Shown piece after piece: positions 1-64,000 of a stretch of 64,000 nt of DNA. Position numbers and translations under genes: made by a program. The DNA lies in assembly GCA_964549615.1 (NCBI GenBank), contig CAZJVP010000090.1, positions 1-64,000 of the forward strand, written 5' to 3'. How positions within the stretch are numbered: the stretch's first letter is position 1; the number at the start of each line of letters is the position of its first letter. The notes under the pieces are model-generated. The model saw only the letters and a list, made by a program, of their open reading frames with translations, was not told the origin of the DNA and did no database searches. The stretch is from an uncultured Thermococci archaeon (GTDB lineage Archaea; CAYQAE01; CAYVLA01).

Positions 1-132
1 CTCTCTTGCGGGGTCGAGCAGGGACCGCCCCGATTCCTTGTCCTTTTCATTCTCTACAGTTCTTTCTTCACAGGGATGGGCACCGATCCGGTGGCTTAGT
101 CCCTCAACTTTATCCTTTATCCTTAGACAATT

Positions 133-148
133 ATGCAACGATGCTCAT
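133..148 (+). repeat. 16-bp sequence ATGCAACGATGCTCAT, copy 1 (intergenic)
   Basis: Exact match to 1239-1254. Confidence 0.85.
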
Positions 149-305
149 CAAGGTTTGCCCGGCCGCTAAGTTGACCCGAACGAAAAGATGCCCTTCTCCG
201 GCAAGGGGCCCTCAAGAACCCATGGTTCTGCAGGGTTCTGCAATGGGTCGGTAAGGTCAATGCCAGGAAGCCGCGCCCGACGTGCGCCACCGGGCCGCCT
301 AGCCT

Positions 306-773
306 CTACCTTCTCGCTTGGTACTTCTTTCGATTCTCGATGACGGCCAACAGGTGCCTCTTCTCCTCGGACACGATCTTCTGGGTGGTTTCAGCCGCCG
401 AGGAGGAAAGCAGGTCGATCAAGCCGCCGAAGAAAAGGATGGTATCCTTCTCGAACTTCACGGCCAAGTCGAGCGCCTCATCCAGATTCAGGGGCATTTC
501 CGCAAGCTTTCCCGATTCCCTGAGGCTCGCGATGGGCCCGGTCATCATGAGGTTGATCAGGTACTCGAAGGCGGGGCCGCCTGCCGAGACGCGGCTTCTG
601 CTCTCCATCTGCCTGAACAGCTGGATGTGTCTGGCCTCAGCCCGAGCAAGGTTCTCGAAAAGCGACTTGGTCTCCGCGGTGATCTTGGCAGCCTGCTCGT
701 AGAACTCCTTGCCGGCCTCCTCAAGCTGGACCGCAACGCCGACGATCTCATCCGGTGTGACGTCCGTGGGCAT
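306..773 (-). CDS. Rubrerythrin/ferritin-like four-helix bundle protein
   Basis: 155 aa with two diiron-type repeats (EEAGKEFY...EARH and EKDTILFF...EEKRH). Confidence 0.8.
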   Translation of the reverse strand: MPTDVTPDEIVGVAVQLEEAGKEFYEQAAKITAETKSLFENLARAEARHIQLFRQMESRSRVSAGGPAFEYLINLMMTGPIASLRESGKLAEMPLNLDEALDLAVKFEKDTILFFGGLIDLLSSSAAETTQKIVSEEKRHLLAVIENRKKYQARR

Positions 774-983
774 TTTTCATCCCCGGGCTGTTGACGACCC
801 GGCATTGATAAGTGTGCGATTACGCCGTAGCTGCTGCCCCCAAAGCGACGCGTCGCTACGGCCGGCCCTCGATTGCGCACGGATATCTGGAACCACGCAT
901 TGGGTCGGCCCCCGAGAATGGGCAAGGAGAGCCAGGACGAAATCCTTAAGCCATCTTCGAGCACTGCCGGGCCAGTGTTTGCC

Positions 984-1956
984 ATGAACGGTGGGATAGC
1001 AAGCCATGGTCCGCGCCGGTCAAACACGGACTGGTTCAAGGATGCAAGGTGGGGCGTCTTCACTCACTACCTGGCGAGCGAGGAGATGACCGCGAGACGG
1101 TGGCCCCGGCGCGTGGACGGCTTCGACGTCGACGAACTTACAAGGCAGCTGGAATCGGTGGAGGCGAACTACTACTTCATCACGATCGGCCAGAATTCCG
1201 GGCACTACTGCTCGCCGAACTCCACGTACGACTCGATAATGCAACGATGCTCATGTCGGGATTCAACCCAGCAAGTGCTCGGAGCGAGATCTCGTGATGG
1301 ATCTCAGCGAAGCCCTCAGCCCCAAGGGCATCAGGCTCATGGTCTACCTGCCGAGCGGCGCCCCTGCGGAGGACGGCACGGCAGTGGAGAAGCTTGGGTG
1401 GAGTTGGGGATACAAGGGCGGTTGGCCGGCCTGGGGAACGCAGACAACTGGGGAGAGACTGGCCGAGTTCCAGGAAAGGTGGGAGGCGATCATCAAGGAA
1501 TGGTCGCTCCGCTGGCGCCGCGGAATCTGGGGATGGTGGATCGACGGCTGCTACTTCGCAGGCGCCATGTACAGACACCCCGAACCTCCCAACTTCGAAA
1601 GCTTTGCGGCAGCGCTGAAAACCGGCAACCGGGATGCCATCGTGGCCTTCAACCCTGGCGTGAAAGTCCCCGTGATCTCGCTGACTGAGCATGAGGACTA
1701 TACGGCTGGGGAGATATCAGATGCCTTCCCGGTTTGCCCAGGAAGATGGGTCGACGGAGCCCAGTACCACATCCTGAGCTACCTCGGCGGCAACTGGGCC
1801 AGGGGGCCGCCAAGGTTCGTGGACGAGTTCGTTGTGGGGTACACAAAGCAAGTCAATGCGAAGGGCGGCGTGGTGACCTGGGATGTGCCCGTAACGGAGG
1901 GAGGCTCTATACCTGCGCCCTTCCTCAGGCAACTCGCCCTTCTGCGCAAGATCTGA
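984..1956 (+). pseudogene. Alpha-L-fucosidase (GH29-like) TIM-barrel gene split by a 16-bp frameshifting insertion
   Basis: The N-terminal part (WFKDARWGVFTHY...GQNSGHYCSPNSTYDSI) is in one frame and the C-terminal part (VGIQPSKCSERDLVMDLSEAL...GWWIDG) in another. Removing 1239-1254 joins them into one continuous ORF. Confidence 0.7.
1239..1254 (+). repeat. 16-bp sequence ATGCAACGATGCTCAT, copy 2 (insertion in the GH29-like gene)
   Basis: Exact match to 133-148; lies between codons ATA (Ile) and GTC (Val). Confidence 0.85.
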
Positions 1957-2120
1957 GTCCAGTCGTCAAGAGATACCCCAAGGGCAGGCCGCCAAAAGCG
2001 CCGAAGGCTAGACGGTAACATTTGATAAAAGCTGGGAGCCCCTCTGCCAGTCCTACAGCCATGGGATCCGGCTTGTGGCCGGGCGCGCGGGCTACAGGAA
2101 ATGAGGGAGGAGGTAGTCGG

Positions 2121-2951
2121 ATGAGATTGGGAGGTCCGGTCTCCGGCTATTCAGATCCGAAGACTTGGATATCGGCACTGCAACGCCATGGCTACACGGC
2201 AGCCTACTGCCCGGTAACGAGCCAAGATGACCCGGCCACCATCCAGGCCTACAGGGAGGCCGCTGACGAGGCCGACGTGGTGATCGCGGAGGTGGGCGCC
2301 TGGAGTAGCCCGCTGGGCCCTGACGAGAACGAACGTCGGTCGGCGCTGAAAAAGTGCAAGGAACAGCTGGCCTTGGCCGATGCCATAGGTGCCCGGTGCT
2401 GCGTCAACATCTCGGGCTCGAGGGGCAAGAACTGGGCAGGGCCTGACCCCCTTGACCTGACCCACGAGACGTTCGATATGATCGTTGAGACCGTCAGAGA
2501 GATCATCGATTCGGTGAGCCCGAAGAGAACCTACTATACGCTCGAGACGATGCAGTGGATGTACCCGGACTCCGCCGACAGCTACCTTGAGCTAATGAGG
2601 GCGATCGACCGCAAAAGGTTCGCCGTGCATTTCGACCCTGTGAACCTCGTGAACAGCCCGCAACGCTATTTCGGTAACGCGGATCTCATCCGGGAATTCA
2701 TCTCCAAGCTTGGGCCCTTCATCAGGAGTTGCCATGGAAAGGACGTGATCCTCTCCGAGATGGCTTTGGTTCATCTGAGTGAAGTTCGCCCCGGGCTAGG
2801 CCGGCTGGACTACCGCACGTTGCTCAGGGAGCTGGATCGCCTCGATCCGGATACGCCGCTCATGCTTGAGCACCTCCAGACGGATGAGGAGTATGCGTTG
2901 GCGGCGAAGTACGTTCGGGGCATCGCGAAGGAGGTCGGCGTCAAGCTCTGA
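2121..2951 (+). CDS. Sugar phosphate isomerase/epimerase (xylose isomerase-like TIM barrel)
   Basis: Metal-binding motifs LETM, HFDPVN, CHGKD and LMLEH; ATG at 2121 follows GGAGG. Confidence 0.85.
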   Translation: MRLGGPVSGYSDPKTWISALQRHGYTAAYCPVTSQDDPATIQAYREAADEADVVIAEVGAWSSPLGPDENERRSALKKCKEQLALADAIGARCCVNISGSRGKNWAGPDPLDLTHETFDMIVETVREIIDSVSPKRTYYTLETMQWMYPDSADSYLELMRAIDRKRFAVHFDPVNLVNSPQRYFGNADLIREFISKLGPFIRSCHGKDVILSEMALVHLSEVRPGLGRLDYRTLLRELDRLDPDTPLMLEHLQTDEEYALAAKYVRGIAKEVGVKL

Positions 2952-2980
2952 ACCGGCATAACCCTCCTTGAGGGATCCAG

Positions 2981-4078
2981 TTGAACGAAAGGAATGCGGA
3001 TTTCCAAAGGCCGGGCGTGGATCGAAACCTCCCCGTCTTCTACAAGAAGCTATCCGAGCGGCTCGATTTCCCGCTCTCGTGGCTGTCCGGCAACTTCCGC
3101 GGCTTCGATGTCTGGCGGAAGGCTGCCCGGGACAAGGTCATGCAGCACCTCCTACCTCCTCCGACATCCGCCCCCTTCGATCCGGTCATCGTGGATGAGC
3201 AGGACCGAGGAACTCATCTCGCGCGCAAGGTCGTCCTGAACATCACGGCCGACAGCAGGGTCTTGTCATTGATGGCCGTGCCGAAGGGCGAGGGGCCGTT
3301 TCCCGGGGCCTTGATCCTGCATGACCATGGTGCACGGTTTGACATCGGCAAAGAGAAGGCCATCAGGCCTTGGAACGATCGCCCTGAGCGCATCAGGTCG
3401 GCGAAGCAGTGGGTGGAGCAGTATTTCGGCGGACGCTTCATCGGCGATGAGCTGGCAAGGAGGGGTTATGTCTGCCTTTGCATCGATGCGCTTAACTGGT
3501 CGGACAGAGGAGGGGGAGGATACGAGGGCCAACAGGCGCTGGCGGCCAATCTCCTTCACCTAGGTACATCCTTCGCCGGTCTCATCGCCCACGAGGACAT
3601 GCGGGCAGCCCAGTTCCTAGCGACGCAACCCGGGGTGGACCCCGAACGCATTGCTGCGATCGGATTCTCAATGGGGGCGTTCCGTGCATGGCAGGCCGCC
3701 GCCCTCTCGGAACATATCAGGGCCCGCATAGCCGTGCGCTGGATGGCGACCGTGAAGGGCCTCGTGGTGCCGGGCAATAACCAGACATTGGGCCAATCCG
3801 CCTTCACCATGATCCACCCGGGGCTGTTCAACTACCTCGACTACCCTGATGTCGCGAGCATAGCGTGCCCTAAGCCGATGCTCTTCTACAACGGCGAAGA
3901 TGACGTTCTCTTTCCCATTGCCTCGGTTGAGGAAGCGTATGCGAAGATGCGCAGAGTGTGGGAATCGCAGGGAGCAGGCATCAGGCTGGAGACCAAGCTT
4001 TGGAAAGCGGGGCACATCTTCGACCTGACCATGCAGGACGCCGCATTCAGCTGGCTCGCGCGGAACCTCAAGGCGTGA
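2981..4078 (+). CDS. Alpha/beta hydrolase (dienelactone hydrolase/acetylxylan esterase-like)
   Basis: Nucleophile elbow GFSMG, plus LHDHG, LDYPDVAS and a C-terminal GH. Confidence 0.8.
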   Translation: MNERNADFQRPGVDRNLPVFYKKLSERLDFPLSWLSGNFRGFDVWRKAARDKVMQHLLPPPTSAPFDPVIVDEQDRGTHLARKVVLNITADSRVLSLMAVPKGEGPFPGALILHDHGARFDIGKEKAIRPWNDRPERIRSAKQWVEQYFGGRFIGDELARRGYVCLCIDALNWSDRGGGGYEGQQALAANLLHLGTSFAGLIAHEDMRAAQFLATQPGVDPERIAAIGFSMGAFRAWQAAALSEHIRARIAVRWMATVKGLVVPGNNQTLGQSAFTMIHPGLFNYLDYPDVASIACPKPMLFYNGEDDVLFPIASVEEAYAKMRRVWESQGAGIRLETKLWKAGHIFDLTMQDAAFSWLARNLKA

Positions 4079-4272
4079 CCGGTCTGAGGCTTCACATTCA
4101 GATATTCTCGCTCGGGGCCTGAGAGCCTTTGAATGCTTCAACGCGGCCAGGGGCCTTCACTCCTGCATTTTCTCCGGCCATCGAAGGACGACCGCTGAAA
4201 AGCGCAGCGCCCAAGAAATAGGCACTGGGTCCCCTTGCGAGACGGCGGACGGCACCGTGCTTCCGACTGCCA

Positions 4273-5514
4273 TCAAAGGTACCCTGCCCTGGTCATTCGC
4301 ACCTCGCGGTACAGCCTCCTCCTGACCATGACCACCCAAAGGACGACGCCGCAGATAAGCAGGGTACCGGTGACTGCAAGCCACTCCGCCAGATACACCC
4401 ACATCATCGCGGCGTCCTTCAGCTTCACTGCTTCCTTCTCCAGCTCGTCGACCGCCTGCTCGGCTTCCTTGAGAAGCGAGAGGGCTGCGTCGTAATCCTG
4501 CCTTATGTACGCAGCCTCCGCAGCTCGGACGGTCTGGTCGATCTGCGCCATGTGGCTGTCCAACTTGGCCGAGCTTCCACCGAAGCTCTCCACGAAAATG
4601 AAGAGCGATGTGAGCAGCGCCCTTTGATTCGTGAGGCCGAAGAACTTTCCTCGTATGGTGTGAACGAGGGCCACATCCCGGGGAACGGGAACCCTGCTCG
4701 CGTACATGCCAACGTCCGCCGCGAAGTCGAGGTAGTAATCCCAGAGGCAGAAGCTTTCACCCCAGGCCGGCGTCCAGTCCGAGGTGAAGGCGATCGTGCG
4801 GCCCTGATGGTAGTCCCAAGCGTCCAAGAAAGGGAACTCTCCTTTCACCATACCAACGAGCCGGGCCAGTTCATCCGCGCCCTGCTTGACAGCCACGATG
4901 TTTAGGCCGTAGAAGGGAGGGCACCTCTCCCACGGAAGGTACTTCATGAGCTCGTTCTCCGGATCCACAACCTTAACACGGAAAGCGTCGGAGTCTGCCC
5001 GGCCTCCCGTGTGGAACTCAACGGGCAAGGCGTCCGCCACCGCGGTTCCGTCCCAGCTCGCATAACCCGCCCACCCGCCGAAGCTCTCGTATCCACCCAC
5101 CATGATCAGCCCAAGTCCGGCCTCCCGCACGCACCTTTCCATCCACACAACCTCTTCAGGCCGGAAGTTGAGAAGATGGACATCCGAGAGCAGGATCACG
5201 TCCAAGGAGTCCCTCATCTGCTCGAAGGTCTTGGGCATGTACTGCCTCATGTACCTGTGGACGTCCGATATCTTCCAGCCCTGGCCGAGAAGATCGTCCA
5301 GGCAGGCAGGGATGAGGGTGCCTACGAAGGTGGGGTCGGATCTGTAGATGTAGGCCGGATTTCGGGTCAGGATCGCGTCGCCGATGTAGATCAGGCGGAT
5401 CCTTCCCGTCTGTGGATCCCTGCGTCCCTCCTGAGCAGAAGAGAGGCCGCAGGAAAGCAACAGTAGCGATGCTGCAACAAGGGAGGAGCAAGTTGCTAAC
5501 TTCGATTGTCTCAC
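4273..5514 (-). CDS. Surface protein paralogue 1 (signal peptide, DUF1355/GATase1-like domain, helical stalk, C-terminal TM + RRRLYREV tail)
   Basis: GLGLIMVGGYESFGG, FTSDWTPAWG and FVESFGG; C-terminus WVYLAEWLAVTG...MVRRRLYREVRMT. Confidence 0.8.
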   Translation of the reverse strand: MRQSKLATCSSLVAASLLLLSCGLSSAQEGRRDPQTGRIRLIYIGDAILTRNPAYIYRSDPTFVGTLIPACLDDLLGQGWKISDVHRYMRQYMPKTFEQMRDSLDVILLSDVHLLNFRPEEVVWMERCVREAGLGLIMVGGYESFGGWAGYASWDGTAVADALPVEFHTGGRADSDAFRVKVVDPENELMKYLPWERCPPFYGLNIVAVKQGADELARLVGMVKGEFPFLDAWDYHQGRTIAFTSDWTPAWGESFCLWDYYLDFAADVGMYASRVPVPRDVALVHTIRGKFFGLTNQRALLTSLFIFVESFGGSSAKLDSHMAQIDQTVRAAEAAYIRQDYDAALSLLKEAEQAVDELEKEAVKLKDAAMMWVYLAEWLAVTGTLLICGVVLWVVMVRRRLYREVRMTRAGYL

Positions 5515-5605
5515 GCCCCCAGATTGCGTTGCCGAGAATTAAACGTTGTGGACCCGTCCTGACGGAGGGCCTTCTGCTCCGCTAGCACGGCTTGTGGTGC
5601 GGTAG

Positions 5606-5935
5606 CTAGATGGCAATGCCCTGGTCGGCCAGCCTCTTTTTGAGCAGTGCGACGAGCTCAGGCTCGCCCCTTTTGTATACATCCGGGATGTCGAGGACTG
5701 CGATCTTGCCCCTAGCTTCAGGGGATATGCGCAGGACGGCCTCCTTATGCTCATCCTCCATGACGAATATCCGGTCGGCCCACTCTATGTCCTCCGCCGA
5801 GACCCTTCTGCGAGCCCATTCCCAGGTGCCGCCCGACCTTACCTGGAAGCCGGGCCTGTCTTTCACAAGATCCTCAGCCGTCTTGCTCCTGTCAAGGTTC
5901 GCGGTGCAGACGAACAGGATCTTCTGGGTCATCAA
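5606..5935 (-). CDS. Low-molecular-weight protein-tyrosine phosphatase-like protein
   Basis: N-terminal P-loop CX5R (FVCTANLDRS), plus WADRIFVME and LDIPD. Confidence 0.8.
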   Translation of the reverse strand: MMTQKILFVCTANLDRSKTAEDLVKDRPGFQVRSGGTWEWARRRVSAEDIEWADRIFVMEDEHKEAVLRISPEARGKIAVLDIPDVYKRGEPELVALLKKRLADQGIAI

Positions 5936-5961
5936 GACACCTCCTTTCCTCTTGCGGCAGG

Positions 5962-7077
5962 TCAGCGCCTCCGCGTTTCAAGGATCTCTTTGATGGCCTC
6001 GACCGCCGGCTTGTCGGACCCATCCTCGTTCGTTATCGCAAGGCCCCGGAATGCCGGGTTGCCGCACATGTCCTCCTTCGGTATCGGCCTCCAATGCCAG
6101 AGGTTGAACCCGTATCCTTGATCGAGGGCGCTCGTTATCTTGGCGGCGAGCACCCTCGCCTGATTCTCTATGCCATGCTCACAGATGCTGGCTCCCAGCT
6201 CGCCGACTATCAACGGGACGTCTGGGTAGAGCGCCTTGAAGAAGCCTGCCCTCCTCTCAAGCTCAGCCGCGATCTCGTCAGCGGTCCTGTCCTCCCATCC
6301 ATAGAAAACCATGCTCAGGAAGTCGAAGGTATACTCGCCCTCGATCGGGGATTCCCCTTCCGCCCAATCCAAGTTGATCAAGCTGCAGTCGTGGTATCCG
6401 ATCCGAAACTCGCCCCGAAGGTTCGGATCCAGCCTGGACGGTAGGCTCCCCAAGGTCTCGCGAAGGTAGGCGGCATGAATCCTCGCATCCCGGTAGGGAT
6501 CCAGCCCCTCCGGCTCGGTCCCCTCGGTGAAGAGGACGATGTAGACCATGTCATGGAAGTCTTCTATCCGTTCCAGGAACTCCCCGACGTACCTTTCGAA
6601 TGCATCGTACATGGTCCGGTTGGTGATCCAACTCCCGGGGTCTATGCCCTCGGGCGACCAACCCTTGCCGAGGTAGTTGAGGCCGAGGATCGCCTCCATC
6701 CCGTTTGCCCGCAACAGCACCAGCACCTTCCTCAGATGCTCGAACCGGCCGAGATTGTAGACCGGGGGTTTGGCCAGCGGCTTGGGGTTGAACTCTGCCC
6801 ACGGGTTCACGATCCATATGGTGTTGAAGCCGGTAGCCTTGATCTTGGGCAACGATCTTTCCAGCTCCTCGTAGTATGTCTCCTCGTCGAACGGGAAGAC
6901 GTAGAAGGTCACGCTCCTGATCATGCTGTAGTCGCCCGCCTCGCCTTCGCCATACGGCCGTCTTGCCGTCTCAAGGTACGCCACCAGCACTGCGATCGCC
7001 GCGGCGAAGGCCACACCGATGATCACGTACCGGCCCGCAATAATCACCGGCCAACCCCCTAGCTTACCCACCGGCAA
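5962..7077 (-). CDS. Membrane-anchored clan GH-A-like glycoside hydrolase
   Basis: N-terminal hydrophobic helix; GFNTIWI, candidate acid/base in FTEG and candidate nucleophile in VGELG. Start codon uncertain. Confidence 0.6.
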   Translation of the reverse strand: MPVGKLGGWPVIIAGRYVIIGVAFAAAIAVLVAYLETARRPYGEGEAGDYSMIRSVTFYVFPFDEETYYEELERSLPKIKATGFNTIWIVNPWAEFNPKPLAKPPVYNLGRFEHLRKVLVLLRANGMEAILGLNYLGKGWSPEGIDPGSWITNRTMYDAFERYVGEFLERIEDFHDMVYIVLFTEGTEPEGLDPYRDARIHAAYLRETLGSLPSRLDPNLRGEFRIGYHDCSLINLDWAEGESPIEGEYTFDFLSMVFYGWEDRTADEIAAELERRAGFFKALYPDVPLIVGELGASICEHGIENQARVLAAKITSALDQGYGFNLWHWRPIPKEDMCGNPAFRGLAITNEDGSDKPAVEAIKEILETRRR

Positions 7078-8908
7078 GCGAACCGGGAAGGATAACGAGG
7101 CGCAGCCTAGCTGAATTCCCCTCGATGGGCATCTCGATCAGCGCACGGTGGACCTCGCTTTGGAACTTCTTGTCCTTGAGATCCACCTGCTCGACCGCGA
7201 CCTTTGGTTGCTGCGCGTCGATGCGGACCTCGATCCCAGCCCTCTCGCCGGTTATGCGAAGCGCGCCTTCCCCGCACCGGCAGATGCTTCCCCAGGTGTA
7301 TAGCGGACATGCATACTGGCCAGACTGTCCCAGCAGCTTGACGTCGTCCGTTATCTCCACCCGGGGCGGGCTTGCGCCTCTGTGTAGGGCCATCGTCCTA
7401 CGAAGGCTCCCAAGCCCTATGCCCGCTGGATAGGCGTCTTTCAGCTCCAGGCACAGTGCGTCCTTAGATTTCGAGGTTCTGTGCTCAAGCACCTTAGCAG
7501 CGTGCTGCGGTCCCGGCGCCTGTTGATGCCCATTCACGAGAGGTACGTTGTGACCCCAGGAGGAGTTGACGAGGATGTCGTATCTGCGGGGCCCGAAGTA
7601 GTCCTTGGTGTAGGATCCTGATCCGAGATCAACGATCAGCGACTCACCCCCAAAATGCACTATGAAGTTGCCCAGGTCATTGTGGTTGTGGTTCTCGCCG
7701 TTGTGGCCCCCCTTCGCCGCCAGCATCAGGCATCCGTCGTCTGCAGGGTCGGACCGACTGATCATCCATTGCATGCCGGGGTAGTAGACGTGCATTTCCC
7801 GGTTCAACCCGCCTGGGTGGGGCCGGTCTGGCATCCAGACCAAGTCCCTCAGCCCCCATGTTCGAGGCCCAGCATCGTACTGGTATTGTGCGAACGCGTT
7901 CACCTGCTCCAGGCCCAGACGGCGACCCAGATAGAACATCAGGGAGGCCGGGAACGCGACCTGGGGGCTGCAGTCTGAGAAGTTCACAACGTTTTGGCCG
8001 CTGAGAGTCACCCGCTGTGGAAACATGGCAATCCCATCCATCTCCGGGGCGTCCATGAGGGAGATCTTGCCATCCGTCCTGGCCTCCAGAAGATACGAAA
8101 GCCAGGCGTAGTTGGACACGCCATAGCTCCAGTAGCCGGGCCCTTCCTCGCACCCGCCGCCCTGGTCGAAGCTTCGCAGATAGCAGTTCATGGATCTGAT
8201 GCACTTCTCGATCATTGCTGCGAGCCTTCGGCGTTCCTGCATCTCCAGCAGGGCCGACCCGACGACCCCGCAGTTGCACACTGCCGTCCAGTTGTTCACA
8301 TGCCCTCTGCCTCCGCCGAACATCCACCAGAGATCGTCGTGCTCCAGGTAGGGCCGCCAGCATCTCCTGTCGATCTCGTACAGGATCCGCTGCCTGATCA
8401 TTGGATCATGCTCGTCCAACCTGTCACCCATGATGTAAGCCGCCTCGGCAAGGGTTCTCGCAGTCTCAGCCGACACGAGGTCAACCCACGAGAAATCCCG
8501 GTACTCGGGCAGCGATGTGCGGCTGTGGGCCGGTATCACCCAACTGCTTTCCTCACATATCGCCCATGCATGGTCCATGATGGCGTCCATGCAGCGTCCC
8601 TTGCGCTCGATGCATTCCCCGATGACGAGCGATATCAGGCGCGAGCGCCTCGCATGGATGATCCCGTCGTGGGGAGACCTGTCTCCAGTCCTTGAGTAGT
8701 TGAGATAGAGCGAGGCCGGAACTGCAACGATAGGCTCCGCGAGTTCCTTGTCCAACTTCCCCAGCCATTCACCGACGGAGATTCCAAGCATCGGATTGCT
8801 GAGAATGCCTTGCCAACTACCCTCATCGCGGTACCTTGGCAGAGGAGCCCGCCCCGTCGTGTCCCTGAGGATCCGGTCGATCTCTGCGCGATCCAACTCC
8901 CTTATCAT
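7064..8908 (-). CDS. Heparinase II/III family protein
   Basis: NNWTAVC, GGCEEGPGYWSYG, AKGGHNGENHNHNDLGNF and GHNVPLVNG. Confidence 0.85.
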   Translation of the reverse strand: MIRELDRAEIDRILRDTTGRAPLPRYRDEGSWQGILSNPMLGISVGEWLGKLDKELAEPIVAVPASLYLNYSRTGDRSPHDGIIHARRSRLISLVIGECIERKGRCMDAIMDHAWAICEESSWVIPAHSRTSLPEYRDFSWVDLVSAETARTLAEAAYIMGDRLDEHDPMIRQRILYEIDRRCWRPYLEHDDLWWMFGGGRGHVNNWTAVCNCGVVGSALLEMQERRRLAAMIEKCIRSMNCYLRSFDQGGGCEEGPGYWSYGVSNYAWLSYLLEARTDGKISLMDAPEMDGIAMFPQRVTLSGQNVVNFSDCSPQVAFPASLMFYLGRRLGLEQVNAFAQYQYDAGPRTWGLRDLVWMPDRPHPGGLNREMHVYYPGMQWMISRSDPADDGCLMLAAKGGHNGENHNHNDLGNFIVHFGGESLIVDLGSGSYTKDYFGPRRYDILVNSSWGHNVPLVNGHQQAPGPQHAAKVLEHRTSKSKDALCLELKDAYPAGIGLGSLRRTMALHRGASPPRVEITDDVKLLGQSGQYACPLYTWGSICRCGEGALRITGERAGIEVRIDAQQPKVAVEQVDLKDKKFQSEVHRALIEMPIEGNSARLRLVILPGSLAGG

Positions 8909-9043
8909 TGCCTCTCCCGCCGCGCAAGCACCTGCGGTCTTCGGCTTCGGCCGATTTAATGCCTACCCTATCGCTACTCTTTCCAGCGGCAACCAGATGT
9001 CAAAGATTTATCCAAACACGGCAACGGACCAGCCAGTGAGTCC

Positions 9044-10288
9044 TTGCGGGTCCCGCTCCTGGGCTTGCTGGCAATGATCGCCCTCGCCACCGCCCTACCC
9101 CTCGTGCCGGCAGGGCAATATCCGACCGGGAAGCAGCTCGTCCTCGACTTCCTCATGGTCGGTGATGTCGACGGATGGGTGAACCACCTCGGCGACGACG
9201 AGCCTGCCATCACCATGACCTTGGTCCCCTGCAGGGCATTCGCCCTGGCCATGCCCGATGCGGACCTCTACAGGCTGAGTAGGGTCTACTTCCCCCGGAC
9301 CAAGGAACGGCTGTCCGAATTCGAGGTGCTCTTCTTCAACCACCCCAGGCTGAGCTTCTTCACGTTCCTTCAGCAGGAAATGATGGTGAACTTCGTTGCG
9401 ACCAAGGGGAAGGTGTCGATCGCCTATCCGCTCAGCCACTATGAGGACGTGCAGGTCCCTTGGCTGAACAGCCCGCTCTGCAAGGCCTTCCCGGTCGATG
9501 CGGAGAGGTTCTATGCGGCCAAGACCTTGGGCCTGCCCGACGAGTTCCCGGGCTTCGCTGGCCTTGAGCTGGAGCTGGGTCGGCCCCCCGTTTTCAGCGT
9601 CTTCCAGCCGGCTGGCCTGTTTGGCGCCAAGATCTACGAAAAGGCAAGGCCCGCCTATGCGAAGGAGGGTGCAACGGTCTGGCTCACCATGACCGGCGGT
9701 CCGGCCAACGTCCCCAAGGCCCCTGCCTTCATTTCATGGCCCTACGGATCCTCCATCGCCTGGGCCTTCGGCCTGCACCCGGGAAGCCGGCTCAAGCACT
9801 GGACCGAGAAAGGGGATTGGTGGGAGCTGGCCTTCCTGAACGTCTGCATCTATACGATGGGCGAGGAGACGCTGAACTTCGATGAGCTCGTTGAGATGCG
9901 CTTGGTCAAGAGCCAGTTCGCGTTCTACCGTGGGCTCTCATCCATGTTTCAGAGCATCGTTGACTTCGTATCCACGATGGGCGCGAACACCGCCTTGGCG
10001 GAGCGACTGCAGCTGGAGGCGGACGCGAGAAGGGCCATGGCCGAAGCCTATTACCTCTCAAGGGAGTTCGACCTTGCGAGCGAGGAGATGGAGGAAGCCT
10101 TGGAGGTTGCGCACCGGGCGACCGACGAGGCAACAAGGGCAAAGGAGCGTGCCTTGACCTGGATCTACCTCTCCGAGTGGCTCGCAACCGCTGCGGCTTC
10201 CCTGGTCTCAGCGCTGGCGGTGTGGGGGTTGATGATCAGGAGAAGGCTGTACAGAGAGGTGGGCACGACCCAGGCCAGGCACCTCTAG
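9044..10288 (+). CDS. Surface protein paralogue 2 (most divergent ectodomain)
   Basis: Signal peptide; RVYFPRT and FVSTMGAN; C-terminus WIYLSEWLAT...MIRRRLYREVGTT. Confidence 0.8.
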   Translation: MRVPLLGLLAMIALATALPLVPAGQYPTGKQLVLDFLMVGDVDGWVNHLGDDEPAITMTLVPCRAFALAMPDADLYRLSRVYFPRTKERLSEFEVLFFNHPRLSFFTFLQQEMMVNFVATKGKVSIAYPLSHYEDVQVPWLNSPLCKAFPVDAERFYAAKTLGLPDEFPGFAGLELELGRPPVFSVFQPAGLFGAKIYEKARPAYAKEGATVWLTMTGGPANVPKAPAFISWPYGSSIAWAFGLHPGSRLKHWTEKGDWWELAFLNVCIYTMGEETLNFDELVEMRLVKSQFAFYRGLSSMFQSIVDFVSTMGANTALAERLQLEADARRAMAEAYYLSREFDLASEEMEEALEVAHRATDEATRAKERALTWIYLSEWLATAAASLVSALAVWGLMIRRRLYREVGTTQARHL

Positions 10289-10354
10289 AGGGAGGGACAC
10301 CGCAGGGCCCATTGGCTGCGCACGATCCTGTCACCTGGCCCGTGGCCCGGTTTG

Positions 10355-11587
10355 CTACCTCGTTCTGAACTGGGTGGATGCTACCTGCCTGTACATGCGG
10401 CGCCGCACCATCAGGCTCCACAGCACGAAGCCGCAGACAAGAAAGGTCGCGGTCACGGAAAGCCACTCCGACACGTAGACCCATAGCAGCGCCTCGTTCT
10501 TCACGCTCTCAGCTACCGATTCAGCATGATCCATCAGTTCCAACGCCCGTGCGGCCCGCTCCAAGGCCGCCTCGAAGTCCTGCTCGAGATAGAGGGTTGC
10601 GGCCTCGGCCTTGACGGAGTCCGCGTTCTGGAGCGCAAGGTAAACCTTCTTTGGATTTGCCCCGAACTTGTCAACGAAGTCTATGAGGGACGCAATGATT
10701 ATCCTCCGGTAGGCGAAGGTGGCCATCCTGGTCCTCACCGTGTGCACCAGATCCAGGTCTACGGGTATTGGCCTCTTGGCGCAGTAGAGCATCAGGTTTG
10801 TTGCGAAATCGGGGAGGTACTCCCAGGTCAGAAAGACCGCCCCTCCTCCTGGCGTCCAGTCGCCGGTCATAGCAAATACCGTTCCGTTGCGGTACTCCCA
10901 TGTTGAAAAGAAGGGATTCTCGTAGCCTTTGTGGAATCCAGCATCTATGGTAACGATCGCCAGCACCTGTGCGCCGGCCCTTGCTCTGACGATGTTGGAG
11001 TCGTACCTGACCAGAAACGGAAGGTCCGGCCGCCAGGGGAGGCTCCTCATGAAGACATGCTCAGTGTCCAAGATCGTAACCTTGCCGCCCAGATACGATC
11101 CAGCCTCGGTGTCCACGGGCAAGACCTCACCGACCGGCGTGACCCCCCAGTCCATGTTGCCAGCTACCCCGCCGAAGGTCTCGTATCCGCCTATCATGAC
11201 GAGCCCCAACCCCTCGGCCGCAACGGCGTCCCTGAACCACACGCGGTGCGCGGCGGTAAAGCTGTCGACGTTGGAGTCGCTTATGATGATCACGTCGTAG
11301 CTCTGCACAAGCGACTCGTACGTCCTGGGCATATAGACGCGGATCGCCCTAATAATATCCTGCGCCGAGATCCCGGCGTAGTGGGCCCTTGAAGCCTGGA
11401 CCGGCGTTACCTCAAGGAACGGTTCGGCCTTCATGTGGATGTACGGAGTTTGGCCCGGGTAGGGATCGCCTGTGTAGAGCACCCTCACCTTGGATGGCGT
11501 TTGGCCCGTCGCGAAAGGCAGGAGCAGAGATATGAGAAACATCACGAAGAGGGATGAGGCAACGCGTAGCATCGGCGTCCACCTCAA
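10355..11587 (-). CDS. Surface protein paralogue 3
   Basis: KVRVLYTGDPYPG, GLGLVMIGGYETFGG, GDWTPGGG and FVDKFGAN; C-terminus WVYVSEWLSVT...MVRRRMYRQVAST. Confidence 0.8.
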   Translation of the reverse strand: MRWTPMLRVASSLFVMFLISLLLPFATGQTPSKVRVLYTGDPYPGQTPYIHMKAEPFLEVTPVQASRAHYAGISAQDIIRAIRVYMPRTYESLVQSYDVIIISDSNVDSFTAAHRVWFRDAVAAEGLGLVMIGGYETFGGVAGNMDWGVTPVGEVLPVDTEAGSYLGGKVTILDTEHVFMRSLPWRPDLPFLVRYDSNIVRARAGAQVLAIVTIDAGFHKGYENPFFSTWEYRNGTVFAMTGDWTPGGGAVFLTWEYLPDFATNLMLYCAKRPIPVDLDLVHTVRTRMATFAYRRIIIASLIDFVDKFGANPKKVYLALQNADSVKAEAATLYLEQDFEAALERAARALELMDHAESVAESVKNEALLWVYVSEWLSVTATFLVCGFVLWSLMVRRRMYRQVASTQFRTR

Positions 11588-11873
11588 GAGGTTGGGCGAG
11601 AGCGCCTTGGGCGTGTGCCCTACTTAAATAGCTTCGCTCAGAAACTCAGAAACCAAGAAACCGGTTCTCCCCAAAGCCGGATGTGGAGGCGCGATGCAGG
11701 GGACTGGCAATTCGGTAACCATGGCAAGGGTACAGACGATGTCAAAGTCTTGGCTGCCTCGGTGCAGATCCTTCATCGTGCCCAGGGATACGAAATATCA
11801 AGACTGTGCTGGAAGCCCGCGTTCTCGCGGCCGCCAGCCGACGAAAGGTGAAGGTAGCCTATGCTACGATCTT

Positions 11874-12290
11874 TCACTTGGGGAGCCATCCTGAGGTTCT
11901 CAGGATCTCCTGAACCTTGCTGAGAACGAAGACCGCATCGCGATGCGCCTGTCTTGCCTCGCGTTCCCCATACAGTTTCTCGCCGTAGAAGGCAGGACCC
12001 CTCTCCTCACAGAGACGAGTGCACACCCAAGCCATCCTGTCCAGCATTTCCCGATCCACCTCCCCGATCTTCTTCCGCACGGCGTCTGCGAAGACCCTGC
12101 CGACGTCGTGGATCTTCGGGTACTCAACGCCCAAAACAGCAAGTCCTCCCTTCAAAGCAAGCTCGGCAACCTCCTGGGCGCGTCTTACCGCCATGCTGAA
12201 ATCGCCTTCTCGCAGTGCACCCTCAAGGTCCCGCTTACAAAGCCTCTCTGCGCTTAGAAGGAGGTCCTGTCCTTTCTTGCGGTTGTTCAT
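11874..12290 (-). CDS. HEPN domain protein (MNT-HEPN pair)
   Basis: AQEVAELALKG...YPKIHDV...RGPAFYG. Its ATG overlaps the MNT stop codon (ATGA). Confidence 0.85.
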   Translation of the reverse strand: MNNRKKGQDLLLSAERLCKRDLEGALREGDFSMAVRRAQEVAELALKGGLAVLGVEYPKIHDVGRVFADAVRKKIGEVDREMLDRMAWVCTRLCEERGPAFYGEKLYGEREARQAHRDAVFVLSKVQEILRTSGWLPK

Positions 12291-12793
12291 AAGCTGAATA
12301 CCTCGCCGGGCTTTAGGTCTGGTTTCAGATCCCAGTACCATGTCCCGTCGTCCAGCCAGACCCTCTTCGACCCTAGCTGCCTGAGACGTTGCTTCACCTC
12401 CTCAAGCCTTTGGGCGAAGAAACCGCCGCGATCGTGGAGTATCCTTGCGTCCTCCACCATGTCCAGGTAGATGTACCTGTTCTCCCTTGCCTCCTTCATC
12501 GACAGGATGAGGTAACTGATTCTGGGTTCGGTGCCCAGACTTCTCATCGATCTCCTGAACACATCCTCTTCGCGGAGGCGGGACTGTACATCGAGAACCC
12601 GGTCCAAACGGCGGTGATAGTTCCTAGCCGGGTTCCTGATTATCAACAGAAGGTCGATGTCGCTCTCAGGCTTTGCCACGCCTCTAGCCACGGAGCCGTA
12701 CAGGACGACGGAGACCAGGGATTCCCCCAGTGTCTCTTTCAGCAACTCCACGAGCTTCTCTAAGAGCTCGCTGTAGAATTCAAACCCGAGCAT
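12287..12793 (-). CDS. Minimal nucleotidyltransferase (MNT) domain protein
   Basis: VVLYGSVARG...SDIDLL; archaeal MNT C-terminus WYWDLKPD. Confidence 0.85.
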   Translation of the reverse strand: MLGFEFYSELLEKLVELLKETLGESLVSVVLYGSVARGVAKPESDIDLLLIIRNPARNYHRRLDRVLDVQSRLREEDVFRRSMRSLGTEPRISYLILSMKEARENRYIYLDMVEDARILHDRGGFFAQRLEEVKQRLRQLGSKRVWLDDGTWYWDLKPDLKPGEVFSL

Positions 12794-13239
12794 CTGGCCG
12801 TTCCTCGTCCTCCTCAAGGTTGCGCACCGCTTTGCCGGACCATGCGCAGACATGACGATGTGACTATACCAGCGCGCAAACAACGGTGAAGGACCTCTTA
12901 AAGCTTAGCTTGGTTCGGTTCCTTGGGCGAGGGCACCAAGTGGCGTGGGGATCCAGTTGCGGAGAATACTGTCCACAAGTTCCGGGAGGACACCGTCTCT
13001 GCATGTCCAAGTCTCGCGCACGCTACACATTTGGCAAAGGATCTTGCGGGGGACACAAGGAAGCGCCTTTGGCATCCCAAGCGCTCGAATGCCTCAGAAT
13101 GAGGTTGTCAGGCCGTTTGTCGTTTTCTGGGATTCACGTGTTCTGGCGTGGGACGTAGCAGGCAATGTGGTTTTCCGCGACCGTTCGTTGGCCCAGTGGG
13201 GACAGCCAGATGGGCAGCTGGGGTTCGAAAACCACTCGC

Positions 13240-15405
13240 TTACTGGTCAGTCGAATTCCCCCGCCAGATCAGCTTAGCAGGGATGGCGTAGAGCTCGTCC
13301 ACCCCCTCACGAAGGTAGAACGGTAGTTTCTCCTTGAGCCCGATCTCGCTAGTGTCGATGTCCTTGAAGCCCAACTTCAAGGCCGGCGACCCCGGCCTGA
13401 GGTGGAAGTTCCCGTTGGCGGGATCCACGAACATCGGATCCGCCACTATGCTGTGCTGATCGTACTTCCTGTCGAGGATGGTCAGCCATCTCTCCCAAGA
13501 CCCATCTGCCGGGCCGCCGCTCACGGTAAGCGGGCCGTTTGGCTTCCAGATGAGGTTGTAATCCGAAACCGCGACCCTGGTGTCGTTCCAGTTGATGAAA
13601 CCGTACACATCGCCCTTGGCCCCCTGGATGTAGATGATGTTTCTCAGGTATTCATGGCCCTGTGCCAGCTCGCCCGCCATCTCCATGCTCCTGATGGCCG
13701 CGGCGTTGCCGGGTGCCACGACGAGTATGTTGTTCTCTATCCTGTTCCCAACACCTTTGGTGAAGATGCATTGGTCGCCCCCTATTCCCATGACGTTGTA
13801 GATGATGTTGTTTGTAACGGTGAAGTAGTCCGCCCCGTCATCAAGGTAAATGCCGCTCTGCAGGGTAAGCCTGTAGTTACCAACGTCATGGATCAGGTTA
13901 TGATCGTACGTGTTGTCCCGCCCCGGCCCCCAGCATTCCATTGCCCCGGTATCCTGGCTGTCCAGATTCACATCGTGTATGTGGTTGTAGGCTATGAGGT
14001 TGTTGTGGGAGTAGAGATAGTCGTAATGGTTCTCTCGGGTTGCGCCCTCGATTCGCTTGATGATCTCGGTTGAGATCAAGCCCTTGATGGTCGTGCCGTA
14101 CCGGGGCATGTGGTGGATCTCGTTGTGCAGGATCTTGTTGTGGCCGCTCTGCGAGATCTCAACGCCGTAGCCGTGGCCGACTAGGCACCCGCAGTGGTGT
14201 ATGTGGTTGTTTTCCACGACGTTGTCATGGTTCACATCCGGCCCGCCGCCCACCCAGTATCCGGTCAGGGAGACGCCGTGCTGCCCATTGAACCGGATCA
14301 GGTTGCCGTAGACCACGATCCCTTGGGCGTGGTACGCTATCATCACCCCGTTGAGCCCCCCATTCTCTATCCGGCAGTACTTGACCGAGCAGTTCTCGGC
14401 CCCGCTTATTTCGACCACGTGCTTATTGCAGATGCCGAGCAAGAGGCCCTCGAGATGGACGTTCCTGACGGGTCTCTCGCTGGATCCCTTGATGAGAACC
14501 ACATTATCGGCGGTCGAGACCACCATCGTCTGATCCCCAATGGGTTCGCGGCTTGGCCAGCAGTAGACGTAGCCCTTGCTCAAGCTTATCTGGGCCTCGC
14601 CCGGATCGTCAAGAAACGCAAGCACGTTCCTGATGAAGTAGCGATTGCCCGGCGTCATGTCGTAGCCAGAGGCGGTTCCCATGGTGATGATCCTAGCCTC
14701 CGGGTCGACGTCGACTATGGGTTTCTCGGCCGAGAACCAGTCGTGCCCGGGCCAGATGAAAACCCTAGCGTCGGCGAAGTCCAAGCCGCTCGGTTCCAGG
14801 TCGGTGGGCTGGTAGTAGAAGGCCGTCTTTTCCTGTCCTGGGACCGGCCCGGCGATCTTGAAGTAGTCCCATTCGGGCTTGCGCGCCAGTTCCATCCTCC
14901 GCCCGTTCTCGAAAACTTGGAGGGGTTTCGTCCCGTTGGGTATCGGCGCTCGCCAGATCCCGTGCTGGTGTGGGGCCCAGTCGGTTAACCTCAGCCCTCC
15001 AACCAGGCTAGGCGTCTCCGCCGGGTACGCGGCGTACGTTATCGAATGCTCCTCGGTACCCGAATCCTCGGGTCCCAATGCGAATCCCTCCGGAAGGTAG
15101 TAGGTACCCCCTCTGACCAAGACCCTTACGTCCTTGGTCAGGTTTTCGGCGACGATTCTCCGAACCTCATCGCGGGCCCTCTGAAGGGTGGCGAAAGGCC
15201 CATCCGTCCTCGCGCGGTTCGGTGAAGGAAGCGTGCCTGACCATGAATCATTGCCGTTCGTTGCCACGTAGAAAGTCAACTCCGCCTGTTCCCTGCGCCT
15301 CAAAATCATCGACCCGAATGCCAGTGCAACCAGCGCGATTAGGATCACTCCGGCTACCTCCCTTCTGGGCAACAACGACGATCCCGCCCTGCTGAAGACC
15401 TGCAT
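13240..15405 (-). CDS. Membrane-anchored right-handed parallel beta-helix protein (pectin lyase-like glycan enzyme)
   Basis: N-terminal TM; FYVATNGND...DGPFATL; repeated N-x-I-x-x-N-x-I-H-H motifs; DPMFVDP...LRPGSPA. Confidence 0.8.
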   Translation of the reverse strand: MQVFSRAGSSLLPRREVAGVILIALVALAFGSMILRRREQAELTFYVATNGNDSWSGTLPSPNRARTDGPFATLQRARDEVRRIVAENLTKDVRVLVRGGTYYLPEGFALGPEDSGTEEHSITYAAYPAETPSLVGGLRLTDWAPHQHGIWRAPIPNGTKPLQVFENGRRMELARKPEWDYFKIAGPVPGQEKTAFYYQPTDLEPSGLDFADARVFIWPGHDWFSAEKPIVDVDPEARIITMGTASGYDMTPGNRYFIRNVLAFLDDPGEAQISLSKGYVYCWPSREPIGDQTMVVSTADNVVLIKGSSERPVRNVHLEGLLLGICNKHVVEISGAENCSVKYCRIENGGLNGVMIAYHAQGIVVYGNLIRFNGQHGVSLTGYWVGGGPDVNHDNVVENNHIHHCGCLVGHGYGVEISQSGHNKILHNEIHHMPRYGTTIKGLISTEIIKRIEGATRENHYDYLYSHNNLIAYNHIHDVNLDSQDTGAMECWGPGRDNTYDHNLIHDVGNYRLTLQSGIYLDDGADYFTVTNNIIYNVMGIGGDQCIFTKGVGNRIENNILVVAPGNAAAIRSMEMAGELAQGHEYLRNIIYIQGAKGDVYGFINWNDTRVAVSDYNLIWKPNGPLTVSGGPADGSWERWLTILDRKYDQHSIVADPMFVDPANGNFHLRPGSPALKLGFKDIDTSEIGLKEKLPFYLREGVDELYAIPAKLIWRGNSTDQ

Positions 15406-15574
15406 GGTTCCTCGATCGCATTGAATACTGTGACGGTCGCCTGTACCGGTTGGGAAATGCCGCTAATCATCCGACGATAATCGATCTACCGGCCACCGCG
15501 TCGGGTCGGCTCTGAAGCTGGACCGAGCGACCGAGCGAGAAACACATTATAGGTTTGGCCAGCGCTGCTTCAAC

Positions 15575-15781
15575 GTGGACAGCAAGTTCGGGCCGGCCGT
15601 ACCGATTGCGATATCGATCATCGGGGGCATCGGCTGGGTCGTCTTCATACTCCTGCATGCGTTCTTCTGGTCCGAGGGTTTCACGCTCTTCCAGAACATC
15701 GTCATCGGGATCGTCTCGCTGCTGATCGTGATCGCCATCCTGGGAGTCACCTGGGTAGTTTGGGCCCTGAGAGCGGCATGA
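15575..15781 (+). CDS. Small two-TM membrane protein
   Basis: 68 aa with two hydrophobic helices around FTLFQNI; a TTATA element lies upstream at ~15547. Confidence 0.65.
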   Translation: MDSKFGPAVPIAISIIGGIGWVVFILLHAFFWSEGFTLFQNIVIGIVSLLIVIAILGVTWVVWALRAA

Positions 15782-15813
15782 CCCTCCTCAGCCACCCGTG
15801 TCTCTAATCCCCG

Positions 15814-17223
15814 TCAGTACGGAAGGGTCGACTGAACCAGAACCGCTTCGGGCGGGGAGCATATGTGCAGCTCCTGACCGAGGTCAACCTCGCCGGTCCA
15901 GACGGGACGAGGAAAACCTTCCAGATCGACCATCGTGTCCTTGCTGTAGAGGAATGCCTTCGTGTGCTGCCTTCCCGCGTCCGGGAGCTTGACGTTTACG
16001 TCGACTGGCTTTGGTCCGCGGTTGACCAAGCAGATGGACCAGGCCCTGCACCCGAATCCGGACGGAATGCTTGCGACAAGCAGCCGCCAGTCCTGGGAAG
16101 GTTGTTGCGTTCGATACGTGGCACACCCCTTCGGGAAATACCTCGACAGAAGCGACCAAGCATGGAACCAAGGCCGCAGTTTGAGTCCCTTCTCCTTGTT
16201 CGTCCACATGCCCCAGTAGAAGCCGGGGTGCGAGTTGTCGTCCAGCATCCAGGCTGAGACGGCGCTAGCGCCTGCGCGGGCCGCCTGGACCGCGTAATCG
16301 GCCATGAAGAGGCCGTAGTCGTAACTGTCTATTCTCCGGTTGCCATAGGGATGATCCGCCTCGTCGTTAAGGCCCGCCTCGCCCACGACGAAGGGCTTCC
16401 CGCCCGACTCAGGGTCGTTGGCCCGGATATACTCCAACTGTTGGCGGAGGTACCCCTCCAGCAAACCTGGGCGGACGACGTCATCGCGCTCGTAGCGGTG
16501 GATCTCGTAGGCGCCGAGCAAGATCCGAAGCTGATCCACCGAGTTGCGGAGCCATTCATCGGCGTTGGAGTGGTCCGGCCCCATGAGAGTGACCCGTTCG
16601 TCCAGGTGCCTTTCGGCGAAAACGCGCGCGACGTTCTCCAAGCCCGTCTTCCACCTATCCCAGTCCCCCACCTCGTAGTTGGGCTCGTTGACGAGGATGA
16701 AGTACTTGATGCAGCTGTAACCCCTCTGGTTCACCAGGTAGTCCATGTACGTGCCGATCGCCTCCGCATAGACCGGATCCGCGACATCCTTGACCCCAGG
16801 AATCCTAAGCCACTCCGGCTCGCAACCCCAGTCCGTGAGGAGGACGGTGATGCCCTCTCGCTGGCAGAGGTCGAGCTGTCGGTACAGCCTCTTCATCTCG
16901 GGGGTTTCCCAATCGAACTTTCCCTGCCCAAGGTAGCACCACTTGGTCTGCATCATGGACCTGACCACGGGCAGCCTCATCCATCGGATGCGATCGGCGA
17001 TCAGTTCGAAGTCCTCGTCCGTCACCCCATGCTCGTCGTAGCCCCTGGAGTCCCACTCTGCGCCGAAGCCCAGAAAACTATCGCGGGAGACCAACTCCAA
17101 CGCGATCGAAGCTGGCCCGGCCTTGCCGCGCCTGGATGTCAGGCCAACTGAGCAGAGCCACGCAAGCGCCAACCCGCATGCTAGGCCCGCGCCCCATGCC
17201 ACCCGCCTCAGCGTCGCTTGCAA
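15814..17223 (-). CDS. Secreted/anchored clan GH-A glycoside hydrolase (GH30/GH39-like)
   Basis: Signal-like N-terminus; FLGFGAEWD, VNEPN and VVGEAG; C-terminal beta-sandwich. Confidence 0.7.
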   Translation of the reverse strand: MQATLRRVAWGAGLACGLALAWLCSVGLTSRRGKAGPASIALELVSRDSFLGFGAEWDSRGYDEHGVTDEDFELIADRIRWMRLPVVRSMMQTKWCYLGQGKFDWETPEMKRLYRQLDLCQREGITVLLTDWGCEPEWLRIPGVKDVADPVYAEAIGTYMDYLVNQRGYSCIKYFILVNEPNYEVGDWDRWKTGLENVARVFAERHLDERVTLMGPDHSNADEWLRNSVDQLRILLGAYEIHRYERDDVVRPGLLEGYLRQQLEYIRANDPESGGKPFVVGEAGLNDEADHPYGNRRIDSYDYGLFMADYAVQAARAGASAVSAWMLDDNSHPGFYWGMWTNKEKGLKLRPWFHAWSLLSRYFPKGCATYRTQQPSQDWRLLVASIPSGFGCRAWSICLVNRGPKPVDVNVKLPDAGRQHTKAFLYSKDTMVDLEGFPRPVWTGEVDLGQELHICSPPEAVLVQSTLPY

Positions 17224-17281
17224 CCTTGTTTCCTCCGGTGGAGATCACGAGGGCTCAGAGAGCATTGGCCGCGTCAGGAGG

Positions 17282-18481
17282 CTAACGCGCTCTTGTCACC
17301 TTGACCTCTCTGTACAGCCGCCTCCTGATCATCAGGGTCCACAACAGAGCCCCGCAGATCATGGCGGTTGCGGTCACCGCGAACCACTCAACCACGTAGG
17401 TCCATAGCAGCGCCCGCTCCTTGAGCGCCATCAACTGATCCGACAACGATCTGAACATCTCCTCGGTTTCCTGCAGCCTCGATAGCGCGTCAGGGTAGGC
17501 CTGCTCGAGGTAGAGCTGCTCGGCGTTCCTCTCCACAAGGCCAATCTCTACAAGGCTTCTCTCGGCGGGAGAAATCCGAGCGCCGAACTTCTCAACAAAC
17601 TCCATCAGGCTAATCGCAAGCGCCCGCCTCGTGAAGTAATTGTGGAACCTCGTTCGGATGTCGTGCATGAGATCGAGGTCCTCGGGGATCTTTGCGCCAG
17701 CGTTGAGGAAGTTCATGTTGACCACGTAATCCGGGTAGAATCGCCAGTCATACATTACTGAAGTGCCCCACGCTGGCGTCCAATCCGGCGTGTGGGCGAG
17801 ACCCGAACCTTCCCCGTACTGCCAGTAGACCAGGACGGGGTGCTTTGGCTCGGCCGCCATCTGCAGGAGAATCTTGGCTCCCTCCTTGGGCTCAACGACG
17901 TTCATCCCGCCGAACGGCGGCATCGTGTTCCACGGCAGCGACCTAACGAAGGGGTCATCCGGATAGTTGGCCACCACCTTGAAGCTGATCTCGTAAGTCT
18001 TTCCATCAACGCACTCCACAGGCAACGCCTCCTCTACGGACGAACCCTTCCATGTGGGATAGCCTTTCCCCCCGAAGGCCTCGATTCCCCCGACCATCAT
18101 GAGGCCCATCCCCGTCTTCTCGACGCCGCGCTTGAACCACTCCAGCTGATCGGCCCTGTACAGCCCCCGGTTGGTATCGCTGAGAATGATCAGATCGTAG
18201 GAAGTGGTGAGGTCATCGAAGGTTCTCGGCATGTAAACCCTCATGAACTGGCGCAGCTGGCGATCGTTGTAGGTGCCTATGTGGGCATAGGTCGCGGGGA
18301 TGGGCGTCCCGGTGAAGGACGGCTCCTCCATCATGTAGGTGTAGGGGGTTGGACCCCATGCATCGCCGATGTAGAGGATCCTGATCCTGTTGGTTACCGG
18401 ATCCCTGCGGACATCGCGGCCGCATGCTCCTGGGATCTGGGCAGTTATCAAAACCAGGACAACAGCGCATGCGGCTCTCAT
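17282..18481 (-). CDS. Surface protein paralogue 4
   Basis: RRDPVTNRIRILYIGD, GMGLMMVGGIEAFGG, PDWTPAWG and FVEKFGA; C-terminus WTYVVEWFAVT...MIRRRLYREVKVT. Start placed at the ATG before the signal peptide. Confidence 0.8.
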   Translation of the reverse strand: MRAACAVVLVLITAQIPGACGRDVRRDPVTNRIRILYIGDAWGPTPYTYMMEEPSFTGTPIPATYAHIGTYNDRQLRQFMRVYMPRTFDDLTTSYDLIILSDTNRGLYRADQLEWFKRGVEKTGMGLMMVGGIEAFGGKGYPTWKGSSVEEALPVECVDGKTYEISFKVVANYPDDPFVRSLPWNTMPPFGGMNVVEPKEGAKILLQMAAEPKHPVLVYWQYGEGSGLAHTPDWTPAWGTSVMYDWRFYPDYVVNMNFLNAGAKIPEDLDLMHDIRTRFHNYFTRRALAISLMEFVEKFGARISPAERSLVEIGLVERNAEQLYLEQAYPDALSRLQETEEMFRSLSDQLMALKERALLWTYVVEWFAVTATAMICGALLWTLMIRRRLYREVKVTRAR

Positions 18482-18606
18482 TCTGTAAGTACCGTTTCGG
18501 GCCCACGATAAAAAACCTACGTTCCTGCCTGGAACTGCCCACCCGGACATCGTCGCGGCCGGCCTGTTGTCCAGACGCCACATCACTCCCCAACCGATCG
18601 AGACCT

Positions 18607-19476
18607 TCAACCTCGCCGAAGTCCCAGCAGTCTTACAGCATTCTCACGTGCTATCTTCCTAAAGACCCTCCTATCGATGTCCCCCGAGTCCTTCAACTCG
18701 AGCAGGAGATCAACCAACGGGGTTGGATTGTCCGGCGCACAGATGTCCAGGCCGAAGAGGAGCCGGTCCTCGAACTCGTTGAGGAAGCGCACGGCATTCT
18801 CCTTGTCCCTAGCAAGGGCATTGTAGCCGCTCCGCGCCGATAGATCCCCGTAGAGGTTTGGGTAACGCCTCATCAACCTCTGCACCGCGCCCTCCTGCCT
18901 GACTGGGTAGCTGGGATATCCCTTCCTATCCTCAGGCTTTCTAAGTCTGGCGATCTCGGCCCAGAACGGGGGCCCGTGGCCGAGGAAGATGAGATTAGGG
19001 AATGCCCTCAGGCAATGCTCAAGCTGCGGAAGTCCCGGTTCGTCGTACAGGCCGTATGCACAACCTATCCGCGTTGCCATGTCGAATGTTAGAGGCAAGC
19101 CAACATTTTCGACCCACCTGAAGAGATTCTGCACCATCGGGTGCAGGAAGGGCATGTTGGGCATGACCTCGCCAACCCCCTTGCAACCGCAATCGCGGTA
19201 GTGCCTGAGCAGCTCACCGAGGGGAGCATCCACGGAATTGGTCATGGCGCGAGGATCCAGGTTGCAGAACGGGATGAAACGCCCGCCGGATGTTTCGGCG
19301 ATCTCGAGTACTTCTTCGTTGGATTGGGGGAGGTAGACCTCGGGGCTGACCAGGGGCAGAAGGACGGCGCGCTCCACACCGATCGCGTCGTAGCGTTCAA
19401 CCAACTGGCTGGGCGTGCAGAAGTTGCGCGGCCCAACTCGCCTGTAGGCATGGGCGTGGATATCGATGAACACCAT
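18607..19476 (-). CDS. Amidohydrolase_2 family metal-dependent hydrolase
   Basis: IDIHAH, GCKGVGE, FLGHG and RLLFGLD. Confidence 0.85.
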   Translation of the reverse strand: MVFIDIHAHAYRRVGPRNFCTPSQLVERYDAIGVERAVLLPLVSPEVYLPQSNEEVLEIAETSGGRFIPFCNLDPRAMTNSVDAPLGELLRHYRDCGCKGVGEVMPNMPFLHPMVQNLFRWVENVGLPLTFDMATRIGCAYGLYDEPGLPQLEHCLRAFPNLIFLGHGPPFWAEIARLRKPEDRKGYPSYPVRQEGAVQRLMRRYPNLYGDLSARSGYNALARDKENAVRFLNEFEDRLLFGLDICAPDNPTPLVDLLLELKDSGDIDRRVFRKIARENAVRLLGLRRG

Positions 19477-19715
19477 CGTCCTCCCTCGCAGGCCCTTGGC
19501 TAACAACCTCTAATAGTTTTGGCCGGCAAGACCTGCCGAGGCCTTCTGCAAGACGCCCGTGAGCCGCAGAACGATAGCCCTCACCCCGGCCGATCACCAT
19601 CGAAGCATGAAAGTCGACGGTCACGGCGTTTCGTCCACGGGACGGAGAACAACGCAGCTGCGGCCTTGCATCAAGCATGAGACCCGGCCGTCACGCCAGC
19701 CGTACGCCTAGCACA

Positions 19716-20918
19716 TCACTCAACCGCCCTCGTCATCCCAACCTCCCTGTAGAGGGCTCTCCTCACCATCAGCCACCAGACAAGTGTCCCCGCCATGGTG
19801 GCGGTGGCCGACACAACGCACCACTCCGCCACGTGCACCCACAGCAGTGCCTCCTTCTTGACCTTCATCATCTCCGCCTCCAGCACCGGATACTGTTTCA
19901 GCACGTCCTCGAGCATGTCGGCCGCGGCCACCGGGTCGTTGTCCGTGACGTAGGCCTCCCGTGCTTCCTTAACCTTCTCCTCCAAGGCATCGAACTTGCG
20001 CTCGACGACGTTCACCTTCCCGCCGAAGCTCTCTATGAACTCCAACGTCGAAGCCGTGATGATCTTCCTGATCCTGGTCTCAACGAAGAGCTTCCTGGCC
20101 CTGTGCGCTGCGTCAAGATCCCCCGGCACCGGCTCGTCCGCGACGAAGAGCACCTGGTTGTAGACGAGATCCGGCCCGTACTCCCAGACCCTCACCTCAT
20201 TCCGCATGTTGTCCCAGCCGTGGTCTATCTGGAGGGTGTTCCCCCTGCCGAACTTCCCGGTCACGACGGCCGGCGTGCCCCTTCCTCTCCACTCGGCATC
20301 CACGACGCTCCCGGGCCTGGGAAACAGGTCACCTTGGTGGCCCGAGTTTATCGGTATCTCCTCGATGCCAGGCAGGTTGAAGATCGGATCCCTCCTTAGA
20401 ATCTTGTAGTATGTCCTGCCCTTGTTCGCCGGGATGTCGGTGGATAAGTCCACCTCGGCCGGGAAGGCCTGGTAGAGGGTTGTCTTCATCCACATGTCCA
20501 TGTAGTTGGAGCCGGCGCCCCAGTTGGCAAATTCGATGAGTCCTAAGCCCAGGCCAACCTCCTCGACGGCCCGCCTGAAGTTCTGTATGTGGGAGCCTTC
20601 AAGCGCCAACGGGCCGAAATCTTCGAACATCATCGCGTCGTATCCCTCCGCAAGGGCCTTGAAGGTTCGAGGGATGTAGAGGCGCGTGAGCCTCTTTGCC
20701 TCGGAAAGCTGGATGTGCTGGGTCGAGCAGGGCACTATGGCCAGGTCGAACCTCGGCTCCGCGGCCAGCCAGTCAAGGAAAACCGTATTCCAGAAGTAGT
20801 ACTCGCCAAGGAAAAGGACCCTTATCCGGCCCGTTCCGGGTTCCACGCGACAATCAACCGGCGAGAAGTTCACGGTTGCAAGAAGCAGAAGGAGAATGGT
20901 GCCGGTCCGAGAAAGCAC
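19716..20918 (-). CDS. Surface protein paralogue 5
   Basis: GRIRVLFLGE, RLYIPRT, HGWDN and FIESFGG; C-terminus WVHVAEWCVVS...MVRRALYREVGMT. Confidence 0.8.
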   Translation of the reverse strand: MLSRTGTILLLLLATVNFSPVDCRVEPGTGRIRVLFLGEYYFWNTVFLDWLAAEPRFDLAIVPCSTQHIQLSEAKRLTRLYIPRTFKALAEGYDAMMFEDFGPLALEGSHIQNFRRAVEEVGLGLGLIEFANWGAGSNYMDMWMKTTLYQAFPAEVDLSTDIPANKGRTYYKILRRDPIFNLPGIEEIPINSGHQGDLFPRPGSVVDAEWRGRGTPAVVTGKFGRGNTLQIDHGWDNMRNEVRVWEYGPDLVYNQVLFVADEPVPGDLDAAHRARKLFVETRIRKIITASTLEFIESFGGKVNVVERKFDALEEKVKEAREAYVTDNDPVAAADMLEDVLKQYPVLEAEMMKVKKEALLWVHVAEWCVVSATATMAGTLVWWLMVRRALYREVGMTRAVE

Positions 20919-21317
20919 GGGCGGGGCTTGAGGCAGAGTAATTTATGGATTTCTTCGCCCTTGCTCATCGGCGGGGAATCTGAAGTAAGCTCCCTTCACC
21001 TGACGGTGCCCACCAAGCACGCACCTCGGACCGATGATTGATCCGGACCCTTTACCCGCGGTCCCTAGAATACCTTACGATCGCTTTGCCACATCGCCCG
21101 AAAGGGCCGATTCGCCGGACGCTGAATCGTGGCAAAATCCATGGATCTTTCGCGGCAACGAGACATGGAGGCAACCTAGCGCCGACGGCGGAATTGGTTT
21201 CCCAGGTCGTACGGTGGATCACAGGCGCGGATCCGTTTGCACTCACCAAACAAAATAAATGGGATGATGCCTAGCGCGTAAGCGATCCTTCAGCTCACCC
21301 AACACCCGGAGATCACA

Positions 21318-22562
21318 ATGAATTCAGGCGGTTCGGCCCACCTCGCGACAGGAAGGGATCTTTCCCTAGCCTCCCGGTGCGGGCTAGCTCTCATCACATT
21401 CGCGCTCCTCGCATCACCGTTTGTCACCCATTCAAGGACTGACCCCGACACGGGAAGGATAAGGGTCATCTTCCTCGGCGAAGTCAAGCCTGCGCAGTTC
21501 CCTTTCCCCTCTTGGATAGAGGCCGAGCCCAAGTTCACGCTGCGGCGCGTTCCATGCGACATAGAATGGTTCTCGGAAACTGATGCCCGTAGGTTCGCCC
21601 GCCTATATCTACCGAGGACCTATAAGGACCTAGTAGACCACTACGATGCCATCATCTTCGAGGACTTCACGCTGAGAATCCTTCCGGAAGGGACCTTGGA
21701 GAGGTTCCAGAAGGCCATAGGCGAGGATGGCCTTGGAATCGCCTTGGTCGAATACGTCTACTGGTCCGGCAACCTGAACGAGATCGACAGGTGGATGCAG
21801 TCAAGCTTTTACGATGTGTTTGCTGCGGATGTGGTCTTCGGGAGCGCCACCGACGTTGGGCGAAGGTTCTACGAGGTGTTGAGAAAGGAGCCCATCTTCG
21901 GCGTACCTGATATCTCAAAATGGGCTATGAACGGCGCAAGCCACGGAGACCTCAGGGCAAGGGAGGGCGCAACCGTGGAAGCAATCTGGAGCCAGAGGAA
22001 GACGGAGGCCGTCGTCACGCGCAGCTACGGCAAGGGCTCGGTCATACAGATATCCCACGGTTGGGACAACATCCCGTCCGAAACCGTCATCGGGTATGAG
22101 TACCTTCCGGACCTGATCTTCAACGAGCTCTTCTTCACGGCAAAGGTTGCCCCTCCCGAGGACCTTGCCATGGTCCACACGATCAGGGTCGATCTCATCC
22201 AGATTGCCCAGAGAAGGGAGTCTGCGGTCGCGCTTCTGGATTTCGTTGACAGGTTCGGAGCGAACACTGCAAGGTTGGAGAGAATGCTTGGAGACCTTGA
22301 CGGTGTGGTCAAGCAGGCGGAGAAGGATTATATCCTGTCAAGGTATGCCGAAGCACAGGAAGCCCTCCAACGGGCGACCGAGGGATACGCCCGGTTCTCC
22401 GATTCCGCGGTTGACCTGAAGAACCGTGCCATGCTTTGGATCTATGTCATCGAATGGATCACCGTTGCGGCTACCCTCATGATCTGCTTGGAAGCCGTCT
22501 GGATCCTCATGGTAAGGAGAAGGCTCTACAGGGCGGTGCACGTAACAAGGGCGGTCGGCTAG
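21318..22562 (+). CDS. Surface protein paralogue 6
   Basis: DPDTGRIRVIFLGE, RLYLPRT, HGWDN and FVDRFGAN; C-terminus WIYVIEWITV...MVRRRLYRAVHVT. Confidence 0.8.
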   Translation: MNSGGSAHLATGRDLSLASRCGLALITFALLASPFVTHSRTDPDTGRIRVIFLGEVKPAQFPFPSWIEAEPKFTLRRVPCDIEWFSETDARRFARLYLPRTYKDLVDHYDAIIFEDFTLRILPEGTLERFQKAIGEDGLGIALVEYVYWSGNLNEIDRWMQSSFYDVFAADVVFGSATDVGRRFYEVLRKEPIFGVPDISKWAMNGASHGDLRAREGATVEAIWSQRKTEAVVTRSYGKGSVIQISHGWDNIPSETVIGYEYLPDLIFNELFFTAKVAPPEDLAMVHTIRVDLIQIAQRRESAVALLDFVDRFGANTARLERMLGDLDGVVKQAEKDYILSRYAEAQEALQRATEGYARFSDSAVDLKNRAMLWIYVIEWITVAATLMICLEAVWILMVRRRLYRAVHVTRAVG

Positions 22563-22597
22563 GCCCGTCGCCTGCCGAGAGGAAGCGACCAAAGCAC

Positions 22598-24154
22598 TCA
22601 ACGTCTCTGCGTCACGCGCCCTGATGGGTTCGTCTCTTGCGCTCCAAGGCCTTCCACAGGCGAGGCCTCGTCCAACCATCGGTTCAGTTTCGCCTCGTGC
22701 TCGGCCGACCATCCAACGTAGCAGTTGGCCATTATCTCCTCGTAGGTGGTTGCCGGATTGTCAGCGGTTCGGCTGTAGCTGGCGTCGGAAAACTCGCCTG
22801 CCACGGCCCTCCTGCGCCACTCCCTGAACGCCTGTCGATTGTAAAGCATGCAGCGGCGGTGAACCTCCTCATAGTCCACGATCGCCCTGAGCTCCCGATC
22901 CATGGTCTCGACGACATCCCTTTTCGCGCTGCTCATGTTCCGGATCTCATCCGGGTCCTCGGCCAGGTTGAAGAGCTGGGGCGGGTAGCCTGGATATGCC
23001 ACGTACTTCCAGTCGCCCTTGCGCAGCATGAACATGGTGGTGTTTGTGGACTCGCCCGTGTGCAAGGCAAGCGCCCAGTTGCGGCTCTTCAGGGTTTCGC
23101 CTCGAGCCAGTGGCAAGAGAGATTCGCCGTCCAGGTTGCCTGGCGTCGGGAGACCGGCCATCTCGGCCACCGTGGGGAATATGTCTATCAAGGATACGAT
23201 GTTATCGATCGTCCGACCCTTTATGACGCCTGGCCCAACTATGACCAGCGGCACTCGGGAGGAGCCCTCGTACATGCTCATCTTGTACCAGCTTCGGTGC
23301 TCCAGCGCAAGCTCGCCGTGGTCGCTTGTGAAGATGAAGTAGGTGTTGTCCCACAGGCCCAAGTCGTCCATCATCGCGACCATGTCGCCCACCATGGCAT
23401 CCGCCTCGGCGCACATCGCGTAGTATGCCGCGCGGAAAACCTTCACGATCTCAGGCGCGAACCCGTGCCTCCAATTCTTGTTGATCCGCTGATACTCCAT
23501 CACAGGGTGAACTTCCTCGTCCGCCGGAGGAACCCTAACCTCGTCAAGGTCAACCCGCTCCATCCAGTACGAGGTCGTGCGGTACGGTGGATGGACGGCG
23601 GACGTTGAGATGTAGAGGAAGAAAGGTTCCTCTCGACCCGCGTGAGCGGAGAGAAAATCCTTGGCCCTGGCGACCTTCTGCCAGTCTGCCTTCCAGGCGT
23701 TCCTCTCCTTCGTCGCGATGGAAAGATCCTGGTCTCCCCGACCGTAGACCGGCAGGCGGATGTCAGCCGGACCGGTCCACGCCGTGACGCGGGCGACGTG
23801 GCTGTGGCCGCCCGACCTATAGTCGCTCTTGCCCAGCCCTATGTCTCTATAGTCCTCCGCTGCGAAGCGGTAGCCCGCTTCGTGAAGCAGGTCCATCAGC
23901 GTCCTCTCGCCCGGCTCAAGCCCCTTATGGTTGTTCCAACTCTCGCAGTGATGGGTGTAGCGACCGGACCACATATTGGCCCGGGACGGGCAGCATAGGG
24001 GATGGCTACAGTAGGTGTGACGGAACAGCACGCCCCTGGAGGCAAGGGCATCGATGTTTGGGGTGGCACGACGCATGGCGGGATGTCCCATGCATCCAAG
24101 CGCCCGGCCGTCCCAGCTCTCTGCATGGAAGAACACGAAGTTCGGCCTCGGCAT
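22598..24154 (-). CDS. Sulfatase (formylglycine-dependent; choline-sulfatase/ARSK-like)
   Basis: PNFVFF, CxPxR motif (CCPSRA), FTSDHGE and KMSMYEGSSRVPL. Confidence 0.9.
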   Translation of the reverse strand: MPRPNFVFFHAESWDGRALGCMGHPAMRRATPNIDALASRGVLFRHTYCSHPLCCPSRANMWSGRYTHHCESWNNHKGLEPGERTLMDLLHEAGYRFAAEDYRDIGLGKSDYRSGGHSHVARVTAWTGPADIRLPVYGRGDQDLSIATKERNAWKADWQKVARAKDFLSAHAGREEPFFLYISTSAVHPPYRTTSYWMERVDLDEVRVPPADEEVHPVMEYQRINKNWRHGFAPEIVKVFRAAYYAMCAEADAMVGDMVAMMDDLGLWDNTYFIFTSDHGELALEHRSWYKMSMYEGSSRVPLVIVGPGVIKGRTIDNIVSLIDIFPTVAEMAGLPTPGNLDGESLLPLARGETLKSRNWALALHTGESTNTTMFMLRKGDWKYVAYPGYPPQLFNLAEDPDEIRNMSSAKRDVVETMDRELRAIVDYEEVHRRCMLYNRQAFREWRRRAVAGEFSDASYSRTADNPATTYEEIMANCYVGWSAEHEAKLNRWLDEASPVEGLGAQETNPSGRVTQRR

Positions 24155-24436
24155 CGGCTGCTGGGATTCCCTAGGGTGAAAAAATGTATGGTTCCACCCA
24201 CGGCAATGGCTCTTGGTTCCGCGGGAAAATGCTCGCATGAGGAAGCTCAAGAGTTCCGTGTCGCGCGTTGGTTGGCTCGCCGGCCTAGGGGAGGAGTGAC
24301 CGGACTTTGCTCGCTCCGCCCAGCGGGTGCATCGGCCCCCGTCTTCCCGGGAAAGAGGAAAGAGGCCAAAGTTAAAAGGCACTTCGTCGTATGGTGGAGC
24401 ATGGCGCACAAGATGCAAGCTGCGCCTCCCCGGGCT

Positions 24437-25663
24437 ATGAGGCAGGCCCTACGTCGAGTTGCGTTGTGCCTGCTGTTTCTAACAGTCCCAACGGCCTGGA
24501 GCCTGGAGGACGGCAGAATCGGGATGCTTTACGTGGGGTGCGTGGCGCGCTCCATGCCGTACTGGCTGATGAGGTCGGATCCACTCTTCCGAACAACCTT
24601 CGTCCAGGCGACGATCCGCGACTTCATGCTCTTCGGACCGATGCCGGCGCCGACCATTGAGGATCTGAACAGGCTGGTCAGGCTGTACATGCCCAGGACT
24701 TACGACGACGTCGTGGCGAACTATGACGTCATCGTGTTCTTCGAGGCCAACGTCCAAGCTGTTGCGAATCACATAGACAAACTAGCCCGGGCCGTCTCCG
24801 AGGGAGGGCTCGGCATGGTTATGACCGGGGGCTGGCAGTCGTTCGGGGGCGCCACCGGCTACCCGCCGTGGGGCGTGACGGCGATCGGCCCGCTCCTCCC
24901 AACCGAGGACGTCGTTGGAGCTTGGCACGACTCCCCCCAGCACCGCATCATCATAGACAAACCGGACAATGAGTTCATCAGAAGCCTGCCCTGGGACCTC
25001 AGCGACCCAGCCCTGTACGGCTCGGTATGGGACCACAACCTTCTCAAGGTGAGGCCAGGGGCCGAGCAGCTTGCGCACGTCGTCTCGCCCGGATGCGATG
25101 CCCCACTGATGGTCACATGGAGGCTTGAGGGCGGCCCCAGGACCTTCTCCCTAGCGAGCGAGGGCGGCTGGCGGCTGTTCTCCATGGCGAAGTGGAGGTA
25201 CGACTACGATTTCTGCAGCAATCTGATGATCTACCTCGACGACCGGCCAGTCCCGCAGGACATCGCGCTCGTCCAAGCCGTCAGACACAAGATCTTCGAG
25301 GTGGCGACCAGACGATCCATGATAGTGTCCCTGCTTGATTTTTGCGAGTCGTTTGGGGCGAACACGCAGAAGATTACGAGCAAGCTGATGGAGATCGACC
25401 GGGTGGCCGTCGAGGCCCTACCTCAGTATCTCCACCTCAACTTCGAGGGCGCGCTAGAGACCTACAAGACGGCGGCCAGGATGATCGAGAACCTTGAGGG
25501 CGAAGCCATGAAGCTTAAGGACAGGGCCCTCATGTGGATCTACGTCATCGAGTGGTTGGCCGTCACGGGCACCATGCTGGTATGCGGCATAGCGCTGTGG
25601 TCGCTGATGGTTCGCCGAAGGCTGTACCGGCAGGTTCGATATACAAGGCTTGCAGCACGCTGA
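24437..25663 (+). CDS. Surface protein paralogue 7
   Basis: Signal peptide; RLYMPRT, GLGMVMTGGWQSFGG and FCESFGAN; C-terminus WIYVIEWLAVTG...MVRRRLYRQVRYT. Confidence 0.8.
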   Translation: MRQALRRVALCLLFLTVPTAWSLEDGRIGMLYVGCVARSMPYWLMRSDPLFRTTFVQATIRDFMLFGPMPAPTIEDLNRLVRLYMPRTYDDVVANYDVIVFFEANVQAVANHIDKLARAVSEGGLGMVMTGGWQSFGGATGYPPWGVTAIGPLLPTEDVVGAWHDSPQHRIIIDKPDNEFIRSLPWDLSDPALYGSVWDHNLLKVRPGAEQLAHVVSPGCDAPLMVTWRLEGGPRTFSLASEGGWRLFSMAKWRYDYDFCSNLMIYLDDRPVPQDIALVQAVRHKIFEVATRRSMIVSLLDFCESFGANTQKITSKLMEIDRVAVEALPQYLHLNFEGALETYKTAARMIENLEGEAMKLKDRALMWIYVIEWLAVTGTMLVCGIALWSLMVRRRLYRQVRYTRLAAR

Positions 25664-25733
25664 GGATCTCGCCCGGACAGGCGCACAAGCCCAACTCCGC
25701 CGCGGCCGCAAGGCTAGGCGCAATGCACGGCCG

Positions 25734-26600
25734 TCAGCGGACAACCGAAAAGAAGTGCGTAAAGAAAGCGTCGGGATCGACCTCCACGGCAACCTCGTGC
25801 CTTGGGGCCGACCCCCCACGTACGAAGGTCGTTAATCCCCGAAGCTCCTCCCTCTCGAGTTCCACCTGGACCGTGCCGGTCTCGAATCTGCAGATCCCAT
25901 CATGGAATATCGTTGCGGCCGCGAGCGGGTCGTGGAACGTGATTGCCTTGTTTTCCGCAAACCAGACCTCCGCGAAATCCAGCACGGGCCCCAATGCCCT
26001 AGAGCGAAACCTCCTTCTGGCCTCCTCCGCCTCCATGGTGACCTTCGTTGTCACATCGAGGCCCACGGAGCGATGCATCCTTAGCCTCGCGCCATACACG
26101 ATCGACGAAGCCTCAGGATCGCAGCCTGCGTTCCACTCAATGCGCCTCTCCCCGAAGAGGCCGCACATGCTCACCACCCCCCTCAGCAGGAAGGGTATCT
26201 CGGGATCGCGGCGGAACAGGGCACCGACGTTTGTGAGGGGCCCGATCGTGACCAAGATCACCTCCTCCGGATGCTCGTGGACGGTTCGTCTCACAAAACC
26301 GACGGCCCGCCCCCGTGGGAAGCCCTGAGCATGATCCCAGCCCTCCAGGGCTGCGGCCTGCGGTGCTTTCGTCTGTTTTTGAGGAACGGCAAGGGGGACC
26401 TCGAAGCCGGGGAAGATCGGGACATCCCTGCCGAAGGCCCTGCATATGGCGCTTGCAAGCATCGCCCTCTTCTCTGCCTCTCCCGTCACGGTCGTTATCC
26501 CCAGCAGGTCGCATTCCGGCTGTGAGAGAAGATACGCTAGACAGACCGCATCGTCGATGTCGGATCCGATGTCTGTGTCGAGCAGGATCTTGACCGCCAT
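25734..26600 (-). CDS. Nucleoside hydrolase (IUNH family)
   Basis: LDTDIGSDIDD, TIGPLTN, EWNAGCDPEA and FHDPLAA. Confidence 0.9.
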   Translation of the reverse strand: MAVKILLDTDIGSDIDDAVCLAYLLSQPECDLLGITTVTGEAEKRAMLASAICRAFGRDVPIFPGFEVPLAVPQKQTKAPQAAALEGWDHAQGFPRGRAVGFVRRTVHEHPEEVILVTIGPLTNVGALFRRDPEIPFLLRGVVSMCGLFGERRIEWNAGCDPEASSIVYGARLRMHRSVGLDVTTKVTMEAEEARRRFRSRALGPVLDFAEVWFAENKAITFHDPLAAATIFHDGICRFETGTVQVELEREELRGLTTFVRGGSAPRHEVAVEVDPDAFFTHFFSVVR

Positions 26601-26772
26601 GTAGGCTTTCCTTATCAACGGATGGTTGGTCCATGGGTTTGCGGTAGCCTGAAATATTGCATTCTAGCGAAGCCTGGGGATCTTGTTGGGCGATGACCGG
26701 TCAGCCTGGAGACACCCGGACGATCGTGGACGTTGGATGGGCGCAGACAGATGGACACATGGGCTCGGCAGA

Positions 26773-26804
26773 TAGATGGTAGATGGGGTAGATGGTAGAT
26801 GGGG
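26773..26804 (+). repeat. Tandem duplication of TAGATGGTAGATGGGG (2 x 16 bp)
   Basis: Directly visible, in the divergent intergenic region between the nucleoside hydrolase and the ABC operon. Confidence 0.8.
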
Positions 26805-26908
26805 AAAGTCTTTTATCCCGACCACATGACGCCGCGACCGGGCCAGGGCCCATGCCACGGGAGGGTTTCGTTGCGGAGGCCAAGCGGAAGCTGCTAGTTG
26901 CCCTCAGG

Positions 26909-28465
26909 ATGCTGGGCGGCGAGAGACCTGCCAAGGCTTTCCCTGGCACCGAAAAGAAGATTGGGGAGATTATTCTTGAGGCCCGGGGCATCCGCAAGGT
27001 CTTCCCGGGCGTAATCGCCAACGACGGGGTCGACCTCGTCGTCAGGGCAGGCGAGATACACGCCCTGCTAGGTGAGAACGGGGCGGGCAAGACGACCCTA
27101 GTCAAGATCCTCTACGGCGTCTACTCGCCGGACGAGGGGGAGATAAGACTAGGGGGCCGGCCGGTGAAGATCGGGTCACCCAGGGATGCAAGGGACCTCG
27201 GCATAGGAATGGTTCACCAGCATTTCATGCTCTCCGAGCCCAACACGGTTGCGGAGAACGTGGCGCTTGGCCTGCCGGAGGGACGAATCCTCCTTCCCGA
27301 GGAGGAAGTCAAGAGGCGGATCAAGGATTTCTCGGGCGTGTACGGACTGAGCGTCGACCCACAGGCGAAGGTCTGGCAGCTATCCGCCGGGGAGAAGCAA
27401 AAGATCGAAATACTCAAGGCCCTCATGGCAGGCGCAAGGCTGCTCATCCTGGACGAGCCGACGGCCGTTCTCACGCCTCTCGAGACCGAGGAGCTTTTCT
27501 CCGCGCTCAGGCTGATGGCCAAACAGGGCAAGGCGGTCATCTTCATAACGCACAAGCTCGACGAGGTACTGTCCGTGGCGGACTGCGTCACCGTCCTCAG
27601 GAAGGGCAAGGTCGTGGGCCACGTCAGGACACCGGACACTGATCGCACGCAGTTGGCCAACATGATGGTTGGCGCTGAGATCGCGCCCTCGAAGAGGCCG
27701 CCTGCCACCACGGGAGAGGTGGTGCTTGAAGTCATCGGACTGTCGGTAGTGGGCGATCGAGGGAACCAGGCATGTCGAGACCTGACCTTCAGCGTACGGG
27801 CTGGAGAGATACTGGGGATCGCAGGAGTGGCTGGAAATGGCCAGCGAGAGCTCGTGGAGGCGCTGGCCGGGATCAGAAGCGTAGCATCGGGCTCCGTGAG
27901 GATCCTAGGTCGGGACGTCACCAACCAGGGGCCCAGGACCATCGCGAACCTTGGCGTGGCTTACATTCCAGAGGACAGGATAGGCATGGGAATCGTTCCC
28001 GACATGACCGTCAAGGAGAATCTAATTCTACGGAAGTACTGGCAGCCCGAGTTCTCGAGCGGAATGGTCCTGGATCGGAGCGCCATTGAGGGCTACGCTC
28101 GCGAGATGATACAAGCCTACGACATCATGACGCCAAGCCCGGACACCGTTGCCCGAAAGCTTTCGGGCGGAAACATACAGAGGCTGATCCTTGCTAGGGA
28201 AACCTCCGGCCGCCCCAGGCTCATCATAGCCTCCCATCCGACCTCCGGGCTCGACGTCAAGGCCACCAGCGACATCCGGGCCAGACTGCTCCAAGCGGCG
28301 AGCGACGGTTCGGCCATATTGTTGGACTCCGAGGACCTGGAGGAGATATTCGAACTCAGCGACAGGATCGCGGTCATCGTCAGAGGAGAGTTCGTGGGCA
28401 TCGTCCCCAGGTCGGAGGCGACCGTCGAGAAGATAGGCCTGATGATGGGAGGGGCGAAGGCGTGA
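26909..28465 (+). CDS. ABC transporter ATP-binding protein, CUT2/nucleoside type (two ATPase domains)
   Basis: GENGAGKT, LSAGEKQ, LILDEPT, FITHKL and LSGGNIQR. Start codon uncertain. Confidence 0.9.
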   Translation: MLGGERPAKAFPGTEKKIGEIILEARGIRKVFPGVIANDGVDLVVRAGEIHALLGENGAGKTTLVKILYGVYSPDEGEIRLGGRPVKIGSPRDARDLGIGMVHQHFMLSEPNTVAENVALGLPEGRILLPEEEVKRRIKDFSGVYGLSVDPQAKVWQLSAGEKQKIEILKALMAGARLLILDEPTAVLTPLETEELFSALRLMAKQGKAVIFITHKLDEVLSVADCVTVLRKGKVVGHVRTPDTDRTQLANMMVGAEIAPSKRPPATTGEVVLEVIGLSVVGDRGNQACRDLTFSVRAGEILGIAGVAGNGQRELVEALAGIRSVASGSVRILGRDVTNQGPRTIANLGVAYIPEDRIGMGIVPDMTVKENLILRKYWQPEFSSGMVLDRSAIEGYAREMIQAYDIMTPSPDTVARKLSGGNIQRLILARETSGRPRLIIASHPTSGLDVKATSDIRARLLQAASDGSAILLDSEDLEEIFELSDRIAVIVRGEFVGIVPRSEATVEKIGLMMGGAKA

Positions 28466-29559
28466 ACCCGCTTGCGGGAATCCGACGCGGAATCCCAAGG
28501 ATCTCGGTGCAGAAGAGGCGGGAGCCCCTCACCTCGAGGCAGGGTTTCGTGCTCATGCTCTCGGCCGTTGCCGCGGGCATCCTGCTTGGGGGACTGATGT
28601 TCAGCCTCGTGGGCGTGAGTCCCCTATACGCCTACGGCAAGATCCTTCAGGGATCCTTTGGCAGCCCCCAGGGCTGGAAGGAGATAGGGAGGAAGTGTAT
28701 CCCGTTGATGATGGCCGGCGTGGGCCTCGTGATAGCGTTCAGGGCGGTCTTCTGGAACATAGGAGCCGAGGGCCAAATGCTCGTCGGAGCCGTCGGTGCG
28801 ACTTGGATCGCCCTGAGCTTCAAGGACGCGCCATCCTGGCTCCTGTTGCCGAGCATGTTCGCGATCGGCCTTGCCTTCGGCGCCCTTTTTTGCATAATCC
28901 CGGCCGTCCTGCGGTCCAAGTTCAACGTGAACGAAGTCATAACCACCCTCATGCTCAACTACATCGCGATGCAACTCGTGTCCTACCTGATCGACGGGCC
29001 GTGGAAGGGCAAGACCCAGCATGGATACCCGTACACCGACCCGTTCGTGGAGGCCGCCCGCATCCCTCGGATCCCCGGCACATACATCCACTATCCGACC
29101 CTCATCATGGCCGTCGTCGCGTGTATCGTGCTATACCATTTCCTAGAGAGGACGAAGGCAGGCTACGAAATCAAGGTTACCGGTTACACTTCACGGGCGG
29201 CACAGTACGCAGGGATAAGCTACACGAGAACCTTGCTGATAGTAGGCCTCATCAGCGGCGGGCTGGCCGGCGCAGCGGGGGTCGGGGAGGTCGCCGGCGT
29301 CCACGGCAGGTTGATGTACCCGTACTACATCTCCGGCGGATACGGATTCACTGCCATCATCGTTGCCTGGCTAGCAAGGCTCCATCCCGCCGGGGTGATC
29401 GTCTCAAGCATGTTCGTGTCAGCCATCTTGGTGGGCGGCGACGCGATGCGCCTGAGGGTTCCGCTCGCATCGGTGAACATCTTCACGGGGCTTATCCTTC
29501 TGATGCTCGTCAGCACCGAGATCCTACGCACGCATTCCATCAAAGTGACCTGGGGGTGA
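28462..29559 (+). CDS. Nucleoside ABC transporter permease 1
   Basis: WNIGAEGQ, NEVITTLMLNY and GYGFTAIIVAWL. Confidence 0.9.
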   Translation: MNPLAGIRRGIPRISVQKRREPLTSRQGFVLMLSAVAAGILLGGLMFSLVGVSPLYAYGKILQGSFGSPQGWKEIGRKCIPLMMAGVGLVIAFRAVFWNIGAEGQMLVGAVGATWIALSFKDAPSWLLLPSMFAIGLAFGALFCIIPAVLRSKFNVNEVITTLMLNYIAMQLVSYLIDGPWKGKTQHGYPYTDPFVEAARIPRIPGTYIHYPTLIMAVVACIVLYHFLERTKAGYEIKVTGYTSRAAQYAGISYTRTLLIVGLISGGLAGAAGVGEVAGVHGRLMYPYYISGGYGFTAIIVAWLARLHPAGVIVSSMFVSAILVGGDAMRLRVPLASVNIFTGLILLMLVSTEILRTHSIKVTWG

Positions 29560-29586
29560 AACGGCACGACACTCCTTGATCAGGCG

Positions 29587-30495
29587 TTGTTCATTCTTCA
29601 CAGGACGGTTGCCTTCGGGACGCCGCTTCTGCTGGCCACGCTGGGCGAGATCGTCGCAGAGCGGTCCGGGGTTCTCAACCTAGGGGTGGAGGGGATGATG
29701 TCCGTGGGAGCGATAACCGCCTTCGCCACATCGATCGTCACGGGCAACCCTTGGGCCGGCGTGCTCGTCGGTGCCATCTGCGTCGGCTTCCTCTCGCTGC
29801 TCCACTCCTTCGCCAGCATCAACCTGAGGGCCAACCAGGTGGTCTCGGGCCTCGCGCTGACCATGCTCGGCCTTGGGATCAGCGGCCTTCTCGGGAAGCG
29901 CTACGTGGGTATGCCGCCCGGCGGCACCATAAAAGCCATGAGGCTACCCGTCCTCAGCAGGATCCCGATCCTGGGCGATATCTTCTTCAATCAGGATGCG
30001 CTGGTGTATCTCTCGATCGCGCTCGCACTGCTCATCTGGTTTGTCCTCTCCAAGACTAGGATCGGCCTCAACATAAGGGTGGTCGGGGAGAATCCGGCGG
30101 CCGCGGATGTGTCGGGAATCAGCGTCTATGGCATTCGCCACCTGTGCGTCTTCGTCGGAGGGCTTCTCGCTGGGGTTGCGGGGGCCTACCTTTCCCTGGT
30201 CTACATACCTTCGTGGACCGAGGGGATGACGGGTGGCCGCGGGTGGATAGTCATCGGGCTCACGATCTTCGCCTTCTGGAGCCCCCTGCGGGCCATCGTT
30301 TGCTCCTACATCTTCGGGCTCTTCTACGTTCTTCCTTACAGCCTGCAGCCCCTGGGAATACACGTGAGCATCCTGCAGTCGATGCCCTATATCGTCACCA
30401 TTCTTTCCCTTGTGGCAATATCGAGAGAGTCGTTGAGGAAACGCATGGGCGCACCGCAGGCCCTCTCCAAGGCCTACGTCCGTGAGGAGATCTGA
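29587..30495 (+). CDS. Nucleoside ABC transporter permease 2
   Basis: ERSGVLNLGVEG, GENPAAA, GRGWI and PQAL. Confidence 0.9.
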   Translation: MFILHRTVAFGTPLLLATLGEIVAERSGVLNLGVEGMMSVGAITAFATSIVTGNPWAGVLVGAICVGFLSLLHSFASINLRANQVVSGLALTMLGLGISGLLGKRYVGMPPGGTIKAMRLPVLSRIPILGDIFFNQDALVYLSIALALLIWFVLSKTRIGLNIRVVGENPAAADVSGISVYGIRHLCVFVGGLLAGVAGAYLSLVYIPSWTEGMTGGRGWIVIGLTIFAFWSPLRAIVCSYIFGLFYVLPYSLQPLGIHVSILQSMPYIVTILSLVAISRESLRKRMGAPQALSKAYVREEI

Positions 30496-30732
30496 CCTCA
30501 TTCGCCGCCTGAAAGGGTGGCAAGCCAGAAGCAACGGAACGAGTGCGGGGCCCCACTTCCCCAAGCCCTCTTCGCGGGCCTTCTCTTAGCGACTGGTCCG
30601 TGCCCGTCGTTGTCAATATCGTCCTTGACCTCAAGGTCCTGGGGGGTAGGGAGGGGAATGTGACGCCGGAAATCTTTTTCAACCGGGAAACGACTCAATC
30701 GGACGGCGCTAAGCGCCCCAGGAGAGGGTTTA

Positions 30733-31929
30733 GTGGGTGAAAAGCTCAACTATGTGATAGTGGCCGTCGTCGTGGCCGTGATCGCCGTGGTAGCTACCTA
30801 CTACCTCGCGCCTGGGAAAGCTGCCAAGAACGTCACCGAGATGAAGAAGGTCAAGGCTGGCTTCATCTACGTTGGACCGATCGGAGACCTGGGATGGACG
30901 AACGCGCACGACAGGGCAAGGAGAATCGTCGACGAGAAATTCGACTGGCTCGAAACGGTGTACATCGAATCGGTGCCAATCGACCAGACGGGGGCGATGA
31001 TCGACAGGCTGATCAACGACGAGAAGTGCGACATCATCTTCACCACGAGCTTCGACTTCATGGAGCCAACCGTCGAAGCTGCAAAGAACCACCCTTCAAC
31101 GGTGTTCATGCACTGTTCCGGCTACAAGACTGCGGAGAACCTTGGAGTCTACTTCGCCGACTTCTACCAGCTCTACTACCTCAATGGTCTGATGGCAGGG
31201 GCACTCACCAAGACAGGCAAACTGGGCTACGTCGGTGCACACCCGATTCCCGAGGTGCTGCGCCACATCAACGCGTTCGCCATTGGAGCCAAGGAGGTCA
31301 ACCCCAACGCCAAGGTCTACGTGCGCTGGATCAACAACTGGTACGATCCGACGAAGGCCAAGGAGGCGGCGAACGCCCTAGTGGGTGAGGGCTGCGACGT
31401 CCTTGCCTTCACGGAGGACTCGGCAACCGTGGTTCAGGAGGCTGAGAGGTTCACCAACGAGGGCAAGCAGGTGTACTCCTTCAGCCACTACAGCCCGATG
31501 GGGAACTTCGGAAACAACTCGTGCGTCAGCGGCCAGCTGGTCCACTGGGAGGACCTCTACGAGATCATATTGCAGCGGTTCTACACGGGTACGTGGGACA
31601 ACCGTGCCTACGACTACCTGCTCTCAGAGGGAGGCGTCGAACTCGGTGCTAGGTTCGGGGAACCCATCAATCCCAAGTTCATCCCCGACCTCAAGGCAAA
31701 GAAAGTGAACGACCGACTGCTTGGCGAGATAAGCGTCTATGACCTTGTCATGAAGAGAATCGAGCAGATGAAACAGACCTCGGTCGCCTTCGATCCTTTC
31801 ACAGGGCCCATCTACGACCAGAACGGGAACCTCAAGTTCAGGGATGGCGAGAGGGCTAGCTATGCCGCCCTCTACGGAGCCGACATGAACTGGTTCGTCG
31901 ACAACGTCGTGGGCAGCCCAAGCGGCTAG
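30733..31929 (+). CDS. BMP family ABC substrate-binding protein (purine nucleoside)
   Basis: N-terminal TM anchor; KAGFIYVGPIGDLGWT, INAFAIG and WYDP. Confidence 0.9.
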   Translation: MGEKLNYVIVAVVVAVIAVVATYYLAPGKAAKNVTEMKKVKAGFIYVGPIGDLGWTNAHDRARRIVDEKFDWLETVYIESVPIDQTGAMIDRLINDEKCDIIFTTSFDFMEPTVEAAKNHPSTVFMHCSGYKTAENLGVYFADFYQLYYLNGLMAGALTKTGKLGYVGAHPIPEVLRHINAFAIGAKEVNPNAKVYVRWINNWYDPTKAKEAANALVGEGCDVLAFTEDSATVVQEAERFTNEGKQVYSFSHYSPMGNFGNNSCVSGQLVHWEDLYEIILQRFYTGTWDNRAYDYLLSEGGVELGARFGEPINPKFIPDLKAKKVNDRLLGEISVYDLVMKRIEQMKQTSVAFDPFTGPIYDQNGNLKFRDGERASYAALYGADMNWFVDNVVGSPSG

Positions 31930-31954
31930 AGCTTTCCCAGAAAGAACATAGGCT

Positions 31955-31982
31955 GGGCGGCCAAGACCGCCCCTCTTTTTTT
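31955..31982 (+). terminator. Hairpin + T-tract terminator after the ABC operon
   Basis: GGGCGG-ccaaga-CCGCCC stem followed by ctcTTTTTTT. Confidence 0.6.
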
Positions 31983-32208
31983 CGTTTCCCCTATGCCCAT
32001 CCGCATGGAGCTGCGGCGTCAAGGAATCGGCCGGCTTTTTCCCTCATCGGCGATCGATCGCGATCAGCCACGCGTCCCGCGGCTTGAACCGCAGGCCAAA
32101 CCGGCAAGGATCCCGACCAGGGCTGGGCCGCCGAAGGCAGGCCCGCGAGCGATGCGCAGCACGTGACCCTGAGGCGCGTGGGATACAATTTTCAGGCCTG
32201 CCCAAAAC

Positions 32209-32523
32209 GTGGAAGCGTTGCCCGAGCAGGACGCAGCGAACCGGATCGAGGCGGCCATCCGAAGGGAGAGGCGGCCCTTGAGGCTGTCTGAACTCAGGAA
32301 GTTGCTGGGACTGGACCGTTCCGAGTCCGGTCGCCTACTCCGAATACTAAGGGAGGACGGCAGGTTCTATAGGGTCGGGTCCTCCTGGCACGCAAGGGGA
32401 GCCCCTCTCAAGATCACGGTCAGGTTCTGCCCGAACTGCGGCTGGAAGGCGGTCAAGTATGGAGGGGGCTTCTATCGCTGCCCGAACTGCCAGATCAGGT
32501 TCCACTTCACATGGCTGGCTTGA
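32209..32523 (+). CDS. Small winged-helix + zinc-ribbon protein
   Basis: HTH-like segment (LSELRKLLGLDRSESGRLLRILREDGR) followed by CPNC-x12-CPNC. Confidence 0.6.
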   Translation: MEALPEQDAANRIEAAIRRERRPLRLSELRKLLGLDRSESGRLLRILREDGRFYRVGSSWHARGAPLKITVRFCPNCGWKAVKYGGGFYRCPNCQIRFHFTWLA

Positions 32524-32531
32524 TGGCCGGC

Positions 32532-33128
32532 TCAGCTCCCGGCCCCGTAAACGATGAAGAGGAAAGTCTCCACGCCGGCGGCCACGATGAGGAGCAGCAA
32601 CACGATCAAGAATGAGCCCAGGACCTTTCTCAGGTCAGACACAAGGATTCTGGTCGGCGCCTCGCCCTCGCCCTTCATCCAGTACCGTACGACGAGGAAG
32701 GCATCGCTTCCCAGAAGGAACCCGAACGATCCCGCCAAGAAGGTCGCTGGGAGTTCGAATGCGCCGTGGGGAAGGATGGCAGTCAGAAAGTTGAGAACCG
32801 GCTTCTCCGATCTGGCAAGGACGATGCCCAATGGCAGCCCGTTCACCAGTAATATGAAGGCGGGGGGTATCCCGAAAACGATGCCCCCGAAGGCCATCAG
32901 CACGCATATCGAGAGATTGTGAACCAGTATCTTTGAGAAGATCCTGCCCGGCCCCCGTGTGTTTTCGAAGTCCGCCTGCATCCTCTCCGCCACGATATGG
33001 TGAAGCCTGTCAGCGAGGGCGGGCTTCAAAGTGTCGATCATGACCCCCGCGACAAACCCGACCAGGTATAGGCCGATCGCTGCGAGGATCATTTTCTTCC
33101 TCAGGGCGGTCTTTCTTCCCACAGACAT
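32532..33128 (-). CDS. SpoIIM/DUF95 family membrane protein
   Basis: ILVHNL, NG, LPHGAFELPA and AAGVET. Confidence 0.85.
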   Translation of the reverse strand: MSVGRKTALRKKMILAAIGLYLVGFVAGVMIDTLKPALADRLHHIVAERMQADFENTRGPGRIFSKILVHNLSICVLMAFGGIVFGIPPAFILLVNGLPLGIVLARSEKPVLNFLTAILPHGAFELPATFLAGSFGFLLGSDAFLVVRYWMKGEGEAPTRILVSDLRKVLGSFLIVLLLLIVAAGVETFLFIVYGAGS

Positions 33129-33240
33129 TCCAATGGTCGCCAGATTTTGAAATAGATATTCCCAACGATGCAATCTATTTCAGAATTCCCACAATCTATT
33201 CTTTGGGAATGTCGCGAGGAAATCGCAACCGTCTGAGCAA

Positions 33241-33256
33241 AAAAGCTATTTATACC
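33241..33256 (+). promoter_or_regulatory. Archaeal BRE/TATA promoter element
   Basis: AAAAAGcTATTTATA in an AT-rich island. The nearest confident ORF downstream is ~590 bp away. Confidence 0.5.
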
Positions 33257-33842
33257 CGCCACGGATAACTATAATGCTACACGTCATTGGGTCCCACGGA
33301 GAGTAACTGGTGAATCCCGAGCGATGATCCGTCGGACAACCCCGCGTAGCAACAGGGAACGCTGACACGACCCTCCGCGAGGACACCTGGGCAGAGGGAG
33401 GATCGACCGCACGAGGAAGCCCGGGGGTTAGTGCCGAGGGGTACAGGCGCTCCCACGCCGGGGAGGCGGCGTAGCAAGAGGTGTATAGGGAGGTTCGCAA
33501 GAGTCAAGGTAATCTCGACTCGGATCACTTATCGAATCGGGTAAGGGAGGATGAAATCGAACTCAAGATAACCTTGGGGCGCAAGAGGGACATCGAAGGG
33601 ATCGGTGCCGCTGATCTTTGGCCGTACTCCGCATATCTTCACGGATGGAATGGTTGGGTAGTCACAGGACACGTGGCCTGCGCTTAGGACGCTCATCGAT
33701 ATCGATGCTACGGGGACTCGTGAGCGCGCACATCCGGGCGGGGATCATGCGGCAATTCCTGAGATCTCCCGAGCAGCGCTGAGAAAGCCTCCTTCTGTCG
33801 TTTCGTCTCCGAGCCGGGATTACGATATGGGAAGTGGTGATA

Positions 33843-35012
33843 ATGGCGATGGAAAAACGCAAGGAAGGCGAAGGGCAACCTGAAACGACCACCACGAAGT
33901 ATGAGATTTACGCTCAGATCGAAACCGACGGGGTCGTTGAGAAGCCCGATGTCATAGGCGCCATCTTCGGCCAAACGGAAGGCCTTCTCGGGGACGACCT
34001 GGACCTCAGGGAGCTCCTCAAGACTGGGCGCATCGGGAGGATAGAGGCGGAAATAACCTCAAGGGGCGGGAAGTCGACGGGCATCATACGACTGCCCAGC
34101 AGCTTGGACAAGATAGAAACTGCAATACTGGCGGCGTCCCTCGAAACCGTGGACAGGGTTGGCCCGTGCGAGGCCCGGATAAACGTCCTTCGCATCGAGG
34201 ACGTGAGGGCCGCCAAGAGGAGGGTGCTCGTGGAACGTGCCAAGGCGATACTGAGCAACCTCTTCGAGGACGTTGCGATAGACACCAGCGAGATCAGCAG
34301 CGAGATAAAGCAATCCTTCAAGGTCGGGGAGATCACCAAGTATGGACCTGAGAACCTTCCCGCTGGGCCGAGCGTGGAGGAGTCGGACTCGCTCATAATT
34401 GTGGAGGGAAGGGCAGACGTCCTAAACCTTCTGAAGAGCGGGATCAAGAACTGCATCGCGGTCGAGGGCACCAACATACCGAAGACGGTCGCGGAGCTTT
34501 CCAAGAAGAAGACCACGATAGCCTTCGTAGACGGGGACAGGGGAGGCGAGCTGATCCTGAGGGAGCTATTGCAGGTCGGCCACGTTGACTACATCGCACA
34601 GGCCCCGCCGGGCAAGAGCGTCGAGGACATGACGCGCAAGGAGATAATCACCGCCCTGAAGAACAGGATCACCGTCGACCAGTATATGTCCCAGCGGGAG
34701 AAGAAGAGGATTGATCAGAGCCCGGAGATGCAGAAGTTCAGGGAACTGCTCCGGTCGATTCAAGGGACCAGGAAGTCCAAGCTTCTGGACGGCGAGCTGA
34801 ACCCGATCGGAGAGGTGGACGTCTCGAACCTGATTGACAGCTTCAAGGGTTCGCAGGGAGTGGTCGCGGTGGTGTTGGATGGGATCATCACGCAGAGGCT
34901 CATAGATGTGGCTGCGGATGCCAACGTTCGCTACCTGGTCGGGGTCAAGATCGGCAACGTGACGAAGAAGCCGCCCAACCTGAGGATCCTGTCCCAGCGG
35001 GACCTTTCCTAG
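33843..35012 (+). CDS. dnaG: Archaeal DnaG-type primase (exosome-associated)
   Basis: GVVEKPDVIGAIFGQTEGLLG; TOPRIM motifs IIVEGRADV and FVDGDRGG; DGIITQRL. Confidence 0.95.
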   Translation: MAMEKRKEGEGQPETTTTKYEIYAQIETDGVVEKPDVIGAIFGQTEGLLGDDLDLRELLKTGRIGRIEAEITSRGGKSTGIIRLPSSLDKIETAILAASLETVDRVGPCEARINVLRIEDVRAAKRRVLVERAKAILSNLFEDVAIDTSEISSEIKQSFKVGEITKYGPENLPAGPSVEESDSLIIVEGRADVLNLLKSGIKNCIAVEGTNIPKTVAELSKKKTTIAFVDGDRGGELILRELLQVGHVDYIAQAPPGKSVEDMTRKEIITALKNRITVDQYMSQREKKRIDQSPEMQKFRELLRSIQGTRKSKLLDGELNPIGEVDVSNLIDSFKGSQGVVAVVLDGIITQRLIDVAADANVRYLVGVKIGNVTKKPPNLRILSQRDLS

Positions 35013-35154
35013 GTTCCTGAGGCGCGCCGGGAGCGGGAAAGCCGGCTGAACCGCTGAAAATATTTATAATGCGCGGTGGGCTATTTGCTGCAGGGGCCGC
35101 TGCTGCTGGAGCTACAATCCGCGATTCCGGCCGGCGGCATCCGGGTTGATTCTC

Positions 35155-35859
35155 ATGCCCATGAGGCCATTCAGGTGTTATCGCAGGCTCGAGCCTAGGC
35201 CGTATGCCAGACGGGATTTCGTCAAGGGGGTGCCTGGCTCCAAGATCGTGACCTTCGACATGGGAGGAAGGATCGAGAAGTTTCCGGTTAAGGTCACGCT
35301 GTACGCGGCTGAAGGCGTGCAGATTCGCCATAATGCGCTCGAGGCCTCCAGAGTCATGGCGAACAGGTATCTTCTCAAGGCTCTCGGGAAGTACGACTAT
35401 CATCTCAAGGTTCAAACAGTGCCTCACCACATCCTAAGGGAGAACGCCATGGCAACCGGCGCGGGGGCCGACAGGTATCAGACCGGCATGCGCGAATCCT
35501 TCGGGCGGCCCATTGGCTACGCCGCGCGGGTCAAGCGGGGACAGCCGATCATGACGGTATGGGTGTACTCCGGAAGGGAAAAGGAAGCCCGGGAAGCACT
35601 GCGCAGGGCGAAGATGAAGCTCCCAATGAAGTGCCGCATGGGGGTCGAGTACGTCCAGGTCGACACTTCGAGGCTGGCGAGGATAGCCGAGCTGGAGCGC
35701 TTGGAGAGCGAGCGGGAGGCCAGGCGGGCTGCCGAGGAGGCGGCAAAGGCAGAGGCCGCTGCGAAGATGGCCGTTGAGGCGGCAGAGGGCGGAAAGGTCG
35801 AGGAAAACAAGGAGGCCGAGGCGGGGAAACGCGCGAGAGCGTCCAAGGAAGAAGCCTAG
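35155..35859 (+). CDS. rpl10e: 50S ribosomal protein uL16 (L10e) with a charged C-terminal extension
   Basis: QIRHNALEASR, PHHILRENAMATGAGADRYQTGMR and RAKMKLP; a TATA-like TTTATAA lies at ~35063. Confidence 0.95.
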   Translation: MPMRPFRCYRRLEPRPYARRDFVKGVPGSKIVTFDMGGRIEKFPVKVTLYAAEGVQIRHNALEASRVMANRYLLKALGKYDYHLKVQTVPHHILRENAMATGAGADRYQTGMRESFGRPIGYAARVKRGQPIMTVWVYSGREKEAREALRRAKMKLPMKCRMGVEYVQVDTSRLARIAELERLESEREARRAAEEAAKAEAAAKMAVEAAEGGKVEENKEAEAGKRARASKEEA

Positions 35860-36785
35860 GGAGCCGGGCTTGAGTTCTGCTTCTTGAAAACGATCTGCCT
35901 AGCCCTTTTCATGACCTCCTCAAACACCGCCGCCACGGTCTGCTCCACGGTAATGCTTTCGATGATGATGGTTCCCTCCTCCTTTGCCCTAGAGATGAGG
36001 TACTCCTGTATCGTCCTTATCTTGGGGAACTCGTCAAGATAGCTCTGCACCGGCCTCTTGGTCACGAGCGATTCCGAGCGCATGAACATCCTACTGCGGT
36101 GCTGCTCCTCGTCGCTAGCAGTTAGCACAACCAACACCACGTTGGGTCTATCCATTATCTCGCGCCTGAGGAAGCCTGGGACGAGGTGGACGCCTTCCAG
36201 GATCAGGCTCAAACCCTCCCTCAGCGCCCTCTCTATGACCGCCTCCACCCCCACCAGCACGTACTTGGCGTGCTCCTCAAACCCTGTTATGGTTCGGTCC
36301 TCCCCAGGCGCAATGGGCGTCCTTATTGCCTTCCAGGCCGTGTAGGAAGAAAGGTGCAGGGTGGGCATTAGCTCCGGCGAGATGATCTTTCTCATGACCT
36401 CCCTGACGGCATCGGTGCCTATGACGTGCATGATGCCGAGCCGCGCGGCCAACTGGGCGGCCGTCGTCGATTTCCCGACGCCGGTCGCGCCGCTGATGAG
36501 GATCACCATGGGCTCGCGCCCGTGCTGCACCTGCCTCCAGGTGATGTATCTCTCCGCCCCCTCCTCCCCTACCAAGGCCAGGATGTTCTGTCGCGCTAGC
36601 TCCCTGATCTCGGTCCTTCTCACCCGGGTCCGCCCCTCGCTGATCAGGTGCGCCTCTATGTTTCTGGCGATTCTGTTAGCCGCTTCCGGATCTATGCCGG
36701 CGGCGGTGAGCGATTGGGCGAGGATTCCCTTAGAGAAAGGAGCTACATGTCCTGCCGATTCGACGAGTATGATAGGGGTTCCCAA
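35856..36785 (-). CDS. pgk2: 2-phosphoglycerate kinase (ATP-cone + P-loop kinase)
   Basis: PFSKGILAQSL, ISGATGVGKST, TDAVREVMR and EGVHLVP. Confidence 0.85.
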   Translation of the reverse strand: MGTPIILVESAGHVAPFSKGILAQSLTAAGIDPEAANRIARNIEAHLISEGRTRVRRTEIRELARQNILALVGEEGAERYITWRQVQHGREPMVILISGATGVGKSTTAAQLAARLGIMHVIGTDAVREVMRKIISPELMPTLHLSSYTAWKAIRTPIAPGEDRTITGFEEHAKYVLVGVEAVIERALREGLSLILEGVHLVPGFLRREIMDRPNVVLVVLTASDEEQHRSRMFMRSESLVTKRPVQSYLDEFPKIRTIQEYLISRAKEEGTIIIESITVEQTVAAVFEEVMKRARQIVFKKQNSSPAP

Positions 36786-36860
36786 GTTACATCCTCTTGG
36801 CCGGTAGGCGCAGGACCGTACGTATCTGCTTGCGGGAATATAAAGGGTTGGGTCCCTGAC

Positions 36861-38069
36861 CTAGACCCTCATTGCGTCGATGGCGGGCATCGGCTCCCCG
36901 CCAAGGTAACTGATCAGGGCCCCGCCAGCGAGGCTCACGTAGGAGAACTGTTCGTACGTGAAGCCAAGCTTTTGTATCGAATCCACCGTGCTGCCGCCGC
37001 CCAGCAGGGAGAATGCCTTCGACTTTGTCATCGCCGCGTATATCTCCTTCGTGCCCAGGTTGAACTGGGGGTCCTCGTACACCCCCGCCGGCCCGTTCAT
37101 CACGATCGTCTTCGCCTTCATTATCAAGTCGGTGTAGAGCTTTATCGTCTTTGACCCAATGTCGAATATCTCCAGATCGGTCGGAAGGCTCGATACATCG
37201 ATGTCCACCCTCTTGCCTTCCCTTGAGGCCGCCACGTCGACAGGCGTCACGATCTTCTTGCCGTGTCCTGCAATCAGATCCTTGGCCTTTGGGACGAAGC
37301 CCAGGAAGCCCTTTGCGGCGAAGAACTTCTGATCCTTTGGGCCGGTGTCGACTCCTTTGGCAAGGAGGAATATCCTGCCTATCACGCCGCACGTCAAGAC
37401 GGTGTCTATGCTGCCCCTCTCAAGCCCGTGCGCCATCACCTTGAATGCCTCGTCAGGCTTCAGGCCTCCCAGGATGTAAAGGCAAGGCTTCTCGGGGTTC
37501 TCCATTGCCTTTGACAGGGACGAGATCTCTCTCTCCATCGTCCTTCCCAGAGCCTTAGGAAGCTTGACGGCAAAGCCCACGAGCGATGCTTGCGACCTGT
37601 GAGCGGCGGAGAAGGCGTCGTTGACGAAGAGGTCGATCAACGGGGAGAGCTTCCTCACCAGGAAGCTCTCGGCGTGCTGCTCGGGAGTCCGATTGAGCGT
37701 CTCCTCCGCAAGGAACCTGACGTTCTCCAGCAGGAGGATCTCGCCGCTCTTGAGTTCGTTGATCGCCTTCCTTGCGGCGGGCCCGAACACATCGTCTATG
37801 AACTTCACCTTCCTGCCGGTACATTCCGAGAGCAGCTTGGCATGGTGCTGCAGGGAAGTGAAGTCCTCATCGCCCGCCCTGCCCTGGTGGGCCATCACCA
37901 CGGTCTTCGCGCCCTTCTTGGAGAGTTCCTTCAGCGTCTCTGCTGCCGCCTGTATCCGCTCGCTCATCTGAGGAACGCCCTCATCATCAAGGGTCGTGTT
38001 GATGTCGATTCTCACAAGCACCGTCTTCTTGGAGACATCGTAGTCATCGAGGGTCTTGAATCCTTTCAA
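36861..38069 (-). CDS. pgk: Phosphoglycerate kinase (archaeal type)
   Basis: VRIDIN, AHQGR, LLENVRF, NDAFSAAHRSQAS, NGPAGVYE and SLAGGA. Confidence 0.95.
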   Translation of the reverse strand: MKGFKTLDDYDVSKKTVLVRIDINTTLDDEGVPQMSERIQAAAETLKELSKKGAKTVVMAHQGRAGDEDFTSLQHHAKLLSECTGRKVKFIDDVFGPAARKAINELKSGEILLLENVRFLAEETLNRTPEQHAESFLVRKLSPLIDLFVNDAFSAAHRSQASLVGFAVKLPKALGRTMEREISSLSKAMENPEKPCLYILGGLKPDEAFKVMAHGLERGSIDTVLTCGVIGRIFLLAKGVDTGPKDQKFFAAKGFLGFVPKAKDLIAGHGKKIVTPVDVAASREGKRVDIDVSSLPTDLEIFDIGSKTIKLYTDLIMKAKTIVMNGPAGVYEDPQFNLGTKEIYAAMTKSKAFSLLGGGSTVDSIQKLGFTYEQFSYVSLAGGALISYLGGEPMPAIDAMRV

Positions 38070-38170
38070 GCCAATCCACCTTGCCGCTGGACGCCCAAAA
38101 TTAGCTGTTGGAGAGGACGAGTTGGGCGCTCGAATTACATATAAATAGTTTGCAGGTCGGGCCGGTCGAG

Positions 38171-38668
38171 ATGATGGTGGGCCTGATCAGCGACACCCAC
38201 GACAACCTCCCGATGGTCGACAAGGCGCTGCGCCTCTTCAAGAGCGAAGGGGTGGAATGCGTGCTTCATGCCGGGGATTGGGTTGCTCCTTTCACGGCGA
38301 AGAAGTTCGGCCAGTACGCGGGAAAGCTCTTCGGAAGCTACGGCAACAACGATGGAGAGGTTCTCGGGCTCTCGAAGGTCTTCAGGGAAATGGATGCCGT
38401 GGTCAGAGGGGAGCTCACGGAGCTTGAGCTTGACGGCGATCGGGTGGCCGTCATACATGGAACCTACCCGGCCCTCGTGGATGCCGTGGTTGGCTCCGGG
38501 AGATTCTCCACGGTGGTATCCGGGCACTCCCACATGCCTGTCATCGAGAGAAAGGGCGACGTGCTGTGGGTCAACCCAGGGGAGGCATGTGGCTACCTCT
38601 ACGGCCGCCCAACGGTCGCGTTGCTGGATACGGCTGATCGCAAAGCGAAGATTTGCGACCTGCAATGA
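38171..38668 (+). CDS. Metallophosphoesterase, MJ0936/YfcE family
   Basis: SDTHDN, HAGD, GNND, HG, GHSH and NPGE. Confidence 0.9.
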   Translation: MMVGLISDTHDNLPMVDKALRLFKSEGVECVLHAGDWVAPFTAKKFGQYAGKLFGSYGNNDGEVLGLSKVFREMDAVVRGELTELELDGDRVAVIHGTYPALVDAVVGSGRFSTVVSGHSHMPVIERKGDVLWVNPGEACGYLYGRPTVALLDTADRKAKICDLQ

Positions 38669-38696
38669 GGCTCCGGTCTGTTCGTGGCGGGGCACC

Positions 38697-40061
38697 ATGG
38701 AGAAAAAGGAGATAGTGAACAAGTTCCTGGATAAGGGGATACTCCTCCAGCCAGAGGCCCTTGAGAAGGCCTTGAGGCTGCCGCCCGAAGTATTGGACGG
38801 CGTAATCTCGGATCTCGTAGCACGCGGGATCGAGGTTGCGCGGGAGGCGGACTTGGAGCCAACCATGCTGCCCAGGCCCGAAGCCTCGGCGGCCGAGATC
38901 GAGATCCTCCAGGAGGTCAGTGGAACCTACTCTGATTCACGGATAGACTACCTGAAGCACTTCCAGAATAGATTCGATCGACTGGCGTCCTTGGTGAGGA
39001 AAAGATCCGGCTTCGAGGCGAGCCGAAGCATCGCCGAGATCAGATCGGGCGGTCCCGGGAGCGTGACCACCGTAGGGATGATATGCGACCGAGCTTTCAC
39101 GTCGGCTGGACACATGGCCCTCATGGTGGAGGACGGCACGGGCCGCATGAGGGTGCTTGTACCGAGTAACCAGCCTGCGATGCAGACGGCCAGGACCCTG
39201 GTGCTGGATGAGGTGATCGGGATCAAGGGAAGCTATGAGCCGGGAAAGAAGATCCTTGTTGCGAGGGAGATAACATCGCCAGATATCGAAGAACAGAACG
39301 GGCCCCTAGCCGCGCAAAGGGTCTACGCCGTCTTCTTGTCCGACATCCACTTTGGCAGCGAGGACTTCATGTCCGAGGCATTTTCCGCATTCGTGAACTG
39401 GCTGGCCGGGGGCTCCGCCGACGCCGATCTCAGGCAGATTGCCGCGTTGACCCGCTACGTGGTCATCTGCGGCGACCTCATCCAAGGGGGTTCGGATATT
39501 CTGGACAAGTACGCGCGTTTGGCCTCCGTCCTCCGTGCAATACCGCAAAACGTCCTGATACTGGCAATACCCGGGGAGCAGGATGCCGCGGGCATGCTCG
39601 AGCCGCAACAAGGATTCCTCGAGGAAGCACTGAAGGCCTTCTCGGGGCTCAAGAACTTCCGCCACGCGAGCAACCCGTGTATGGCCCGTCTTGCCGGGGT
39701 GCCGGTGTTGCTCTACCACGGAAGATCGCTGGAGGACTGGGCATCGGCCCTGGGGATCCACCAGCCGTGTGAGCTGCTGAGGCAGATGATGGTGAAGAGG
39801 CACATGGCCCCGATTTATGGATCAGCGGTGCCGCTGGCACCCGTGGGTAGGGATCCCTTCCTGATCGGGGAGGTCCCCCGCATCTTTCAGGCGGGCCACA
39901 CACATAGGAAATGCTCATCGAGTTACAAGGGAGTTCTGCTCCTCAGCTCTCCTTCCTGGAAGGCGTCCGACAGGGAGGCGGGAGCCGGCACGGTGTACCT
40001 GGTGGATCTCTCCAACCTGGAAAGCAGGGAGATCAGTTTCGTCGGAGAACGGCGCTCGTGA
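38697..40061 (+). CDS. polB: DNA polymerase D small subunit DP1-like (OB fold + calcineurin-like phosphoesterase), atypical active site
   Basis: OB fold (VEDGTGRMRV, DEVIGIKG); SDIHFGS, CGDL, SNP, YHGRS, RHMAPIYG and GHTH. The expected PGNHD reads PGEQD. Confidence 0.8.
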   Translation: MEKKEIVNKFLDKGILLQPEALEKALRLPPEVLDGVISDLVARGIEVAREADLEPTMLPRPEASAAEIEILQEVSGTYSDSRIDYLKHFQNRFDRLASLVRKRSGFEASRSIAEIRSGGPGSVTTVGMICDRAFTSAGHMALMVEDGTGRMRVLVPSNQPAMQTARTLVLDEVIGIKGSYEPGKKILVAREITSPDIEEQNGPLAAQRVYAVFLSDIHFGSEDFMSEAFSAFVNWLAGGSADADLRQIAALTRYVVICGDLIQGGSDILDKYARLASVLRAIPQNVLILAIPGEQDAAGMLEPQQGFLEEALKAFSGLKNFRHASNPCMARLAGVPVLLYHGRSLEDWASALGIHQPCELLRQMMVKRHMAPIYGSAVPLAPVGRDPFLIGEVPRIFQAGHTHRKCSSSYKGVLLLSSPSWKASDREAGAGTVYLVDLSNLESREISFVGERRS

Positions 40062-41349
40062 TTTCCTCTACCTTCGCTCTCTCTTCTCTTCCGGTCGTCA
40101 TGTCTCGAAGCGTTACCAGCCCTTCCTTGAGGTCCTGTCTGCCGACGATTATGGCGTACTTGTGGCCGGCCCTGTTTGCTGACTCTAGGCTTTTCCCAAG
40201 CTTCCTTCCCGTGACGTCCACCACAGCGGCCACCCCGGATCGTCTCAGGCGCGAAGCGATGGCCATCGCGTCGGGCATCTCTTCCTCCGATACCGGGCAG
40301 ACACATGCAGTCGGAACGAATGCCAAATCCTTAGGAAGAAGGCCCTTGGATTCGAGGGAGATTATAAGCCGCGCGGTGCCTCCGGCGCAACCGACCGCTG
40401 GGCAATCGCGGCCGTATATTCCGACGAGTCCATCGAACCTCCCGCCGCCGAAAACCGCTCCCAGATCCCTGTCCCCTGTGTCGAAGCACTCGAAGACGAA
40501 GCCGGTGTAGTAGTCGAGCCCCCTGACCAAGCTCAGATCGAAGACGATCCTGTCCAATCCCATCGATCTTTCAAGGATCCTGCCTATCCGCTCCATCCTA
40601 TCGATGGCCGGACAGTTCTTGATCTTTGGGTGGCTCCTCAGGAGCTCGCAGACCTGGAATAACCCTCCCCTCACCGAACAGAACTCAAAGACCTCGTCAA
40701 CCGCGGAAGTGCTCAGGCCCAGCTCCTTCAGCTGCCTGCGCATCTCATCCTGGGAGATCTTACCCTTCTTGTCCATAATCCTCAAGACCTCGGCTCTATC
40801 TATCCCTTGGTCCAATGTGCGCAGGAAAGCATCAAGGATCTGCCTGTCGTTGACCAAGATCTCGTAGCTCGACAACCCCAACGACTCCATGAGTCGACAG
40901 CCCAGCTCCACGACTTCCGCGTCAGCCGCAGGGTTCTGCGTCCCAAAAATCTCCACGTCCCACTGCTCCACGGATCGATATCGGCCATACTGCGGTTCAT
41001 CGTAGCGCCATACGTTGGAGATCGCCGCAAGCCGGATCGGCTTGGGCCAGTCCGGGTTGCTCGCAACCATCCTTGCCATGCCCACTGTTAGATCGAAGCG
41101 CAGCGCGAGGCGTCGCCCACCCTTGTCCTCGAAGGCGTATATCTCCTTCTCTATCGCCGGACCTGCCTTCGCGAATATCGTCTCTATCTTCTCTATGTGC
41201 GTGGGCTCGACGAGGCTGTAGCCGAAGAGCCTCAGCATGCGCCTCAGCCTGTCGTACACGTAGTCCCTCTTTGCCATTGCCTCGGGAGTGATATCCCTCA
41301 TTCCCCTTGGCGGTGTGAACTTGGCTTTTCTGTCCTTCTTCGTCGGCAC
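40033..41349 (-). CDS. hisS: Histidyl-tRNA synthetase
   Basis: PRGMRD, LRFDLT, WRYDEPQYGRYR, RGLDYYTG and GGGRFDGL; C-terminal anticodon-binding domain. Confidence 0.95.
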   Translation of the reverse strand: MPTKKDRKAKFTPPRGMRDITPEAMAKRDYVYDRLRRMLRLFGYSLVEPTHIEKIETIFAKAGPAIEKEIYAFEDKGGRRLALRFDLTVGMARMVASNPDWPKPIRLAAISNVWRYDEPQYGRYRSVEQWDVEIFGTQNPAADAEVVELGCRLMESLGLSSYEILVNDRQILDAFLRTLDQGIDRAEVLRIMDKKGKISQDEMRRQLKELGLSTSAVDEVFEFCSVRGGLFQVCELLRSHPKIKNCPAIDRMERIGRILERSMGLDRIVFDLSLVRGLDYYTGFVFECFDTGDRDLGAVFGGGRFDGLVGIYGRDCPAVGCAGGTARLIISLESKGLLPKDLAFVPTACVCPVSEEEMPDAMAIASRLRRSGVAAVVDVTGRKLGKSLESANRAGHKYAIIVGRQDLKEGLVTLRDMTTGREERAKVEEITSAVLRRN

Positions 41350-41462
41350 GCCCAGTCAACTCCAGGCAGAGGGCACGCAGCGATTAGGGAAGAGTCAACC
41401 GGCCCGTTTGATATCTGTTTCTCGCAACGGCCACGATCGGGGGTGACCGACGGCCGGGTTCA

Positions 41463-42674
41463 TCAGGGTCTGAACCACGAGATCTCGTAATAATCGTTCT
41501 CTCTTCCTTCGAGCTTTATCTTTCTCGTCAGATAGTAGCTTATGTCGGTCTCCCTGTCGACCACGGCGATGAGGAGCCGCAAACCCTTCCTCTCGGCCTC
41601 CCTGAGCGCGCTGCCGAACTCTAGCCCGCTCATGCGGAGGGTCTCGGGAATCGTGATGCACAAGAATGTGGGCTGGTTCTTGCCAGGCTCCTCAACCCCG
41701 TCTTTCGTTCTGTGGTAGAGGAGGAGATCGGCCCTCTCCGTCTCATCGTAGTCGTCCTTCGACATCCCGGGGACGCCGAGTATGAAGGTCTTCCGCACGC
41801 TCTGGGAGAGCCGAATGATCCTGCCCCACTCGCTCATGAGCATGCTGTAGGATTTGGGGAAGACGTGCAGGATGTGCTTGGAATGCACCCACTTATCTTT
41901 TCCAGTGCCGGCCCCCGGGAAGTAGATCCTGAAATGCGCGCCGAACTTGAAGCCGGTCTTCACGATGTAACCTGACATCCTCCAGTCCTCGTAGACCTCC
42001 AAGAGATCCGCCATCCCCGGATGCCTGATCAAGGCGAATTCCAGCAAGGCCTGGCAGGATATCTGTTCGCCGCTTGAAGCATCCACGACCTTGACGGAGT
42101 TGGGGTACTGCCTTGCGAGGTGAAGGGTCTCGATGAGGTCAAGCGAGAGGTTCTTCCCCGCCTTTTCCTGCTTGTACTTGCCGAGCTGTCCGATCCAGCT
42201 CTCATAGTACAGCTTCTCCGCTGCGTCCTGATCGAAGATCATCGACATTTCGGCCTCGCGAAAGAAGTAGCAGGTGACTTGGGGGATTTCCGGCAGCCTA
42301 ACTCTCTCGGTCGGGTATGAGATCGATTCGGACTTTCGGCAGCTGAGCTTCTTGGGGGCCCTATCCATCTCGACCGGGTAGACCCCCCTGTCCCTCCAAT
42401 CACGGTAGACGATATACTTCGGCAGAATCTCCGGATCACGCCGTACCTCTTCGAGCAGGAGTTCGCCGAACGAGATCTCCCTTCCTGCCTCGATCAGCCT
42501 GAAGTTCCTGCGCTCAATGAGGTACAGCACCTCTATGGGGGAGAGGCGACCCTTCTCGTCGCCGAAGTGCTTCTCCCTGAGCAGCGTGGCGCCCTCGCCG
42601 GGCTGAGGAACCGTCACCCCCTTTGACCTGATGAGGATCGCTTCCGGCTCGCTCGCCTCGCACTCACCGCTCAT
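41463..42674 (-). CDS. endA: tRNA-intron endonuclease, long multi-unit (epsilon2-like) form
   Basis: LSPIEVLYL...VYRDWRDRG; catalytic unit GYIVKTGFKFGAHFRIYFPG...HSKH...RLSQSVRKT; a third, degenerate unit ends AVVDRETDISYY. Confidence 0.85.
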   Translation of the reverse strand: MSGECEASEPEAILIRSKGVTVPQPGEGATLLREKHFGDEKGRLSPIEVLYLIERRNFRLIEAGREISFGELLLEEVRRDPEILPKYIVYRDWRDRGVYPVEMDRAPKKLSCRKSESISYPTERVRLPEIPQVTCYFFREAEMSMIFDQDAAEKLYYESWIGQLGKYKQEKAGKNLSLDLIETLHLARQYPNSVKVVDASSGEQISCQALLEFALIRHPGMADLLEVYEDWRMSGYIVKTGFKFGAHFRIYFPGAGTGKDKWVHSKHILHVFPKSYSMLMSEWGRIIRLSQSVRKTFILGVPGMSKDDYDETERADLLLYHRTKDGVEEPGKNQPTFLCITIPETLRMSGLEFGSALREAERKGLRLLIAVVDRETDISYYLTRKIKLEGRENDYYEISWFRP

Positions 42675-42728
42675 AGTTCAGGCAAAAAATTTATGTTGCG
42701 CTTTAAAGATATCCCTTCGGGCTAAGCG

Positions 42729-43277
42729 TTGGTTCCCAAGAAACGTGACGGCAGCGCCACCGCGCAAACCCTCGTGGCGAAGCGAACCCTCGATCCGATG
42801 GATGCGCTGACTGAGGAGAACCGCATGGTTCTAACCTTCTTTGCCTCGGAGATCGCGAGGTTCCTCGAGGCGGGAATCAACAGGCGGTTGGAAGATATCG
42901 AGTACCGGATCCGAGAGATGCCGCTGAGGAACGTGGCAAGCGAGGACGCGAAGGTCGTCAGGGAGATACTCCGGCTCTTCTCCAGATACAAGCTGTTCAG
43001 GATCCTGCGGGCCCTCGCCGCGTTCGCATCGGAGGACCGCGAGTTCACGAAGAACAGCCTGATACGTGTCGCCGGCGTGGGTCAAGGATTCCGCCGGGAT
43101 GGGCTGGACAGGCTCATCGACGTCCTATGTTCCAGGGGGCTTCTTCTCGAAGTTGGAAAACGGGGAAGGGGCATCGTGTTCTGCGCAACCGGCATCGGAA
43201 AGGAATTCCTGCGCCTCTACGTTCCGAAGACCACCCCTCAATCGAGTCCTTTGCCCGACGACGGGGGACGGGGATAA
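42729..43277 (+). CDS. Hypothetical protein with a C-terminal winged-helix-like region
   Basis: Ends LDRLIDVLCSRGLL...GIVFCATGIGKEFL; its stop overlaps the next start (TAATG). Start codon uncertain. Confidence 0.5.
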   Translation: MVPKKRDGSATAQTLVAKRTLDPMDALTEENRMVLTFFASEIARFLEAGINRRLEDIEYRIREMPLRNVASEDAKVVREILRLFSRYKLFRILRALAAFASEDREFTKNSLIRVAGVGQGFRRDGLDRLIDVLCSRGLLLEVGKRGRGIVFCATGIGKEFLRLYVPKTTPQSSPLPDDGGRG

Positions 43278-43936
43278 TGAGGATAGCTTTGGTGGGAGGC
43301 ACGGGGGCCCTCGGCACGGGACTCGCCGCAAGATGGGGCGAGAAACACGATGTTCTGCTGGGTTCCAGGAGCTACGACCGAGCAAAGATGGCAAGCGACA
43401 AGGTGAGATCGATGATGGCCGATCAGAATATCAAGGTCAATGTGGAACCGCAAGAGAACTACCACGCACTCGTCAAGTCCGAGGTCGTCGTCCTATGCAT
43501 CGCATACGAGCAGGCCTTGGCCACGGTCAGGCAGTTGATGGCCGGGTTCAAGGACCAGGTGGTCATATCTCCGCTGAGCCCCATGATGCCGACCAACGAT
43601 GCTTTTCAGTACGTCAGGCCCGTGGAGGGGTCGGCCGCGATGCAGCTACGCCGGCTTCTTCCGCGGGATGTCGAGCTTGTCTCAGCCTTCCAAGGACTTC
43701 CGGCATCCAAACTGCTCGACGTGCGGAGGACCATCAATTTCGACGTCCCCGTGTTCACGGACTCCGGGGCAGCGCGCAAGAAGGCCTTCGACCTTATCAG
43801 GGACATCAAGTATCTCAGGCCGTTGAACGGAGGGCCGCTGGAGTTGGCCCACCTGGGGGAGATGATGGGCCCGCTTTGGAGAAGCATAGGTTCCCTCAAC
43901 AAGATGAAGGACCCGTCGTTTAAGTTCCTGGAGTAA
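43277..43936 (+). CDS. npdG: NADPH-dependent F420 reductase (F420H2:NADP+ oxidoreductase family)
   Basis: MRIALVGGTGALGTGLA, GSRS, EGSAA, SAFQ and GPL. Confidence 0.8.
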   Translation: MRIALVGGTGALGTGLAARWGEKHDVLLGSRSYDRAKMASDKVRSMMADQNIKVNVEPQENYHALVKSEVVVLCIAYEQALATVRQLMAGFKDQVVISPLSPMMPTNDAFQYVRPVEGSAAMQLRRLLPRDVELVSAFQGLPASKLLDVRRTINFDVPVFTDSGAARKKAFDLIRDIKYLRPLNGGPLELAHLGEMMGPLWRSIGSLNKMKDPSFKFLE

Positions 43937-43996
43937 GGAGAGTCTCCAGAATACATTTAACGCAACCGCCAACCGACGCACTTCGAAGGGACCAAG

Positions 43997-45217
43997 TTGA
44001 TCAAGGTCGCCAAGTTCGGCGGCACGAGCATAGGGACGCCCGCCAGGCTTCGCCGCGCGGCAAGATCGATCCAGAAGCAGGTGGCAAGGGGCGACCAACT
44101 CGTTGTGGTTGTCTCGGCAATGGGACAAACGACAGACCAGCTCCTACGCCTGGTCGGGGATCTGAAGGTCAACCTTCCCGACATGGCCATCGACGAGATC
44201 CTGTCGATGGGGGAGAGGCTGAGCGCGAGGCTGCTCTGGGCCCTGCTGGACGCGGCCGGCGTGAATTCGGTTTTCCTCGATCCCTCCATGCCGGAATGGC
44301 CAATAGTCACCGACAGCAACTTCCGCAAGGCAAAGGTCGATCTCAAACGCACCCTGCAGAGGTGCAAACGCTACCTTCTTCCCCTCGTCAGGAGCGGGTG
44401 CGTTCCGGTCATCTGCGGGTTTCTCGGCAGGGATCGGGAGGGCAGGACCACGACGCTGGGTAGGGGCGCGAGCGATCGCACGGCATTCCTGCTGGGGTAC
44501 TGTCTGAATGCTGACGAGGTCATCATCGTCACCGACGTGGACGGCGTCATGTCGGCCGATCCGAGGATCGTAAGGGATGCAAGGTTGATCAGGTCAATCA
44601 AGTTCGAAGAACTCTGGAACCTGAGCGTGGGGGGCGCGCAGGTCCTGGAGTGGGGTGCCCTCAGCTTCAAACTGCCCAATCAGAGGGCAAAGATCATACA
44701 CTACAGAAGAGGCGATCTGGATTCAGGAGGAACTGAGATATTGGGTTCGCCAAGTTCGGATCTGCGCGTGTCGCTCCACGACCGCCCCGTGACCTCGGTC
44801 ACGGTCGTCGGCGAGCGCATGAGCCAAGTACCCGGCCTGCTTGCCCGCTTCTCCGAGGCACTGGCCACCGCCGATATCAACGTCGTCGGCGTGAGCACCG
44901 GCAGTTGGTCGATCAGCTTCTTCGTCGAAAGCGATCGGAGCGAGTCAGCGGTGAAAGCGCTGCACAGCGTGATCTCGGGCCCTGCAAAGGCGGTGACGAG
45001 CGGCGAGCGGTGCGCCATGATAACCATCGCGGGCGGCAAGCTCATCTATACGCCGGGGATCATCGCGAGGGCACTTCTCCCGCTCGCGCAGAGCAACGTG
45101 AACGTCGTTGAGGTTTCGACGAGCAAGGCGGAGATCACCGTTTTCGTGAAATGGGCTGACCGGAATACAGCCCTTCGGCTCGTCGAAGATTCCTGTTCCA
45201 AGGTCGATCTTTCCTAG
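43997..45217 (+). CDS. lysC: Aspartate kinase with two ACT domains
   Basis: KFGGTS, VVVSAMG, GERLSA, TTLGRGASD and TDVDGVMSADP. Confidence 0.9.
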   Translation: MIKVAKFGGTSIGTPARLRRAARSIQKQVARGDQLVVVVSAMGQTTDQLLRLVGDLKVNLPDMAIDEILSMGERLSARLLWALLDAAGVNSVFLDPSMPEWPIVTDSNFRKAKVDLKRTLQRCKRYLLPLVRSGCVPVICGFLGRDREGRTTTLGRGASDRTAFLLGYCLNADEVIIVTDVDGVMSADPRIVRDARLIRSIKFEELWNLSVGGAQVLEWGALSFKLPNQRAKIIHYRRGDLDSGGTEILGSPSSDLRVSLHDRPVTSVTVVGERMSQVPGLLARFSEALATADINVVGVSTGSWSISFFVESDRSESAVKALHSVISGPAKAVTSGERCAMITIAGGKLIYTPGIIARALLPLAQSNVNVVEVSTSKAEITVFVKWADRNTALRLVEDSCSKVDLS

Positions 45218-45238
45218 GAAGTCGGCGCCCGCCGGACT

Positions 45239-46480
45239 TCACAGGCGCCTCGTCTGGATCGAGTCCTCACGAAAGCTGGTTCTACCCACGTCCCTATACA
45301 GGGCACGTTGAAACATGAGAGTCCAGACCGCCACGCCCACGACAAGCGAGACCCCCGTCACAGCCAGCCATTCGGAGACGTACACCCAAAGAAGCGCGTC
45401 CCTCTTAACCTGCTCGGCCACCGCCTCAGCCTCGGCCATCAGGTCGAGCGCTGACTTCGCCTCTCCCAAGGCCTGGGCGAACTCCTGCTGAAGATACAGG
45501 TCGGCGGCCTTCCTCTGCGCCTCCTCGCATTGCCGCAGGACGACGAGAACCCTTCTCGGGTTCGCGCCGAAGCCCTCAACGAAGTCCAAGAGACCGGCGA
45601 CCAGCATCCTTCGAAACCCCAAGCTTGCAAAGGCCGCCCTGACATCGTGAACCATCCTATAGTCCTGCGGCACGGCCCTCTTCGAGCAGTACAGCATTAG
45701 GTTGGTGACGAAGTCAGGGAGGAACTCCCACTGCAGGAAGAGAACGCCTCCTCCCGGCGTCCAGTCGCCGGTCATGGCGAAGACCCGGCCATTCCCATCG
45801 TAGTCCCACACGGAGAAGAAGGGATTCTGCCAGCCGACGTAGCGACCCCGGTCGATCGTGCTGATGGCTAGGACATCGCTTCCATCTTTCGGCATGACGA
45901 CGTTGCAGGCATAGTTCTGCAGGAACGGAAGATCCGGGCGCCACGGCAGGCTCCCGATGAACTCGTTCCCCATGTCAACGATCCTTGTAGGACCACCCTC
46001 GTAGACCCCCCTGATGGTTGCCACGGGCAGCACATCCCCCACGGGGGTTGGCCCCCACTCCGGGTGCTGTCCGTTTGTGCCGTAGGTCTCGTGCCCCCCG
46101 ACCATGACAAGGCCCATGCCGGACTCGGACACCGCCCTCTTGAACCAGACCAGTTGGTCCCCAGAGAAGCTGGCAACATTGGAATCGCTTATGATCAGCA
46201 CGTCGTACGTCCCTACGAGTTCCTCGTAGGAACGGGGCATGTAGACCCGAATGGCTCGCAGGATGTCCTTCTGCGAAATGCCGGCATAGTGGTCACGGGA
46301 GGCTTGGACGGGCGTGACGGCCAGAAACGGTTCAACCCTCATGTGGATGTACGGAGTTTGCCCAGGGTACGGGTCTCCCGTATAGAGAACTCTGACCTTG
46401 GACGGATCTTGAGCGGCTGCTACGCCCCAGGTCAAGGCGCAGACGGCGATGAGGCCGTTCAGAAGCGCGAAGCGACCCAT
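45239..46480 (-). CDS. Surface protein paralogue 8 (closest to paralogue 3)
   Basis: PSKVRVLYTGDPYPGQTPYIHM, GDWTPGGG and FVEGFGAN; C-terminus WVYVSEWLAVTG...MFQRALYRDVGRT. Confidence 0.8.
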   Translation of the reverse strand: MGRFALLNGLIAVCALTWGVAAAQDPSKVRVLYTGDPYPGQTPYIHMRVEPFLAVTPVQASRDHYAGISQKDILRAIRVYMPRSYEELVGTYDVLIISDSNVASFSGDQLVWFKRAVSESGMGLVMVGGHETYGTNGQHPEWGPTPVGDVLPVATIRGVYEGGPTRIVDMGNEFIGSLPWRPDLPFLQNYACNVVMPKDGSDVLAISTIDRGRYVGWQNPFFSVWDYDGNGRVFAMTGDWTPGGGVLFLQWEFLPDFVTNLMLYCSKRAVPQDYRMVHDVRAAFASLGFRRMLVAGLLDFVEGFGANPRRVLVVLRQCEEAQRKAADLYLQQEFAQALGEAKSALDLMAEAEAVAEQVKRDALLWVYVSEWLAVTGVSLVVGVAVWTLMFQRALYRDVGRTSFREDSIQTRRL

Positions 46481-46565
46481 TAGGACCCCTAGCCAAGCAA
46501 GAAGTGCTCGCCGCCACGGGCTTAAATGTGGCCCACCGGCGCTCCCGGCCGGTGGGCTTGAGAAC

Positions 46566-48809
46566 CTACAGGTAGGAACCGGGCTCCTCCCTCGTCGGCT
46601 TCTCCTTCTTCGCGATCTCCATCGCCGACCGCCTGAACCTCTTCGAGAGGGCCATATAGCTCTCGAGCTCCTCCGGCGACATGGGCTGAATCTTGGACAT
46701 CGCCTTCTCGAAGTGCTCCGCCGTCACCACCGCCTTGGACAGCCCATCCTTGTCCATCTTGCCCCCGGAGGAAACGTACTGCCTGATCGCCAGCATCACG
46801 GCTTCGTTGCAGATGGCCGCGATGTCCGCGCCGGTGTAGTTCTCGGTCTTCCTAGCCAGCTGCTTGAGGTCGACATCCGGCGCGAGCGGTTTGCCCCTCG
46901 TGTGGATCTTGAATATCTCCAGCCTCGCTTCCTCGTCCGGCGGCGGAATGTAGATTGCCCGGTCGAACCTGCCCGGCCTGAGCAGGGCTGGATCGATTAT
47001 GTCAGGACGGTTGCTGGCCGCAATCACGGTGACGTCGTTCAGGTCCTCCAATCCGTCTATCTCGGTCAGGAACTGGCTTATCACCCGCTCCGTCACGTTG
47101 GAGTCACCGAACATGCGCCCGCGCACGGGCACGATCGAGTCTATCTCGTCGAAGAATATGATGCACGGAGCTGCCATCTTTGCTTTCCTGAACGTCTCCC
47201 TCACCGCCTTCTCGCTTTCGCCCACCCACTTGGACAGGAACTCCGGCCCCTTCACGCTTATGAAGTTGGCCTCGCTTTCCGTCGCCACCGCCTTGGCCAA
47301 CAGGGTCTTACCCGTCCCGGGCGGGCCGTAGAGCAGGATCCCCTTGGGCGGCCTTGCATTCATGTGCGAGAACAAGTCGCGGTACTTGAGCGGCCACTCC
47401 ACCGATTCCCTCAACTCCTGCTTCGCCTCCGCGAGGCCGCCGATGTCCGACCAGTGGACGTTGGGGCTCTCCACCAGGACTTCCCTCAGAGCCGACGGCT
47501 CCATCTCCCTGAGGGCACAGAAGAAGTCCTCCTTGGTCACCCTCAGGCTGTCAAGGACCTCGGCCGGGATGCTCTCGGCCTCTAGGTCGATCTTCGGCAG
47601 TGCCCTCCGGATCGCCCTCATCGCGGCCTCCTTGGCGAGCGCCGCCAGGTCGGCACCAGTGAAGCCGTGGGTGACGTCAGCCAGCGCCTGAAGGTCGACC
47701 CCGTCCAGCGGCATCCCCCTGGTGTGTATCATGAGTATCTCGTGCCTGCCGCTTCTATCGGGTATCCCTATCTCTATCTCCCTGTCAAACCTCCCGGGCC
47801 TTCTCAGTGCGGGGTCTAGGGCATTCGGCCTGTTGGTAGCACCTATGACGACCACTTTGCCCCGCGCCTCAAGGCCGTCCATGAGGGCCAAAAGCTGGGC
47901 CACGACCCGCCTCTCGACCTCCCCCGTCACCTCCTCTCGCTTGGGCGCGATGGAGTCTATCTCGTCGATGAAAACGATGCTGGGGGCGTTCTCTTGGGCC
48001 TGTTTGAAGATCTCCCTCAGGTTCTCCTCGCTTTGGCCGTAGTATTTGCTCATTATCTCCGGTCCGCTCAGGCTGTAGAAGTTAGAGCTCGTTTCCCCCG
48101 CGACGGCCTTGGCCAGGAGGGTCTTCCCGGTGCCGGGCGGTCCGTGAAGGAGCACTCCCTTGGGCGCCTCGACCCCGAGCTTTTCGAAGAGCTCCGGATG
48201 CCGCAGGGGTAGCTCTATCATTTCCCTCACCTTCTGGATCTCGTCGCCGAGCCCCCCGATGTCCTCGTAGGTCACCCTAGGCACTCCGGCGAGGACCTGC
48301 GGAGCCGGCTTCTCGCTTATCGTGACCGTGGTGTTATCCGTGATCATCACGGCCGGTCCCGCAGGCTTGGTCGATACGACGGCTAGGTTGATCTTGTTGC
48401 CCATTATTGCAAGCTCTATGATATCCCCCTTGGTCACGACCCTCCCTTCCAAGAGCCTCGCAATGTAGGGCTCTGCATTGCGAATGCGAAGAGGCTCGGT
48501 CGGGGCAAACCCGATGGACTCGGCCTCATGTGCCTCCGCAAGCTTGACAGTGACCTTCTCGTCTATGGACACCCCGGCATTTCGACGCGTAACCGCATCG
48601 ATCCTAACCGTGCCCGTGCTGACATCCTCCAGATAGCCGGGCCAGGATATTGCATAGGTCGTCCTCTTCCCCTGGATGGACACCACGTCCCCCGACGTGA
48701 GTTTGAGTCTCTCCGCGATCTGCGGGTCGATCCTCGCTATACCCTTGCCGACGTCTCTCTGTCGAGCATCGGCAACCCTAAGAACTGCCGAATTCTGCGG
48801 CTGCGCCAT
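46566..48809 (-). CDS. cdc48: CDC48/VCP-like AAA+ ATPase
   Basis: N domain ([11 protein letters not shown]) and two AAA modules ([27 protein letters not shown]). Confidence 0.95.
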
Positions 48810-48810
48810 T

Positions 48811-49449
48811 TCACAATTCCTCCTCCGAAATCACGTTCATTTCCCGGAGCCTCGTTAGCACGTTCCTGACCATCTCCTCTCTCAGACCGAGACTCCTCGA
48901 GACATCTGAAAGCGTGAAGTGCTCATGAGCCAGGATGTAGTGTAGCACCTCTCTCTCCTCGTAGTCGCTGAACAGATTCTGCACGATCTGTCTCGCCCTC
49001 CACAAGTGCTCTTCCTTGTCCCGTATGAGGTCCAGCATCTGCTTGTCCACCATCGAGATCTGCCGGTTTATCTCGGTCAGGCTCTCCCGAAGCTTCATGA
49101 GGTCCTGCGGATTTGCGTTCTGAGCAGGCCGGGCTTCGTTATCCTTGTGCTCGTCTGAAAGCTCTCCGATCCTTGCCTCGAAAAGGCTGGGCGTCATGTC
49201 CAACCGCAAAGATATTCGCTTGGCCGCCACGTAGCACTTGCGGGCCGGGCCCATCTTGCTCTCCGTTCTCGTACAGCGGACGATCCCGTGCTTCTCGAGG
49301 AGGTCGAGGTGCTTCATCACGGCCTGCACGCTGAGCCTGAGCTCTTTGGCGAGTTGGAGTGGATAGTGCGGCTCTACAGCGAGCCTCCAGAGTATCCTCC
49401 TCCGCGTCGGGTTCTCCAACAACATCAAAAGGTCGTCAAGCTCGGGCAG
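48811..49449 (-). CDS. ArsR-like wHTH + coiled-coil regulator (Phr/HSR1-like heat-shock repressor)
   Basis: [10 protein letters not shown]...[11 protein letters not shown]...QAVMKHL; lies between hsp20 and cdc48. Likely CTG start at 49449 after GGAGGT. Confidence 0.8.
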
Positions 49450-49467
49450 AAGAGATACCTCCTCGAG

Positions 49468-49498
49468 AAAAAGGAGAGGCCCCTTCGCGTGAAGGGGC
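49468..49498 (-). terminator. Hairpin + T-run between hsp20 and the regulator gene
   Basis: Minus strand reads GCCCCTTC-acgc-GAAGGGGC, then ctctccTTTTT. Confidence 0.5.
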
Positions 49499-49507
49499 GA
49501 ATCGAGA

Positions 49508-50101
49508 CTACTCGATCTCGATCTTCTTGCCCTTCCTGGCGGGGCCGGACTTCTCTAGGACCACCTCAAGAACTCCGTTGTTGTACTTGGCCTTCGCGGA
49601 TTCCGGCTTCACTGTAACCGGGAGGTCTATGTCCTTGTAGTACTTCCTCTTCTCTGTGTCAACCCTGATGCCCAGGCTGTTCTCGGTGGTTTCCAGATTG
49701 ATGTCGCTCTTATCGACCCCGGGCAGCTCTGCCGTCACTATGACTTGCTTATCGGTCTCTTGCACGTCAACCAACGGCTCCCTCCCGCCTGGCAGGCCCT
49801 CTCTCATCCCAGATGCGATCCCCCTTATGTTGCCGAATTCCTCGATGTGGGGAATCCCATCCGGGCCCATACGCATCGACCATCCATAGACGTAGGGCCC
49901 GCCCTCCTCGGGCGACTTCAACTCGCCCCTTCGAGCCTTCTCGAAGAGACGGTTCATCTCCTCCCTCATCTGCCTCATGCTCTCGTCGAACTCTCTGAAG
50001 AAATCGCTCCTGTCAAAGAAGCTCCTGCCAAAGAACTCATCCTCTATCCAATCAAACGGGTCCCGCCTTCGGGGCCTTCTTGTCCACCAAGACATCCCCA
50101 T
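49508..50101 (-). CDS. hsp20: Archaeal small heat shock protein Hsp20
   Basis: GPYVYGWS...GPDG...EFGN, REPLVDV, AELPGV and AKAKYNNGVLEV. Confidence 0.95.
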   Translation of the reverse strand: MGMSWWTRRPRRRDPFDWIEDEFFGRSFFDRSDFFREFDESMRQMREEMNRLFEKARRGELKSPEEGGPYVYGWSMRMGPDGIPHIEEFGNIRGIASGMREGLPGGREPLVDVQETDKQVIVTAELPGVDKSDINLETTENSLGIRVDTEKRKYYKDIDLPVTVKPESAKAKYNNGVLEVVLEKSGPARKGKKIEIE

Positions 50102-50172
50102 CACCTCTCCTTCTTTTTTTGAGGTCGTGCTTGACGGTTGGCCCAAGCGGCCGCAGGCAATGCAGCCCCCTG

Positions 50173-50195
50173 GTTATCAACCTGAAGTTAATAAC
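50173..50195. promoter_or_regulatory. Palindromic operator GTTATCAAC-N5-GTTAATAAC at the hsp20 operon promoter
   Basis: 8/9 inverted repeat with an AAC-N5-GTT core, just downstream (minus strand) of a TTTTTATA box at ~50207-50214. Confidence 0.65.
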
Positions 50196-50298
50196 TGCCG
50201 AGGTAATATAAAAACTTAACGCTTCAGCGCCTTCGGAGCCAATCTGCTGCAAATACCGGCATAGCAACCGCTTTATCCGGGCCGTCCAACGCCCGGGC

Positions 50299-51174
50299 GT
50301 GGGTTTCCCACGCGAGCGCCCGGCCATCAAGCCATCCGTGGCCCTGTCCATCAGCGTCGCCTCGGCATCGACGGCCGCAATACTCATCCGTCTTACGTCC
50401 GCACGCCCGCTCGCGATCGCGGCCCTCAGGATGAGCTTCGCAGCGCTGTTGTTGCTTCCCTTCCTTGGAGTCGAAGGTGTTCGCCGGTTGACCATGCTCG
50501 ATCGGAGGGACGCGAGAGCACTTCTGGCCATAGGGTTCTGCCTGGCCATGCACTTTGCTCTCTGGGTCACCTCGTTGCGATACACGTCGGTTGCGGCATC
50601 TGTTCTCATGGTTTCGACGTCGCCCATCTTCGTCGCGCTCTTTGGTAGAATGCTTCTGCGCGAGAGAATTGCCTCGATGGCGGCAGTGGGAATAGCGCTG
50701 GCGATCGCGGGAATGGCGTCGATCGTCCTATCCCGCGGCGCGCTGCCGGGAGATCTTCGGGGCACAACGATGTCCATCCTCGCGGCAGTAGCGGTGTCCG
50801 GGTACCTCATCGGGGGAAGGAGGCTTCGGCAGAGGGTCGCACTGGTCACCTACGCCTTCTGCGTCTACGCCGCGGCCGCCATGGTCCTCCTCATCATGGC
50901 CGCCTTCACCGGGGCAAAGCTCGTTGGCCTGCGGCCCAGGGATTATGCAATGCTCATCCTGCTGGGCATCGTCCCAAGCCATCTCGGCCACACGCTCTAC
51001 AACTACCTGCTGAGGTATCTCGACGCAAAGGTAATCGCCGTGTCGACTCTGGGGGAGCCGCTTCTCTCCTCGCTGCTCGCCTACGCGATCTTGGGCGAGT
51101 CGCCGGGGGCCGCGATGTTCCTCGGGGCACCGTTGGTTCTTCTTGGCATCTACCTCACGGCAAAGGCAAGCTAG
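50299..51174 (+). CDS. DMT/EamA family transporter
   Basis: About ten hydrophobic helices; SLRYTSVA, GHTLYNY and LGEP. Confidence 0.85.
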   Translation: MGFPRERPAIKPSVALSISVASASTAAILIRLTSARPLAIAALRMSFAALLLLPFLGVEGVRRLTMLDRRDARALLAIGFCLAMHFALWVTSLRYTSVAASVLMVSTSPIFVALFGRMLLRERIASMAAVGIALAIAGMASIVLSRGALPGDLRGTTMSILAAVAVSGYLIGGRRLRQRVALVTYAFCVYAAAAMVLLIMAAFTGAKLVGLRPRDYAMLILLGIVPSHLGHTLYNYLLRYLDAKVIAVSTLGEPLLSSLLAYAILGESPGAAMFLGAPLVLLGIYLTAKAS

Positions 51175-51197
51175 GGGCGTCGAGCTGCCCTTTGCTT

Positions 51198-53324
51198 TCA
51201 CGCATCTTTCCCAACCTCGGCAAGGATCGGGTCAAGCGGACGAAGGATGAGCTCCCCATCGCTTGCCTGTTCGGACAGGAGATCGTGGATCGTGACGGCA
51301 GGGCCCTCGGGAAGCGTCCACCTGACCGTCAGATCGCGCCGAAGCAGGTTGACTGCGTTAAGCAGCCATCGGTCGCCCAGACGGACGTCGAGCCACTCGA
51401 CGCCCCATGCGATCTCACCGGATGAATCTGCGGGGAAGATCGCAGGCCGCCCCAAATGTCTAAGCAGAAACGAGCGCAGCTTCCGAGGATCCAGCCCGGC
51501 CTTAATCGTCGGAGCCCTGGCGAGGGCTGAGGCAACGCTTGCTGGAAGCGGCCTGTCATGCTCGTCGAACTCTGGGGCGTCACCTACGACGATCAGCTTG
51601 CCTCCCCTCCTGGTGAACTCGGCAAGCGTCTTGCCGACCTCGCCCTCGACGTGATGCGCGTTCGTCACGATCAGAACCGGAAGCATCCCCGGTCCCGGAA
51701 CCGCCCCGGCTGCGACGAAGCCTATCCTTCTTCCGGTGAAGTTGAGTGCCTCGTAGACCTTCTTCAGCTCGGTGAGATGGGCATCGTCGTAAACGATCGA
51801 CGCGATCGAGTACACGAGTCCGACGGCCGGCCGCACCCCTTGAAGGGCGGTTACCTCTTCCGAGAACCGCATGAGGTCCAGAGAAGTCTCGCCAACCGCC
51901 CGAACGCATAGGGGCCGGTGCATTATGCTCCCGGCAAAATCGCTTGCCTCATCGTAGGTCCTCTCCCAGACCCATATGGTCGTCGCGCACTGCCCGTGGA
52001 TGGCGCCCTGCCAGAGGGCGGTCCTGACGTGCTTCCAAGGGATCCTTTCCCGTTCCCTATCCTTGATGATGTGGTTCTCGCTGTTGAATACGGGCCTGTT
52101 GGCAAAGGAGCGAAGAAGGTCGTAGAACATGTTCTGCGTGAGCCATTCCTGGGCATACTCATCCCCTTCATGTCTGTACATGCACCAGCAGTCGTTGCCA
52201 TTGACCTGTAAGAGTTGGCAGAACAGCCGAGGGTCAACGCCGTTAGCGATCGCCCGACGGTCGAAGATGGTGGGCATGATCTTGGCGTGGACGGCTATCT
52301 CGGGCGCAATACCATGCACGATCTGGGCCATCCAACGATGCCAGTCTGCGAACCGTTCCTGGTTGAACACACACCACTCATAGTACAGCGGGGTTGGCTG
52401 GACGCAACGCCAGTCCGGGATCGGGAACGCTTCGAAGCTTGGGGCGTCCGTGCGAAGCTTCTCCCTTGCCTCCTTTAGGTTTCCTCCGAAGGCTTTCTGC
52501 AGGTGCGCGGCCCAAAGGGATCTTGTGTACCGATCTTCCGCGCATGTTCGGTAGATGGGCTCGTTCGTAAGGCAGATGCTGTGAAGGGCCGGCTTGTCCT
52601 TCACCCTCGAAATGACCAACCTGATGTGCCGAGCAATCACGTCGCGGGCCTCGGGCGCATCTATGCAGAACTTGATGAATCCCCCTTCGCACCTTGACAG
52701 ATGTGGGTATTGCCTGAACGCCCATTCCGGGAAGTAGTGAGGAGACAAGAGGAGGCATATCGAGACGTTGTGCTCGGCCGCGCGGTCAAAAGTCTCAAGG
52801 ACCCCCTCAAGCCTTCGGGTCTCCATTTCCTTCGGCCCGACGACGGTCGAGCTGGGGCCGATCTCGATCTGGATGACGTTGACCCCGTACTCATCGAACT
52901 TGGGAAGATCCCTCCTCACCTGATCGAAATGTCCGTATCCCGTGAATATGATCGGGGAGATCTCGTTGCTGCCGTCCGGCCACCTACGCATAGCCTGGAA
53001 ATGCCCGTCCCGAACCGCGATCTTGGAGGTCCGGAACTTGGGAACCGTTGGAGGAGTTGAGCGCCCGTCAAGAAAGGCGCGGATCTGGGACCTTGCATCG
53101 GCCAAGATCCAAAAGAGCTCTTCGGCTGTTGTCTGGGCCCTAGAGAACTCGCCGTGAGAGAGGTCCTGAAGCCCGTATGGGATGAAGTCCTTCAGGACCC
53201 TCAGAGCTAGCTTCTGGTAGGCAAGGTTGAGGCCATTTTGCTCAAGGTGGGCGAGCTCGCGCTCCAGATCGTTTGTCTCCCTTTGCAGGCGGGCGAACTG
53301 TTCGGGTAGATCTCCTGTCGCCAT
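51198..53324 (-). CDS. Beta-galactosidase GH42-like glycoside hydrolase
   Basis: LLSPHYFPEW, LTNEP and FNSENH; C-terminal trimerisation-like domain. Confidence 0.7.
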   Translation of the reverse strand: MATGDLPEQFARLQRETNDLERELAHLEQNGLNLAYQKLALRVLKDFIPYGLQDLSHGEFSRAQTTAEELFWILADARSQIRAFLDGRSTPPTVPKFRTSKIAVRDGHFQAMRRWPDGSNEISPIIFTGYGHFDQVRRDLPKFDEYGVNVIQIEIGPSSTVVGPKEMETRRLEGVLETFDRAAEHNVSICLLLSPHYFPEWAFRQYPHLSRCEGGFIKFCIDAPEARDVIARHIRLVISRVKDKPALHSICLTNEPIYRTCAEDRYTRSLWAAHLQKAFGGNLKEAREKLRTDAPSFEAFPIPDWRCVQPTPLYYEWCVFNQERFADWHRWMAQIVHGIAPEIAVHAKIMPTIFDRRAIANGVDPRLFCQLLQVNGNDCWCMYRHEGDEYAQEWLTQNMFYDLLRSFANRPVFNSENHIIKDRERERIPWKHVRTALWQGAIHGQCATTIWVWERTYDEASDFAGSIMHRPLCVRAVGETSLDLMRFSEEVTALQGVRPAVGLVYSIASIVYDDAHLTELKKVYEALNFTGRRIGFVAAGAVPGPGMLPVLIVTNAHHVEGEVGKTLAEFTRRGGKLIVVGDAPEFDEHDRPLPASVASALARAPTIKAGLDPRKLRSFLLRHLGRPAIFPADSSGEIAWGVEWLDVRLGDRWLLNAVNLLRRDLTVRWTLPEGPAVTIHDLLSEQASDGELILRPLDPILAEVGKDA

Positions 53325-53341
53325 GGTTTTCGGGTCAACCC

Positions 53342-54946
53342 TTAGGGCCTGTTATATTGATTTGGCAAACCGGTAGGGGGATCGCAGTTCTGGGCCCCTT
53401 CCTTGTCGCAGAGACCTCTCGCATATATGCGAACATCCCTCAGAGATCCCTTGAAGTAGTCGTGCTCCCCGAATCCTATCATCAAGGGTCTAGAGTTGGT
53501 TACGTTCACCCTCCGGCTCCCGAGCTTCTCACGGGCGACGGTCCTTCCGTTCACCAGCAGGCAGAGCTCCCGCGACCGTCTTACGGCAACGATGTGCTGC
53601 CAACCGGCCTTAAGCTCCCAGTCGTGCGTCACGCAGCACCCGGCAGTCAGGGAGTGAACATGGCCGGAGGGGAGGGTCCCGCAGAACAATTTCCCTCTGA
53701 ACACCGCCATCGACCATGCCCTCCTGTATTTGACGCCCGGCGTGGCATCCAGCTGGCCCACGTCCACCCAATCGCGCCCGCCGTCGTACCTGTAGACGCG
53801 GGCCGAGGGCAGGGTCCCTGCGTATAGCTTCCCGTTGAAAACAGCCATCCCCATGACCTCCATTTCCTCGCCCAGCCTGCCGCAGTCCTGCCATCCATCC
53901 CCGGACATTCTGAACACCCTCCCGGAGGGCCAGGTGCCCACGCAAAGGCTTCCGCGGTGTATGGCAAACGAATAGGTCTGAGTGTTCCCAGGAGGAGTCC
54001 CGCAATCGGACCAAGAGGAGCCACCCTCGTAGCGGTAGACGCCGCCTCGCTCGGCGTCCCAACCTGACCCGTATAGGTGTCCGCGGTACACGGTGAGCGC
54101 TTCGACCCGACCGCCGGGGTTCCCGCAGTCCGTCCACTCCCTTGCTGCCTCATACCTGAACAGGCCGGCAGGAGCGTACATGGACGAGGCGTAGAGCCTG
54201 CCGGAGAACACGGCGAGCCCACCGATCGCCTCGCCCCGGCCGACCTTGCCACAGTCGGTCCAACTCCTTCCGCCCTCGTAGCGAAAGACCCTTCCCCCGG
54301 GCGTCATATTCTCTGACTCAGGCAATGCCGACCCGGATGAGCGGTAGTGGGACGCAGCAGCATACAGCTTCCCATCGTACACGGCCAAAGATGTGATGGC
54401 GTTGCTCGGATGAGGGCTTCCGCAGTCGATCCAGGTCGTCCTGCCGGCGTAGCGATAGACGTGTCCGCGTTGCTCCTCACCGATCTCGAACGTGCCGGCG
54501 TACAGCCCGCCCCGGTACACGCACAGGGACCAGACTAGGACGGCTTGGCCTGGACGCCCGCAGTCAGCCCACTTCGGTGCTAGACCGGCATCGACTCCGA
54601 AGAAGAGGTTCCTGTAGTTTGGCTGGGACGAGACCACGCCATGGAGGTTCAGAATCGAAATGTTGAATCCCGTCCGCGACTCGGGGTCGTACTTGGTAAG
54701 GATGTCCCCCAACGCGTCATCCAGCTTGGCGTCGGTATGAACCCAAGCGGCGATGGAGAACTCGCCTTCACCCAGGTGCAGGAACGCGTCATCCGGAACC
54801 TCGACGTAGGAGTCGACGCCGGTGAACCTGGCGCCACTAGGAGCCAATTCGACCCCACGGCAAACCCCGTGGTTATCATTACCTGAGGAATCCTTGCAAT
54901 CGCCCTGCAGCCTCCACCGGCCAACCATATCGTCTTCCAAGTCCAT
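53342..54946 (-). CDS. LamG-like jellyroll protein with an inserted beta-propeller
   Basis: LamG N-half (DSSGNDNHG, FSIAAWV) and C-half (WQHIVAV, FKGSLRDVRIY) flank seven W-x-D-C/V-G repeats. Confidence 0.7.
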   Translation of the reverse strand: MDLEDDMVGRWRLQGDCKDSSGNDNHGVCRGVELAPSGARFTGVDSYVEVPDDAFLHLGEGEFSIAAWVHTDAKLDDALGDILTKYDPESRTGFNISILNLHGVVSSQPNYRNLFFGVDAGLAPKWADCGRPGQAVLVWSLCVYRGGLYAGTFEIGEEQRGHVYRYAGRTTWIDCGSPHPSNAITSLAVYDGKLYAAASHYRSSGSALPESENMTPGGRVFRYEGGRSWTDCGKVGRGEAIGGLAVFSGRLYASSMYAPAGLFRYEAAREWTDCGNPGGRVEALTVYRGHLYGSGWDAERGGVYRYEGGSSWSDCGTPPGNTQTYSFAIHRGSLCVGTWPSGRVFRMSGDGWQDCGRLGEEMEVMGMAVFNGKLYAGTLPSARVYRYDGGRDWVDVGQLDATPGVKYRRAWSMAVFRGKLFCGTLPSGHVHSLTAGCCVTHDWELKAGWQHIVAVRRSRELCLLVNGRTVAREKLGSRRVNVTNSRPLMIGFGEHDYFKGSLRDVRIYARGLCDKEGAQNCDPPTGLPNQYNRP

Positions 54947-55080
54947 CGCAGCTCACCCGGTATTGCCCCCGGCTTCTTCCATCGAGGAACTCTGCGCGAA
55001 CGATGAACACAGCCTTTCGGGATGGCCATGCCGACGCGGCCAACCCTGATCCCCACCTCGGACGAAACGCGGGATCATGC

Positions 55081-55500
55081 CTAGAACACTTGAACGTTGA
55101 CCAAGGTCGGCAACTTGCGCTTGAGCCTCTGGACTTCATAACCATAAAGGTAGCTGCGCGGTTCTATCTCCAAGATGCCGAAGATGATCTTGGACTGCTT
55201 CCTTTCCATTTCGCCTCCCGCGTCCACCCCGATCAGTTGGTAGAAATCCGATCCTAGTTGCTGGGCTGGCGCTAGGTAGATGGGAAGCGAGAGGCCTTGA
55301 AGTTCATCCTTGCCCAGGAGTGCCACCACCTTGTCGAGATCCCTTCGATCGACCGCGAACTCGGTTCCGTCCCTGGATGTGAAATGAGGCTTTGGCTCGC
55401 CGAGGAGAACCAAGATCGGCTTGGCCAACGGCATCGAAAGCCTTGAGCGACGCCTCTCAAACTCGATGGCCTTCTGGAGCTTCTCGAATCCTTCGCCCAC
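55081..55500 (-). CDS. DUF61/UPF0216-like archaeal protein
   Basis: RDGTEF, LPIYL and YEVQRLKRKLPT resemble the DUF61 pattern as I recall it. GTG start inferred. Confidence 0.55.
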   Translation of the reverse strand: MGEGFEKLQKAIEFERRRSRLSMPLAKPILVLLGEPKPHFTSRDGTEFAVDRRDLDKVVALLGKDELQGLSLPIYLAPAQQLGSDFYQLIGVDAGGEMERKQSKIIFGILEIEPRSYLYGYEVQRLKRKLPTLVNVQVF

Positions 55501-55760
55501 ATCGATCGCTCGTCTCCGGCAAAGATAACTTTCGCTCAAGCGCGGCCAAGCTCGGCGACATCCATTCCGGCATCTGACCCGGCTTCCTTCCGCCTCATAA
55601 CCAAGGTGGCGCAGTGACGGACGCGGCAAGGGCGGGCAGACATCGCAGGCCTTCCCAGGGACACGAGGCGCGAGGTCGATGGCGGCAGCGTGCCCGCCAC
55701 GATGTGGCCGATTGGAGCACATTATTCTTTAACGCATCCGCTCTGCTGTAGCTGAGGCCA

Positions 55761-56495
55761 ATGCGCGGAAGACTGAGACTTGGGGACTACCTCGCGCCTA
55801 CAACGGTTGACTGGCCGGGAAAATGCGCGATGATAGTGTGGTTTGCCGGCTGCAACTTCAGGTGCCCCTACTGCCAGAATGCGAGCATCGTCCCCCCGGG
55901 GTCGGGTAGGGATTGTCCAATTGACGAGCTTAAGTCCGCGATAGACGAAAACGTGATCTGGATCGACGGCGTGGTCTTCTCAGGCGGCGAGCCTACGCTG
56001 CAGGAACGGGCCCTCATGGAGCTCTCAGCCCACGTGAAGGAGAAAAAAAGGGGCGTTTTGGTGGACACCAATGGGTCAAGGCCTACAGTGTTGGAGACGA
56101 TGCTGAACGAGGGCTTGGTAGACCACGTGAGCCTGGATCTGAAGGCGTCCCCGGAGAGGTACCCGCAGGTGACGGGCGCAGTCGAGGGTGCGGCTGCGAG
56201 GGTCCTGGAATCGCTCGAGCTGTCGCTCGAATCGAAGGCCGTCACCGAGGTCCGGACGACGGTGGTTCCCGGGCTGGTGGGCGCGAAGGACATAGAGTCG
56301 ATCGCAAAGCTGGCGAAGGAGTGCGACGTGTACTACCTCCAACAGTTCCGTCCCGAGGGCGACCTACTCGACAAGTCCCTCGTGTCGGTGAGACCTCCCA
56401 CGCACAGGGAGCTGGTCCGGCTCGGAGCGATCGCCAAGAGGTACGTCGCCAAGGTGGGCGTCAAGACCAGGGAGTTCGGGGTGCAGTACATCTAG
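55761..56495 (+). CDS. Radical SAM anaerobic ribonucleotide reductase activating protein (NrdG-like)
   Basis: TTVDWPGK, GCNFRCPYCQN, SGGEPTLQ, DTNGS, EVRTTVVP and LQQF. Confidence 0.85.
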   Translation: MRGRLRLGDYLAPTTVDWPGKCAMIVWFAGCNFRCPYCQNASIVPPGSGRDCPIDELKSAIDENVIWIDGVVFSGGEPTLQERALMELSAHVKEKKRGVLVDTNGSRPTVLETMLNEGLVDHVSLDLKASPERYPQVTGAVEGAAARVLESLELSLESKAVTEVRTTVVPGLVGAKDIESIAKLAKECDVYYLQQFRPEGDLLDKSLVSVRPPTHRELVRLGAIAKRYVAKVGVKTREFGVQYI

Positions 56496-56559
56496 GCTTC
56501 CAAGGGCCACAGCAGGCCCATGCCAAACGCTTTTCTGTAACCAGCGATTTCCCTTACCC

Positions 56560-57606
56560 ATGCCGAGGCTGAGAACAAATGAGGTCGTATTCCCGATCAG
56601 CGAGTCGAATCCCAGGAATGGGGAGGGGGACATCGCAGAGCTCAAGGACGGGCGGCTCCTCCTGGCGTACACGGAGTTCTACGGGGGCAGCGCGGACGGT
56701 TCGGCGGCAAGGATTTCGGGCAGGATCTCGGAGGACGGGGGATTCACCTGGGGCCCACCCTTCGTGCTTCAGCCCAACGTCGGAAGGCTGAACGTCATGT
56801 CCGTCAGCTTGGAGCGTCTGAGCTCGGGCGACCTCGGCTTCCTCTACCTTGTGAAAAATGGTCCTGACGACTGCAAGGCCTACCTCCGGAAGTCAAGCGA
56901 CGACGGCGCCAACTGGTCCGAGCCCGTCTGTGCCACCCCTGAGAGGGGATACCACGTGGTGAACAACGACAGGCTGGTGGAGCTGTCGGGGGGCCGGCTC
57001 ATCGTCCCGGCGTGCAGCTTCCCCGAGGGAATCCAAGTGTGGCGGAACTGGGCCACGGTTTTCTACTCGGACGATGGCGGCCACAGTTGGCAGAGATCGG
57101 TCTCGGAGCTGGCCGTTGAGGGATCCAAGTCGGGCATGCAGGAACCCGGGGTGGTCGAGCTGAAGGACGGGAGCCTGCTCATGTTCATGAGGTGCGACCT
57201 CGGGTACATCTACCAGTCCAGATCCTTCGACGGCGGGCTGACGTGGTCTGAGCCCCGTCCCACCCAACTCCGCGCGCCGGTCTCCCCGAGTACCCTGAAG
57301 AGGATTCCATCGACAGGCGACCTTCTAGTGATCTGGAACAACCGGGAGAACGCCCCAGAATCGGAGCCATTCTCCCGCAGGACGCCCTTGACCTCGGCCA
57401 TCTCCCAGGACGAGGGCGCGAGCTGGGGTCATTTCCGGGATGTTGAATCGGACCGAACCAGAACCTACTGCTACACGAGCGTCACCTTCGTTGGTGAGAG
57501 GGCCCTCCTATCGTACTACATCTCTGAAAGGCTGCCGCAGGGCGAGAGGGTCCTAGCATCGCTCAAGGTGAAGATCTTGGATCAGAGCTGGTTTTACGGC
57601 AGCTGA
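56560..57606 (+). CDS. Sialidase-like Asp-box (BNR) beta-propeller
   Basis: Five Asp-boxes (SEDGGFTW, SDDGANW, SDDGGHSW, SFDGGLTW, SQDEGASW); also RNGEG, QEPG and RTPL. Confidence 0.85.
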   Translation: MPRLRTNEVVFPISESNPRNGEGDIAELKDGRLLLAYTEFYGGSADGSAARISGRISEDGGFTWGPPFVLQPNVGRLNVMSVSLERLSSGDLGFLYLVKNGPDDCKAYLRKSSDDGANWSEPVCATPERGYHVVNNDRLVELSGGRLIVPACSFPEGIQVWRNWATVFYSDDGGHSWQRSVSELAVEGSKSGMQEPGVVELKDGSLLMFMRCDLGYIYQSRSFDGGLTWSEPRPTQLRAPVSPSTLKRIPSTGDLLVIWNNRENAPESEPFSRRTPLTSAISQDEGASWGHFRDVESDRTRTYCYTSVTFVGERALLSYYISERLPQGERVLASLKVKILDQSWFYGS

Positions 57607-57656
57607 GGCCATGCCCGCCTTGGCGCAGTTGGCACTGCATGATCGGACATGCACGG

Positions 57657-58796
57657 TCAGAGTAATCTCTCGTAGTCCCGGAGACGATGGAAGGTAATGT
57701 AGTTCGCATCGTGGAAGTTGTGCGCAACCTCGAAGGCTGTTCTGACGAGGATGAGGATGTCGCTTCCGTCGAAGACCCAGTCGGGGTACTGGAAGCCGAT
57801 CTTGCACCCTTTGCCTACCCTCCTTTCGTCTTCCTGGACATACAGCAACACGGCTCGGCGTTTCCAAGAGACCAGATCCTGGGACGAGGAGAGAACAAGC
57901 ACGTTGCGTTGCCACGGGTTCCGACGCACGAACACCTCGTTGGAGATCATCAGGTAACTACCGGTCGTCGCGTCAAACCTTATGACGAACTTTGACATAC
58001 CTCCCGGAAGATCCACGAACCCCGTCCGCGGGCCGAAGCTGAGAGTCGCCCCGTCCTCGGAGACCTTGGTCACGGCCGCCTTGTTCGCGACGGGGACGGA
58101 GTTGACTCTCATCACGTTCCAGATCTGGTCATCGGGGGCCCGGACCACATTCCCCTCAAGCCACCCGGCCCTGCAGGGGCTAAACTCGGGAGGATCGCCG
58201 TCGCGGTCGTACGGAAGCTTGTTGGTCATCTTCCATGACGAAGCCCGGAGCAGGTCGGACTCGGCATCGGCCGAGATGACGGCGGCGTGGAAGCCGGGCC
58301 AACGGCCAAGCACGTTGTCCTCGAAGGCCCGCCAGATCCGTCCGCGATGCTCGAGCACGGGCACAGGAGCGCAGTGGTAGTTCGGCGCCTTCCGCCCCGG
58401 TCCGCCCCGGAACAGGAGACCCGAGCTTTCATCCACCGAGTCGGTCCAATTCCAACCCCCGTCCTTTGACCGGCGGATCACTATGTCGCCGTCATGGGCG
58501 GAACACCCCAAGAGGTAGTTGCAGCCCCGGTAGGTGAAGAGCGAGGACCAGAACGCTCTCCTTATCTCGACGACGGGATTCCATGTTAGTCCGCCGTCCT
58601 CCGAGCGGCAGATCCTCGAGACGAACTCCCTGCGGAACCGGTCCCTCGGGCTGCAAGGGCCGAAGAAGTCATGTGAGGCGATGATGTCGCCATCCTCTGC
58701 CAAGGCTAGGCTGGGGCTTCCGAGGTAGACCCGTGAATCGGCAGGGCTGTACGCGACGACGTGCTCCAGCGGGTTCTCAAACACGGGTTTGAACAC
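57657..58796 (-). CDS. Sialidase-like Asp-box (BNR) beta-propeller
   Basis: YLGSPS, SEDGGLTW, SKDGGWNW, WLEGN, GFQYPDW and HNFHDANY. Confidence 0.8.
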   Translation of the reverse strand: MFKPVFENPLEHVVAYSPADSRVYLGSPSLALAEDGDIIASHDFFGPCSPRDRFRREFVSRICRSEDGGLTWNPVVEIRRAFWSSLFTYRGCNYLLGCSAHDGDIVIRRSKDGGWNWTDSVDESSGLLFRGGPGRKAPNYHCAPVPVLEHRGRIWRAFEDNVLGRWPGFHAAVISADAESDLLRASSWKMTNKLPYDRDGDPPEFSPCRAGWLEGNVVRAPDDQIWNVMRVNSVPVANKAAVTKVSEDGATLSFGPRTGFVDLPGGMSKFVIRFDATTGSYLMISNEVFVRRNPWQRNVLVLSSSQDLVSWKRRAVLLYVQEDERRVGKGCKIGFQYPDWVFDGSDILILVRTAFEVAHNFHDANYITFHRLRDYERLL

Positions 58797-59179
58797 TCAC
58801 GGAACCTGCCCTGCATTCGGTCAACTTATCCTGAGAGGCGCGAGGGCGACTAGGGCGAATAAAGATTTGTTTCTTGCTCCGGGTCGGGTCCGCACGATAC
58901 TAGGCAAGATATAGTTGGTCCTGCAGCCCTCAGAGAGTCCCCCTGTCCGAGCTTTGGAGAATAACCTCCTGGACGTCGCTTCCATCTTCATCCACCTGCT
59001 CCCTAAATGCGGGTTTCAGCTTATCCGGCTTATAGGCGGAGCTCTTACTGACAAGCGTTACCGGTCGGAGGTCGGAAGCGTCTCAGGCGCATGCCGGGAC
59101 ATCCGGGTGGAGCTGTTCGACAGCCGCCGGTTCGAGGGAAGATATGTAAGAGGTGCGCGAGGGGCTCATCAGAGGAAGC

Positions 59180-61483
59180 ATGTTCACGGTCCAGAACGAA
59201 TACCTCTCTTTGGCCTTCGACGAAGACGGCGGACTTCGCCGAATCACCAACCTCCTCATCCCGGACGAATGTCTGAAGGGAGGCTTGCCTGGGTCAATGC
59301 CCTTCCGCGTATACGCCGATCCGGTCAAGGAGTTCGAGATCTCGATGAACGACCGGTACCAACTTCTCTTCGAGGATCCATCCAAGACGAGCCGTGCGAT
59401 CATCCAGCCGGGTAACTCCCGATTGGTGCACTGCCGCGGAAAACGCGGGCTGTCTCTGGAATACGAGTCGGAAGGGCTTCTCGCAACGTTGCAAGCGGTG
59501 CCCGGCAGAAACAGGCCGTCATGCGATCTTGGCCTCACGCTCGAGAATCGCGGCACGGAAACGAGGGAACTCATGGTGAGCTTTCCGTACCTTGACGGCG
59601 TGCGGCCCGGGCCCGATCCCCCAAGGAACCTCGCCACCGCAATGGATCAGGCCGGGGTCGTGGTGCCAGCATGGGCACGTCCTGGCGGCGTGTTGGGCGA
59701 GGGGAACCAGATGTCGATGCAGTGGCACACAATCTGGGATCCGCTGACTCGTAGCGCCTTAGGCATCATTATCATGGATCCGGACGTCCGCCCCAAGCGG
59801 CTCATCCTGAAGGAGCCCAGCATCGAGATCAACTACTTTCCCCCGTTTAGCCTCGGACCAGGGCAGTCGCTCAGCCTGCCGCGCGTCAGGATCTTGGCAT
59901 ACAAAGGTGACTGGCGTCGCGCGGCACGGGCCTATCGCCGGTGGTTTGGGCGGGCCTTCGCCTGCGCTGAACCGCCCACATGGTTCCGCCGCTCGGACGG
60001 CTGCACGGGAAGGCACTTCAAGAAAGGCGGCCCAGGCATCGAGCCGGACTACCCAGGACAGTTCGCACTCGAAAGCTTCCGGGAGCTACCGCTCGTGCAC
60101 CTGAAGGTTCCGGTGGACATCACGGAGTATGCGTTCTTCAGCCGGGGTTCCATGCTACATGGCGTCCACACCGACGGCGACAACGTCGTGCGCGAGGACA
60201 TGGGAGGAGCTCAAGCAATGCGGGAAGGCATTGCCGCCGTACACCGCCTCGGACTTCATGTCATGCTCTATGTCGAGGGCTACATCGTACATGGCGAGAG
60301 CGACCTCGCGAAGTCTGGCCGAGTCCAAAGATGGGCCGTTATGCACAGAGACGGGAGCATTGACGGGCCGTATACCAGGCAAGGGTTCCTTCACATGTGC
60401 CCCGGCTGCAACGAGTGGCAGGACCATCTTGCGCAAACGGTTTCGCGGTTGCTGCGGGAGACGGGTGCTGACGGCGTGCGCCTAGACTCGCTCGGGTTCT
60501 ACTATCTGCCTTGCTACAATCCCGCACACTCACATGAGACGCCCTTCGGCTACAACGGGTGGATCAAGCAGCTTCTTGCCAAGGTGCGGAAGGCCGCGCT
60601 TGAGGTGAACCCGGATGCCCTTCTGACCACCGAGGGGCCGGCGGATTGGTACAGCCAGTGGTTCCACGGGGCCCTCACCGCAAGATGCCCCCGAGAGCTT
60701 CCCCTCATGAGGCTCGCCGCTGGGCCCTATCGTCCCTACGCTTACAGTGCCACGGGTGCCGTTTGGGGCTCGATATCCGGTTTCGCGGGTGGCGGTTGCA
60801 GCGGACCGGAACTCGCGCAGCTCGACGCCAACTGGCTCTGCGCCCGCTTCCCGGTGCACGAAGCCCTCGTGTGGGGCGATGTGTGCGATGATCCGATGAC
60901 CTCGGATCCGCACGTGGTCGCAAGGCTGTTCAGAGGGAAAGGGTACTGGGCGCTCGTGGCGGTGCGGCCCGAGTGCAAAGACCCATTTCTGTGGCCTCCG
61001 GGCACGGGCCTTTCACGCGAACACCCTCGCTACACGATCACGATCACCGGCCTCACCACGGGGCCCGAGGACGCCGTGGTCTGCAACATAGAGACGCTCG
61101 AATGGTCCGCGGTGGACCTCGAAGCCCGAGACGGAGGCGTAACCCTGAGCTTGGACGCAAACTGGGCCTTGGACGCAAACTGGGCCTTGGTTATCCTGCG
61201 GGAGCGCGGAGGCCCCGGTGTCGCGGGGATGGGGGCCCTTCCAGCACTTCGTCCCAGTCAGTCTGCCGAGATCGAGGTCCTCGCGCTCGCCTCAGGAGCT
61301 AGACGGCAAACCTGCGGCCGGGTCTCGGTCACGGCCCCGGGGCTGGAGGTAAGGCCGGCCAGGACGACCATGCCGGGGCACGCGACGATAACCGTGCCTT
61401 CGAACGCCCCGCCCGGCAACTACGCCGTCATGCTGCGCGGGAAGGGGATTCTTGGCGCTAAGAGGTTTCTCGTGGTTCGGTGA
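59180..61483 (+). CDS. Large putative glycoside hydrolase (beta-sandwich + TIM barrel, DUF6259-like)
   Basis: MSMQW, GDW, GLHVMLYVEG, MCPG...WQ, GADGVRLDS and TTEG. Confidence 0.6.
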   Translation: MFTVQNEYLSLAFDEDGGLRRITNLLIPDECLKGGLPGSMPFRVYADPVKEFEISMNDRYQLLFEDPSKTSRAIIQPGNSRLVHCRGKRGLSLEYESEGLLATLQAVPGRNRPSCDLGLTLENRGTETRELMVSFPYLDGVRPGPDPPRNLATAMDQAGVVVPAWARPGGVLGEGNQMSMQWHTIWDPLTRSALGIIIMDPDVRPKRLILKEPSIEINYFPPFSLGPGQSLSLPRVRILAYKGDWRRAARAYRRWFGRAFACAEPPTWFRRSDGCTGRHFKKGGPGIEPDYPGQFALESFRELPLVHLKVPVDITEYAFFSRGSMLHGVHTDGDNVVREDMGGAQAMREGIAAVHRLGLHVMLYVEGYIVHGESDLAKSGRVQRWAVMHRDGSIDGPYTRQGFLHMCPGCNEWQDHLAQTVSRLLRETGADGVRLDSLGFYYLPCYNPAHSHETPFGYNGWIKQLLAKVRKAALEVNPDALLTTEGPADWYSQWFHGALTARCPRELPLMRLAAGPYRPYAYSATGAVWGSISGFAGGGCSGPELAQLDANWLCARFPVHEALVWGDVCDDPMTSDPHVVARLFRGKGYWALVAVRPECKDPFLWPPGTGLSREHPRYTITITGLTTGPEDAVVCNIETLEWSAVDLEARDGGVTLSLDANWALDANWALVILRERGGPGVAGMGALPALRPSQSAEIEVLALASGARRQTCGRVSVTAPGLEVRPARTTMPGHATITVPSNAPPGNYAVMLRGKGILGAKRFLVVR
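61150..61190 (+). repeat. In-frame 18-bp tandem duplication (LDANWA x2)
   Basis: CTTGGACGCAAACTGGGC occurs twice, followed by CTTGG. Confidence 0.85.
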
Positions 61484-62838
61484 TCGAGGACAGTTCAAAT
61501 CCAGCTCGACACATCTATAAGTCGAGGCTCTTGCCAACCTTCCCCTTGCCTTCGGATGACGATCTTGTCTCAGAACGTGAAACGAGACGTTCCTTCGTGC
61601 TCGGCGTCGTGAACGGTGCGCTGTTCAACCTCGGATCAACGTTCATCGAGCCCACCACCGTCCTAGCGCTCTTCATAGCCGCGGTCACTGGCTCAGATGC
61701 CTTCGTCGGTCTCATCGCGGCCGTCTCATCCCTGGGTGCATTGCTTCCGCAGATAATCATGGCAAGCAGGGCGGCAGGCGCGAGCAGGAAGATGACGTAC
61801 TATCACCTCTCTTTCGCGATAAGGGCCTTTGCGTTGCTCGGCATGGTGCTCGCCGTCGGACTAGCAAGCGGGCTTGGAGTCTTGGTCGCAACGGTCGTCA
61901 TACTGACTTTCGCGATCTACAGCCTCGGGGGAGGGTTGGCCTACATTCCGTTCATGGAGATCGTCGGCAACACCCTGCGGCCCAGCCAGCGGAGTAGTTT
62001 CTTTGCCTATAGGTCATTCTTCGGAGGGATACTGGCCATGGCGGGAGGATACGTGGTCAAGATGATACTCTCCTCCCCGGCAATTGCATTCCCCCAGAAC
62101 TACCTGCTTCTCTTCACGGTCGGATCGATCTTTGCATTCGTCGCCATGCTTTCCTTCGCACTCGTTCATGAGCCCGTTGTTCTGCAGGCGTCCCGGCGCG
62201 TTCCGCTGAGGGAAACATTGAGGGGTGCGAGAGCGATCGTCATTGAGGACGGCGTGTACAGGAGGTATCTGGCGGTCAGGTGCGTGTTAACCATCGCCGG
62301 AATCTCCGGGCCCTTCTACGTCCTGCATGCCATCAGGGGACTCGGCCTCAACGAATCGACGGTGGGGGTCCTCATAATGTCGATGACCGCCGGGGGAGTG
62401 ATTTCGAACCTTGCTTGGGGCAGAATAGGCGACACCAAGGGGACCAAAGTTGTGATGCTCGCGGGGGCCGTCCTGCTGGCCTCGGCCCCCCTCACCGCAC
62501 TGCTGTCGCAATACCTGGGGGCAGCCGCTAGCTCCGTGATGACCTTCCTTCTCCTAGGACTCGCGAACGCAGGCATCTACATCGGCGTCACGAACTACCT
62601 CCTGGATCACTCCGATCCGGCCAGACGCCCCGTCTATATGGGTTTGACCCAGTTGGTCGTTGGGCTGTTCGGCGTGGCGCCATTGATCGGGGGTTTCGTA
62701 TCGCAGGCAATGGGATATGAAGCCCTTTTCGCGGTCTCCATCGCCAGCGCCTTGACTGCAGCCCTGATGACGCTGTCTTTGCCCGAGCCGCGGAGGATCG
62801 CGGAGACCAGGTTCAGAACCCAGGTCAAGTACTTCTGA
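61480..62838 (+). CDS. MFS transporter
   Basis: About twelve TM helices and an MFS loop motif (WGRIGDTKGTK); its start overlaps the upstream stop (GTGA). Confidence 0.85.
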   Translation: MIEDSSNPARHIYKSRLLPTFPLPSDDDLVSERETRRSFVLGVVNGALFNLGSTFIEPTTVLALFIAAVTGSDAFVGLIAAVSSLGALLPQIIMASRAAGASRKMTYYHLSFAIRAFALLGMVLAVGLASGLGVLVATVVILTFAIYSLGGGLAYIPFMEIVGNTLRPSQRSSFFAYRSFFGGILAMAGGYVVKMILSSPAIAFPQNYLLLFTVGSIFAFVAMLSFALVHEPVVLQASRRVPLRETLRGARAIVIEDGVYRRYLAVRCVLTIAGISGPFYVLHAIRGLGLNESTVGVLIMSMTAGGVISNLAWGRIGDTKGTKVVMLAGAVLLASAPLTALLSQYLGAAASSVMTFLLLGLANAGIYIGVTNYLLDHSDPARRPVYMGLTQLVVGLFGVAPLIGGFVSQAMGYEALFAVSIASALTAALMTLSLPEPRRIAETRFRTQVKYF

Positions 62839-62991
62839 CCGGACCGCGAGCTCCGGCTGCGTTCCGCAGCTACGGGATGGCCGGGGACAGGCAGTGCGGT
62901 CGTCTAGGAACACAGTTAAAAGGGGGCCCGCTCGGGGGCCTGCGTGCTTGGGTGCTTTTTTCCTAGGCACAAGATAGGAGAGTAAAAAATA

Positions 62992-63162
62992 ATGAGTTCC
63001 GAAAGGAGACCCAGCTTCGACAGGGGCCCCAGAGAGATGCACAAGGCAACCTGTTCTGACTGTGGAAAGGAGTGCGAAGTTCCGTTCAAGCCGACGGAAG
63101 GTCGTCCCGTCTACTGCCAGGACTGCTACCAGAAGCGCAGGGGCCCGAGACGAAGGTACTAG
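62992..63162 (+). CDS. CxxC-x17-CxxC domain zinc-binding protein (56 aa, absent from the ORF track)
   Basis: MSSERRPSFDRGPREMHKATCSDCGKECEVPFKPTEGRPVYCQDCYQKRRGPRRRY; GGAG lies upstream. Confidence 0.9.
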   Translation: MSSERRPSFDRGPREMHKATCSDCGKECEVPFKPTEGRPVYCQDCYQKRRGPRRRY

Positions 63163-63535
63163 GGATCTATAAAACACACTGGACACGGCGATCTCACCTT
63201 CCTGATCTTGCCTTAAGGTCCTGCAAGGAAAGCAGGTCCATGCGACAGCTCTGGCGCAACGTCAGGGATCAATGGTTCGCTGGGCTCTCGACTTCCGCTG
63301 GACGGAAAGCCGCAAGTCGCTTGCGGTAGGGACTCGCCGTAACTTTTTCTACCGTCACCATTAGACCTAGGACTAGGCTTTCGAGGACCGGCCGGTCCCG
63401 CCAAGCCAAACAGGACCTCGAACTGGCCAACTTTGACGATCTGGACGGCCGCAAGAGAAACGCAAGCGGTGCCAACTGCCAACCGGCCATAAACTTAAGA
63501 AAGTTGAGACCAACCGGGGCGCGGAGACTTGCTGT

Positions 63536-63883
63536 ATGGTTTACTGCACTAAGTGCGGCGCGAAGAACGACGAGCGCGCCCAAGTTTGCGCGAGTTGCGG
63601 CCAGAGCCTTTACCCGGCTCGGGGGCGACCTGCTGCTAGGCACGACGAGGAGTGTTTCGGGCCACGGCGGGAGATGGAAGAGGAATGCTTCGGAGTGCCC
63701 CGAGGGGGAGCTGTTTTCGCCATACTCATGGGCTTGGCGGTGATCGTGATCGGGGTCGCCTACCTTTTGGGTCAGTACTACGGTTGGTCCATAGATGTGT
63801 GGAAGAGCCTGGGCCCCTCGATCCTCATAGTCATCGGCATACTCATCGTGGTAGGTGCCCTCTACCGGGCTAGAGAGCGCTGA
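63536..63883 (+). CDS. Zinc-ribbon domain membrane protein
   Basis: MVYCTKCG...CASCG, two ECFG repeats and two C-terminal TM helices. Confidence 0.8.
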   Translation: MVYCTKCGAKNDERAQVCASCGQSLYPARGRPAARHDEECFGPRREMEEECFGVPRGGAVFAILMGLAVIVIGVAYLLGQYYGWSIDVWKSLGPSILIVIGILIVVGALYRARER

Positions 63884-64000
63884 GGTACCGCCTTCCGCCA
63901 CAGGGCGCAGTGCAGGCTCCACAGGTACGTTCGTGGTCCCAGCCGGCAAGGGCGATCCTGGTCATTATCCAGAACCCGATCAACACCAAGAGGAAAAGGT

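Follow-up and report, generated by a model that had tools for sequence, protein, structure and literature searches.

The window analysed here, 64,000 nt of archaeal DNA, carries between positions 4273 and 46480 eight genes for single-pass surface proteins of one family. All eight open reading frames (ORFs) of the original prediction are open at their coordinates and on their strands and encode proteins of 399–414 aa; the frames at 17282–18481 and 24437–25663 begin at internal ATG starts within longer ORFs (17282–18610 and 24002–25663). The copies and selected neighbours are as follows.

4273–5514, minus strand: copy 1 (P0001, 413 aa), comprising signal peptide, PF07090 head (80.6 bits), helical region, transmembrane (TM) helix, and RRRLYREV tail; family HMM E = 6.5e-173
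7064–8908, minus strand: heparinase II/III-like gene (PF07940), without signal peptide
9044–10288, plus strand: copy 2 (P0002, 414 aa); family HMM E = 3.4e-119, columns 2–405
10355–11587, minus strand: copy 3 (P0003, 410 aa), convergent with copy 2; PF07090 60.6 bits
13240–15405, minus strand: right-handed beta-helix protein with N-terminal TM anchor and pectate-lyase-like fold (PF13229, 3.1e-15)
17282–18481, minus strand: copy 4 (P0004, 399 aa from the ATG); PF07090 67.8 bits
17285–17422, minus strand: conserved module of copy 4, aa 354–399, comprising K..AL.W.Y..EW, TM helix, and cytoplasmic RRRLYREVKVTRAR
17693–18394, minus strand: GATase1-like (PF07090) ectodomain of copy 4, aa ~30–263; the family profile matches PDB 2gk3
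19716–20918, minus strand: copy 5 (P0005, 400 aa); family HMM E = 1.0e-157
21318–22562, plus strand: copy 6 (P0006, 414 aa), divergent from copy 5 and adjoining the sulfatase gene; family HMM E = 6.2e-163
22598–24418, minus strand: sulfatase gene between copies 6 and 7 (PF00884, 1.3e-44)
24437–25663, plus strand: copy 7 (P0007, 408 aa), divergent from the sulfatase gene; PF07090 19.8 bits, under the cut-off
45239–46480, minus strand: copy 8 (P0008, 413 aa), with tail variant FQRALYRDV; PF07090 28.6 bits

The eight proteins align end to end, with 23–40% identity to the first copy, and 17 of the 24 invariant columns fall in the last ~107 residues. PF07090 (GATase1_like) scores above the cut-off in four copies, below it in copy 7, and is unreported in three, which are still full-length in the family alignment. 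Copy 2 has the most divergent head in the window: it has no Pfam match, its GLGL and RxYxPRT motifs are degenerate, its closest paralogue shares just 32.6% identity, and its tail is kept. Copy 5 belongs to a subfamily in which GLGLGLIEF replaces GLGLxMxGG, and is 37.4% identical to copy 6. Closer relationships connect copy 1 with a paralogue on contig C74 (58.5% identity, its closest), copy 3 with copy 8 (60.7%), and copy 7, a member of the biggest subfamily (15 members), with a copy on contig C11 (79%).

Genome-wide, the full-length members of the family number 126 and are spread over 47 of the 104 contigs, a count that leaves out 24 partial rows (broken genes or contig ends); the family occupies 4.7% of the DNA of this 3.2-Mb archaeal genome. 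The proposal of eight dispersed paralogues, never in tandem, was right as to dispersal and understated the number; three adjacent same-strand pairs genome-wide are the exceptions to the absence of tandem copies. Only 9 of the 126 copies share a contig with their closest paralogue, and the median identity over all pairs of paralogues is 28.6%. In three sister genomes the copy number ranges from 90 to at least 150, and no family member was found at E ≤ 1e-60 in the sister family or in 396 other archaea. The family is lineage-restricted and massively expanded, and its paralogues are old and maintained: 44 copies have clear external orthologues. In particular, copy 4 is 63% and 57% identical to its orthologues in genomes G003 and G002, where the neighbouring genes differ, and its next-best paralogues reach 42–44%; at the syntenic site of the same-genus genome G001 it is absent, as a clean presence/absence difference of 1.4 kb versus 0.2 kb. 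Several family genes are broken by a frameshift or stop, and pseudogenes occur here and in relatives; specifically, the counterparts of copy 5 are interrupted by a TAG stop in G001 and split over three frames in G003.

Every copy begins with a signal peptide of Sec type, followed by a PF07090 GATase1-like ectodomain that lacks a catalytic Cys; three amphipathic helices link the ectodomain to a TM helix, and the protein ends in a basic tail of ~16 residues, RRRLYREVxxTR (median of 16 residues from the first Arg to the end). The proposed 70-aa stalk is better read as these three helices, which occupy columns 286–304, 308–331, and 334–364, with a period of 3.5–3.6, and the last continues into the TM helix. 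Across the 126 copies, the tail is indeed more conserved than the head, with 2.81–2.86 bits/column in columns 361–405 and 0.94–2.34 bits/column in the remaining 20-column bins. Non-synonymous sites differ by 0.35 in the tail versus 0.57 in the head, and the synonymous difference is saturated in both (0.64–0.66). Because synonymous sites are saturated everywhere, the tail is kept by purifying selection and not by recent gene conversion. "Near-invariant" nevertheless overstates this conservation, since 91 of the 126 copies have [RK][RK]x[LMFA]Y[RK]; the W.[YFH]..EW and RxYxPR motifs occur in 106 each. The conserved cytoplasmic residues of the 126 paralogues are Y395, R396, V398, T401, and R402; in the copy 4 module, K354, A357, W360, Y362, E365, T372, W381, M384, R387, L389, Y390, V393, and T396 are conserved across 105 relatives. 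The TM/tail module is confined to this one protein family and is no portable tag. No named family was found for the architecture, in line with the original supposition: NCBIfam gave 0 matches, and a literature search returned no paper on the family or on its archaeal expansion.

Signal peptides of Sec type, a basic tail behind a C-terminal TM helix, and avoidance of N-glycosylation sequons bear out the single-pass surface topology. The ectodomains contain 19 sequons versus 120 ± 10 expected, an approximately 6-fold depletion, and Ser/Thr occurs at 1.7% at position +2 relative to Asn versus 8.4% at −2. The same depletion is found in 254 external relatives, the operon partners c4 and c7 carry 9–10 sequons per 1000 aa, and the genome encodes STT3/AglB. 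Sequon avoidance is sensible only for a domain that faces the oligosaccharyltransferase, indicating that the heads are extracellular. Taken jointly, architecture, topology, and expansion make it all but certain that the family consists of Sec-secreted type-I membrane proteins. The ectodomain sequon depletion is a new observation; it spans the whole surface, beyond the need of one binding site, which counts against a glycan-binding reading.

The proposed common membrane partner does not emerge from gene adjacency: ABC ATPases lie nearby in 4 of 38 cases and are not enriched. A sortase-like partner fits poorly as well. On that account, the C-terminal module would be a sorting or processing signal at which an archaeosortase cleaves the protein and attaches it to lipid or envelope, and the module does have a tripartite look (W.Y..EW motif, TM helix, Arg cluster). 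Exosortase/archaeosortase-family genes co-occur with the family, two in each of the four f1 genomes, both recognised solely by TIGR04178, a signature of general scope, without a match to a named subtype, and none in the sister genome G004, from which the family is also absent; the phyletic match rests on this single contrast. In 0 of 126 copies does P[ET] precede the TM helix; 24 other proteins, which fall into 19 distinct clusters or singletons, do end in a P[ET]-TM-basic C-terminus, and about 20 of these proteins have the classical-looking [IV]PE form. Judged by these C-termini, that set is more likely the archaeosortase cargo than the family copies are. Moreover, about 12 strongly conserved residues (LYREVxxTR) follow the Arg cluster, an extension atypical of archaeosortase-type signals. 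The family thus resembles PEP-CTERM/PGF-CTERM cargo in having a C-terminal motif, TM helix, and Arg cluster on many proteins per genome, and differs in lacking the Pro signature, in extending past the Arg cluster, and in being one homologous family; we consider a sorting role very unlikely.

The glycan-gene setting holds, and holds genome-wide, with sulfatases and glycoside hydrolases near members of the family: of the 17 sulfatases, 11 have a family gene at most 5 kb away, versus 26.7% of all other genes (p = 0.001). The window neighbours include heparinase-like, beta-helix, sulfatase, amidohydrolase, and xylose-isomerase-like TIM proteins, the heparinase-like gene lying upstream of an N-anchored 371-aa protein (5962–7077) and copy 1. 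In a qualitative comparison of the best 25 Pfam families per set, with 125 of 223 flanking genes scanned, the flanking genes include GH10, BNR_2, Hepar_II_III, and FG-GAP (two each), fucosidase, GH38, GH116, and GH20C, whereas the families listed for 125 distant genes are mostly housekeeping, with one GH2 (the first member listed), two GFO_IDH_MocA, and two Amidohydro_2 among them. All four f1 genomes have both the family and the sulfatase expansion, and G004 has neither, again a single contrast. Inspection of N-termini showed that the heparinase-like protein and the sulfatase of the window lack signal peptides; in sulfatase and fucosidase representatives the Pfam match begins near residue 1, with no signal peptide. 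No pairing of subfamilies with enzyme families was found. Against a glycan reading, neighbourhoods are not conserved across genomes (the copy 4 site and its orthologues), and one of the eight window copies (copy 8, beside aspartate kinase and CDC48) and many copies elsewhere lie amid housekeeping genes.

The adjoining catabolic genes would also suit a sensor repertoire, in which the heads sense glycans and the tail, through Tyr395 and Thr401, signals to one transducer controlling those genes. The strong conservation of the cytoplasmic residues and a promoter common to one family gene and its downstream gene are in keeping with this. A tail of 16 residues holds no signalling domain, however, kinases and regulators are not enriched near family genes, and neighbour pairing differs between genomes, making a sensor repertoire highly improbable.

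By sequence, the ectodomain is a member of PF07090 (formerly DUF1355): the family profile matches PDB entries 2gk3 (E = 5.5e-25, profile positions 30–263), 3rht, and 3soz, with E-values ranging to 1e-23. The predicted GATase1-like core is thus present, but the strict GLGLxMxGG motif is found in only 31 of 126 copies. The solved members (2gk3 being STM3548) are ~250 aa long, and two were named cytoplasmic by their depositors. Other archaea have PF07090 once or twice per genome (4 times in G004), on ORFs of ~250 aa or 570–1030 aa; members of our family have, beyond this domain, a signal peptide, the RxYxPR motif, the helical region, and the conserved TM/tail, and the family is expanded more than 100-fold. 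About 14 core residues of the head are conserved at ≥85%, and Trp/Tyr columns 83, 145, 226, 251, and 253 and several Arg/Asp columns are also conserved.

The heads could be ecto-enzymes displayed as a repertoire at the surface, flavodoxin-like in fold and forming a new class of hydrolases, lyases, or esterases that act on glycans. Conserved polar residues (R81, Y83, R86, D96, D256, D273, H278, and R281) and the glycan-catabolic neighbourhoods are compatible with catalysis, and neighbouring enzymes without signal peptides might create a need for extracellular depolymerisation. In opposition, no head column has a Cys or Ser nucleophile at ≥60%, the GATase triad is absent, several of the conserved polar residues lie beyond the PF07090 domain, perhaps with a structural role, and divergent copies such as copy 2 have lost several motifs yet kept the tail. 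PF07090 and its solved members, moreover, have no demonstrated function or activity, which weighs against a glycan-binding role as well. An enzymatic role appears quite unlikely.

A precedent for binding is the N-terminal domain of Aspergillus Agd3, CBM87, a proven carbohydrate-binding module with a flavodoxin-like, GATase1-like fold, no Cys-His-Glu triad, and conserved surface aromatics, placed by its authors structurally nearest to 3RHT (PMC7229062). 3RHT is also among the best PDB sequence matches of our family. Sequence similarity to CBM87 itself was not detected, Agd3 not being among the 6 PDB matches at E ≤ 1, and CBM87 is attached to an esterase instead of a membrane anchor, is fungal or bacterial, and forms no paralogue swarm.

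Our preferred reading, to which we give a probability of roughly 40%, is that the proteins are lectin/CBM-like receptors at the cell surface, glycan-free and sharing one anchor. The heads would be glycan-recognition modules of at least 60 specificities, kept free of N-glycans, with which a glycan-degrading archaeon captures or senses the glycans of its environment at the cell surface. The juxtamembrane/TM/tail module would be a chassis common to every paralogue, possibly for oligomer assembly or for docking all paralogues to one membrane or cytoplasmic machinery. Nearly 5% of the genome is devoted to this one anchored surface-protein family, in an archaeon rich in sugar-degrading genes.

Giardia variant-specific surface proteins and Methanobrevibacter adhesin-like proteins are likewise very large dispersed surface families, whose ectodomains have diversified over a conserved C-terminal TM and a short, invariant tail. 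By analogy, our family could be a variable coat or adhesin repertoire that evades viruses or grazers, or mediates attachment to varied surfaces and partners, and does not serve nutrition. Dispersed copies whose closest paralogue is rarely on the same contig, birth-and-death dynamics (within-genus presence/absence, pseudogenes, and broken genes), unconserved neighbour pairing, and divergence of the heads over a conserved TM and short tail all speak for such a repertoire. The folds are unrelated to that of our family, however; its paralogues are ancient, with saturated synonymous sites, and stable as orthologues across genera; its heads retain a single fold and conserved core residues; its genes co-locate significantly with sulfatases and glycoside hydrolases; and viral contigs yielded no copy. 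We regard a coat or adhesin as unlikely.

The suggested analogy to SusD has no sequence basis. SusD and surface glycan-binding proteins of Bacteroidota, and ABC solute-binding proteins offer a possible functional analogy only, that of capture near catabolic genes: the family has no SusD or periplasmic-binding-protein match and no adjacent transporter genes, and its anchor is protein, versus lipid in SusD and solute-binding-protein systems. In favour of the receptor reading, the genome has few matches to the conventional importer families included in the search: 13 to BPD_transp_1 and 1 to SBP_bac_8, the sole solute-binding-protein family covered.

Our analysis of the archaeal genome that contains the window (G000; 3.21 Mb, 104 contigs, 99.5% complete, with archaeal rRNA genes) shows that a type-I surface protein, with a PF07090 head that is non-catalytic and an anchor conserved by selection, has undergone a lineage-specific expansion to more than 100 copies. 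The window is positions 1-64000 of contig C90. Just one sequencing run contains the greater part of the window; it is among three DNA runs with the label hot springs metagenome, and the window may derive from it. The eight ORFs originally predicted in the window (4273-5514, 9044-10288, 10355-11587, 17282-18481, 19716-20918, 21318-22562, 24437-25663, and 45239-46480) are all open throughout on their predicted strands and encode proteins of 399-414 aa, the start being an internal ATG of a longer ORF in 2/8. They align end to end, at full length in 8/8, with 23-40% identity, and the last ~107 residues hold 17 of the 24 invariant columns of this alignment. A profile of the eight copies gave 148 matches in the genome. 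Counting as full length an ORF covering >330 of 405 profile positions, the family comprises 126 full-length six-frame ORFs on 47 contigs; 24 further partial matches are frameshifted or stop-interrupted genes and contig ends. The aligned spans total 150 kb (4.67% of the genome), and the family accounts for 127 of 3024 genes in crude longest-ORF calls.

The paralogues are strongly diverged, with a median identity of 28.6% over all pairs and of 53% to the nearest paralogue (maximum, 86.5%), and single linkage at 45% identity yields 63 subfamilies, the largest with 15 members. The dispersed, non-tandem arrangement seen in the window holds genome-wide: only 9/126 copies share a contig with their nearest paralogue, and only 4/126 lie within 10 kb of it, on which ground tandem duplication was rejected as the mode of expansion. 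Viral carriage was rejected because no family copy was found on viral contigs.

At E≤1e-60, the family is present in 4 of 401 archaeal genomes, namely G000 and three sister genomes (G001, of the same genus, G002, and G003), and at that threshold is absent from the 397 others (the sister-family genome G004 and 396 genomes of other classes). At E≤1e-20, the result is again four genomes, of 41 searched (covering 37 of the 397 others). At E≤1e-40, G001 has at least 150 copies, G002 has 137, G003 (91% complete) has 90, and G004 has none. The tail pattern W-x-[LV]-M-[VI]-[RK]-R-[RK]-L-Y retrieved 168 relatives from 185,579 species genomes, three MAG records accounting for all of the best 80 of the 168. 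In a protein-cluster library of 1.84 billion representatives, 284 matched at E≤1e-30, and a threshold of E≤1e-3 raised this number to 2235; a single metagenomic homologue bears the label Theionarchaea. As for PF07090 itself, 32 of the 397 other archaea encode it in 1-2 copies each (G004 has 4), the ORFs being either ~250 aa or 570-1030 aa long. Two PF07090-like proteins of G004, within the size range 573-964 aa, combine a PF07090-like domain with a TM at the N-terminus and another at the C-terminus:

L088:691-2673, minus strand: PF07090-like protein of G004
L087:1729-3447, plus strand: PF07090-like protein of G004

Their tails differ and give no match to the family tail; it is possible that such proteins are ancestors of the family architecture.

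The family is old and evolves by birth and death, as indicated by orthologue gaps, a presence/absence difference, and broken counterparts. First, among 246 full-length external relatives, 79 match their best paralogue by at least 15 identity points more than their second best, and together these 79 point to 44 different paralogues of G000. Window copy P0004 (17282-18481, minus strand), in particular, has orthologues of 63% identity in G003 and 57% in G002, next-best paralogues being at 42-44%, and the neighbours of these orthologues are unlike those in G000. Second, the same copy is missing from G001, where the flanks of the site are syntenic (77-81% nucleotide identity):

window 17212-18622: site with P0004, 1.4 kb
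L077:2898-3100 (G001, same genus): corresponding site without P0004, 0.2 kb

G001 retains the promoter-like A/T-rich stretch upstream of P0004, which there directly precedes the next gene (that of a 469-aa secreted protein, 15814-17223 in the window). No flanking repeats were seen at this site. Third, the counterpart of copy P0005 (19716-20918, minus strand) is interrupted by a TAG stop in G001, and in G003 it is spread over three frames. Broken copies are also present in G000 itself:

C90:77270-78464, beyond the window: ninth copy of the contig, a pseudogene split into three reading frames
C11:125018-126468: broken copy (frameshift or stop)
C52:38707-39920: broken copy (frameshift or stop)
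C26:388-1679: broken copy (frameshift or stop)
C74:18343-19524: copy with a TGA stop

The 126 copies share one anatomy. The N-terminus comprises a basic stretch, 15-20 hydrophobic residues, and small residues; 5-10 residues separate its end from the first strand (RIRVLYxGD). An RR-motif-like sequence is present in only 11/126 copies and a lipobox-like sequence in only 16/126; Tat export and lipoprotein export were therefore rejected as general routes, and export is of general Sec type. The head spans columns ~25-285 of the family profile, with residues G38, P54, R81, Y83, P85, R86, G124, W145, P155, G205, D256, P271, D273, and R281 conserved in ≥85% of copies, and conserved aromatics at columns 83, 145, 226, 251, and 253. 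The helical region consists of three segments, 286-304 (ending FGAN), 308-331, and 334-364, with a hydrophobic periodicity of 3.5-3.6, the third being continuous with the TM. Conserved juxtamembrane and TM residues of the anchor are K359, A362, L363, W365, Y367, E370, W371, V374, G376/T377, G382, W386, L388, and M389, and conservation within the TM is spread over more than one helical face. The tail conserves R391-R393, L394, Y395, R396, E397, V398, T401, and R402, with a median of 16 residues (range, 14-27) from the first Arg to the C-terminus.

The predicted GATase1-like core is borne out by Pfam for half of the window copies: relative to the PF07090 (GATase1_like) gathering score of 27 bits, four of eight score 28.6-80.6 bits, one falls short at 19.8 bits, and three are unreported. 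A PF07090 assignment is precomputed for most of 120 relatives listed, and a family profile built from 105 sequences matches the solved PF07090 members 2gk3 (E=5.5e-25), 3rht (E=7.3e-25), and 3soz (E=1e-23). No head column has Cys in ≥60% of the 126 copies, and the amidotransferase triad is therefore absent; the sole conserved His (column 278) is C-terminal to the PF07090 domain. A catalytic class I glutamine amidotransferase, which has a conserved Cys nucleophile with a His/Glu triad, was accordingly rejected, a result that counts against the rival reading of these proteins as ecto-enzymes. The one functional precedent for the fold outside the amidotransferases is CBM87, the N-terminal domain of Agd3, which binds a polysaccharide and is described by its authors as structurally closest to 3RHT (PMC7229062); we found no sequence relationship between the family and CBM87. 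STM3548 (2gk3) is uncharacterised and encoded in a putative sugar-related locus (PMC13432705).

The prediction that the tail is more conserved than the ectodomain is confirmed. Columns 361-405 contain 2.81-2.86 bits/column, as compared with 0.94-2.34 bits/column in all other 20-column bins. For 1500 random paralogue pairs, synonymous differences are saturated in the head (0.645), helices (0.642), and tail (0.661), whereas non-synonymous differences are 0.57, 0.53, and 0.35, respectively. Saturation of synonymous differences everywhere, together with low non-synonymous difference in the tail, indicates purifying selection on the protein, not recent gene conversion, which was rejected as the cause of tail conservation (synonymous difference, 0.66 in the tail vs 0.64-0.65 elsewhere). 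A tail-only HMM matched 136 ORFs, comprising the 126 copies and 10 fragments of the family or short ORFs, and a search with residues 330-399 found no longer protein with this tail. The tail HMM is thus confined to one family, indicating that the module is not a portable tag.

A conserved TM and basic tail could alternatively be a sorting signal, and a sortase-like protease was among the shared membrane partners originally proposed. Each of the four genomes with the family has two exosortase/archaeosortase-family (PF09721) genes, and G004 has none. Both genes of G000 match the general signature TIGR04178 only, with no named subtype:

L093:4502-5359, minus strand (C51:56501-57358): archaeosortase-family gene of G000
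L094:5635-6465, minus strand (C88:53634-54464): archaeosortase-family gene of G000

PEP-CTERM/PGF-CTERM cargo has a Pro-containing signature directly before the TM, a basic cluster at the extreme C-terminus, a tag that is portable among unrelated families, and a cognate sortase in the genome. The present copies lack the Pro-containing signature and have a tail found on one family; sortase-family genes are present. The copies have the TM and an RRR cluster, after which ~12 conserved residues follow. Specifically, P[ET] occurs in the 20 residues at or before the TM in 0/126 copies. By contrast, 24 other G000 proteins, from 19 distinct clusters or singletons and including the FG-GAP/carrageenase-propeller family, carry a P[ET]-TM-basic C-terminus (~20 in the [IV]PE form). 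Because these 24 proteins have the signal and the 126 copies do not, the family tail, as judged by its motifs, is probably not archaeosortase cargo. The TIGR04178-only sortases and the P[ET]-TM-basic proteins look like an undescribed archaeosortase/cargo pair, present in 4/4 of the genomes with the family and absent from G004.

The family is located in glycan-catabolic neighbourhoods and is depleted in glycosylation sites. In the window, neighbouring genes encode a xylose-isomerase-like TIM barrel, an alpha/beta hydrolase, a heparinase II/III-like protein, a beta-helix protein, an amidohydrolase, and a sulfatase; the copy at 45239-46480 (minus strand) is surrounded by housekeeping genes. The heparinase-like and sulfatase genes of the window lack signal peptides, and the Pfam match begins at residue 16-17 in the representatives of the sulfatases and fucosidases. 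The association with glycan-degrading loci persists genome-wide: 11 of 17 sulfatases are within 5 kb of a family gene vs 26.7% of other genes (binomial p=0.001, genes treated as independent). We also compared 125 of the 223 genes (≥100 aa) directly adjoining family genes in 40 fetched stretches with 125 of 2096 genes at least six genes distant from 20 gene-dense stretches, on the basis of the 25 commonest Pfam families per set. The flanking set (114 Pfam families matched) has among its commonest families GH10, BNR_2, Hepar_II_III_C, FG-GAP, fucosidase, GH38, GH116, and GH20C, whereas the distant set (183 matched) is mainly housekeeping, with one GH2 (the first member listed) and with GFO_IDH_MocA and Amidohydro_2 twice each. 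Across G000, no neighbour family specific to a subfamily was found.

A transporter as the shared partner finds no such association. Of the 38 ABC ATPases of cluster c1, 4 have a family gene nearby (p=0.8), and coupling to ABC-2 or other ABC transporters was rejected for lack of enrichment; G000 has only 13 BPD_transp_1 matches and 1 SBP_bac_8 match. The proposed analogy to SusD finds no support in sequence: SusD and solute-binding proteins have a SusD or periplasmic-binding domain and an adjoining transporter, whereas the eight window copies match no SusD or periplasmic-binding-protein Pfam family at E≤0.1 and ABC ATPases are not enriched near the family.

Two protein clusters without a Pfam or NCBIfam match, c4 and c7, are enriched next to family genes. 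Cluster c4 (24-26 members, ~285 aa, N-terminally anchored) lies within two genes of a family gene in 16/24 cases and gave nothing above chance in the ESM Atlas. Cluster c7 (14 members, ~335 aa) does so in 8/14 cases, shows distant homology to the head (hhalign probability 89.8%, E=1.8e-6), and has its own coiled coil and C-terminal TM. The two recur in an operon:

C94:45505-48566 of G000: example of the order family gene, c4, c7 (c4 representative, L005; c7 representative, L008)

A universal operon partner was rejected, since c4 is directly downstream of only 11/127 family genes and c7 is rarer.

The ectodomains of the 126 copies contain 19 N-X-S/T sequons, as compared with 120 ± 10 in shuffles. 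The residue at +2 from Asn is Ser/Thr in 1.7% of cases vs 8.4% at −2 (S+T background, 10.6%), and the asymmetry is retained in non-conserved Asn columns only (2.1% vs 9.6%) and in 254 external relatives (2.2% vs 11.0%). In the rest of the G000 proteome the density is 3.46 sequons per 1000 aa, as compared with 2.69 on shuffling, and the surface proteins c4 and c7, opposite to the family, have 10.4 and 9.05, respectively. STT3/AglB genes are present in G000. This depletion, an unusual and clean evolutionary signal, argues for heads that lie outside the cell and have been selected to remain glycan-free.

We suggest that the heads may bind glycans and that, through the conserved anchor, the proteins may oligomerise or dock to a common partner; no common membrane partner was found. 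In its full form, this reading is of a hitherto unrecognised system for glycan recognition at the cell surface, in which lectin-like receptors of GATase1 fold, glycan-free and more than 100 in number, each with its own specificity, use one TM/tail module to dock to a common uptake or signalling machine, as an archaeal counterpart of Sus-like glycan-binding proteins with a fold and anchor used nowhere else for such a purpose; we give it about a one-in-four chance. Competing accounts of the same divergent heads and conserved anchor, besides ecto-enzymes and a sorting signal, are a set of sensors and a variable coat or adhesin repertoire, which would be among the largest such repertoires known in prokaryotes. 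Under either the glycan-binding or the coat reading, the conserved TM/tail is a handle for partner finding. To our knowledge, PF07090 is a widespread domain without known function, and archaeal recognition and uptake of complex glycans are largely obscure; in the present lineage, PF07090 surface proteins take up 4.7% of the genome. Should the heads bind glycans, this would give PF07090 a function, and the family would amount to a large natural collection of thermostable glycan binders and offer a testable model of archaeal glycan foraging.

As had been supposed, the family appears not to have been described previously. Ten NCBI-sourced relatives looked up are named 'hypothetical protein' or 'uncharacterized membrane protein', NCBIfam has no model for the family proteins, and a search of article main texts found no account. 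Searches on PF07090/DUF1355 gave nothing on the family apart from the Agd3 fold note, those on archaeal sulfatases gave nothing relevant, and the portions of the Theionarchaea literature available contain no mention of it. The PF07090 domain is known already; the architecture, the size of the expansion, the conservation of the TM/tail, and the avoidance of sequons are new.

Further features of the genome and window are as follows. The G000 inventory is unusual for an archaeon, with 19 sulfatase matches (17 used in the proximity test), 15 FG-GAP/lambda-carrageenase-propeller proteins, 30 GFO/IDH/MocA-GH109-like oxidoreductases, 31 URO-D-like proteins, and 38 DrrA-type ABC ATPases; sulfatases number 22-47 in the sister genomes and 0 in the sister-family genome G004. 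Two window proteins without a Pfam or NCBIfam match, each beside a family gene and N-terminally anchored or secreted, could be undescribed glycan-active proteins:

5962-7077, minus strand: 371-aa protein
15814-17223, minus strand: 469-aa protein

At 11874-12883 (minus strand), between a family gene and the beta-helix gene, a HEPN-domain protein (155 aa) adjoins a nucleotidyltransferase-domain protein (198 aa), as is usual for HEPN/MNT toxin-antitoxin pairs.
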